64,000 nt of DNA, from positions 44,020,001-44,084,000 of the forward strand of contig NC_088802.1 in the NCBI RefSeq assembly GCF_011386835.1, in the 5' to 3' direction. The first letter of the stretch is position 1. Every line of letters begins with the position of its first letter. The DNA comes from Chrysemys picta bellii (taxonomy: Eukaryota). Under the pieces are notes generated by a model. It did no database searches. It saw only the letters and a program-made list of their open reading frames with translations, and had not been told where the DNA came from. This document shows positions 1 to 64,000 of this stretch, piece by piece. Both the position numbers and the translations under genes were made by a program.

Positions 1-1523
1 GGACCAGAAACAATATGATGTGACTTATCTGATCAACCACAATATAGCTCAAATAACCAATATTCACAGAGAACTGCCCAGGGTCAGGCCAACATTTTCA
101 AAAATTACCCCCCAGAATTGGATACTGGATAAATGAGAGGAGATTGCAGCCTGTTTGTGGAATATCCAAGGGGGAAAAAAGAAACTGGCCACATTCATTA
201 TCAATTCTTTTTTCAGCTCTAATAGTGAGTGTAAGGTAGGGAAAAGACAGCAGAAAACCTCAGGATCTAAATGCTCTAGTTACATTTATTTTTCACTTTC
301 TGGCCTCCGTTTAAAGCAAAAATGGACCCCAGGCTATAAAATCCAGATCTGAATCCAAATCTAGATTTTGCATTCTCACAAACTTGGAGGATGGTTGGAT
401 CCAGGTTTGTGGTTCACTCCATTACAGCGGGAGGGGCAAGCCACCCAATTTGGAATTAGATTCCCTTCCAAAAAGTCAGAGTGGGAGCTGGAACGGAGGC
501 TTTGCTGCCAACCTGTCACTAATTGAAAGGGAAGCTGCATTGTGAACTTCACTTATATTGCAAAGAGAAAGCCACAATTTAAAAAAAACAACAACCTTAC
601 ATGTAATAAAAATAGTTAACAGGAAAGCTGCCGTTTCAACACGGCTCGAGAAACAGGAAGAACAACTCAACATGTTGTGATAATATTTGGCAATTATACA
701 GTGCATTCCATCTTCATAGCACTGCACAATCGTCTGCTGGCTTAGCCGCACAATCCCCCCTCCCCCCAGTTCCCCAGGGGTAGGAAAGTAACTATTATCA
801 GCCCCTATTTTACTGATACGGAAACGGAAACATTGAGATGAAGTGACTTGACCAAGGTCACAAAAGGAATCAGCCGGCTCAGTTCTCCCCTGTATCCATG
901 CGCCACTTGCCACGGAAGAGCCAAAGTGACTTCACACAGCAAGTCAGGGGCGGAGCCAGAACTCAGGTCCCAGCCCAGCACTGTAGCCACTAGACCACAC
1001 TGCCTCTCTGCTGAATGTTGCCAGATGAAGCACAAAAACGACTCACCTGTTCTAACGAAAGGCAGATGAGGATGGCAAAGCTAATAATACATTAATACCC
1101 ATTAAAGAGAGGTGAACCACCATAGCTCAATGGGTAATTAGCATTTGGCATGGTTGGTGTTTTAGGTACACCCAGAGTTAAATAATCGTCCTCCAAAGGA
1201 GTGCCCTGCAAGAGCGTCCAACAGAAGCCGGATTGCAGCTGATTGCTTCCCCTCCACCCTGGTTCTTTCTTCTGTATTTCATCTAGTGTTTCTGCCCCCG
1301 TGATTGGAACTTGGCCAGGTTGTGATCGGAAGCAGAGCCCCAGAAGTGACTGACTGAAAGAACAAAGCAGAAGTGCCTGGGTATCACTTACTACAGACAC
1401 AGGATTTGCAAACCTGAGAGAGAGAAATGTCCCCGTCTGGAAGGAACCAGAGCTCTCTTTTTAGAGCATTTTAAAGAAAAGACGTCACAGAGCTTTAGGG
1501 AGAAAGGGGCAATTGGAAGGATA

Positions 1524-1563
1524 ATGCAGCTGTCCTTTGCTGGGGTGATTCTCTTCCTTGCAG
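1524..1563 (+). CDS. Signal-peptide exon of cassette A
   Basis: ATG 1524, 13 hydrophobic codons + 1 nt, donor cag|gtgag. Flanks are homologous to the leader at 4479 (gaaaagacgt...gaaaggggca...gggtgatt). Confidence 0.75.
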
Positions 1564-2483
1564 GTGAGAGGTTTCGATTGATCCAGTCACACCAGAGAGC
1601 CCACCTGAAAGGGGAGGGATAGCTCAGTGCTTTGAGCATTGGCCTGCTAAACCCAGGGTGGCAAGCTCAATCCTTGAGGGGGCCATCTGGGGCAAAATCA
1701 GCACTTGGTCCTGCTAGTGAAGGCAGGGGGCTGGACGCGATGACCTTTCAGGGTCCCTTCCAGCTCTAGGAGATAGGTATATCTCCACCGATTATTAAGG
1801 CTAATCTACCTACAAACCCACTGAGAGCCAGTCTCCTTTGCTTGCCTTTCAAAAGGAGAGAGGCTAAGGGGGTCTATTGTCAGCTCTCTACAGGGGATTT
1901 ATGCTGGGTAACTTTAGCATTAACACTAACGGGAATCACCCACATACAACCCCTGTGGAGCCAGATGAGACCCTCCCCCTCTATTTCTCTGCTGGTGGGT
2001 AGCACACTGCATGGTCTGATAGGGACCAGCTGGGGGGAGGGAATGGGGCTCCTTGGGGTGTTGAGTTCAAGTTGCCCTTCCGCCTCCTCAACCCCCCAGT
2101 GAAGAGGAAATGACAAGTTTTGCTTTGTATTTCAGGCTACTCCTGTGGGCTGGCTGCCCCGGAGTTGACTGGCCCTGGGGAGGTGAGCAGGCCCCTGGGC
2201 GAGTCGGTGTCTGTGCAGTGTCAGTACCGTGAAAGGTATCAAGGAAATAGCAAATACTGGTGCAGAGGAGCAGTCTGGAGCTCCTGTCACACAGCTGTTA
2301 AGACCACAGGGTCGGAGGCCGAGGCAAAGGGGGACAGAGTCTCCATCAGAGACAACCACAGGCTGCGCACATTCACGGTGACCATGGAGACCCTGACGCT
2401 GGGAGATGCTGGGATTTACTGGTGTGGGATAAGCAAATTTGGATTCGATCCGGGGGTTCCGGTTAAGGTGACTGTTCTCCCAG
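1524..2483 (+). CDS. CD300-like cassette A: leader exon + IgV exon, no own stalk/TM exon found
   Basis: Exons 1524-1563 (MQLSFAGVILFLA-G, GT donor) and 2136-2483 join in frame (phase 1). No stalk or TM exon recognisable before the next leader at 4479. Confidence 0.8.
1612..1795 (+). mobile_element. tRNA-derived tortoise Pol III (Cry-type) SINE
   Basis: gggagggatagctcagtg...gagcattggcctgctaaacccaggg...ctcaatcc (A/B boxes) followed by a CR1-like tail ggtcccttccagctct. Confidence 0.85.
2136..2483 (+). CDS. CD300/pIgR-type IgV exon A
   Basis: Acceptor ttcag at 2135, donor cag|gtgag at 2484, 348 nt phase 1-1. VSVQCQY...KYWCRGAVWSSC...DRVSIRDN...DAGIYWCGI; the extra C-C' loop Cys pair is typical of CD300/pIgR/TREM. 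Confidence 0.93.
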
Positions 2484-4478
2484 GTGAGTGTCTGCTCAGA
2501 TCTCTGCACGGCTCCTACACTGCGACTGAGGGTGACTGGGGGATGGGTAAGAAAGAGAGACGGGCACTCCAGGGCAGGATGTTCGTATATCCCTACCTGT
2601 CCCCAGAGGTGATTTCCTGAGCTGATTCGCCCCTACTGGTATTGCAGTGGGCCACGAGCAGGACACGTGCAGGTCTGGAAGAGGCTGTCCCTGTGGGCAG
2701 GCTTGAGTCCGAGTTTATTGTCTGGGTGGGTTTTACACCTCCTGGGCAGCCACAGCAGCTCACGCCCCCGGACCAGCTCGGAAGAACCGGGGGCACAACT
2801 GCAGCCCCATGTTGACTAAGGGATCCAGCAGGGAGCTTCCCAGGGTTGCAGAGGCTCTAACCAGCACAGGAGCAGAGCAGTAGCAGAGGGCAGCGAACGT
2901 TGCCTGAAGCTCCTGCTCCCCATTGAAATGTAGCTCTGCTCTGAAAAACGGCTGGAAAAAACCCGGCCCCTTGATGGTCTCTCAGGGATTCCAGGTCAAA
3001 CACGCTCCCTTTACGAGCACCAAGATGGCAGTTTTCCAGCTGTAGCCCCGCCCCCCTGCAAACCTGGGATCTGAGTGCCAAGCTGGGCTTTTTCCTTCCA
3101 GCTCATCATCACCAGGACTAAAAATTCTAGGGGGCAGATTAAACCCACTAAGATGGTCCAGGTATATTCAGTCACCTTTTTCAATGAACTCACACCAGCC
3201 CTGGTCATGCTCCTTATTTGGGTACTTTCCCTGGGCATTCATACTTCTGAGTTTTTCTGGGAAAGCATTTGCATAAACCAAATTTTACATTACATGCCCA
3301 AGTCTTTGTGCTGGAAGATCTCACCCAGCTACCCAAATGGGGAGTAGAGACAAACTCTTGTTGGGGCTCAACTGGCCAATCACAACTCACCACTGCTACA
3401 GTCACAAATATTAACTTTTCACAGGCGTGACATTCCCCACTGTGCAGAGGGACGTTACTCACTCAGGCCATTTAGCCTCCCTCTGTAGCAGCTATTTAGA
3501 GAAGAGAGGGGCCCAGGCCACAAAATATGGATCCAGATTTTGCACCCCACAGGGTTTGGGGTGTGTGTGTCCAGATTGAGGGTTTTGACTCATCTCTTTA
3601 CAGGCATAGGGGCCAACTACAGAATTCAGATCCAGAATTCTCTCTCCGCCCACCCACACTCCAATGTTTGGGACAGGGAAGGGACTGGAGCTTGGGTTTA
3701 GTTTGAACCCACACCTAATTTGAAGGAAGACTGCGTAGAAATGATTTTCCAATCACTACAGCTACATTTCAAAGAGCAAATGGCTATTTTTAAAGTCCCT
3801 TACACATAATGAATATCAATTGTTAACAGCAAAGCTGCAATCTCAAGTGTCTGATGACCTGGTGTGAGACACAGGAAAGGCAGCTCAATATATAACACTT
3901 AGCACCTATATGGTGCTTCCTGTCTTCACAGCAGCGCTGTACAAATGTTAACGGGTTTATCTTCTTAGCACCACCGAGAGACAGGTAAGTACATTGTACC
4001 CCCATCCTACGGCTGAAGTGACTTGTCCCAGGTCACAGAGTCAAGTCAGTGTCCGGATTTCCTGACTTCCATTCCTGTGCTCAGATCACTAGGGCCACAG
4101 AGTTGCTGGAAGGGAAGTTCTGTTATCGGTGCAGAAAACGTGCATGTTGTGTGTGTTAAACCACTGTAACCATGCAGCAATCAAAGCCACCGTCCTACAG
4201 GAGCTTCCATCACAAATCCAGTTGTAACCAGTTGCTTGCCACTGACACCCCTCCTTTCCTCTCTGCCTTCTTGCTTGTAAATGGGGGGGGGGGGGAACAG
4301 CGCAAAAGGAAATGAGGCATCAGATAAGAAAAAGGAAGCCGAAGTGTTTGGGTGTCACCGACAGGGCAGGTTGGCAGCCTTCAGAGGGAAGGTTGCGGTC
4401 CCTGGGGGAAGCAGAGTTTGCTTTTCGGTGCCAGTTCGAGAAAAGACGTGAAACAGATTAAGGGCGAAAGGGGCAGTT

Positions 4479-4527
4479 ATGGGGATGTTGCAGGTGCCCT
4501 TCACCAGGGTGATTCTTCTCCTTCCAG
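4479..4527 (+). CDS. Signal-peptide exon of the CD300LF-like gene
   Basis: MGMLQVPFTRVILLLP-G, donor cag|gtaag at 4528, phase 1. Confidence 0.75.
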
Positions 4528-7500
4528 GTAAGAGGTTTTTATTCCTCCATTCACACCAGAACCACTTTGCCCGGAAGGTCAGTCACCCCACGCTGGAGTT
4601 TCTCTCCCCTTCCTGCTCTCTCTCAACTTCAGAGCGGAGAGAACCTAAGGGGGCATCTCCCGCTCTCCAGCTGGGGATTTACGCTGCGTAACTCAGCAGT
4701 AATGCTGCTAGGCGTCATGTGCATAACCCCGCAGGAACCACATGAGACCTGAGAAATGCTTATTAGCAGGGCTTGGGGAGTACCTGCTTGGCATCCTGCC
4801 ATCCAGTGCATTGCATGGAACGGCATGTATTCAGCATGACACAGGGAATGAGGCCCTTGGGATTTGGGGCTGCTGTCCCATATCCCTCACTCCTGGGGGC
4901 GTGGAGCAGGGTGTTGAGATTTGCTTTGTTTTTCAGGCTATTTCTCTGCCCTGGCTGCCCCGGCACTGACTGCCCCTAGGGAGGTGAGCGGGCCCCCGGG
5001 GGGCACGGTGTCCGTACCGTGTCACTACGGTAAAACAGCTCAGGGATCTCCGAAATACTGGTGCAGGGGAGCACAGTGGAACAGCTGCTCCAAAGTTGTT
5101 GAGACTGAAAGGTCAGAGGTCAAGGTGAAACGGGGCAGAGTCTCCATCACAGACAGTCACAGCACGCGCACATTCACTGTGACCACGGAGAACCTGACTC
5201 TGGAAGATGCTGGGATCTACTGGTGTGGAATAAATATAAAAGGTGGAGGTGATCCTTATTTCCTTGTTAACGTGACTGTTCTCCCAGGTGAGTCTCTGCT
5301 CTGATCTACTGATGGCAACCTGGAGCCAGGGCTGGATTAACTCTCCTGTGGGCCCAGGGCTATGAGATTTTGTGGGGCCCCTGTATACAAGTCTTTTTCC
5401 TAATTTAAAACAAAATTATCACAATTATGGCATTGAGGCTATTAATGCTATACTCAACTTGCCTTTTAGTTAACATAAAGCTGTTCTGTGGTTACATTTC
5501 AGTCTTAAAACATGTAGAATATAGTTAAGTTAATTCAAAAATAGCTTATTTCTTACCTTAGAACAGCTGTTATATTAGTTTCTTTCTGGGAGGGAGTTGG
5601 GGTGCAGGAGGGGGCTCCCGGCTGGGGCAGAGTGTTGGGGTACAGGAGAGGGTGAGGGGTACAGGCTCTGGGAGGGAGTTTGGTGCAAGAGGGAATTCTG
5701 ACCTGGGGCAGGGGGTTGGGGTGCAGGGTCTGGGAAGGGGGTTGGGTGCAGGAGGGGGCTCCCGGCTGGGGCAGAGTGTTGCGGTGCAGGAGAGGGTGAG
5801 GGGTGCAGGCTCTGGGAGGGAGTTTGGTGCAAGAGGGAATTCTGACCTGGGGCAGGGGGTTGAGGTGCAGAGGCACCAACTTTCCCCAGCGCCGCTGGGT
5901 GCTCGTGCCCCCCTACCCTGACTCCACCCTTTCCCTGCCCCACCCCCATTCCAACCCCTTCCCCAAATCCCTGCCCTGGCCCTGCCTCTTCCCCAAGCAC
6001 TCCGCGTTCTCCCTCCTCCCTCCCAGCCATGCAAAACATCTGTTTTGCGGCACAAGCGCCGGGAGCTAGGGGGGAAAAGCGGGCACGCGGTGTGCTCAGG
6101 GGAGAAGGCGGAGCGGAGGCGGAGGTGAGCTGGGCAGGGGGACGGGAAGCTGCCAGTGGGTACAGAGCACCCACCAATTTTTCCCCGTGGGTGCTCCAGC
6201 CCTGGAGCACCTATGTTGAGGTGCAGGAGAGGATGCGAGGTGTAGGTGCTTACCACAGGCAACTCCCGGCCAGTGGCGCAGCAGGGCTCAGGCAGGCTGC
6301 CTGCCTGCAGGCCGTGGCTCCACACCACTCCTGGACGCAGCCCGCTGCTGACACGGGGAGGGGAGCAGCGTCTCCACGTGCGCTGCCCACAGGCGCCCCG
6401 TTCCCGGCCAATGGGAGCTGCGGGGACTGTGCTGGCGGCAGGGGCAACGCGCGGAGCCGCCCCCCTGCCCGGGGCTGCAGAGACATGGCAGCAGCTGGCC
6501 GCTTCTGGGAGCGGCGTGGGGCCACGGCCTGTAGGCAGCCTGCCTGAGCCCTGCTGTACCGTGCCCCCCCTTAGCCCAGGGCTACAGCCCGTAAACCCCT
6601 GCGTTTATCTGGCCCTGCCTGGAGCCCAAGTGTCTGATTGGGGAGTGCTGGTGAGAGACCCAGACAGCTATTTCTAGCCCCAGGATAGCATCCTGGTCAC
6701 TCAACCCTAGTGTACAGCAATAGGCCCGTGCTCGGGTCTGTGGGGCTGGAGAAGTGAGCTGATGTGGGCGCCCAGGGGTTAGCGTATGTATGTGTGTGCA
6801 GGCTACACCTCCTGCTCCCAGGCAGCCGCATGCACCCACTCCGGCAGCAACTCTTAGTGCTTGGAGGGCCAGCAGGGTGCTGCTGGAGGCCTCCAAGCAC
6901 CAAAGCAGGGGAGTGGCGGCAGTGGGCTGCAAGACCCTCCCCGTCACACTAAAGGCAAGTCTGTCGCTGCTGACCTGAGGCTGGGGGCAGAGGGACCGGG
7001 GGGTGGGGGGGCAGGGACTCCTGGCAATTGAGCCAACTATAGGGGAGACTCCCCTACTGAATGCAGGACTGGGATGGGGAGAAGCAGCAGGCGGGAGGGA
7101 GGGGGGATGGAGAGGGGGAGAAGGAAGGAGCACGGAGTGGGGTGTGCTCTACCTTGGGTACCTTGCTCTGCATGCCTTGCTCCATTGCAGCAGGTCTCTT
7201 GGATCGGGCTGGACCCCCAGGCAATAGGGGCTAGTCCCTGAGGGCTCCCCCCTCTGGGCTGGCTCAGGAAACCAAGGTGCAGTGGGAACAGAAGAGCCAG
7301 CGGAACCTGCTCCTTGTGTCGACATTTCCTTGGGAAGATCAACTAAAGGGAACAACTCTGTGTCGAAATTTAAAATGCACACCGTGGCCTGCGTGAGAGC
7401 TGGTATAGGACAGGATCAGTGTGCGGGGGGTGTCTGGGGATCTGGTCCTGGAGCAAGGGGGGGAAAGCGGGTATGATCTCCGGGGAAATCCCTAGAGGGA

Positions 7501-10500
7501 CTCGGGTTTGAATCTCTCCCTTGCTGGGGCGGGGGGGGGGGTAAATATTTGACCAATAACTATTATAGGAAATCGAATGGCCCCCGCAGGGCGAGCGCGT
7601 TGAATCTGGAGACTGCAGGCAGTGCTTAGAGTACAGAATAGAGGGAGATTAGTGCTGCTCGGAGGCCCTGACCCAAAGCCCATTGAAGTCTATGGATACA
7701 CTCCCACTAACGTCAGTGCGCATAAGGCCCTCAGTGCAACCTTAACTATGGAGCTCTGTGATACGTACCCCAGGCGAAATCCCCCCTCCCTCTCCAGTCC
7801 CCACCCTGAGATCAGCCCACTCCCAGGCAGCGCACCCCAGCTCCTTGCCTTCACTCCATTACAGAGCCCTGCTTTCCACCGATGGACAGCAGCTCCCATC
7901 GCCTGGTTGTGTGGTCACTTGTGTGCGGTGGGTTTGCTAGGGACAGTCTAGATCCCAGCGGTCACCTCGCTGCGTGCCAGCTAACACTCATGCTCTGCGC
8001 TAATCCTCCCCCTCGGTGGCAGGCTCAGGTGAGAGGCCAAGAACTGGACTGGGCCTAGAGCCTGATGGCGCCATTCACGCCTAGGGGTGCTAGGTGAAGA
8101 GAGGGCTCCAGCATGGGCAGGCTGGCATCTGCCACTTGAAATGGCAAGACTAAGAACACAGCTGCCTATGGAGACGTGACATTTTGAAGACCTCAGAGCA
8201 TTGTGTTTTCTGGCTTCTATTTTCAGCTCTTTCCACTGCAGTGATGGTAACCACTGGATCTCTCTCCCCAGCAATAGGCACAACAAACACAGCTGAGCAC
8301 CCCAAAAGGTAAGGGCGGTTAAGTACATGTAAAAGCAGGGTCTCAGCTGGGGTGTTCAGGGCTGAATTTCCAGGCCCAGCTTTGCATGCGGGTTGTGGTC
8401 TGCAGCGGCAGAGACGGGCACATCCTGGTTTATGTATGCAGACTAAGGGGCTGGGCATCTCACTGCCTGATTTGTGTCTGCAGATGGGGGATGTTGCACA
8501 TCCAAAACCAGAGAAGTTCCCACCCAGCTGCTGGTGCTCGTGATCATGCACTGCCAGGCTGATGTACCGTTTCCCTGCACCGTACCATCATTTACACAGG
8601 CACAGAGGGAGTGCAAGTCCACTGCAAAAGTCAGTGGGAGAACTGCACAAGTTCTGCAGGCTCAGGCCTGCTGTCAAAGCTACAAAGCACAGAGAGGTAG
8701 AGACACTTCCCCAGGGTCACACAGCGTGTACCATTGGGACAGAGCTAGGACCAGTTCTCGGGTGTTCCTGGACTCTGGTTCTGTGGTCAGGCCACTAGCC
8801 CAGGCTTCCTCAAGACCTTTACTCTGCCTAACTGCACTCTCTCCATTGGTTTCCCTAATAACGCTTTACAATTCAGTATACAAGAAGCTGCCATCTTATT
8901 TCTCACCCTTCCTGAGAGAGAGCGAGATCTTCCCCCAAAGAGCACCCTCGTCCTCCTTCAATCTTCACCGCTCCAAACAGACATGGCTGCAGCAACCAAA
9001 TCCTCTCTTTTCTCTTGGCCTGCTGTTCCCTCTTATTCATATTGCCAGCCCTGTCTGCTCTGCCTTCCCACCCTGCCAACTGTAGCTACCCCTGGTAAAT
9101 TAAATCTTCCCCTTGATCTGGTGACTTAGCCAACTCGCTTACCCTAATTAGATCACATCTCCCTCGGCACACGTGCTAATAAATAAAATTGTCTTGGTTT
9201 CTGAGCTTCTAGCGTTTTGTACAGGACCCATTTAGCGTTTCCCTGCTCCGGCCCTGTCTCTCTTTTGACCCCTAACACTAGCTGATCAAAGATCTCCCTT
9301 TAGCTGTCCTGTGTCTCAGTAGAAACTGAGGGCTGGTCTAAAGCCAGGATTTAAACCGAAATTTAGATCAGCCTAGCAACATTGCTCTGGGGTGTGAAAA
9401 ATTCACACTGTTGAGAGATGTCGTTAAGCCGACCAAAGCCCCAGTATACACAGCCCTAGGTCAATGGAAGAATTAGTCTACCTAGCTCCTGCCGCTCGCA
9501 GGGGTGGATTTACTACAATGATGGACAAACCCCTTCTCTCACTGTAGCAAGCGTCTACATGACAGCGCAGCAGCAACGCTGTCACTGTGCTGCCGTAGTG
9601 TAGACAAGCCCCCAAAGGGGTCATTTTTATACCAATTCAGTTAAACTGGTGTAACTTTGTGTGTGGACACTTACATGGATTTAAAGCTGGATTATAGCAG
9701 TTCAGCAGGGTCAGTAAATGATCAGCTCCACGCTAAACCCCATATAACCAGTTTTAAAAACTGATACAGGAGCCTTCACGCAGGGCAGTGCAATAGTTTA
9801 ACAGCATCTGTTTTTTAATTACACACAGGGGAGGGGCCGAGAAGCAGCATGGCCTGTAAGTGGCTGCTGGCGGGCCACTATACAGAGGTGCATTTGCACG
9901 AATACCTAGGGCAGGGCTGGCTTTGTTCCCCGACTGAATTTCCATCATCCCCGTCCCAGACGGGCAGGCAGTGTCAGAGATGTGTTTTTCCTTTGTCTTC
10001 CAGTTCTCCTTTCACCAGCACTATGTTCCTGCTGCCAATGCTCCTGCTGGTTTTACTTATATTACTGAGCGGAGCCATGGTTCTGGCCAGAAGAATGATG
10101 CTGAAGAGGAAAAAGGGTGAGAGGCCGAAGGTGGGGGCTGCCCCGGATTCATCTGGCTCTGCCCTCCTTTCATTTCTTTTCCTCTCTCATTTCTCTCCCC
10201 CACCCCACCATCACTTACTCCCTTGGCCAATAAAGCTTTGTGAAGCCCTGATCCTAACCGCTTAGTCTGCCAAAAATCCCATGCAAATCAGGAGTTTTGC
10301 CTCAGTAACCAGTTCTCCCATTTCTATGTTCAGTGCAAGGGAAGTGGTTTAACAGAACTGCACTTATTTACACAGCAGCCAGACTGAGCTAAGCACGATA
10401 GAGACACCTAGTGAGACACGGTTCCTAGAGGGAAGGGCTTTCAATCAAAGCCGGCAACATCCAGGCCCAGCAGCGGGGCTGGGAGTCAGAGTCCCGTTAT

Positions 10501-13500
10501 GCCGTTTCTCTTATTTGAATTTGGTCTAAATCTCTCTCCCTGTGGCTGAACTTGGCAGGAAGGAAGTGGGGTATGGCTAAGGGACTGGAGACATCTGGGT
10601 TCTGGCCTTTCTGCAACATGGGAATAATAATTCTTCCCAAGGCTTAGTCCATTAACATATGGGAGGCACTTAGTTACTACAGTGATAAGCACCATAGAAA
10701 ATCCTATGCGAGAACCCCCTTCCTCTTCTCTGATTGCACAAACCCCCTCTCACCCCAGACTCTGCCACCCGCTCCAGGGTCAGTCCTACAAGGTGGTGAG
10801 CAGCCAGCCCCATTGTCCAGTATGTGCATAGTTCCAGCGCAGTCCAGGAGCCTACTCACCCGCTTGCAGTACAGAAGCATGGGCTAAATGCCTTGTCCAA
10901 TTGTGCAAGAGTGCTCAGCCCCCTGCAGGATCAAGCCCTATTTTCTTATTTCACACACACACACACACTCACTCTCTCTCTCTCTCTCCTCCTGCTCAGG
11001 GTTGCATCACCCCTGAGCCAGTGATTAGTCAGAGCGGAGGTTTATTGCAGTTTCAAAAATAGCAACAGCCAAGTTACCCAAGGCACCTGCTCAGCCACAA
11101 GTGGAGCAATTAGCTAAAGCCTGAGGAAGCTGGGCTGCTGTGTAAATGTGTGTGGGTGGTGTGTGTACTAACACTATTGGACAGACAACGTAATGCACCC
11201 CGGAAAGAGACGAGGCTAACAGCTTCCCCATTGTCATGGCTAGGGGGCTAACCCGCCACTCCCAAGGGGATATATGCAGCTGACTACACCCCACACACCT
11301 GACGTTGCCCTGCTGGTACAGAGATTTCCAGTGAGCAAACGGCAGCAGGCCACCTGCTTCTCCCAGGGAAGTTCCACTTGTCCAGGGTTGCACCCATATG
11401 CCGGAGGAGGAGAGCGGTCCCAGTAGCTTTGCCTACAGTTCATCTGTGTTTATGGGCCACGGCTAGTCAATGCCCAATGCCACAGGGCCTCAGAATTCCT
11501 TCCTATTCACGGTCTCTATCTGCTCTTTGCCCACTGAACACGGTGCAAAGGCAACTCCAGAGAATCACAGCGGGAGCAACAATTCCCGTCCACTTGGGGG
11601 TGGGGGATCCGGGTGTAAAACTAGTGCTTATTACACTGGTGAAGGCTGTGGAAGTGAAATAGACTCAGGAGCTCCGGGGATGCAGGTGGTGGTTCTGGCC
11701 TGTAGGGTGCACCTTAACCACAGGAATGGCGGAACCAGAGAAGATCCATTTCTCCTCTCTTGAAAGGCAGGAGAGTCTAGCTGCATCTGTGAGTTCCTCA
11801 TCAATTCTAGGTACATGCCCTGTGCCTCATCCCAGCTATCCCAAGTCACTTCCAAAAGTCTGCGCCAGGGCCTGCCTGCACCTGCCTAGTCTAAGCGTTA
11901 ACAGCTCAGAACTAAGCCCTGGAGAAAGAGACCGACATTGCGATGTTGGTGGCAAAGGGCTGAACGCTTCAGCATTTTACCCCTCCTTGTGTAGGATCTG
12001 GAGGAGCCCACCTCCCTCCCCACTCCCAGCCTCGTCACTCCTCCTCTGTAGATCGTCTCTTTTAACACTGTTACATCAGTGTAATAAGTGTCTGTTACCT
12101 TTCAGCTGCTGGAGCCGCTGGGCCTAGCGCAGCAGTGAATGAGGTAAGAGAGGGGAATGGGTGCTGCACTCTAATACAGTGGGTTAATTCTCCAGCCCCA
12201 AGGGGGGGCTTTAACAGCTTAGTTCAAGTCTGAGTAAGAGGGCACGGAGCTCAGTTATTCAACCCCTCTGAGCTAAAAAAGAGGAGAATCCCGAGTGAGG
12301 GACAGGCTGAATCCCTGGGAAGGATGCTGGTCATTGTAGGGGGCCCCCAGCCAGGATTTGTCCATGTCTGAAGAGAGGTGGTCTGGTGCATAAAGCATTG
12401 GATGGACTCAGGATTCCTGGATCTGCCAATAGCTCATTGCGGGACATTGGGTAAGTCACCATCTCTCTGTGCCTCTGTTTCTAGTCTGTAAAATGGGAAG
12501 AACACTAGTTCCCTTTGCAAAGGGCTTGAAGATCCCTGGCTGAAAAGTACTGTCAGCACTAGGAGCACAGCTGGAGAAAGCAGTGAGACTGTTGGGGGAA
12601 CGGGGAGTCAGAGGGGAGGGAAAACCAGGGGACAGATAACAGAGGTAGGCTGTGTGCTTGGATCACCCCAGAAGTAGTAGTGGCCTGGAGAGTGCCTGGT
12701 GCTGCTGCAGCTCAGAAACCCCAACCCAGATTGTGTTTATTTTTTTTTCAGGCTGTTGCTAGCACCGAAAGTGATGTTTCCTATGCATCTGTGAAACCTA
12801 AATCTAGAAAATCCATCACCACAGCCCCATCGCCCCACTCCGCTCAGGCCGAGCCCAGTCCAGAAGGGGTGGAATATTCCGCTGTAGTAAGGATTCTGGC
12901 ATTCAGTTCTAAAATGTTAAGATTCTTCTGATCCTTTTATTCTCTTTAAATCTTGCTTTTGGGTTTTACAGGGCAAGCCGAGTCTTGCACAAGAGCACTT
13001 ACATGCAATATTCACATCTCTTCTAGCACATTACAAAAGAGGTTGCTTTGCAAATGAACCCAGTTGCTTTCATTAGCAGCAAGAGGTGTTCTGGAAAGGC
13101 TCTAGAAAAGTTCTAGCAAGTTTCTCGAAGCTTTAGAAAAAGCTCCAGTCTCCATCAGGTCTGGAAAAGTTTGGACCACCTCACATTCAGAACGGCAGCT
13201 GAAGTCAGAGCATAGAGGGCCAATTTTGCTTTGTTCTGCTTTGCACATGTAACGCCACCAGACCCCAGTTGCCAGTGGGTGGGATCGAACCTGGGGCCTC
13301 TTAGTGCAGGAGCGTCTACCACATGAGCTAAAAGTTGCTCTCTAAGGCTGTAGAACAGACTCATTTTATCTCCTCTCTCTAAGTGGTCTCGGTGCCCCTA
13401 GATGGGACAGAGCACCACACCCAGAAGGTGTGTGGGTTACACACACAAAATTTGCCTACCTGTGGATAACTGCATGTACTGGCTGGGAAACTGCAGGCCC

Positions 13501-14030
13501 ACTTTCAGCACATGCAGGCAGGATGCAAACAGTGCATGCACGAAGAGTCAGCTGCAAATTTAAATGCTCCGGTCTCATGTGACATGCCCAGCAGTAATGT
13601 CATGTGCTCATCCACTGGACTGGAGTTCTACTCACGGCCGTGCAGTGCCAGTTTTTAGAAAGAAACTATTCAAGGTGCAGAAAGATCTGCACACACAAGC
13701 CAGGGATGTGCGTGAGTATTAGGAAAAGCGTGCTGGGCATCATCACTCATCTGAGCAATTGAGTTACTTAGACAAAGCAGTCGGGGTATGAGGGCTTCCG
13801 TTCCTCAGCATCTGTTCTAGTTACAGTCTCTCTCCCTTCATTTCTTTTCTCTGATCAAGGCTGTTTTAAAATTTCAGGCTCCAGGAATGACAGATATTTC
13901 TTACGCCACAGTGAAATATCCAATCCTGGATGAGCAGGCAATCTACATCAATGTGGACAGGTCATCCCGTCAACCCCCCTTGAGCAGCCCTCTGGAACAG
14001 ACAGAGTACTGCGCAGTGAAAAAGAAATAG
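4479..14030 (+). CDS. CD300LF: CD300LF-like (CMRF35-like molecule 1) inhibitory receptor, 7 coding exons
   Basis: Exons 4479-4527, 4937-5287, 8227-8308, 10004-10116, 12106-12143, 12752-12886, 13878-14030 all have AG/GT ends and compatible phases (1,1,2,1,0,0). Uncharged TM. Tail VSYASV, VEYSAV, ISYATV, AIYINV, TEYCAV aligns with the recalled human CD300LF tail. Synteny with a RAB37-like exon supports orthology. Confidence 0.8.
4937..5287 (+). CDS. IgV exon B
   Basis: Acceptor tttcag, donor cag|gtgag, 351 nt. VSVPCHY...KYWCRGAQWNSC...GRVSITD...EDAGIYWCGI...VNVTVLP. Confidence 0.93.
5327..6617. mobile_element. Non-autonomous hAT-type DNA transposon with an internal 144-bp GC-rich tandem duplication
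   Basis: Termini cagggctggatta / tatctggccctg, 8-bp TSD cctggagc (5319-5326 / 6618-6625). Two 144-bp units at ~5585-5870. Confidence 0.82.
8227..8308 (+). CDS. Ser/Thr-rich stalk exon (ALSTAVMVTTGSLSPAIGTTNTAEHPK-S)
   Basis: Strong acceptor ttttctggcttctattttcag, donor aag|gtaagg, 82 nt phase 1-2, exactly bridging the IgV and TM exons. Confidence 0.8.
9330..9611. mobile_element. Harbinger-like MITE
   Basis: TIR gggctggtcta / tagacaagccc; no clear TSD. Confidence 0.5.
10004..10116 (+). CDS. Transmembrane exon (SSPFTSTMFLLPMLLLVLLILLSGAMVLARRMMLKRKK)
   Basis: Acceptor ctttgtcttccag, donor g|gtgag, phase 2-1. Hydrophobic run with no charged residue, followed by a basic stop-transfer segment. 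Confidence 0.88.
10952..10988. repeat. Compound (CA)n(CT)n microsatellite
   Basis: Seen directly. Confidence 0.9.
12106..12143 (+). CDS. Short cytoplasmic exon (AAGAAGPSAAVNE)
   Basis: Acceptor ctgttacctttcag, donor gag|gtaaga, 38 nt phase 1-0, required to keep frame. Confidence 0.72.
12752..12886 (+). CDS. Cytoplasmic exon with ITIMs VSYASV and VEYSAV
   Basis: Poly-T acceptor ...tttcag, donor gta|gtaagg, 135 nt phase 0-0. Confidence 0.82.
13248..13441. mobile_element. 194-bp LTR-like mini element containing a tRNA-like Pol III promoter
   Basis: TGTAAC...GTTACA termini, 4-bp flanking repeat caca. Minus-strand A box tagctcatgtgg and B box ggttcgatccc. Confidence 0.55.
13878..14030 (+). CDS. 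Last coding exon (APGMTDISYATVKYPILDEQAIYINVDRSSRQPPLSSPLEQTEYCAVKKK*)
   Basis: Acceptor tttcag, 153 nt to TAG. ITIM ISYATV, YxN motif, terminal ITSM-like TEYCAV. Confidence 0.85.
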   Translation, partial: APGMTDISYATVKYPILDEQAIYINVDRSSRQPPLSSPLEQTEYCAVKKK

Positions 14031-14789
14031 GCTCCCTCTGGAACATTTCCTTTCCCTCCTTCCCTGTTGTTGTGTGGAAGTGCAAAGATTGCAATCTCTT
14101 GGAGCAGTGTTGCAAGGAATGAAATCGTCTGAGATGAGCTGGTGCTGGTGGAGTCCCAGCCAGATTAAGCAAATGCCAGGTGGAACTATATTGAACTGGG
14201 AGACTCTCTCACCAGAATGGTCTGATGCAGCTAAACACGGTGTGGTGTAATGGGGGCAGGGGAGGAGGGGGGAAATGCTGTGGAAAGGCAGAAAAATCAA
14301 TTACTCAGTCTTATTTATTTACATGTACGTCAGTCCTCACTTGTACTCTCTCATGCAAGTTAAAGCCGGAGGGGCGGGGGGAGGGAAATGTGATTCTGCA
14401 GAGATGGGTCCAAGTCATGTAGTTCTGCTCCAGTTTCCTAGATTTGAAGGGGGAGAGGTTGGGTTTGGGATCCATCCCGACCCAGGGAGCATGGTGGTGG
14501 TAACATCATCATCCCCCAGCTCTCCTGAGACAGTGAAGCGGCTGCATGCATCACAGCTGCTCAGGAGAGAGAAGAGAGCACCATGGGAGCAGGACCACAG
14601 AAAGACAAGGGGTGGAGTGCGGCTGGCATTTGGGGACAATGCTTAGACAGGAGCATTCCCCAAAAAGGCAGCTGGGACTTTGATTGGAATGGGCCCCCAA
14701 TGAAAGAAAATGCCAGGGAGGAAAGGAGAAAGACCTCAGACACCAAGCAGCATGGAATAGCACCAGCTTGGTGGAGACGATGCAACATT

Positions 14790-15007
14790 GTTAGGATATT
14801 AGGAAAAACTTTTTCACTAGGAGGGTGGTGAAGCACTGGAATGGGTTACCTAGGGAAGTGATGGAATCTCCTTCCTTAGAGGTTTTTAAGGTCAGGCTTG
14901 ACAAAGCCCTGGCTGGGATGATTTAGTTGGGGATTGGTCCTGCTTTGAGCAGGGAGTTGGACTAGATGACCTCCTGAGGTCCCGTCCAACCCTGATATTC
15001 TATGATT
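14790..15007 (+). mobile_element. CR1 LINE 3' end
   Basis: Encodes ...[22 protein letters not shown]... and ends ccaaccctgatattctatgatt. Confidence 0.9.
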
Positions 15008-17289
15008 GTCGGGGGATAGGCCTTGGAGAGAGAAGACAGAAGCCCTGGGAGGGGAGGGTTGGCAAGACCAGACCAGACAGACAGGAAGTGGGAGGGAGTT
15101 TTGCATCATTTCACTGCACACGTTATGTTGCTAAATAGGCAGTGACCTTTCAATGGGGGAGCTCCTGATAACACAGCACCATGGGACAGGGAAAGACCGA
15201 CATTTGCCTGTGCAGAATACATTCCTTTTCAATAGGATTGGCCGGCAGCACTAATGCATGTTCTAGTTCACGGCCATGATATCACTAAGAGCTGGTAAAT
15301 AATTCATAGCTAGGAAGCTGGAGGACTTATTGATCAGTCTCCAGCCTTTGCCTGTAGTTCCCACAGCCAAGCTCCCAGGTCAAGGAGGCTTCTGACTTGC
15401 ACTTACAGAACAGAAGTCAGTAGCATCTCTAGTGTGTCTCTTGAGTAGGATGACCCAGGTCCAGGCTGTATTGTGTGATGCCTTCAGGCAGCCAGTCTTG
15501 TTCTATCTGCTTTAACCACACACAAGTTATCGGGCTTAATATAGGGGTAACTGGGTGACATTTGATGGCCTGCGATACACACAAGATCGACCTGATGATC
15601 TAATGGTCCCTTCGGACTTTAAACTCTGTGGCTTTCAGCCTTTGGAGATGTCACAGGACCTGCCCCTATGCCCATTGAAGTGAAGGAGAGTTTTTCCCAT
15701 TGACACCAAAGGGCTTTGGATCAGGCTCATGCAAAGTAGCTTGGCAGACTAGAAACAAATCACGTTATTTTAACTCTTGGAAGGCTGTGATGAAGACACT
15801 GTAGCCCTGGGCACATTGCTATTGAACACAGAAGGTGGGACTGCAGCCTCGGGATAGTGGCAAAGCCTCGTGCTTTAAGACCTCTCACGTCCTACAAGGC
15901 CCATAACCTCAGCCTCAGTTGTGTCAGCCACTGAGAGGAAGCTGAAGAAGCCAGTGATGTCAGACTTTTAGTGTCACCTATAGTCAGGGGCCTGGCGTTC
16001 CAGGGGGTGGCCCAGACTCCGCTAGCTGGGGATGGTGGGTGGGTTACAGCAGCCAAGTAGAGTGTGGAATTCACTCACTGAAGATACAGAAACTTCCAAG
16101 TTTGGGAGTAAGTTTAATGCTCATGAAAGGAGGGTCAGGGGGTGGAAGCAGCTGCATGGTCCAAGGACAGGAGACCAAACTGGGAGTCAGGAACCGTAAG
16201 TTCTGTTCCCAGCTCTGCAACTGACCCCCTGTCTGATCTTGGACAAACCCCTTCAGCTCTTTGTGCCTCAGTTTCCCCCACTGTGAAGCATGGGGGATGG
16301 CTATGCATTGAGAGATCTATGGAGGAAGAGTGGTATATACCAAAGTGTTCAGTAGGGTTATTTACAGGGGTGGGTTGAGCCAGGCACAGAGAGCGTGTGC
16401 TGTGCTACAGCTCTGCCAACAAAGCACCCCCAATACTGACACACAGCCACGTCCTGAGCTCTCCCCCAGTTCTGCCAATGGTCTCACCCTTCTTCAGTGC
16501 CTGCCTTGCTGTAGAGAAGCCCAGGATTAGTAAAGGCTGCCAGCTGATGAATTACACCAAGCCTAGTGTGGTTCTGCTGCGAGGTGCACAGAGAGGGACT
16601 GGCACAAGCTCAGACCCTTCATTCAGGAACTCAGGGGGTCTCTAAGGCAGACCCTGTAATGAACCAATGCACAACACCTCAGCTCTGAGCGCTCACTCCT
16701 GCCTCGTTGGTTTTGTCATCTAGACAGACATTCGGAGATGCAGGAGGGCTGACAGGAGTCAGATCGGAGTTGGAGTAGTTCAGAGCCAAGGTACTTTGTC
16801 TCCACCCCTAAGCTAAAGTTCATTAACAGGAGGCTGTGTGCATGTACTTACAGAGTGGTGGGGAACGGTGTTTAAAAAAACAAGAGCAATGCCCTGCTGA
16901 GGGAAACTCAGACCACTTCCTCATGCCAGTCTCAAACCAGGAGATGCATGTGAGATATATTGCAGGAAGTTGCCCTCTTTAGGGGACCATATTGTACTAA
17001 GTGTATGAATGGTTTATGTATCTGCATGGGCCAGGGACTGCATGCACTCTGGGGTGAGCGGGAGGGTTACCACAGCTCCTCCACAAAGTGAAGGTAGCAG
17101 GGGCACAGTAAGGCAGATCAGGCAGGGTATAAAACACTTCCTGAGAAGTGCCCTGGGCTGGGGAGTGGTATTCTGGTTCAGATTGGAGTCTTCAGAGACC
17201 AGCCAAAGAAAGGACTTTGGGGATAGTTAACCCACTTTTAAACTGACTCAGGGCCTTCCTTCCTTCCGCTTCATGATCTAAAAAGACTG

Positions 17290-17760
17290 ATACGAACTTG
17301 TAACCACAGGGAAAAAAAATCCAGTTACAGGGTTTGGAAGGACTGGCATTTTCTAGAGTCCAGTGTTGGGATTGGAGGGGGCGTGACTGCTGGTCAGTTT
17401 AACATCACACACCTTTTGTTGTTTTAGATCCTTTCTCTGTAATGCTTTTATCTTAAGAATAAAGGTGCTTGCTTAGCAGGAGCGATGTGGGGACTTGTAA
17501 TTGTCAATACACTGGTCATGGCTCTTGGAGAAAGCCAACCACAGGCATTTGCCTTTGAGGCAGCCCCAGCAGGCCAGTCTATTACGATGTAGATCAGGGA
17601 GCTGTGCAGCCTTAGAAACCCTGATCAGAAGGGAGCGAGATGCAGGTCTCCACCCAGGAGAGGGGATGGCTGGGAGCTGGAAATCTTTCATGGGTGCCTT
17701 CTAGGGACCACGGGGGGGGGGGGGGGGGGGAGGGAATACAGTTACCCTGAAACTGTGACA
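17290..17760 (+). mobile_element. LTR-like fragment
   Basis: AATAAA at 17458 and terminus ...aactgtgaca; includes a G19 tract at 17712-17730. 5' end uncertain. Confidence 0.45.
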
Positions 17761-20700
17761 ATGTGTATTTGCAATTATGCAAGAAGCACGGCAGCCTTTG
17801 TACCAGAAGCATCTGATGCAACCGGGTTGACTACGTGAAAGTCTGCTACTGCTCTGGGACTGGCTCTTCTCTACCTGGGGTAACTGAATGAATATGTCAG
17901 AGCTGCATGAGATGGGGCTGGGACCTTCCTTATTAATGTGACAGTAGCACTCAGAGGGCCCCAAACAAGATTGGGTCCCCACGGTGCAGGGCTGTATAAA
18001 CACATAGGACAACCTGGTCACTGCACCACACATCTCCTAGTCTAAAGAGAGGAAAGGGATACAACATAAGGGGGAGGGGTGGGAGAGAAGAGGAGTGAAA
18101 TTTACCCCTGTGCGGAGAGCTCACGTAGTCTTAGGCACCAGTTGTGTCTAGCTGAAGCCCTGAAAATACAGCTGAAGTGGAATGTAGGTGGTGCTAGACC
18201 TTACAGACAGGCTGTCTGCACAGGGCTGCATTTCACACACAGGGATCAGGGAGCTAGAGGTATGTACTTTGTTAGTTCCAGCTATTTTCTCCCTCCCGGC
18301 CTGATCCTGCTGACAGGCACCTGAGAAACCCCAATGAACTCACTGATGGTTGGACACCACACCCGTGTAGAGTTACCCCCAATGCCCTGCTCCTGCCGGA
18401 AAGTAAGTTGAGAGCTGCTGAGGGCAACTCTCATGTCTGTTTCTTTTTACTTTACCCTGTTTTCTAGTCACAAAACTAAGCCTCCAGCCCCCTCCCCCCC
18501 CCCCCCAGCAAGCAGCAGCTGCCACCACCTACCTGGGCTACCGACTCATTGCACCCTGAGGGATGGAGTTTCCCTTCGAGGGGCAGAGACGTGTGGCTCG
18601 CTAGATGGAGAGCATCATGGGAAGCAAGTGCAGACCATATTCTAACTGCACCTGCAGGTTTCCCAGACAGGCAGGGAAGCATCACTTCAATATTGTCATC
18701 CCTGTATTAATTGGGAGGGGTGTGGGGGGGAGATGGTGTTTGAGTATCACAGCTGCAGCATGGGCGGGGGGGGAGTAATTTGCACCTCGCTGACTCCATA
18801 GACATGCTTCCTTTTGTGTCCTTCCCACTTGGCTCAGCAGGCCAGTCTCTTTTATTTGGGGAAATAGATTGGGCAATGAAAATGCAGTTATTAGGCAGAG
18901 TCCTTTGTGCATCCACAGCATCCTACAGCCAACAGGCCTAAGCACGTCACAGACGTTAACGAAGGCTGTCACCTCCCTCCGAGGTTAGTACCTTTCCCAT
19001 TATACGGAGGAGCAGGTTGAGGCAAAGCAAGGTTCAAGGACTTGTAAATTGAGTGGCAGAGTCAGACATAAATGAGTCCCAATAACCTGCTGCCACCTCC
19101 AGGTATAACAGTCTCTACCCTGTAGGAGAATGAACAGGGTTGTCAAAGCTGCAGAAGGATGGCTAGATGAATCAGCACAAAACATAAAAGACACACTGAA
19201 AGCCTCCCAGATGCTATTTCAACATACCACACAAGCTTTTATGTCAAGGGGTCTCTCCAGAGACGGGGCCAACTCAGTACCAAACATCAGGGCGAAGTTC
19301 AGATTCAGATATGCAAAAGGGGACTTGATCCTGAGATCGGATTCTTACAGGGAAAGAGTCAAGTTCTCACACCAACATTCAAATGTACAACAGACCCCAC
19401 TGGTGCATTGGTCAAAGCATCCAGGGAATACACAAAAGTTGCTCCTGAACAAGAATGACGAGAGTTTCAAGTAATGAATTCTACTCGGCAACAGGTCTTG
19501 GAGAAAAAGGAAATCGGAGAAACCCTCAGCATCTCCCAGACAGAGCTCTACTTTAGGTCTTTAAGAGGAGAAATTACTTGTAAAGCTAAAGATAAAATTG
19601 CTCCCCATTAGAGAGAGTACTGTAGTTGGAAAAGACTAGTCACAGACATCTCAGCTGCAATCAGTTACATTTGAATATCCTGCTGCTGCGGTCTGCCCTC
19701 TGGCAGGATTCTCAATGCAGTCAATGGGAGTTTTGCCTGGGTCAGATCAGGCTTTTGAGTCGAAACCCAAAGTCCACGGGAGTCTTCCCATGGAGGTCAA
19801 TAGGCTTTGGATGGGGCCCTAAATGATGTAAATATACAGTCTCTCTCCCCCAGCATTGAGAAGGCTGATGCATGCGCGCAATGCTGAAGGCATAAAGCGG
19901 TTATAAATTAATTGGACTAACCTTCCCAGTCCAACATGCCATCTTCACAATGCATTAATTCAGTGTATTCACAGTTCCTTCATCCTGTGGAGGGTTCTAT
20001 ATTTGCAAGTACCCAAGACAGAATAGTCCTACAGCCCTTTGTTTTCCCTCTTCCTAGCCCTTGACAAACATTAATTAACCCTCGCAGCACACGGGTGAGG
20101 CAGGCAAGTAAGTTGGGGTCTCCCTAAGGCAGAGAGGTTAAATGATTTGCCCAAGGCAGCAGGGGAGTCAATGTCAGAGCTGAGCTTAGAATTCAGGATT
20201 CCTATCTTACATTACAGCAGCTTCACTAGTTCCCCCGGCAATCTCATCTCTTGCTCCTTACTACTTGCATTTTTAGTCAGTCATTCATTTCTACTTTACT
20301 GGAGTCTGGAGCCAAGTGAGATCCTGCAAACTCAGCCCTCAAAGTCACTTAAACAAGAACCTGCAAATCCACAAAAGTTATTTCTCTCAAGGCAATCTCC
20401 CTGCGCATTAGGATGTTTCTGTTCCTGGTTTCTATGGTGCTGAGCACTGAGGGAATCTCTCTCCCCGTCTACAAGTATGGGAGTGTGTGTGTGTGTGTGT
20501 GGGGGGGGGAAGAGCGGGGGCTTTGGCAACTTAAATGCAGACTCAAGCTAGCTCTGTTGCACCAGTGTAAACATTTCTCTCTGCACAGTAGGGCCATATC
20601 CTGCAGCCCTGGCTCAGGCAAACCTCCCACTGAATCCATCTATGAGATTTCTCTCTCCTGGTGAAATTCGCCCCTCTGCACAGCACCAGTGTGTGCACCA

Positions 20701-22517
20701 CTTCAGCTCCATTTCGAGATCCAGTTAAGTCAGTCTACCTATGGGCTCGATCCTGCATTCCTTGCAGTTACTCCCATGGATTCAGTGGTGCACCTTCAGG
20801 CCAGATGTGCTTAAAGGATGAGGGCAAGCCCTCTGCTGGCCACAGTGTTCAGCACTTTGCAGAACCAAGTCCTAAACCCACTTCAGCCCTCAAAAGGGTT
20901 AAGTGGGGCATCTTCCTGAAGAGTCTCCCCTCCCCGTGTGAATATCCCTGATGCAACAGATCATTTTCCTGCCGCCACAATCATTCATGAGCAGCAGCCC
21001 CCAGCTCAACCTACATTCACAAAACTCTTTACTGTTTCTAAATAAATCTAATGTTTTTTCCAACATGACTTGTCCATCAAATACCATCGTCGGGACTGGG
21101 AAGGATTGGACAGGGATGGAGGTGGAGTCATATGTTGGAACATAGTATAACACCTTGGCTTGTGCCACTCCAAATGGGGGCAGATGCTTAGCTGCTGGGG
21201 ATGGCTATAGCTCCACTGAGTCCAAAGGCACTATGCCAAATTTACATCAGCTGAGGATCTGGCTTCATAGTCCTGGTGAGGACTTCGGAGTAATTGAAGA
21301 GGCTACCCCTCAAGACTCCATCTCTGGTGTCACACTGGGTCCAGGGATACATCCACATGGAGATCAGAATCTGGCTCAGAGTGGACATGTTCAATAAAGC
21401 GGATAGCTTCCTGAATTAATGCACTCAGTAATGGTGTACCTCTGACAAACGGAAAGTACATTGATACCCGAGTCCCATAAATAATAATGTCCCCCTGCTC
21501 CCAGCCTTGTAACACTGTTCTCCTGGAGAACAGTTAATATGGAAGATTACATGAATTATGTAGAGAGGAAAGCTAGTCGAGTGAACATTAAGGCCTCGTA
21601 GGCACAGGATTTAGAGACATTTTCATAAAAGGCAGGCGATCTTAATCACACTTCAATAATTTATGGGACATTTATAAAAACATTGACAACTTGTGAATTG
21701 CTTCATTACTTTGAATAATAACGTTCCAAAGAACAAAGAGGCAACAGCACCCTATTCACTCCCTTGCTGGCTTGCAAAGTTTCGTGATAGCTAGCACTGT
21801 GCCACAAACCTGTTATTTTCAGCAGGGAATACATGTATATAAATAAAAGCAATTTATAGCAAAACTTCTGCAAAACATAATACTACACAATAATTACAAA
21901 GGACTCAGTTTACTGGGTGTTTGATAGCACTCTGACTTCATCTTTCTGTGTTATTCTTATGAACAGTGTGAAACCTTTGTACAGGTTGAGTTAAAAGCTT
22001 GGTTGTTTCATACCCATCATTCTTCAAGGGCAAGAATAAATTAATCATAGCCCCCCCTACCTAAAACAAGAGGATTATGTGAACCCATCCCATAAATTCA
22101 GATGGCGTGGATGGAGGGTTTTTTGCTAAGAACTGTTTGGGGTAAGAGAGAGAGAGAGTGTGTGTGTGTGTGGAATACAGAATGAGAAAGAGCGCACACA
22201 TGTGCCTGAAGAGATCCAAGCAGAAGACTGTAAGCATGGTATGACCCTGAAAGAAACCTAGAGAGAGGTTCTGGGTTGGGGGCACTGGCTGAAAAGAAGC
22301 TTGGGCCTGTAAGAGAAGATCCTGCCCCTTTTGCATCTGGTTCTCCTGCTTTCAGAGAAACAGGACTTTGTACATTCCTTGTATATCAACAGAACTGCAT
22401 CAAAGAAAAACACCAGACTATCATCAATTTCTACTCCTACAGCCCCAGGGCCCAAGCCTTGACTAGCTGCTCTGGTCAAAATGGGGTAACATTATATACC
22501 CAGTAATATATGAGCGT

Positions 22518-22542
22518 ACACACACACACACACACACACACA
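22518..22542. repeat. (AC)n microsatellite
   Basis: Seen directly. Confidence 0.9.
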
Positions 22543-33870: not shown

Positions 33871-36800
33871 ATGGACCATGGGCAGTTTTGAGGGAAATGC
33901 TATATTGGGCTATTATACATGTGCAGATTGCATAGGATTATTAGCAGGAGTAGGTAGGTGTATTATAATATCACACAAAGGTCCCACACAATGTGCAGGA
34001 TCACATTGTGCTGAGTGTTGTACAGACACCTGCCTTTATCCCATAACCATTTAGCAGCACCACCCTTTTGACCAGCAGGCTGGATTGCCTCTTCACAGGG
34101 CTCACAGCAGTGCACCTCCATCACTTGCAGCTTGTTCAGAAAACAGCAGCATGTTTGTCCATTGAGTTGGGTTATAACAATCATATTGCACCTGCCCTGT
34201 GTTATTTACTCCACTTGCCTCTAGAGAATGGCACAGAGATTTTAAGTGGACACTGTTAGCTTTTCAGATCCTATCTGCCCAGGGCCTGGCTGCATTTGAG
34301 ACCTCCTCCTTGAAGCGAAGGTGTGCTCCAAGGCCACCTGCCTTTTCATGGATGTGAAGGGTTAAAATCCATGTGCATGTTATATAACAACCTGGTATAT
34401 GGATTGTGCCAGCTCTTTTCCAGACCCAAAGTCCAGAGTTTGGTTAAGAGACCAGAGGCCTCGCTAATAGTGGTTAGCTAAGAGAAAGCAGAATAAACAA
34501 GATAACATTGCCTTTGCTAAGATATGCTTGGTCAGTAGAAATGCCAGATGTTGAGGCAATAACTGAATAATTATGTTTCATCCAATGTTTCAAATTGAAC
34601 AAAGGATCCCTGTTCCTATTGTGTTTCTCCTGAAGGGAAAACAGACTTCCCACAGATCCAACCTTGAGTTTATGAAATATTGGCACATTCATATTCCTGG
34701 GAATGGCCATTTGATTGGGGGAAAGTGGTAGGACACTTGGAGGTTTCCCTTATGGTAGCCAGTCAAGCCAGTTCTCCGTCTGCTTTGCAGTGCAAGAGTG
34801 GCACAAAGCAACCGAGTGGGAGCCGGATGTTTGGCTGATGTATCTTAGAAGACTAGTTGGACAGCTAATCTACTGGGTCGTATTTCATTTAAAATCCACT
34901 ATATTTAATCCCAGGATTAGAGGAATATTACAGTGAAAAATCTTGAAGTGAAACATAAAAACTATATTTATTTGGAAAGAGATGAATTTGTTTTAAGTAT
35001 TTATTTTAATTAGTCAATACCTTGTTTAGATCCCTTTCTTCCTTTCTGAAACCCTTTGGGAAGAGCTGATGCTTTAAGCTTAATTGCCACAAATACATCT
35101 GTAATGAGAAGTTTATTTAAAAATCAAGTCATCGTTTAACTAGGCTTCAGACCACAAATCTCTCTCCTTCCAGGTCAACAGAAGGACCCCAAGCAAGAAA
35201 AACAGAAACTGATTCCAAAACCATCTACACCCATATGATCTGCTGTTTCACTGCCTGTTCCTGACCATGCTAATTACATCTCTCGATTAATTCCTCTGAC
35301 AGCATAAATGTTTCTGCCAGGTCAGATGATCAGCCTCAGTAGCAACAGGAAAAAACCAGGGAGAGCCCTTTATGTCTTCCACCACCAAGACGCGACACTG
35401 AAGTCAGACATAAAAACATTACTCCTCTAGCTTAGGATATATTGAACTGACACACGACATTGATCCAAAAATCTAAGCCCTATTAAAGAGCACTGACAGA
35501 GCGCAATACCTTACAATATGGTGTCAGGACACGAGCATTGAAAAGTTACAGAACTGACATCTCCGTTTGCCTCATGCCGAGCTATTTCAGAGAAAATATA
35601 CGGTTTCGAGCATGGGACCGATCCCAAGGCAAGATTGTAATTGACTTCAGTGGGAACAGGATCATTCTCCATGCACACAGGTCTTTTTCCTTTTCCATTT
35701 AATGTTTTAAGGGTCTGATCCAAAGCCCACTGAAGTCAACGTGAGTCTTCCCACGGACACCGTTAGGTTTGGGTCAGTCCTGAGGCAAACATACTGTGAT
35801 ACCGAACTGGGACAGTTACAGTTATTTATAGAAGCCGACAAGCTTAAACAAAACATGTGGGCCAAAATCTGCTGTCTGCTCCGTCAGTGTGAATGTAGAG
35901 ACATCCACTGTAGTCAATAGCACTGCTCTGGATTTAAGAGAGCACAATTTTAACATTTTATATACAATATTATTTACCTGTGGCTAAATGTTGTCCTCAG
36001 ATATGTACCTACATTTCCCAAACAAGTCAATGGGATTCACGTCCATGTGTCCAAATTCTGCCCTTACACATGCTCAAGCTCACTTAGGGTTAAAGTCATC
36101 CCCATGTGGAGGGCTAACACAAGCACTAGGCAGCACTTAAGCCTAGTTCTGTGAACTTAAGTGGTGCATAGGCCTTGTATTAGCACAAGCATGAACTTCA
36201 CCCCCAAGAACTCCAGCTACCCTCACTTCCTTGCAGTACCGAAGGGTAAGTGACGCTATCAAGCTCCTCTATGTTATTCATTCTCAGGGGGTAACCAATA
36301 ATGTAAGATAGCTCACCTGGAGAGGGTCTTCTCCTGGGTTTGTGCCTTCCTGTCTCAATCACAGCAGAGAGGTTTTATTCAGTGTAAAAGTCTCCCCCTG
36401 CTGTCTCCTCAGGCCTGTAAAAAGATGTGTTTTCCCTTTTAAAAAAATCTTAAGGAGAAAGGAACAGCTTTTCCTAGGACTTTTCTCCAGTTTGAAGCTC
36501 TGAGGGTCTAACAGGGAGGATGGTGTTACCCTCAGAATTCAGTGGAGTTGTCGAAGGCCAGCTCCACCCTGGGTATGTTTCATAGCACTCTGGAGTAAGA
36601 CAGCGCTCATGATATTGTCAACTGTAATTCAGTTTCAAGATACAATATATTGCTAGCAAAAGACAGACCCTAGTAATGCAAAGCAAATACAGGCTCATAT
36701 CTTGAGCTGGTGTAAACAGGCCTAATCCCATTAAGTTAAATGGACTGACAGCAGATGAGGATCTGGCCCATGAGATCTATATGGCATCACAAAGCTGATT

Positions 36801-37699
36801 TTACCGGAGCTGGGCAGTCTCCAGGCTGCCTGACAAGGACTACAAAGCATATTCCTCCAATTAGGGACCAATGAGCCCCCCTCCTGTACCCCACCCCCCG
36901 CCTGACACAGCAAACCTCTCCCTGCTAACCATTGGCCTAAGCAGAGAATTCATGTAGCCCACTGAACAGCTCATGTTCCTAATTAAGTTCTAGACAGCTG
37001 AAATCGATGAAGACAGGATACATCCTTGCCCTGTCTTCTCTCAAAGCAGAAAGAAAGTGCATGGTTCATTTATTTTGCCATTTTGCTCTACATTAAGATT
37101 TGTTTTATTGGCCTGACAAAATGTAAACTGATCAGTTTAATTACTTTCAGGTTACCCAGTGCAGCGCAAGTACAGGAGGAAAAGCTACATTTAAGACAGT
37201 AGTTTATGGTCTATTTTCTTCACTGTTCCTGTTTTGATCACTCTCCATAGAAAACAGAAGGGAAGAGGGCTGTAATCTCTAAATGGAGTTCTAGTACCAA
37301 TGCTGTCTTGTCTATATGTGACATTCTGGCTCATTTGAAGTCAAAGGCAATATTCCTATTGACTACAATAGGGCCAGGGTTGATCCTGTGTATTTAAGTA
37401 CCTTCTCCTTTGTATTTAAGTGCCCTCTCCTTTGTATTTAAGTACTCCTCTCAACATAATCCATAACCCTTAACCCTTTGCTGGCTAGCGAGTTCAATTT
37501 ACAAACAATATAAAACAAATTAAAACCTGCACTGTTCTGGATGCCTTATTAGTTTTACTAATAAAATTAAGATCTTGTGGGGTCTGGCAAACCATTCCAG
37601 TTTATTCTGGTTATTAGGGGTGGGGTATGAAGATAGAAATCAGAGATGTTTGCACTAGAAAGGTAAACTGGAAATTTCTGTCTACCCCCATTCTTAGAT

Positions 37700-38230
37700 G
37701 AACAATACAAGAATAATTTAACTGAAGATGAAAAGTAACACAATAGAAAAAAAACCTGAAAAAATACTATTTTGCAAAAGCCCCATAGTTAACCTATGGA
37801 ATTCACTGCCACAAAGAGATCATGGAAGCCAAGAGCATAGGAGGATTCAAAAAGGGCTGGGCATTTACATGGAAAATGATGAGACTATGATAATTACATT
37901 AGATGGGGTAAATAAAACTGAGGGAACATAAACCCTAAAGGACAGATTTTGAAAAGGCAGTGCCTAAAGATGCAGATAGGAACCAGGACTTCCAAAAGCA
38001 CCTGTCACAGAAATCAAAGGGAATTGGGTGCCTAGGTTTTTTTTGGAAATCCAAAACTTACCTACATCCTTTGGCATTTAAAGAAAGACATGTTTTTCTT
38101 GCATAGATTATTCAGTAATTGTCTACAATGGGGTTTCTTGAACCTTCCTGTGAAATATCAGATTCTGACCAGTGTCAGAGCCAGGTTACTGGGCTAGATG
38201 GACCATGGATCTGGCATTTCACAGCTAAGG
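37700..38230 (+). mobile_element. Degenerate CR1 fragment
   Basis: atagttaacctatggaattcactgccacaa (IVNLWNSLPQ) and downstream tail. Confidence 0.62.
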
Positions 38231-38920
38231 GGGCAGATTCAGGTAGTGGTTCTACCCTTTCACTTTTCTTTATCACTGTTATTGTAAAATGCTCAGATAA
38301 CAGTCATTCCCATTGGCCGGAAATCGTGGCAGCAGAGGTGCTGCTGGATATGAGCAGGTGTTAGCTGATCTTCGACATGCAGCGTTCTCATTTGTCACCA
38401 ATCACAGAATGTGCTTCTGTTCACGCTCCTGGTGGAAAATAAAGAGGTTTCACTTTGGATAGTGTGAACATTCAGCCCATATATTTTTGTCAAGAACGAA
38501 GACAATTCTGTTCTGACTCAGACTAGGAGCTCTTCAGTGGAAAGATGAGCAAATTGCAGTGAACTGGATCCACAGGCACTAATTCCACTTAGAATTTCCG
38601 AAGAGCTATTTCTCCTATCTTATGTCTTTACATCACCAGTTTAATGGTATTACCTGCTTGCTCTGGCAGACAGCCTGCCCTCTCTCCCTATTAATAGAGG
38701 CACATCACTGGCTTACCAGAATATTAAAGCAAAGGCCTTTTACCTCTGGAAACAGGAGCCCAAATCCAATACAGGCTCCAAGTGATAGTGACTTTGGTCA
38801 TCTCCACAGGCACTTGTGATATTGACAAGACCACTAGCAGTTCCACATGATTGACAGTCTCTGCAGAGGGGAGATGACGGGGGCTGATGCAGCTCAGGAC
38901 TGGGAAGCTCTAATAGAGCT

Positions 38921-39116
38921 AAAAGAACAGGAGTACTTGTGGCACCGTAGAGACTAACACATTTATTTGAGCATAAGCTTTCGTGGACTAAAACCCACTT
39001 CATCGGATGCACACAGTGGAAAATACAGTAGGAAGATATATATATATACACAGAGAACATGAAACAATGGGTGTTACCATACACACTATAACGAGAGTGA
39101 TCGGTTAAGGTGAGCT
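38921..39116 (-). mobile_element. Penelope-like element remnant
   Basis: Same family as 24541 (aaaagaacaggagtacttgtggcacc...cataagctttcgtgg...cagtggaaaatacagtaggaag). Confidence 0.78.
38971..39010 (-). ncRNA. Minimal type I hammerhead ribozyme motif (PLE type)
   Basis: Minus strand GCAU-CCGAUGA-A-GUGGGU(UUUA)GUCCAC-GAAAGCU-U-AUGC: stem I GCAU/AUGC, 6-bp stem II, palindromic AGCU stem III. Confidence 0.68.
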
Positions 39117-40219
39117 CAACTCCCACTGATTTCAATCTCACCCAGGGTGTGACAGGAACAGGATCCGGGTCCGGTTAATCTCAGTGCTATTTGTCCTGGT
39201 CACCCATTTGCTGTCCCGAGTTCTCAAGTGAAGCACGAAGGCCCCGAACCTGCAAACACTTAGCTTGAAGCTTGGAAGTAGTTCCACAGACTTTAATAGG
39301 GCTCCTCATGTTGGTAAAGTTAAGCCCGGGTATGTATTTGCAGGATCAAGGCCTAAACTGGGATTTGATGCCATTATTTTCCAGTAGTATTTTGAATGGC
39401 TACTGACTAAAGAGCCGTGTTTTCTTTCAAAAGGAAATAATATTTGCATAATTAAGCAGGCAGCTATAATAGGCTTTAACCTGAACCATTTTAAATACTT
39501 TTTTTTGAAATCTCCACAAGAAAAAGGAAGCACTTGCTGCTTTACGGCCCCTGGAGAGTAATTAACTGTGTTAATTAGTGCACGGAAATACATGTGCATC
39601 TTAACAACAATTCATAGCAGAGTTCTGTGCCTACATATGGCTATGGAACTGCTAGCAAGTCCCTGTGTACTTGTTCTCTGCACTAGCACAGAGCTTCTGA
39701 GCCTATATCAAGCGCTAGTACAAATCCAGGTCAAGTACTGCATGTTATGCAATTATGTTAATTGTTATTATTATGTTAATTGTCAATTTTAAAGAGCAGC
39801 CAGCTCATTCTGGCATGAGAACTTGAACAATGGACAGTGTCTGGCTCAGACAAAAAGCGGGCAAGTGGTTACCACAGTTCCTTTAAATACGGGCCCAGTG
39901 AAGTCAGTGGAAGGGAGTCACGTTGACTTTGTTGGTCTTTGGATCAGGACCACCAGTCAACTGTCCATAATATATGGCTATAGCAGAGGCGGTGCCCCTG
40001 TTTATGACCTTGGGAACCTCTTGCCCAAGGATAGAAATAGCCTCATTCCTGGGGTATTCAGTTAGACCTATGTTGCAACATTAAAATGAAATCCTAATTC
40101 TAGCTGCACGTCACCCCCACTTGGAAAAATTTAGCTAGAAGATAGACAAAAACCAGAGAAAAGCATGCTCACCTAACCGGCCCATTGCTAAAGCTTGCAA
40201 GGATGGGTCAGGAGACTTT

Positions 40220-40523
40220 GGGTATGTCTATACTGGCATGGGAGGGGTAATTTCCAGCTAAGGGGACATCCCCACACTAGTGCTGATCAAGCTAGCACAC
40301 TAAAAACAGAAGTGTAGCCACAGTGGCACAAGCAGTGGGTGGGGCTTGGCACGCAAGTACATGCCTGGGGTCTTGGATGGGATTGTAGTATGGCAGTTAG
40401 CCGGTCCCACCATTCACACCACTGTGGCTACAGACTATTTACATCCCCCCTCAATCAGCACTAGTGTGGGTATGACTTCTCAAGCTGGAGGTCACACCTT
40501 CCAGCTCCACGGTAGACATACCC
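40220..40523. mobile_element. Fold-back Harbinger-like MITE
   Basis: TIR gggtatgtcta / tagacataccc. Internal inverted arms cacactagtgctgat / atcagcactagtgtg and gtagccacagtgg / ccactgtggctac. Confidence 0.65.
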
Positions 40524-42100
40524 TTAGTGACAACGTTAAAGATGGCTGTTCTCACCGTTAGGAGCAGTCTCCAGCTCTCAATCCATTGCTCATTGCCTGG
40601 GAGTCCGATTCTTGTGCTGAAATGAATATTCACCACTCATTGTTGCAGTGTCTGTCCCGCAGCACTGCTTAAAGACTGCAGGATTTGACAGGACGTTTAT
40701 AAAGATCTCTCTTGGGACTCTAAATCTCTGGAGCCAGGATTGCTTATTATTTTAGTGGTTTTAGCCAACAGCAAGAGACACCGGATGCTTGTTCAATAAT
40801 AATAAAAAAATCAGGGCTTACTTCAGTGCAAGGCACTAAAATAAGAAACAACTTCTCAGCCTTCCCTTTCCTCTGTCACACATTTAACAGCAAAGCAGTT
40901 TTCTTTACTCAATAGCTCCCCTGTAAGGCCCAGGTTGTTAAATTCTGCAACTGAGCAAACTCTGCAGGTGATGAAAAGCATCTCTGACCATGCCTGGTTG
41001 CATTTGTCATCCACACCTTCAGTGAGTTTGGTTTTCAAGAGGGAGGGCAGGGAACACAGAGCCTCCAGCAAGTTGGGAACAAACACTACAAAAGGGACAA
41101 AGGTTGACTTTGTTCCTTCACCCAAAGATTCAGAATAGGAGTGGAATCATCCTTTCCAGCAATGCCAGTGTTCAGAGCTCTAGAATATGGGATATGAAAT
41201 TGTAAAAAGCACTAACCAAGGTTACAAGGAAGGATGGGATGGTCTTGTAGCTAAGGTTCTCACTAGACTAGGACATAGGAGAGCTGGCTTCTGCTGGACT
41301 TTGGGAAAGTCACTTAATATTTCTGTGAAACTGTAAAATGGAGAGAATATTACTTCCTTTCTCCCAACCTTAGTCTATTTAGGAAGAGACAGTCCCTGCC
41401 CTGAGTAATTTATAGTCCGTGTATGTCCAGTGCTTAGCACACTGAGGGTCTGTACACCTCTGGTGCCTCTAGGCACGACTATATTACAAATAAAGATTCC
41501 ATAAGCATTGCTGAAGAGATAGCTCACGAAATGGGGCCGCTAATATGCGCCTACCTGATGGGGGGGTTGCAAGGATAAATCCATTACTGTGCGCAGATAC
41601 TATAGGGCTGGGTGCAATAGAAAAGCCCACAAATAAAAGACACACCATAAAAAGGGCATATGAAGTGTCCCCAAGAAATATTGATTTTATAGCAAGTAGT
41701 TTGGGCAGAAAAGCTGTAAATTCCTAGAGGTGAAGTGAGGAGTTACTCCAAGGGATAGTACCTAGATACAGCACCCGAACCAATGCCCTCAGTCATTCCC
41801 GTCTCACACCCTGTACACACAGGCGTGCATGGAGAGCGCCGGATTGCTCGAGAGCAGCGTGACAATGGAAGAGTGAGGGGTAGGGAAAGAAAATGCTTCC
41901 CTCCTACACGCCCACCCCTGGAGGTGAGGGCTGCAGGATAGGGGGAGACCTGGGGCAATCAGAGCATTAAAATGCCTCCTCCCCGGAGCATCTGAGTCCC
42001 TTGGGAGACGGAAAGGCCGTTTGCTGGGAGATCCTGAAGGGGCTGGACGGAGATGCGTTACATGTGAGACAGCGAAGAGTTGCTCCCCCAGTCCCCGGAG

Positions 42101-42177
42101 TTCAGAACCACGGACAGCTCCCACCCAGCCGCGCGTTCTAGCGGAAGCGGGACCGGTCCAGGACCAAGGACAGATCC
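42101..42177 (+). promoter_or_regulatory. Two RE1-like sites in a small CpG-rich patch
   Basis: ttcagaaccacggacagctcc (42101-42121) and tccaggaccaaggacagatcc (42157-42177). Confidence 0.55.
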
Positions 42178-43400
42178 CAGCGCAGGAGCACCCGCTCCTT
42201 GCAGGGCTCGTTCCCTGGGGTGGGCAGCTTCGCGGGGGAGCGCGGCTCCAACAGAGGCAGTTATTATTTTCGGGAAATTAAAACAATAACTAAATACAAA
42301 AGGGCTTGCCCCCCCACACACACACAAAGAAAATTTCCTCCCCATCCAATAGAAAAAAATAATAACTAAACTAAACTAAAAAATAATAATAAACACTTTG
42401 GGGGGAAATGGCTGAAAACTGAATCCCCCCAAGAGAGTTCACCACAGAATATTTGGGTTCCAGTTTCTGATTTATTTATTTTTGGCAGCCCAGAGAAGTT
42501 TGACCCGGATGGAAGTTTTCAAAGCTTGAGTTGAAATATTTCGATGAAAAGAAAATCCCACCAGTCCTAGTGGAGGCTGGGATGGCCTCCTGTGAGGCTG
42601 GAGCTGTAAAAAACGGACAAGGAAGGCTTTTAGCAGTAAGGGGCTGTCTATAAATGACTTAGGGCATGGGAAGGGGGAGGAACCTTAATTTTGCATGTTT
42701 ATTTCAGTGGTAGAAGGCCTGGGTTGGCCTTAAAAAAGACACCACAAATGTGTTGTGTCATTTATGGACAACCCCTAAGTGCTAGAGCAAAGCAGAGCCA
42801 GGCTACGGCCAGGAAGGCCAATCCAAATGGGGCCTCTCCTCAAGCCCAGAGTGGCAGGACTAAAGGTTAAGCGGAGGAGGATTATTTCCCGAGACACACA
42901 CAGAGATTTTATACTAGCTTCTTGATGCCTCTCCAGGGAGCATGAATCAGTGTTCATGTCCTGCTCCCCATCAGTCCCGGCCTGGGCTAGGGAAGCCAAT
43001 GATCCAACCAGCGGACCAAATTCACTGATGTATCCTGGTCACGTGTTCCTGGAGGGAGGCACATTGTGCATATGCTAAGAAGCTCAGGGAACACGGGGCA
43101 GAGGTGGCATTCCGGGGCAAGTGCCCCCTCAGATTTCTGCTTGACCTGCCAGGGGTGGTGGGAGGGAGAGGGGCTCTATCCTTCTTCCACCATGCCTGCT
43201 CCTCGGCACATAAGGCTCCCAGGCATCCAGGCCCAGGCAGGGAGTGGAAGGGGTGGGCCCAGCTGCTTCTCAAGCTGGCTGCACCAGGTAGCTGCTCTGT
43301 GCAGTGCAGTGGCTGCCTGTGAGAGCCTGGCTGGGGAAGTGGTGGCTTCCACTCCCCACCTGGGCCCAGCTGCCAAGGACAGGGGCCCACTCAAGCCAGA

Positions 43401-43581
43401 GGGAGGGATAGCTCAGTGGTTTGAGCATTGGCCTGCTAAACCCAGGGTTGTGAGTTCAATCCTTGTGGGGGCCATTTTGGGAACTGGGATAAAATTCTGT
43501 CTGGGGATTGGTCCTGCTTTGAGCAGGGGGTTGGACTAGATGACCTCCTGAGGTCCCTTCCAACCCTGATATTCTATGATT
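43401..43581 (+). mobile_element. tRNA-derived tortoise Pol III (Cry-type) SINE
   Basis: A box tagctcagtgg, B box gagttcaatcc, CR1 3' tail ...ttccaaccctgatattctatgatt. Confidence 0.88.
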
Positions 43582-46500
43582 TTCTGCTTGCTCAGCCCCT
43601 GTCCCAGAAGCTGGGGAACTGAGCAGCCACCTTCAGCCCCATGAGAAGTGCTCTGTCCTGCTCCCCATCTGGCCCAGCTGTCAGGGACAGGGGCTGATTG
43701 TGCCGGGGGGAGGTGCAGCAGGAGGACAGAGCCCCCACCCTGCAGGTACCTGGTGGAGTGTGGCCATCCCCGGGCAGCTAGGCGCAGGATGGGGGTCACT
43801 GGGGAAGACACCAGGAGCAGGTTCCCTGGCCTTTGCTCAGCCCAGGCTGGGCCAGGCCCAGAGGCACATGCTCCCCATTCCTGTGGCCCTCAGGGAGGGA
43901 ACTGTCGGGATGGGCTGCCCTGGCCCAGGGAGGTGGGGCTGGAAGTTCCTCCCAAAGGAGGCACGTGGGGTGTTCTCATTTACATTGCATTCCCCCTTCC
44001 CTCCCCCCAGTATCACGAGGCAGGAGTCACCTATGAATGCCTCTCCTCCCCACAGAGGGGCATCAAGCACAAGAGATCCCTTTCACAGCCTCAGAGTGAG
44101 GAGTTCAGTGAAAACTGCAAAGTACAGTGCTGCCCCCTAGTGACTAATTAGCCTGAATGTCATTCTTCATCACAACACAGTTCTAATTGAACTTTGATAA
44201 ATTTTTTTTAATTTCCCAGGCAGCAGCAGTGTGCTGCGTGCGACACAAGGCAAATAAATATTGATGGACACTCTCAAACCCTAGATGCTTGCAAGCTAAG
44301 TGACACTAAGATACAGAGAGGAAGGTAGAAGGGTAGCTGTGCGTGGATGAGGTAATAGAGGTTTCATATATAGTTTTTCAGAACGTGCTGAAATGTGAAC
44401 AAGCGATGCGATTGCAGTCCTGATTTCTGCTGCATTTGTTTCCATTTGAATTATTTTGCTCTAATCTATTTTTCATACATTTCTGAACTGACGCGAGGTA
44501 TATTTGCATTAAATGGTATAAAAATCACAGCTCTTAGTGGAATATGACTCCTTGTTTCTGAACTCAAGGGCTTCTCTGTTCAGCTCTATCATCTCTTAGT
44601 TCACTTCTAACCCCTTTTGAGAGCTCATTTGCAGCACAGCCAGAAAGTGCCTTTTTTGTTGTTTGAATCCCCTTTCTGCATGGAGTCTAATTTAATCTCC
44701 TTCATGGCACCATCCCAGATTGAAATTAAGTACATGAAGCAACCTGGTGATCTGGCATTTTAGTGTTTGATATTAAACACATGCCAGGAGTGGAGCTGTG
44801 CATGACCTATACCTTTGGAAACTTCAGGCCCAAAGCATGGAGAGAAGACAGACAGCCTGTTTAATGTACAACCTGTGAACTAAGTTTCCTATGTCCACCC
44901 ATCCATTAGAACGTAGGTTAGAAAGAAGGGAAGCCCTGTGCCCTACAAGCCCATCTAGGAGCCTGAGCAAGGTCATATATGGACAGGAGATCATGCACTT
45001 CCCTCCTCCCTCCAAACTACTCAGTCCTCTCCCTGCTGCACATCTCTCATTCCTCTAGGTAATAGAAGTCCCAACTTCCACCCATTCCAGTTTCCAAGCC
45101 ATAAGACACCCTCCCACACCCTTCTATCATATAGGGCTCAGTTCTCCTCCCAGTGACAAAACCCTTTAACCCTTTCTAACTGCTAAGTCCCTTTCCTTTC
45201 CTTCTAGCCGATGAAATCATTTGGACCATCTCACTTTCCATCTCCTGAGGCCCTGCCTAACTTATTCACCCCCTAGTGAATCCCAGCGCTATCCCTGCTC
45301 TGGACCATCGCCCACGCAGAGGTGCACCAGTGATGAAAGGAGCAGTCAGCACTTTCATTTCATTGTAGGTGCATGTTGGGAATTTTGTCACATATCTCAC
45401 TGTAGGCAGCGGGGGTAGCACCACCTATACAGAAGGATGCCTGACACTTCCCCATTATAAGATCTGGTTTCTAATAACTCTGCCTGTACATAGCACTCTA
45501 GATCTGTTGCTTCACAGGTGAGAGGAGACGCCAAGCTGGTCAAAATGGCTGTAGCACAGGTCTCTTCTCGGGGGTGGGGGGGAATTAAGTTAATAAAATG
45601 GAAGAGATTTGGAAAACTCATTTACCGCAAGTAGATCTTTTCAGCAAGTGTGCCCGGCTGAAAGGGGGAGATCTGAGGTACATCTAGAAAATAAGGGAAT
45701 TTTAACATCAGCAGCATCTGGAACGGACCATTTAGCCTGGTCAGTTAGGTATTCGTTGCCTTTTATCTTCTATTTCTTTGTAATCAATTCTGACTTTTAT
45801 GTCTCATTACTTGTGATCACTTACGCTCTTTCCTTCTGTAGTCAATAAACATGTTCTATCTAAACCAGCGTGTTTGGACTGAAGTGTTTGGGAAACTCCA
45901 TTTGGGGTGACAGGATTTGTGCATAGCATTTTCTATTGATGAATGATGGACTTTATATGAGCTTGTATTGTCCAGGTGGGGGCTGGGAAGTGCAAGACAC
46001 ATTTCTGGGGGAGAGTCTGGGACTGGGAGTTTGCTGGTGTTGCCCTGCAGTGTAATTCATGAGTGGCTGGCATAGCACTCATATAATATAACTGGGAGAG
46101 AATTGCATGCTGGAGGCCGGGTGTGAGCAAACCAGGAGCGGTTGCTCTCACAGTGAAGCAGTTTAAAAGGCGCCCCAGGTTGGAGAATTGAGGGAACACA
46201 GCAGTTCAGGCTGTACCTGGGGAATGTCACAGTAAGGGAGAATTTTCATAAGCACAGTTGATGTGTGGGGCTGCAACCAGATTATCAGCCCAGCATTGGA
46301 CAACAGCTGGAGTTCTAGTGCATGTAGGTGTACAGGCATTAGGCAGTATCCCTTTAAATAATGGGGAGACCTCACATGGGCCTCCCTGTCTTCTCTAACA
46401 GAAGTGTATACATGTAGCTAGATGTTGTATATAGCTAGTAAACACATGGTTGTTTGGGACCCAACTGTGTTCATGTGGTTTCCTCTTATTTTTAATGTGT

Positions 46501-47615
46501 TGAGAGCAAAGACAACAGCGAGGCACTAATACTATGGTGGTTAATGTGGTTTAAGTAGAGTCAGTTCCTCGACTGTGTCCTCTACCTTTGGTTACAGAGC
46601 AGGAGACAGAGATGTTCCTGTACGATATCATTACAATGAAGTTCTGAACACTTAAGCTACAGGGAGAGATGCACCACTAGAGAGGGCCAGGAAATTATCC
46701 CCCCTGCACAAACAATGTTGCAAAAACAGAAATTCTCATTTTTTGTTGAAATGTTTGATCTTTTCACCAAAATAAAGCCCCCCAAACACTCAGCTCCTGA
46801 CCATGGAAAATTTCTATATTTTTATGAAAACCCAAACAATTGTGATGAAAACGGAAATGTATTGAAAAAATTCTATCCGCTCAAAAAGCCATTTTCCATC
46901 AACGAAGCTTTTCGATAGAAGATTTATGACCCTTCTGTCTCTGCAGTTACTCCTCCCTGCCTTGCTAGGTGGGCCCCATCTCTGCTCAGCTCTCCTGCTT
47001 CTCAGAGCAGCATCCCACAGTTGAGAAAGCTGAAGCCCCCCGGTGACCCCATGTGCGCAGCCAGGCATTCACCTCCATTCACTTCTCACATTCTAATCAC
47101 TAGGCAAATGTGATGACTGGTTTGCTGGAGTAGAAGTGAAAGCCGAGTCCAGCCCATTAAGAATATAGCGAAGGCGGCTTATTTGTAGTGGCTCTGTTGA
47201 CTGATAGTACATTTGCCTTCTCCCTATATTGAGTCTGAACCTAATAGGTCTAAGCAGCCTCTGCACTGGGTGCCTTCAACTCCCACAGACTAACAGGAAT
47301 TGAAGGTGCTGAGCTGAGCACCCCACAGGATCAGGCCCATATTTCTAGGTTTTTGGGGGGGTTATTAGATCTAAAAGCATCCACCCGCTTTGTATCTCAT
47401 TTTAGGCATTGGGTAGCCCTGGTAACTTGTGCTTTGGGGGCACGTTGAGATGTTCCATTCTGGGAGGGGTGCAGGAGTTACGAATTAGACTTTGACTGGA
47501 CTGTGAAACAGAAACGTCAGACGGATCTGGTTTCCTCTAATAAAGGCGGTTGAAATGACACATTCTAAAAAAGCCACCCCCACAGAATGAGACCACTCAG
47601 CTGCCACAAGTTCAG

Positions 47616-47628
47616 GAGGAAGTGAAAC
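47616..47628 (+). promoter_or_regulatory. PU.1/IRF composite element (EICE, GGAAgtGAAA) upstream of leader C
   Basis: gaggaagtgaaac ~165 bp upstream of the ATG, with further Ets cores at 47641 (ggaagt) and ~47720 (ccggaaat). Confidence 0.55.
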
Positions 47629-47780
47629 AGTCAAGAGAAAGGAAGTCCGAAACAAAATCCATTTGTCAGTATGTTTTAGATTCGAGAAAACACAGAGCCC
47701 TGCCTTCATTGAGACCGCACCGGAAATGCAGATAGCTACCTACAGTCCACATTCTGCTGTCTGAAGAAAGAACCGGGACC

Positions 47781-50502
47781 ATGAGGAGTTTCCTTGTCTG
47801 GGCTTGGATTCTTTTCCCAGGTGAGATGAGATTCTTTATGTCAATAGAAATAGACCCGGGAGGCAGACCTGCTCCCACTGGGGCAATAGGAGCTGTGGCT
47901 GCTACACATTCCTGCAATCAGGTCCTCTACCCAAGTGCCTGACATTAGGCACAGGTTTGAACAGATGACAGCAGAGAATGTCCTAGTTTAAAGCCAACCT
48001 GCAGGAATCCCCATGGACCTGGAGAAAATGTCCTACCTAAAAGCCAAAACATTTCAATGCTGCAGTGGGTTGAAGTGGTCTGGAAGATCTCACAAACCAG
48101 GGCCCTTTTAGTACCACAGTTTCTCCATTAAGATAGGGGGAGGAATTACCCCCTAATAATTGTACCCTACCCTGCCACCGATGGCTCCGGAGGATTGTCC
48201 TCTAACTTCTCTTAACACATTTTCCTCTCCTCCCTCAAACCCCATGCGGCAAGTTGTTTTGAGAAGGAATTTCACTGCAGTCAAGTGCTCTGCAGATGGT
48301 AGTAACATCCCCAGTGCAGTCACTTCCAAGTGGGATGCAGACTGGTTATGCACCTATTTTTTGTTTGCTTGCTTTTTAAATACCATTCTAAGGTTGGCTT
48401 TTCAATGTCACACACGTGACGCAGGAGAACAAGTGGCACTGAAAGGCACTGGGACTTGGGCTCCTAAGTCACGTAGACACCTGACAAACCTGACCAATGC
48501 ACTGAGTATTTCTATCTGAAAGGGAACAAAAGGAGAATAATACCATGATTTTTGAGGAGGGGGAGGACAGGGGGGAAGATTAGAAAAGAGCCAAGACACA
48601 TTCACTATGTGTAAACCCACTGCAGCCATCATTCAGATGGACCAGGGCACTCTCACGAGCAAACACTTTAGTCTCCATGGAAATCTCTGTTAGAGGTTGG
48701 CTTTGGGTACCATAGTGGGGAGTGGTGACCTGCAGGTTGGTGGTGGTAACTGAACACCATTGCATACTAATGTGTAAAGGAGTCATATGATCACAGAGAT
48801 GACTGATAAGTGTGATGTCCATTGCCAAACATCAGGTGCCTGGCAGAGTTTGTTTCATACTCAGTTTAGTTTTCTACTTCCTATGTAACATAGGTCCTTG
48901 TGAGCTTGCCTGCTCCCTCCACCCGTCCCAAAAGTTAACTAGAGCAGCAGTGGGTTCCCCTCCATGATGAGAAGTGATGCTAATGTCATAGTTTAGCTGA
49001 TCTCAGCAATGTCAAGGAGGCTCTCCAATACCCTGCCCAGCACTGGAGTGTCTGAGCATATGATAGGAGATTAAGCATTTAGAAGATTTTCAGACTCTCC
49101 TAAACTGGTTTGTCATATCCCCCTCCCCCAATATAATAAAGTTGTGGGAAAGCTAAGTCAGGGAATCCTCTGTGGCATTCTCAGGTTCACTGTCCCAGAC
49201 GAGAAAGCGCAGTGTTTTAGAAGGACACTAACACAGAAAGCAGAACGGGGATTTTTAATGTTTCTCTTTGGCTTTGTGTGGGGGTGGGGAGAGGAGATGA
49301 AGTCGCAAATGATTCCATCTCCCCACTACCCCACACTGGGAACAAATCGCCTTACATCTATTGGCTATTCATCCTAGTCTTAAGCCCCACCTCCTGCATT
49401 ACCAGAGCATGAGTTTCTCAAATGCAACCACCATGACTGCATGTGGCCGCCAGGGGCTTTTCGTGCAGCCACAGCCTCCTCGGTGGTGGCCGGGTGGGAG
49501 GGAGGGGGACGAAAGCAATGTTAATCATACAGATATCACTTTCCACGGAAACAGACTTACTAGTTGGCAAGTCTTAAAAAAAGCAACCAACCAAACGACA
49601 AAAGACAAGAACATGCAAAGCACCTGTTTTGTTTCTATTCTATTTAAGTCCAGTAAAGAATAGAGACAACTGTACATTATTTTTATTATTGAGTCTGCAA
49701 TAAAAATCTACCCAAATGAATTACAATGATTTGGACATAAATATGTGAATATTTATTTCTTTTTCCTAAAGTTTATTAAGTACTTTAGGAAAAAGTGTCA
49801 GGACGGCCACCAGTGAATTGGTGGCTGCACTCAGAGGCCACCAAAACATTTCTTGTGAGACCTATCCTCCCAACACCCCTGTGAGACAGGAAAGCACCAT
49901 TATCCCCAAGGGAACTGAAGCAGAGAGAGGTGAAGAAACTTGCCCAGGTCACACAAAGAGTCTGTGGTGGACTGGGAACTTGGACCCAGATCTCCTAAGG
50001 CCCAGGCTATCAGCTCTCACCACCTTACATCCACCACAAAGCAGCCTTCTCCTTCCACACAGGAATATCCATGCACAAAAGCTTGGTATGGCTAACTAGT
50101 TCTGAACTTTGTTTCTTTGTCACTGGTTTTTGCTCAGCAGGAAAGCAATGAAAGCAATTTTGTCTTTTGCAGGCTGTTGGGCTCTGTCCGGCCCTAGGGA
50201 GGTGAGCGGCCCTTTGGGAGGGTCGGTGTCTGTGCAGTGTCAGTACGATGGGGGGTACCAGAACTATAAGAAATACTGGTGCAAAGGAAAAGACTGGTTA
50301 TCCTGCTCCATAGCTGTTCAGACCATCAGTTCAGAGGCCGAGGTGGTAGGGGACAGAGTCTCCATCCAAGACAATCACACGCAGTTCACGTTCACTGTGA
50401 CCATGCGGAGCCTGGCAGTGGGCGACCAGGATATTTACTGGTGTGGGATAGAGAAGAGCGGCTATGACAAGATGTTTGCTGTCAACGTGTCTGTTTTCCC
50501 AG
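47781..50502 (+). CDS. CD300-like cassette C: leader + IgV, partial duplicate of gene D lacking stalk/TM
   Basis: Leader 47781-47820 (MRSFLVWAWILFP-G, cag|gtgag) and IgV 50173-50502 are intact and in frame. The duplication ends at ~51386, before the stalk exon. Confidence 0.82.
50173..50502 (+). CDS. IgV exon C
   Basis: Acceptor ttttgcag, donor cag|gtaag, 330 nt. VSVQCQY...KYWCKGKDWLSC...DIYWCGIEKSGYD (cf. CD300LF YWCGIEKTG). Confidence 0.93.
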
Positions 50503-52370
50503 GTAAGTCCTTTAAGTGTGGGACGTGTTGTGCCAGTCACCCAGCACCGTGAGCAGTATGGCTGCTGCTAAGCTAGGAGTCAGCACCCTGCAACACCAGC
50601 TTGTCTACCCACCCAGCACACTCCTGAGGACTCTGCCAGTCCAAACCTTGCCTGGCAGGTAGCAATCAGTGAACCGCAATTCCCGAGTTCCCAGAGATGG
50701 TTCTTTGCAGCCGCCAGGTCCTCTCACTGGACACTCACAGAAAAGTTATTGCGTTTGCTGGCTCCAAAGAGACAGAACACACACCAGCCTGTTAGTTTAG
50801 CTGAGGACTTCACCTCTCAGTTTAATACACAGCCCTGTGCTGGTTTTGTAATAAAACCAGAGTAGCTTTGTTAACAAAGAACAGATATGTAGGTGATATA
50901 AGGAAGAACAGAAGATGCAGAGATGGTTACAAGTAAAACAAAAACAAAACAAAACACTTTCTAGTGACAAACTTAATTCAGCAAGTTACAATCTTTGTCT
51001 AAGCAGGTTTCTCACCTATAGTCAGTTCCCAGAGACATCAACCCCCTTGGGTGAAGGATTCACCTTTGTCCGATTACCAGAGCTCTGGTCTCTTGTGTCC
51101 CATGAGTGATGGATGCCAAAATGCCTTTCTGCTTATATTTCCCAAAGTCTATAGTCTCTGTTTCAAGTGGTAGGAAGGTGTCCCAGGGGTGCAGGCTCCA
51201 TCCACACTCATGATTGTTAAGATGTCTCCACCCTCTGACCCTCCAGTCCCTCATTAAGCTTGATGGTGCATTGTTTACCTTATTTGTAGATGTACCCTCC
51301 ATTGTCCTCTGAGGTGTCACCTACCTTAGTTCAGATTGGAGACACAAACAATATTCCTTTGTCTGGGACAGGCTGGGCTTATGCACAGCATAGCACGCTA
51401 GATCTGTTGCTTCACAGGTGAGAGGAGACGCCAAGCTGGTCAAAATGGCTGTAGCAGACACTCACCACTAGCCACAGGTCTCTTCTCGGGGGTGGGGGGG
51501 GGGGTGGGATGGGTGTAGTGTTTAAGTTAATAAAATGGAAGCTCATTTACTTCGAGTAGATCTTTTCAGCAAGTGTGCCCGGCTGAAAGGGGGAGATCTG
51601 AGGTACATCTAGAAAATAAGGGAATTTTAGCATCAGCAACATCTGGAACGGAGGATTTGTTCATCTGCTTTTCATTCTTCTACCTGAAGGTATGCAATTA
51701 AAAAGCTCCGTCACAGGCCCTAGACCTCTGAGAGCGCCAACATTCGGTGCAGTATAGAAGAGCAGAAACACTGACATTATGCCACCATTAGGTTTCAGAA
51801 TTAACAGCTGATTCCAATCAATGTGGCAGCTCACCTGTGAGCTTTTCTTTCAGGCTGCCGTCTCACACTGCTGCGTCAGTTTATACTTTGGCTCATGTTT
51901 TCAAAGGTTCTCTACAACCATAAAGGCTGGAAATAGGAAGGGTTTTCTATTTTAAATGAAAGTTTAGATTCTAGAATATGGGTTGGTGAGAAGGAACAGC
52001 AGGTGCAGAATAATAGTGGGCCCTGCTTATAGGAATGAAATGTGATATAGGTAGGCTAGACTGGCCTACCTAGGTGGCATGTTCAGCGCTTCTCCAATTA
52101 GAAGGGAAAACTCCTTTGTGTTTGGTTTTGTTTTGGGGTTGTTGTTCTGGTTTTGAAAAAGGAATTTTGTGGCTAATGCATCTAATTCAGAAAGTACTGA
52201 CCTTGCATTTCACACAACCACACTACTTCCCACTAACAAATACAGCCCTAGATTTCTAGAACTCGACACTTTTCTGGTGGAATTTGAGTTCCTTCTTTGG
52301 TGCACCAGAATGAACTCAACATGTAATTTCTGCACTATACTAACCTAAAGTCTCCAGTGGAGTAGGTAAG

Positions 52371-53449
52371 TGTGACAGTCTGTACCCTTATGTTCACCAT
52401 TTTTTGCAAGACAATGATCATTTTTGTACAAAGTATGCTTTGCAAGGTATCGTTTGCAAGCTCATAATCTGCTGATCATCAAATAAAATATGGGTGGCAA
52501 CATTGTATGTAAAGTTACAAGATTCTACTGCATAACATTCCTGAGACATGTTCCAAGTTGAGAAAAGCAGGCACAAGCCAGTTCCTCACAGACAAAAGAC
52601 AAATTGATGCCTCGGCCAGTTGTCAACAAAATCATATGACCTCTTCTTCTTTGGCAGGAAGAAGGATGTGAGTGAGAAATCTACATTTTGATAAACAAAC
52701 AGCCGGGGTTTCCTGTCTCCTCGGACCTTATTTCCTGAATCTCAGCTGAAGATGAATTCTTGCAAAAGAGAAATGGCTATAAGAGGAGAAGGCAAATGCC
52801 CCAAAGGTTTTCTTCCTCCTGTTCTCTCTGCTATACCTGAAGGACAAGGGAAGGAGCACTGGGCGGGAGGAGAAGTCCTGGCTGAAAGGTATCCAGCCAG
52901 TAAGACTTAAAAAGCATGTGATGAGAGAAAGCTTTGCTTTGAATTCATTTAGCCTAGTCAGTTAGGTATTAGTTGTGTTTTGCCTTTTATTTCTTTGTAA
53001 CCAATTCTGACATTTATGTCTCATTACTTGTGATCACTTACGCTCTTTCCTTCTGCAGTCAATAAACGTGTTCTATCTAAACCAGCGTGTTTGGACTGAA
53101 GTGTTTGGGAAACTCCATTTGGGGTGACAGGATTTGTGCATAGCATTTTCTATTGATGAATGATGGACTTTATATGAGCTTGTATTGTCCAGGAGGTGCG
53201 CTGGGAAGTGCAAGACACATTTCTGGGGGAGATTCTGGGACTGGGAGTTTGCTGGTGTTGCCCTGCAGTGTAAATCATGAGTGGCTGGCATAGCACTCAT
53301 ATAATATAACTGGGAGTGAGTTGCATGCTGGAGGCCGGGTGTGAGCAAACCAGGAGCGGTTGCTCTCACAGTGAAGCAGTTTAAAAGGCGCCCCAGGTTG
53401 GAGAATTGAGGGAACACAGCAGTTCAGGCTGTACCTGGGGAATGTCACA
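52371..53449. mobile_element. Solo LTR (ERV/Gypsy-like), 1079 bp
   Basis: TGTGACA...TGTCACA termini, 5-bp TSD gtaag (52366-52370 / 53450-53454), internal AATAAA. The 3' half is also in copy 1 (~45725-46231). Confidence 0.8.
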
Positions 53450-54834
53450 GTAAGGGAGAATTTTCATAAGCACAGTTGATGTGTGGGGCTGCAACCAGAT
53501 TATCAGCCCAGCATTGGGCAACAGCTGGAGTTCTAGTGCATGTAGGTGTACAGGCATTAGGCAGTATCCCTTTAAATAATGGGGAGACCTCACATGGGCC
53601 TCCCTGTCTTCTCTAACAGAAGTGTATACATGTAGCTAGATGTTGTATATAGCTAGTAAACACATGGTTGTTTGGGACCCAACTGTGTTCATGTGGTTTC
53701 CTCTTATTTTTAATGTGTTGAGAGCAAAGACAACAGTGAGGCACTAATACTATGGTGGTTAATGTGGTTTAAGTAGAGTCAGTTCCTCGACTGTGTCCTC
53801 TACCTTTGGTTACAGAGCAGGAGACAGAGATGTTCCTGTACGATATCGTTACAATGAAGTTCTGAACACTTAAGCTACAGGGAGAGATACACCACTAGAG
53901 AGGGCCAGGAAATTATCCCCCCTGCACAAACAATGTTGCAAAAACAGAAATTCTCATTTTTTGTTGAAATGTTTGATCTTTTCACCAAAATAAAGCCCCC
54001 CAAACACTCAGCTCCTGACCATGGAAAATTTCTATATTTTTATGAAAACCCAAACAATTGTGATGAAAACGGAAATGTATTGAAAAAATTCTATCCGCTC
54101 AAAAAGCCATTTTCCATCAACGAAGCTTTTCGATAGAAGATTTATGACCCTTCTGTCTCTGCAGATATTCCTCCCTGCCTTGCTAGGTGGGCCCCATCTC
54201 TGCTCAGCTCTCCTGCTTCTCAGAGCAGCATCCCACAGTTGAGAAAGCTGAAGCCCCCCGGTGACCCCATGTGCGCAGCCAGGCATTCACCTCCATTCAC
54301 TTCTCACATTCTAATCACTAGGCAAATGTGATGACTGGTTTGCTGGAGTAGAAGTGAAAGCCGAGTCCAGGCTATTAAGAATATAGTGAAGACGGCTTAT
54401 TTGTAGTGGCTCTGTTGACTGATAGTACATTTGCCTTCTCCCTATATTGAGTCTGAACCTAATAGGTCTAAGCAGCCTCTGCACTGGGTACCTTCAACTC
54501 CCACAGACTAACAGGAATTGAAGGTGCTGAGCTGAGCACCCCACAGGATCAGGCCCATATTTCTAGGTTCTTGGGGGGGTTATTAAATCTAAAAGCATCC
54601 ACCCGCTTTGTATCTCGTTTTAGGCATTGGGTAGCCCCAGTAACTTGTGCTTTGGGGGCACGTTGAGATGTTCCATGCTGGGAGGGGTGCAGGAGTTACG
54701 AATTAGACTTTGACTGGACTGTGAAACAGAAACGTCAGACGGATCTGGTTCCCTCTAAATAAAGGCGGTTGAAATGACACATTCTAAAAAAGCCACCCCC
54801 ACAGAATGAGACCACTCAGCTGCCACAAGTTCAG

Positions 54835-54847
54835 GAGGAAGTGAAAC
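54835..54847 (+). promoter_or_regulatory. PU.1/IRF composite element upstream of leader D
   Basis: Identical to the copy at 47616. Confidence 0.55.
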
Positions 54848-55003
54848 AGTCAAGAGAAAGGAAGTCCGAAACAAAATCCATTTGTCAGTATGTTTTAGAT
54901 TCGAGAAAACACAGAGCCCTGCCTTCATTGAGACCGCACCGGAAATGCAGATAGCTACCTACAGTCCACATTCTGCTGTCTGAAGAAAGAACCAGGCGAG
55001 ACC

Positions 55004-58000
55004 ATGCGGAGTTTCCTTGTCTGGGCTTGGATTCTTTTCCCAGGTGAGACGGGATTCTTTATGTCAATAGAAATAGACCCGGGAGGCAGACCTGCTCCCA
55101 CTGGGGCAATAGGAGCTGTGGCTGCTACGCATTTCTGCAGTCAGGTCCTCTACCCAAGTGCCTGACATTAGGCACAGGTTTGAACAGATGACAGCAGAGA
55201 ATGTCCTAGTTTAAAGCCAACCTGCAGGAATCCCCATGGACCTGGAGAAAATGTCCTACCTAAAAGCCAAAACAGTTCAATGCTGCAGTGGGTTGAAGTG
55301 GTCTGGAAGATCTCACAAACCAGGGCCCTTTTAGTACCACAGTTTCTCCATTGAGATAGGGGGAGGAATTACCACCTAATAATTGTACCCTACCCTGCCA
55401 CCAATGGCTCCGGAGGATTGTCCTCTAACTTCTCTTAACACATTTTCCTCTCCTCCCTCAAACCGCATTCGGCAAGTTGTTTTGAGAAGGAATTTCACTG
55501 CAGTCAAATGCTCTGCAGATGGTAGTAACATCCCCAGTGCAGTCACTTCCAAGGGGGATGCAGACTGGTTATGCACCTATTTTTTGTTTGCTTGCTTTTT
55601 AAATAGCATTCTAAGGTTGGGTTTTCAATGTCACATATGTGACACAGGAGAACAAGTGGCATTGAAAGGCTCTGGGACCTGGGCTCCTATGTCACTTAGA
55701 CACCTGACAAACCTGACCAATGCAGTGAGTATTTCTATCTGAAAAGGCACAAAAGGAGAACAATACCATGATTTGGGGGGGGTGGGAGGACAGGGGAGAG
55801 ATTAGAAAAGAGCCAAGACACACTCACCGTGTGTAAAACTACTGCAGCCATCATTCAGATGGACCAGGGCACTCTCACAAGCAAACACTTTAGTCTCCGT
55901 GGAAATCTCTTAGAGGTTGGCTTTGGGTACCATACTGGGGAGCGGTGACCTGCAGTTTGGTGGTGGTAACTGAAAACCATTGCATACTAATATGTAAATG
56001 ATTCATTTGATCACAGAGATGACTGACAAGTGTGATGCCCATTGCCAAGCATCAGGTGCCCAACAGAGTTTGTTTCATAGTCAGTTTAGTCTTCTACTTT
56101 CTATGTAACATAGGTCCTTGTGAGCTTGCCTGCTCCCTCCACCCATCCCAAAGGTTAACTAGGGCAGCAGTGGGTTCCCCTCCATGATCAGAAGTGATGT
56201 TAAAGCCATAGTTTAGCTGATCTCAGCAATGTCAAGGAGGCTCTCCAATACCCTGCCCACAGGAGTGTCTGAGCACGTGAAAGGAGATAAAGCATGTAGA
56301 AGATTTTCAGACTCTCCTAAATTGGTTAGTCATTCCCCCCGCTCATATAATAAAGTTGTGGGAAAGCTAAGTCAGGGAATCGTCTGTGGCATTCTCAGGT
56401 TCACGGTGCTACATGAGCAGGCGCTGTATTTTAGAAGGACACTAACAGAGAAAGCAGAAGGGGGATTTTTTATGTTTCTCTTTGGCTTTGGCTTTCTGTG
56501 GGGGTGGAGAGAGGAGGTGACGTCCCAGATGATTCCATCTCCCCACTACCCCACACTGGGAACAAATCGCCTTACATCTATTGGCTATTCATCATAATCT
56601 TAAGCCCCACCTCCTGCATTACTGGAGCAGGTGGTTCTCAAATGCGGCCACCACGGCCACATGTGGCCACAAGGGGCTTTTCATGCAGCCACGGCCTCCT
56701 GGGCGGTGGCCGGGTGGGAGGGAGGGGGACGAAAGCAGTGTTAACAAACATACAGATATCACTTTCCACGGAAACAGACTTACTAGCTGGGAAGTCCTAA
56801 AAAATGCAACGAAACAAGCAAAAGAAACAACAACAAAAGACAAGAACATGCAAAGCACCTGTTTTGTTTCTATTCTATTTAGATCCAGTAAAGAATAGAG
56901 ACAACTGTACATTATTTTTATTATTGAGTCTGCAATAAAAACCTCCCTAAATGAATTACAATGATTTGGACATGGATATGTGAATATTTATTTTTCCTAA
57001 AGTTGATTAAGTACTTTAGGAAAAAGTGTCAGGACGGCCACCAGCAAATTGGTGGCTGCATTCAGAGGCCACCAAAACATTTCTTGTGAGACCTATCCTC
57101 CCAACACCCCTGTGAGGCAGGAAAGCCCCATTACCTAAGGCCCAGGCTATCAGCTTTCACCACCTTACATCCACCACAAAGCAGCCGTCTCCTTCCACAC
57201 AGGAATATCCATGCACAAAAGCTTGGTATGGCTAACTAGTTCTGAACTTTGTCTCTTTGTCACTGGTTTTTGCTCAGCAGGAAAGCAATGAAAGCAATTT
57301 TGTCTTTTGCAGGCTGTTGGGCTCTGACCGGCCCTAGGGAGGCGAGCGGTCCCTTGGGAGGGTCGGTGTCTGTGCAGTGTCAGTACGATGGGGGGTACCA
57401 GAACTATAAGAAATACTGGTGCAGAGGAAAAGACTGGTCATCTTGCTCCATGGCTGTTTGGACCATAAGTTCAGAGGCAGAGGTGGTAAAGGACAGAGTC
57501 TCCATCCAAGACAATCACACGCAGTTCACTTTCACTGTGACCATGCGGAGCCTGGCACTGGGCGACCAGGATATTTACTGGTGTGGGATAGAGAAGAGCG
57601 GCTTTGACAAGATGTTTGCTGTCAACGTGTCTGTTTTCCCAGGTAAGTCCTTTAAGTGTGGGACGTGTTGTGCCAGTCACCCAGCACCGTGAGCAGTGTG
57701 GCTGCTGCTAAGGTAGGAGTCAGCACCCTGCAACACCAGCTTGTCTACCCACCCAGCACACTCCTGAGGACTCTGCCAGTCCAAACCTTGCCTGGCAGGT
57801 AGCAATCAGTGAACCGCAATTCCCGAGTTCCCAGAGATGGGTCTTTGCAGCCGCCAGGCCCTCTCCGTGGACACTCACAGAAAAGTTATTGCGTTTGCTG
57901 GCTCCAAAGAGACAGAACACACACCAGCCTGTTAGTTTAGCTGAGGACTTCACCTCTCAGTTTAATACACAGCCCTGTGCTGGTTTTGTAATAAAACGAG

Positions 58001-61000
58001 AGTAGCTTTGTTAACAAAGAACAGATATGTAGGTGATATAAGGAAGAACAGAAGACAAGTAAAACAAAACAAAAACACGCTTTCTAGTGACTGAAACTTA
58101 ATTCAGCAAGTTACAATCTTTGTCTAAGAAGGTTTCTCACCTATAGTCAGTTCCCAGAGACATCAACCCTCTTGGCTGAAGGATCCACCTTTGTCCGATT
58201 ACCAAAGCTCTGGCCTCTTGTGTCCCATGAGTGATGGATGCCAAAATGCCTTTCTGCTTATATTTCCCAAAGTCTATATTCTCTGTTTCAAGTGGTAGGA
58301 AGGTGTCCCAGGGGTGCAGGCTCCATCCACACTCATGATTGTTAAGCTGTCTCCACCCCCCACCCCCCGCCAGTCCCTTGTTAAGCTTGATGGTGCATTG
58401 GTTACCTTATATGTAGATGTACTTTCCATTGTCGTCTGCGGTACCACCTAGCTTAGTTCAGATTGGAGACACAAACAACATACCTTTCTCTGGGACAGGC
58501 TGGGCTTATGCACGGGTTGCAAACCACCTTTTAAGAACATATTTTTCAGCACATGTCTATAGTTCTTTATACACTGCCTATACCTCCAGCACGCAATAAT
58601 ATTAACGAGCAGTGTGTTACCAGTTTGCATAGGATACCATATATGACAGAGTCCAGAGACAGATTCTGACAACAGTGTGTTGGGGCAATGAGTGTGTCGT
58701 GCCTGACATGAATTATGGCCTGAGGTTCCCTGTGCCAGATGGGACTGAGGGGCTCCCTGGGTCACAAGTGGCTCTTGTCTTGACCAAGGACACGTATTTG
58801 ATGAATAGAGGGGTCTTATCCAGACATGAACTATCCAACTCTGTTAATCTTCTGTCACCCCCTTCACAACATTGGGAAACTCACACTTGTTTCCTAGGTT
58901 TTCCCAGGCAACTGATTCCCCGCACCCCACCACCACCACCACCCCATCCCTCATGCAGGAGAGGGAATTAGTGCTGGAGGATGCAGCCTCACATTACATC
59001 TGCCAGTTCTTACTCGGGCAAAACTCCCATTGAAATTCATGCAGAGTCTGCCTGAGTGAGGACTGCGGGATCAGATGAACAGTTAGACCCAGGATCAATA
59101 CAGGCCCAGGGAGGTGGGACGGAGGGGAGATAAGCGAGTAGTTTTAAATGCCACTGATTTGCAAATATTTGTGCAAAGTAAGGGGACGGAAAAAGAGACT
59201 TTGCTATGAATGAATTATTCATGAATATTTGGCTGCCACCTGGATACTTATGACAAAAGTTATCAATCCTAAACAAGTTTCATGACTTTTAGCAGAGATG
59301 CTTGTTAGTCCCAAAAGTCACATTTTACAGGAATTCTTCACTATTTGTTATTAGCTAGTCTCACACTGAGAATTGTTAAAGTCATCCACTGAGAAGGTAG
59401 GGGTAGAGCTATTCCTGAGGTCTGTGTTAGGTAGGTTATAAAATAAATAAAGGCGTCCATTCAGTCCTACAGTGAACAGTGCAATCTCCACCAGCGGGTA
59501 TCTGAATGGAGTGGAGAAGAACATGGACTGAGATGTAGGTGCAGAGGGAAAGGGAGGAGAAGCCAGGGCCTGTCTGCAGGAATTTCCTTTCACCATAGTA
59601 TCTTTTCCTTCAATAAAAGCTTCGCTGGTTTTCCATTGCTAACCCTATTCCGTGATCAGTGACTGAGAAATGGACCATAATAAAATACTCCAGAGCTCCA
59701 AGATACAGCAAAGAGGAAAAAAGATACAGCAACATCAGCAGCAGAACAAGGAGATAGCCAGTGCATTTTAAAGGCAATAAATCTATGTCTGATAAGAGGG
59801 GAATGTAGTCTCCATAATACATAATTAACCCGTGGAACTCACTGCCACAAGATATTGAGGTCGAGAGTCTAGCAGGATTCAACCTTCTTATGAATAATTA
59901 AGCTATCCAGTCACCCTGGGTAAGGACAGAATTATGTCCAAGGGCTTCAAAGACAGAATCAGCCACGAAGTGACGAGAGTTAGGAGTAAGTGCCCATATG
60001 GTTATGCTATTTCAAAATTGTCCATAATGGGGTTTCTTGCACCTTTTTCTGAAGCATCTGGTATTGGCCACTGTCTGACAGGCTCCCTAGCTAGATGGAC
60101 AGTTTATTTGACTCAGTATGCTGATTCCCATGTTCCTATCTAGATGGATGTCTCAATGGAGTGGGGAAGAATATGGACGGAGATTCATAGATTCATAGAT
60201 TCTAGGACTGGAAGGGACCTCGAGAGGTCATCGAGTCCAGTCCCCTGCCTGCATGGCAGGACCAAATACTGTCTAGATGGAGGTACAGAGGGAAGGGGAG
60301 GAGAAGCCAGGGGCTATCTGCTCACTTGTGGGCCAATAATGCAGGATGAGCCATTTAAACACCATGTGCTCATGTCAGAATAGTTGTGTCTCATTTCCTA
60401 CCTCTGCTGCCATCATTGATCCCTGCAGAGGAAGCCAAGTCTTGTTCATTTTCCCCAGACCCTCAATATTGTTGGAGTTCCCCCAAAACCTCTTCCATTT
60501 AGTTCCCCCAAGAACTCAGTCCGACTCCTATCTCGTCCCTCAGGTTCCTTTATTTGATATATAGCAAATCTACCTTATCTCACTGGGGGCCATCAGCAGT
60601 TGAAGTAGGATCAGGGCCGGCTCTGGTTTTTTTGCCGCCCTAAGCAAAAAAGCCACCCGCCGCCCCCCCTCCCAGCGCGGCAGGGGAGGGCGCCGAGCCC
60701 GGCTGCGGGCCCGCAATCCCCGACCGGCCGGAGTGCCGGGGGGAGGGCAGAGAGCCCCCGGCGGCCAGAGCACCAGCGGGAGGGCGGAGAGCCCGGCTGG
60801 GGCTCTCCGGTCTCCCCGGCGGCCAGTGTGCCGGGGGGAGGGCGGCGAGCCCTCTGTGGCTCCGCTCTCCCCGGCGGCCGGAGCGCCGCGGGGAGGGCGG
60901 CGAGCCCAGTCAAGGCCCTGCTCTCGGGCCGGAGCGCCCCGCCACGCCGCCCCCCTCCAGGTGCCGCCCCAAGCACATGCTTGGTGGGCTGGTGCCTGGA

Positions 61001-63394
61001 GCCGGCCCTGAGTAGGATACAGAATTACAGCTACTGTGTTAAAACAACACAACACCACCCCACCTTTCTCTGCTTGCAGTGGCCTAGTTAGTACACACGT
61101 CACGGAGCTTTAACAGCCCAGCCACCAGGAAGGCAGGTGCCGGCACGAACAGGAAATCAATAAACAAGGGCTCGGTAATACAGCTCTGTCTGCTTTCATT
61201 TGCAGCTGTTCCTACCTCACCACCGACGACACCAGAAAAGGACCTGACCGTTGCCACCTCCCCATGGACTGTTCCTGAAGTGGAAAAATCCACCTCCTCC
61301 TTTAACAGTAGTCATCCTCCTGCCAGGTGAGTGCCCAAACTCATGCTAGAGGCACTGTGAGGTCTCCTTTCACCAGCTCTAGGGCAGGTTTGGGGTTTCT
61401 ACACTGTGCTCTGAAATCAGGGCTACAATCCCTACAGAGGCCAAGGCTTCAAGTAAGCAGCACGGAGGATTCTAGAACTCTCAGGTCTCTGCACACCAGA
61501 GGCATTGAAGAAAAGGATTTGTAGCTGAGTTTACAAGTTGAGATGGGGCATTTATCATCTAAGTCAGAGCCAGACAGTCCTGCTGTTATACAGTCCTTCC
61601 TGTCCTGCAAACTATGTTCTGCCCTGGAAGGTGAATTCCATTGCATTATACTGTATTAAACCCACACTTGCAAACAAAAAGAAAGCAAACTCCCTCCCTT
61701 CCCCCACACTCACCACTCTTCCAGCCTGACATGGTCCAGTTTTAAAGTGCTAGCACTGCATTTCCCCTCACATCTGACCTGCAGGACTCTTGCTATTCTA
61801 TTGGGCTTTCCAGTCAGCAGGGCCGGTGCTACCATTTAGGCAAACTAGGCGGTTGCCTAGGTCACCAAGAAGTGGGTGCCCCCAATTTTTTTTTTTTACA
61901 GCGTTCCTACGCCCCCTCCCCGAGCGCGCGGTCGCCGCTCCACTTCTCCTGCCTCCCAGGATTGCAGCGCCAATCAGCTGTTTGGCGCCGCAAGCCTGGG
62001 AGGGGAAGACAATTAGAGCGGGTTCGGCGTGCTCGGGGAGGAGATGGAGCAGAGGTGAGCTGGGGTGGGGAGCTGCCGCACGGCTCCCCCGGGGGGGGGG
62101 GCGCCTCAGGGTGGAGGGGGTCGGGAAGCTGCCGCAGGGCTGGGGGGCGCAAGGTGGAAGTTTCACCTAGGGCGTGAAACTTCCTTGCACCGGCCCTGCC
62201 AGTCAGGCAGGGAGATATACTGTATATGTCAAACACATGACAGAATACCTGATATTGTCCATTGATTCCTTCACACTGCGGCAGAAGCAGTTTACAAACC
62301 CCAACACTGGAAGTGGTTTGTGACATTAAATTCTGTATGATTGTGTCTTTAAATTTTTTAATCAGAAAAGCCAAAACTTCATGGCAAAAGATACAGTGCA
62401 AGTCTCTAATTGAATAACATCTAACACTTTTTCTCCACAGATCTCCAAGCATTTCGCAAAGGAGGTCAGTATCATTAACACCATTTTATAGATGGGGAAA
62501 CTGAGGCAGAAGAGGTGACATGACTTGCTCAGGGTCACCCTGCAGGCCAGTGGCAGAGCCAGGAATAAAACCCAGGTCTCCTGATGCTGGGGCCAGGGCT
62601 CTCACCACTAGATAACACTGCCATCCCTAAACAGAACAGGGGTTTTACCCTTGCTTAGCTGAAAATAGTCTGACAGTTTTAACCTGATCATTTAATTAAG
62701 TCAATTTAATCAATAAAAAGGGTTTGCTTTTATAATGCCAACCACAGTGGTCCTGTTAGGGTCACTACAATCGCCCCCACTGCTGTTGCACTCTGTAGGT
62801 TTTTGTTGAGATCAGACCTTTGTTAGGTATTGTGCTGAGCCCAGAAAACTCATGTCTCCAATCACCTCAGAGTATTTAGGTGCTTAACACTCATTGAGGT
62901 CAAGGGGAGTTAGACATCTAAATGTGTTTAAAGACCTAGGCCCTAGTACACGTTTAAACCCAGCTGTGCAGAGAGGAAAGCTAGGACTGCTTTAGATTGC
63001 CAAATTTTCCTTTGCTGAATGGTTTCTGTTTATTCAGTTTGATGCTGAAATCCAGCGTAGCAAGGTGTTAGCCTCAGCTCTGCAACTGACTCCATGTGCT
63101 TCTTTGACGCAAGTCACTGTACTTGTGCCTCAGTTTCCCAGTTGTAAAAAACAGATAGGGGTTGGCTAATACTTCCCCACCCTTTCCAACAACTTGAGAG
63201 GGGAGCAAGAGCTACGTCTAATCTTTATATAACAAACCGTAACCGTTAAGAGTAGAAACAAACATTCTCTTCTCCTTCGCCTAGTATACCAAACCTCGTC
63301 CTCTACATCCTGATCCCATCTGTCCTGCTGGTTCTACTTTTGATTTTGTTCATTGCTGTAAAGTTTAGAAGAGCATCACAGAGGAGGAGCAAAG
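55004..63394 (+). CDS. CD300-like receptor D (leader, IgV, stalk, TM; cytoplasmic exons beyond the window)
   Basis: Exons 55004-55043, 57313-57642, 61206-61326, 63285-63394 with phases 1,1,2,1 and canonical splice sites. Confidence 0.85.
57313..57642 (+). CDS. IgV exon D
   Basis: 330 nt phase 1-1; 17 nt / 9 aa different from exon C by manual comparison. Confidence 0.93.
57690..58766. mobile_element. LTR-like element downstream of IgV D (truncated copy ~50550-51386)
   Basis: Ends in ...gggtcaca and has LTR-like composition. 5' boundary and TSD not resolved. Confidence 0.45.
59780..60140 (+). mobile_element. Degenerate CR1 fragment
   Basis: ataattaacccgtggaactcactgccacaag...gggtttcttgcacctttttctgaagcatctgg. 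Confidence 0.62.
60181..60277 (-). mobile_element. CR1 3' terminus
   Basis: attcatagattcatagattctaggactggaagggacctcgagaggtcatcgagtccag (terminal 8-bp repeats). Confidence 0.8.
60612..61010. mobile_element. hAT-type MITE
   Basis: TIR cagggccggctc / gagccggccctg, 8-bp TSD agtaggat. Confidence 0.88.
61206..61326 (+). CDS. Pro/Ser/Thr-rich stalk exon (AVPTSPPTTPEKDLTVATSPWTVPEVEKSTSSFNSSHPPA-S)
   Basis: Acceptor ttcatttgcag, donor cag|gtgag, 121 nt phase 1-2. Confidence 0.85.
61818..62198. mobile_element. hAT-type MITE
   Basis: TIR cagggccggtgc / gcaccggccctg, 8-bp TSD ccagtcag. Confidence 0.88.
62465..62625 (+). mobile_element. MIR-like CORE-SINE
   Basis: ccattttatagatggggaaactgaggca...gtgacatgacttgctcagggtcac. 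Similar remnants near 820-1010, 3900-4095, 12400-12520, 16150-16310, 41230-41450, 49850-50040, 63060-63170. Confidence 0.7.
63285..63394 (+). CDS. TM exon (SIPNLVLYILIPSVLLVLLLILFIAVKFRRASQRRSK)
   Basis: Acceptor tctccttcgcctag, donor aag|gtaaaa, 110 nt phase 2-1. No charged residue in the TM. Confidence 0.87.
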
Positions 63395-63859
63395 GTAAAA
63401 ATTCTCTGATCAATTTTGCTAGTAAGTGTCATTTCATTCTCCAGATGGTGCAGCCCAATTAGTTTGCTTCCTTCCTAAGGACCCTACTGTCCCTGTCACC
63501 AAAATAACAGCACAAGACAGACACTCTCTAAATTCACCCCACGTACTTAGTCAGTTACTCCATGCAGCAGGTCACATGGCCATACAAACTGGTAGAACCC
63601 CACAGCACGCCCAGCCCCAGTGATGGAGCAGGTACTTGGCTCAGGCTAGATACAGCAGCTGGCTAGTTAAAAAGCAAACAAGCCAGTTGTTTTTGACCAA
63701 GTAGAAATCAGTTGTTTAAATAAGATTCATTAACACTCAGCAAAAGAAACAGAGAAATAAATTCCCCTTGATTACCTGATTTCATCGGCTGCTCCTAAGA
63801 ACTGCTCCTCCGGCTGTAGTGATTCCCAGCTTTTCCTGCAAAGCTATCTACCCCACAAG

Positions 63860-64000
63860 CAGGGCCGACTCTAGGTTTTTTGCTGTCCCCCCCCCCCCCA
63901 GCCCTGGGATCTCCCTCTCTTTCCCCTCCCCGCCCCCACAACTTCACCCTCCTGCCGCCCCAGCCCTGGGTCACTCGTAACTCGCTCCCAGGGCGGGTCA
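63860..64000. mobile_element. 5' part of a hAT-type MITE (truncated by window end)
   Basis: Starts cagggccgactctaggttttttgctg, like the 60612 element. Confidence 0.65.

What the first reader, a model, noticed from the sequence alone, without database searches (positions are those of the whole stretch)
1524..63394. Recurrent 'spare variable cassette' architecture: promoter-leader-IgV modules stacked upstream of a shared stalk/TM/tail in CD300 genes
Seen: twice in this window an intact leader+IgV unit with canonical splice sites but no stalk/TM exon sits directly upstream of a complete receptor (A 1524-2483 before B 4479-14030; C 47781-50502 before D 55004-63394). All IgV exons are phase 1-1 and both stalk exons start in phase 1, so L-V(up)-stalk, L-V(up)-V(down)-stalk and L-V(down)-stalk would all be in frame. 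Established: promoter-choice variable exons spliced to constant exons exist in protocadherin and UGT1A clusters, while mammalian CD300s are typically one IgV per gene. Inference: turtles may diversify CD300 ligand-binding heads on a common signalling tail by promoter choice, or build two-domain receptors. The pattern arose at two different ages (A/B strongly diverged, C/D ~95% identical), which suggests a repeated mechanism.
Basis: partly seen in the sequence, partly recalled or inferred. Interest (0 to 1): 0.8.

Follow-up and report, generated by a model that had tools for sequence, protein, structure and literature searches.

The report
Turtle CD300 genes with duplicated heads
In the painted turtle CD300 immune-receptor cluster the promoter-leader-IgV "head" module was duplicated twice: the old copy is spliced in as a second Ig domain of one inhibitory receptor (already in RefSeq), and the young copy gives only a truncated head-only transcript, so this is ordinary exon duplication and not a protocadherin-style promoter-choice system.

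Summary
The sequence observation holds. There are four intact IgV exons, all phase 1-1. Each has its own leader, and they sit in two tandem pairs: A/B about 75% identical, C/D about 95%.

The window is Chrysemys picta bellii (C12:44.02-44.08 Mb).

**A/B is one gene.**
- RNA contigs from three studies and two species join VA to VB (2483>4937).
- Contigs from two studies, both species, join VB to the stalk (5287>8227).
- Leader B has no coverage in any of the four runs.
- RefSeq already lists all three in-frame forms, and each maps 100% onto the window: X1 LA-VA-VB-tail (419 aa), X3 LA-VA-tail, X2 LB-VB-tail.
- Two-V orthologues are annotated in at least seven other turtle species.

**C/D is different.**
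- C is a roughly 6 kb tandem copy of D's 5' end.
- It is transcribed, but RefSeq splices VC (50502) to an exon at 52658. A stop follows after four codons (127 aa, IgV only).
- No model joins VC to D's stalk, and I could not lay reads there.

**Side finding.**
- An inverted copy of LB-VB, 99% identical in the V exon, heads a gene 219 kb away that has a lysine in its transmembrane span.
- This makes an inhibitory/activating pair.
- It also makes the support for isoform X2 ambiguous.

Verdict: real, partly as predicted, largely already annotated, and with close precedents. Modest interest.

The parts
1524..1563 (+). Leader exon A. First coding exon of the CD300f-like (CMRF35-like molecule 1/8) gene; 40 nt, ends in phase 1.
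   Evidence: Exact mapping of RefSeq isoforms X1 (P0162) and X3 (P0168).
2136..2483 (+). IgV exon A (VA), 348 nt, phase 1-1. It is domain 1 of the two-V receptor.
   Evidence: RNA-like runs hold up to 90% of its 31-mers. Its donor at 2483 is joined to 4937 in X1, X4 and X6.
4479..4527 (+). Leader exon B, 49 nt. An intact internal alternative first exon, used only in RefSeq isoform X2. Not covered by RNA in the four runs laid.
   Evidence: P0158. Zero depth over 4309-4708. Identical (49/49) to the leader of the inverted paralogue.
4937..5287 (+). IgV exon B (VB), 351 nt, phase 1-1. It is domain 2 of the two-V receptor and is skipped in isoform X3.
   Evidence: Joints 2483>4937 and 5287>8227.
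8227..8308 (+). Stalk exon of the A/B gene. Starts in phase 1.
   Evidence: Joined to VB in X1, X2 and X6.
10004..10116 (+). Transmembrane exon of the A/B gene. The membrane span is uncharged.
12106..12143 (+). Small cytoplasmic exon of the A/B gene.
12752..12886 (+). Cytoplasmic exon carrying the VSYASV and VEYSAV ITIM-type motifs.
   Evidence: The motifs were read from the P0162 sequence.
13878..14030 (+). Last coding exon of the A/B gene, with ISYATV, YINV and TEYCAV motifs and the stop codon.
45489..51386 (+). Tandem duplication unit 1. It carries cassette C: promoter region, leader C, VC and 0.9 kb of intron. It lacks the 1.29 kb segment that holds exon U.
   Evidence: Self-BLAST.
47781..47820 (+). 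Leader exon C. It differs from leader D by one synonymous base.
50173..50502 (+). IgV exon C (VC), 330 nt, intact. It differs from VD at 17 of 330 nt.
   Evidence: Its 31-mers are held at share 1.00 by RNA-like runs from studies P1 and P5.
51389..58513 (+). Tandem duplication unit 2, which is the 5' part of gene D.
52658..52671 (+). Coding start of exon U (GA AGA AGG ATG TGA). In RefSeq's 127-aa model of C it is the acceptor for the VC donor, and the frame stops here. The exon continues as non-coding sequence. An AATAAA lies at 53061-53066.
   Evidence: It is homologous to a 5' exon in the Pangshura model of the D orthologue.
55004..55043 (+). Leader exon D.
   Evidence: P0070.
57313..57642 (+). 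IgV exon D (VD).
   Evidence: 100% identical to RefSeq P0070.
61206..61326 (+). Stalk exon of gene D. Starts in phase 1.
62441..62464 (+). Mini-exon of gene D.
63285..63394 (+). Transmembrane exon of gene D. The cytoplasmic exons lie beyond the window, at C12:44088685 and 44089164.

Best explanation
Both pairs come from the same kind of mutation: tandem duplication of the 5' module (promoter, leader exon, IgV exon) of a CD300 gene. They have had two different outcomes.

**(1) A/B, the old duplication (dS about 0.42, shared by many turtle families).**
- It is now one CD300f-like inhibitory gene.
- IgV exons are phase 1-1 internal exons, so the donor of the upstream V splices to the acceptor of the downstream V.
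- The main transcript in the runs laid is LA-VA-VB-stalk-TM-tail. That is a two-IgV ectodomain on a tail with three ITIM-type motifs, one YxN and one ITSM-type motif.
- Skipping VB gives a VA-only form (RefSeq X3).
- Starting at the internal leader B would give a VB-only form (RefSeq X2). That form is unproven.

**(2) C/D, the young duplication (about 5% divergence).**
- Copy C is transcribed from its own promoter.
- Its V donor is captured by exon U at 52658, which is D's upstream non-coding exon. There the frame stops after four codons.
- C therefore yields a 127-aa leader+IgV open frame and does not share D's stalk, TM or tail.
- D is expressed as an ordinary one-V receptor.

**Shown versus inferred.**
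- Shown: exon anatomy, the duplications, the VA>VB and VB>stalk junctions, and transcription of VA and VC.
- Taken from RefSeq models only: X2, X3 and VC>U.
- Inferred: that the two-V form is the major product in vivo, and that C's product is either a secreted head-only protein or a decay substrate.
For: **Anatomy and duplications**
- Phases, exon anatomy and duplication structure.

**RNA contigs laid on 2309-8308**
- GT..AG joint 2483>4937 in X1, X4 and X6 (three studies, two organisms).
- Joint 5287>8227 in X1, X2 and X6.
- Zero depth in the introns (2709-4908 and 7309-8108), so these runs are spliced RNA and not DNA.
- Zero depth over leader B.
- In X4 one contig carries 27 nt of VA, all of VB and 14 further letters.

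**RefSeq models**
- Isoforms X1 (419 aa), X2 (306 aa) and X3 (302 aa) of one C. picta gene map 100% onto the window with canonical splice sites.
- Two-V orthologues exist in Terrapene, Malaclemys, Emys, Trachemys, Gopherus, Mauremys and Macrochelys. Two Pfam V-set stretches were checked directly only in C. picta, Gopherus and Mauremys.

**Cassette C**
- VC is 76% distinct from VD at the 31-mer level.
- Its words are fully held by RNA-like runs of two studies, including X1, which one search showed to be spliced RNA.
- RefSeq P0169 (127 aa) maps as 47781-47820 / 50173-50502 / 52658-52671. That is the only place in the window that can encode its C-terminus, and it sits behind a good polypyrimidine-AG acceptor.
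- P0070's 90% cluster holds no VC-bearing isoform, and no two-V C-D model appeared among proteins of 155-492 aa.
Against: - The RNA evidence is assembled contigs, not reads. It cannot give isoform proportions. In two of the three VA>VB joints the shorter side is only 26-27 nt.
- The four runs were chosen because they hold VA, so they are biased against detecting leader-B transcripts.
- VA>stalk (X3) was not seen directly. Only the contig break-points in X4 hint at it.
- X2 may be real. Carettochelys has a model with a leader-B-type leader and a single VB-type V (P0116).
- The VC>U junction rests on one Gnomon model. I could not lay reads on C/D, so a minor in-frame VC>VD or VC>stalk form is not excluded.
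- dN/dS between VC and VD (0.48, from 11 nonsynonymous and 6 synonymous differences) does not tell constraint from neutrality.
Confidence: 0.72

Rival explanations
1. Each leader+IgV module is a promoter-selected variable cassette spliced directly onto a shared stalk/TM/tail, as in protocadherin or UGT1A. This would give one-V receptors with alternative heads at both loci.
For: - RefSeq isoforms X2 (LB-VB-tail) and X3 (LA-VA-tail) exist and map exactly.
- All combinations are in frame.
- A Carettochelys model uses a leader-B-type leader with one V.
- A Chelydra GenBank model joins a VA-type V directly to the stalk (P0066).
Against: - The junction actually seen in RNA contigs of three studies is VA>VB, which is a two-V form.
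- Leader B has zero depth in all four runs.
- X3 comes from exon skipping off the same promoter, not from promoter choice.
- The LB>VB junction sequence is identical to that of the paralogue LB'>VB', so the support for X2 is ambiguous.
- For C/D the only model sends VC into exon U with a stop.
- There are only two modules per gene, and V exons have acceptors, unlike protocadherin/UGT1A first exons.
Confidence: 0.15
2. Cassette C is a working gene for a secreted, head-only CD300 protein that acts as a soluble competitor for D's ligand. On this view it is not a neutral by-product of duplication.
For: - VC is intact, with conserved cysteines and splice sites.
- It is transcribed in several studies.
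- RefSeq models a 127-aa signal peptide + V-set protein.
- Polarised by eye against Mauremys, Gopherus and sea-turtle sequences, C and D each carry 3-4 derived residues, so VC has not drifted further from outgroup V domains than VD.
- Soluble relatives are known: carp SITR and soluble TREMs (PMC3031540).
- An AATAAA lies 400 nt after exon U.
Against: - At 5% divergence an intact 110-codon exon is expected even without selection.
- dN/dS of 0.48 is not significant.
- If the transcript runs on into D's exons, the early stop would mark it for nonsense-mediated decay.
- There is no protein evidence.
Confidence: 0.25
3. C/D is not a true duplication. On this view it is two diverged haplotypes of one locus placed in tandem by the assembler.
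For: - An older C. picta Ensembl protein (P0083) has a V domain 88-91% identical to VC and VD, and it is absent from this assembly. So the locus varies between assemblies or haplotypes.
Against: - There are no gaps, and the junction at 51386/51389 is clean.
- Divergence is 5% plus a 1.29 kb indel, far above allelic levels.
- VC-specific words are held by independent DNA-scale runs and by RNA runs of several studies.
- RefSeq annotates both as separate genes.
Confidence: 0.04

Closest known systems
Mammalian CD300f / CLM-1 (CMRF35-like molecule 1)
   Same: - The best single-domain solved-structure matches are CLM-1 (5or7, 2nms, 1zox).
- V-set domain with four cysteines and the YWC(R/K)G motif.
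- Uncharged TM and a long tail with ITIM/ITSM-type tyrosines.
- The tail matches the same Pfam SIT-like profile as bat CLM-1 models.
- It sits in a cluster of CD300 paralogues.
   Different: - The main turtle product has two IgV domains. Human and mouse CD300 proteins are described as having one (PMC3031540).
- This is not unique, though. RefSeq models of bat and desman CLM-1/CLM-5 carry two or three V-set domains.
Chicken TREM-B2, a sister family of V-set innate receptors
   Same: - Tandemly duplicated V-set exons, 97.4% identical in chicken.
- cDNA-verified splice variants with one, two or four Ig domains on the same TM and ITIM tail (PMC4788293).
- This is the nearest precedent for the A/B isoform set.
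   Different: - Different family and chromosome.
- No internal second leader or promoter is described there.
Polymeric Ig receptor (pIgR)
   Same: - The VA-VB ectodomain (residues 30-229) aligns as one continuous stretch with two consecutive V domains of pIgR (chain residues 227-426; E about 1e-45).
- The V domains are of the same type, strung head to tail with short linkers.
   Different: - Two domains, against four or five.
- The tail has ITIM-type motifs, unlike a transcytosis tail.
- The gene lies inside the CD300 cluster.
- Ig binding was not tested.
Protocadherin and UGT1A variable-exon clusters
   Same: - Several alternative 5' units lie upstream of shared constant exons.
- Each unit has promoter-like sequence of its own.
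   Different: - In protocadherin/UGT1A each variable unit is a single first exon without an acceptor, so variable exons never join each other (established knowledge).
- Here each unit is leader + internal V exon, and VA is seen spliced to VB.
- There are only two units, and use of the internal promoter is unproven.
Paired activating/inhibitory receptors such as CD300A/CD300C
   Same: - The VB head occurs, with 4 of 351 nt different, on a second gene whose TM carries a lysine and whose tail is short. That gene lies 219 kb away and is inverted.
- So a near-identical head sits on an inhibitory tail and on an activating-type tail, as in CD300A/C (PMC12447643 abstract).
   Different: - In the inhibitory partner the shared head is the membrane-proximal domain of a two-V receptor.
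- Association with an adaptor was not tested.

Membership tests
CD300 / CMRF35-like family | Extracellular Ig domain of the V-set type | tested here: met
   Pfam V-set hits: P0162 has 2 stretches (E 1.4e-34), P0169 has 1, P0070 has 1.
CD300 / CMRF35-like family | Two disulfides (four cysteines) and the conserved YWCR-type motif in the V domain | tested here: met
   Read from the translations. All four V exons have C...YWC(R/K)G...SC...YWCG. The motif definition is from PMC3031540.
CD300 / CMRF35-like family | Closest characterised relatives are CD300 proteins | tested here: met
   Database hits are named CMRF35-like molecule / CD300. Solved single-domain matches are CLM-1, CLM-6 and CMRF35-H.
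CD300 / CMRF35-like family | A single IgV domain per protein | tested here: not met
   The main A/B transcript and RefSeq X1 have two V domains. D, X2 and X3 have one. The gene is therefore a two-V variant inside the family.
CD300 / CMRF35-like family | Either an uncharged TM with an ITIM tail or a charged TM with a short tail | tested here: met
   A/B has an uncharged TM and a tail with VSYASV, VEYSAV, ISYATV and TEYCAV (sequence). The paralogue B' has lysine in its TM. Signalling itself was not tested.
CD300 / CMRF35-like family | Binding of lipids (phosphatidylserine, phosphatidylethanolamine, ceramide) | not testable with these tools
   Needs binding assays with VA, VB, VA-VB and VC ectodomains.
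Promoter-choice variable-exon cluster (protocadherin / UGT1A type) | Each variable unit is a first exon with its own promoter and no 3' splice acceptor, so variable exons are never joined to one another | tested here: not met
   V exons are internal exons behind separate leader exons. The VA donor is joined to the VB acceptor in three runs and in RefSeq X1.
Promoter-choice variable-exon cluster (protocadherin / UGT1A type) | Each variable unit is transcribed from its own promoter and spliced directly to the first constant exon | tested here: inconclusive
   X2 (LB-VB-stalk) and X3 (LA-VA-stalk) exist as models. Against that, leader B had no RNA depth, X2 is confounded by the identical paralogue, and VC goes to exon U, not to D's stalk.
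Polymeric Ig receptor | Four to five tandem V-type domains (two in teleosts) and a non-ITIM tail that drives transcytosis | tested here: not met
   Two V domains align to two consecutive pIgR domains. But the tail carries ITIM-type motifs and matches the CLM-1-type tail profile, and the gene lies in the CD300 cluster.

The most novel reading that the evidence does not exclude
The turtle CD300f-like gene deliberately presents three different ligand-binding heads (VA, VB, VA+VB) on one inhibitory tail. It does this through regulated exon skipping and an internal promoter, in a cell-type-specific way. The VB head is kept matched by gene conversion to an activating partner 219 kb away. The young cassette C supplies a secreted head-only decoy for receptor D. 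Together these would form a small combinatorial system for tuning innate recognition, built from repeated duplication of a promoter-leader-V module.
Probability: 0.15. Interest if true: 0.5.

Novelty: new member of a known kind. Interest (0 to 1): 0.3.

Why it matters
The finding shows in one 64 kb window how innate immune receptors gain and lose domains. The same 5'-module duplication has become a stable second Ig domain in one gene, kept across turtle families. In the neighbouring gene it has become a truncated head-only transcript.

It corrects the working assumption that CD300 receptors have a single V domain. RefSeq models of turtles, several bats and a desman have two or three.

It also flags a practical trap for annotation. 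An identical leader-V module elsewhere in the cluster can lend false support to an alternative-promoter isoform.

None of this opens a long-standing question. The isoforms are already in RefSeq, and chicken TREM-B2 is a published precedent.

Tried and rejected
**A dedicated TM exon for A.**
- A Chelydra Ensembl model (P0003) joins VA to the homologue of window 3093-3290, which encodes a hydrophobic stretch.
- All four RNA runs have zero depth over 2709-4908.
- Rejected for C. picta and the Trachemys-like organism B.

**Ensembl 'exons' in the GC-rich block 5.5-6.6 kb (P0004, P0014).**
- This block is a dispersed repeat with a 144-bp tandem array.
- It has very high RNA depth, with many loose ends and non-canonical 'joints'.
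- Treated as spurious.

**Looking for transcript-derived ORFs that carry VC plus its next exon.**
- Only the RefSeq 127-aa model came back from the protein collection.

**Look-ups that returned nothing.**
- The look-up of encoding contigs for P0070: nothing on record.
- The search of earlier findings: nothing for this place or for 'CD300'.
- tRNA scan: none found.
- Literature: no paper on turtle CD300 in the held library.

**Reading the de Bruijn break-points in X4 as evidence for VA>stalk.**
- The contig ends exactly at 2483, and the next contig starts exactly 16 nt before 8227. Sixteen nt is the length of the 3' end that VA and VB share.
- This is suggestive only and is not counted as shown.

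**Explaining the contig break at 4959/4960 in X1 and X6.**
- I tried leader-B usage and the VB' paralogue as causes. Neither fits.
- Left unexplained.

**Reads on C/D.**
- The junctions 50502>57313 and 50502>61206 also span more than the 6 kb allowed.


Full report
**What is there**

The window is G000:C12:44020001-44084000 of a 2.37 Gb genome. RefSeq proteins of Chrysemys picta bellii map onto it at 100% identity, so it is the painted turtle CD300/CMRF35 cluster.

Four IgV exons lie on the + strand, each behind a short leader exon. I fixed the exact exons by requiring the spliced translation to equal the RefSeq proteins:
- LA 1524-1563
- VA 2136-2483
- LB 4479-4527
- VB 4937-5287
- A/B constant exons 8227-8308, 10004-10116, 12106-12143, 12752-12886, 13878-14030
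- LC 47781-47820
- VC 50173-50502
- LD 55004-55043
- VD 57313-57642
- D constant exons 61206-61326, 62441-62464, 63285-63394; the rest of D lies beyond the window

All leaders end in phase 1. All V exons are multiples of three. Both stalk exons start in phase 1.

**The duplications**

Self-comparison gives two pictures.

C/D is a clean tandem duplication.
- 45489-51386 matches 51389-58513 at 94.5-95.0%.
- The copied segment holds the promoter region, leader, V exon and 0.9 kb of the following intron.
- Unit 2 carries 1.29 kb (51658-52946) that unit 1 lacks.

A/B is much older.
- Identity is 74% over the leader regions and 76% over the V exons.
- Between VA and VB, dS is about 0.42 and dN about 0.27.

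VC and VD differ at 17 of 330 nt. That matches the flanking non-coding divergence. There are 11 nonsynonymous and 6 synonymous differences (dN/dS about 0.48, too few to interpret).

A census of the genome found 18 V exons between 44.02 and 44.32 Mb on C12. Among the 13 whose TM exon I could place, every one other than A/B and C/D is followed by its own TM exon. For the last five (44.26-44.32 Mb) no constant exon was matched.

**A/B is one gene with two V exons**

VA's 31-mers are held at up to 90% by small RNA-like runs of several studies. I laid four of them (X1, X2 of study P1; X4 of P2; X6 of P3; two organisms) on 2309-8308.
- The introns 2709-4908 and 7309-8108 have zero depth in all four. 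That shows these are spliced RNA, not DNA.
- A GT..AG joint 2483>4937 (VA donor to VB acceptor) is present in X1, X4 and X6.
- A joint 5287>8227 (VB to stalk) is present in X1, X2 and X6.
- In X4 a single contig holds 27 nt of VA, all of VB and 14 more letters.
- Leader B (bins 4309-4708) has no depth in any run.
- No 2483>8227 joint is listed.
- X2 also has a contig reading through the VA donor to 2619, which is unspliced or retained intron.

The differences that the organism-B contigs show in VB match the Trachemys scripta protein P0161. So the two-V junction is seen in two species.

**It is already annotated**

The 90% cluster of the Terrapene protein P0094 contains C. picta XP_023957464.2 (isoform X1, 419 aa) and XP_005297694.3 (isoform X2, 306 aa). 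A second cluster holds XP_023957465.2 (isoform X3, 302 aa). All three map exactly onto the window:
- X1 = LA-VA-VB-stalk-TM-tail
- X2 = LB-VB-stalk-...
- X3 = LA-VA-stalk-..., with VB skipped

Two-V orthologues of 407-425 aa are annotated in Terrapene, Malaclemys, Emys, Trachemys, Gopherus, Mauremys and Macrochelys. I checked two Pfam V-set stretches directly in the C. picta, Gopherus and Mauremys proteins. Carettochelys has a one-V model with a leader-B-type leader (P0116).

The tail carries VSYASV, VEYSAV and ISYATV (ITIM-type), YINV and TEYCAV (ITSM-type), read from P0162. It matches the same Pfam tail profile as bat CLM-1. Single V domains match solved CLM-1/CD300f structures. The VA-VB pair aligns as one stretch to two consecutive pIgR domains.

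**A caveat about isoform X2**

Searching the genome with VB found an inverted copy at C12:44243821-44244221, 99% identical. The copied segment corresponds to window 3486-5598. Compared with the window:
- Leader B is identical (49/49).
- The intron differs at 6 of 409 positions.
- VB differs at 4 of 351. All four are nonsynonymous (R>S, G>D, F>S, V>L); G>D, F>S and V>L lie around the FG loop and G strand, R>S on the E strand.
- The flanks are about 6% diverged.

Downstream on that strand lie two things.
- A dead leader relic: ATG>ACG, a 1-nt insertion and a lost donor.
- A TM exon with a lysine in the span and a short tail.

So VB is shared between an ITIM-tailed gene and an activating-type gene, the classical paired-receptor pattern. 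LB'>VB' junction reads are identical in sequence to LB>VB reads. The support for X2, and hence for use of an internal promoter in the A/B gene, therefore cannot be taken at face value. Neither leader was covered in the four runs laid, but those runs were chosen for holding VA.

**C/D behaves differently**

VC is transcribed.
- 76% of its 31-mers are absent from VD.
- RNA-like runs of studies P1 and P5 hold all sampled words. These include X1, which one search showed to be spliced RNA.
- DNA-scale runs hold 96%. This also argues against an assembly artefact.

The protein collection holds one model with VC: RefSeq 'CMRF35-like molecule 3', 127 aa, ending ...VSVFPGRRM. Only one place in the window can encode that end behind an AG. 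It is 52658, preceded by ctcttcttctttggcag, and reads GA AGA AGG ATG TGA. The model maps as 47781-47820 / 50173-50502 / 52658-52671.

This exon U lies in the 1.29 kb that only unit 2 has. It is homologous to a 5' exon in a GenBank model of the Pangshura orthologue of D. It therefore looks like D's own upstream non-coding exon, which now captures the donor of the duplicated V. An AATAAA follows at 53061.

D itself is annotated as a one-V protein (P0070, 322 aa). The 90% cluster of P0070 has no VC-bearing member. No two-V C-D model was among proteins of 155-492 aa.

VC>VD or VC>stalk as minor forms are therefore not excluded.

**Mechanism and comparison**

The recurrent event is duplication of a promoter-leader-V module. 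It has happened at least three times in this cluster: A/B, C/D, and B to B'.

Ig exons are symmetrical phase 1-1 internal exons. A duplicated V upstream of another V is therefore spliced to it by default, which gives an extra domain. This is unlike protocadherin/UGT1A, where variable exons are first exons without acceptors (established knowledge). Where another acceptor intervenes, as exon U does in C/D, the upstream copy is truncated.

Precedents:
- Chicken TREM-B2 has duplicated V exons and cloned one-, two- and four-domain splice variants (PMC4788293).
- Multi-V CD300 models exist in bats and a desman.
- Soluble CD300-like proteins exist in fish (PMC3031540).
- No paper on turtle CD300 was found.

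**Verdict**

Novelty is a new member of a known kind, and for A/B the isoforms are already in RefSeq. Interest is modest.

Noticed in passing
window 3486-5598 and G000:C12:44239784-44247873 (loci L001, L002): An inverted copy of the LB promoter-leader-VB module heads a second gene 219 kb away. That gene has a lysine in its TM span and a short tail (activating type). The V exon differs at 4 of 351 nt, all nonsynonymous; three lie around the FG loop and G strand. The leader is identical and the flanks are about 6% diverged. This looks like a paired inhibitory/activating receptor kept similar by gene conversion.
   Followed up: partly
G000:C12:44242696-44242807 (- strand; L001/L002): A dead leader relic sits between VB' and the TM exon of the paralogue. 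It has ATG>ACG, a 1-nt insertion and donor GT>CT. This is what an unused leader looks like, in contrast to the intact leader B in the window.
   Followed up: partly
window 4937-5287: 9 of 10 differences between the Trachemys-like RNA contigs and the window in VB change the amino acid. VA shows 0-1 differences in 175 nt. VB may be under diversifying selection. Position 5167 C/A is polymorphic: RNA contigs of both organisms and the older Ensembl protein carry A.
   Followed up: partly
window 5509-6600: A GC-rich block with a 144-bp tandem repeat (5585-5870). It has very high RNA contig depth, many loose ends and non-canonical joints, so it is a dispersed transcribed repeat. Ensembl models of Terrapene and Chelydra (P0004, P0014) read it as coding exons after VB, which is probably spurious.
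   Followed up: partly
window 4959-4960: In X1 and X6 the contigs with the VA>VB joint and the long VB>stalk contigs break at exactly this point, inside a CCCC run. Neither leader B nor the VB' paralogue explains it.
   Followed up: partly
window 30045-31229 and 42000-44200, 60500-62200: CpG-rich blocks (GC about 0.55-0.62) with long open frames on both strands and short tandem repeats (34-bp unit at 30656-30809; 55-bp unit at 60756-60907). A Platysternon protein named 'sterol O-acyltransferase 2' (P0087) starts with the translation of 30265-30594 fused to a CD300 tail, which is a likely mis-annotation. The Pangshura D-orthologue model has a weak match at 42106-42213, possibly a distal first exon.
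   Followed up: no
window 1612-1762 and 43401-43562: Two copies (76% identical) of an interspersed repeat. One lies in the LA-VA intron. It reads like a tRNA-derived SINE, but that was not tested.
   Followed up: no
window 10117-10265: The frame stays open past the TM-exon donor (ORF 9849-10265). A Macrochelys model (P0092) reads through the same donor, which would give a two-V receptor without the ITIM tail. This may be an alternative truncated isoform or an annotation artefact.
   Followed up: no
protein P0083 (older C. picta Ensembl model) against G000: Its V domain is 88-91% identical to VC and VD but has no match above 92% in this assembly other than VC and VD themselves. That suggests copy-number or haplotype variation in this part of the cluster, or a chimeric old model.
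   Followed up: no
window 47757-47780 against 54977-55003: Just upstream of the ATG, leader exon C keeps the sequence seen in other turtles (translating as SEERTGT in their extended models). Leader exon D has a 3-nt insertion and substitutions. So the upstream copy is the more conservative of the two here.
   Followed up: no
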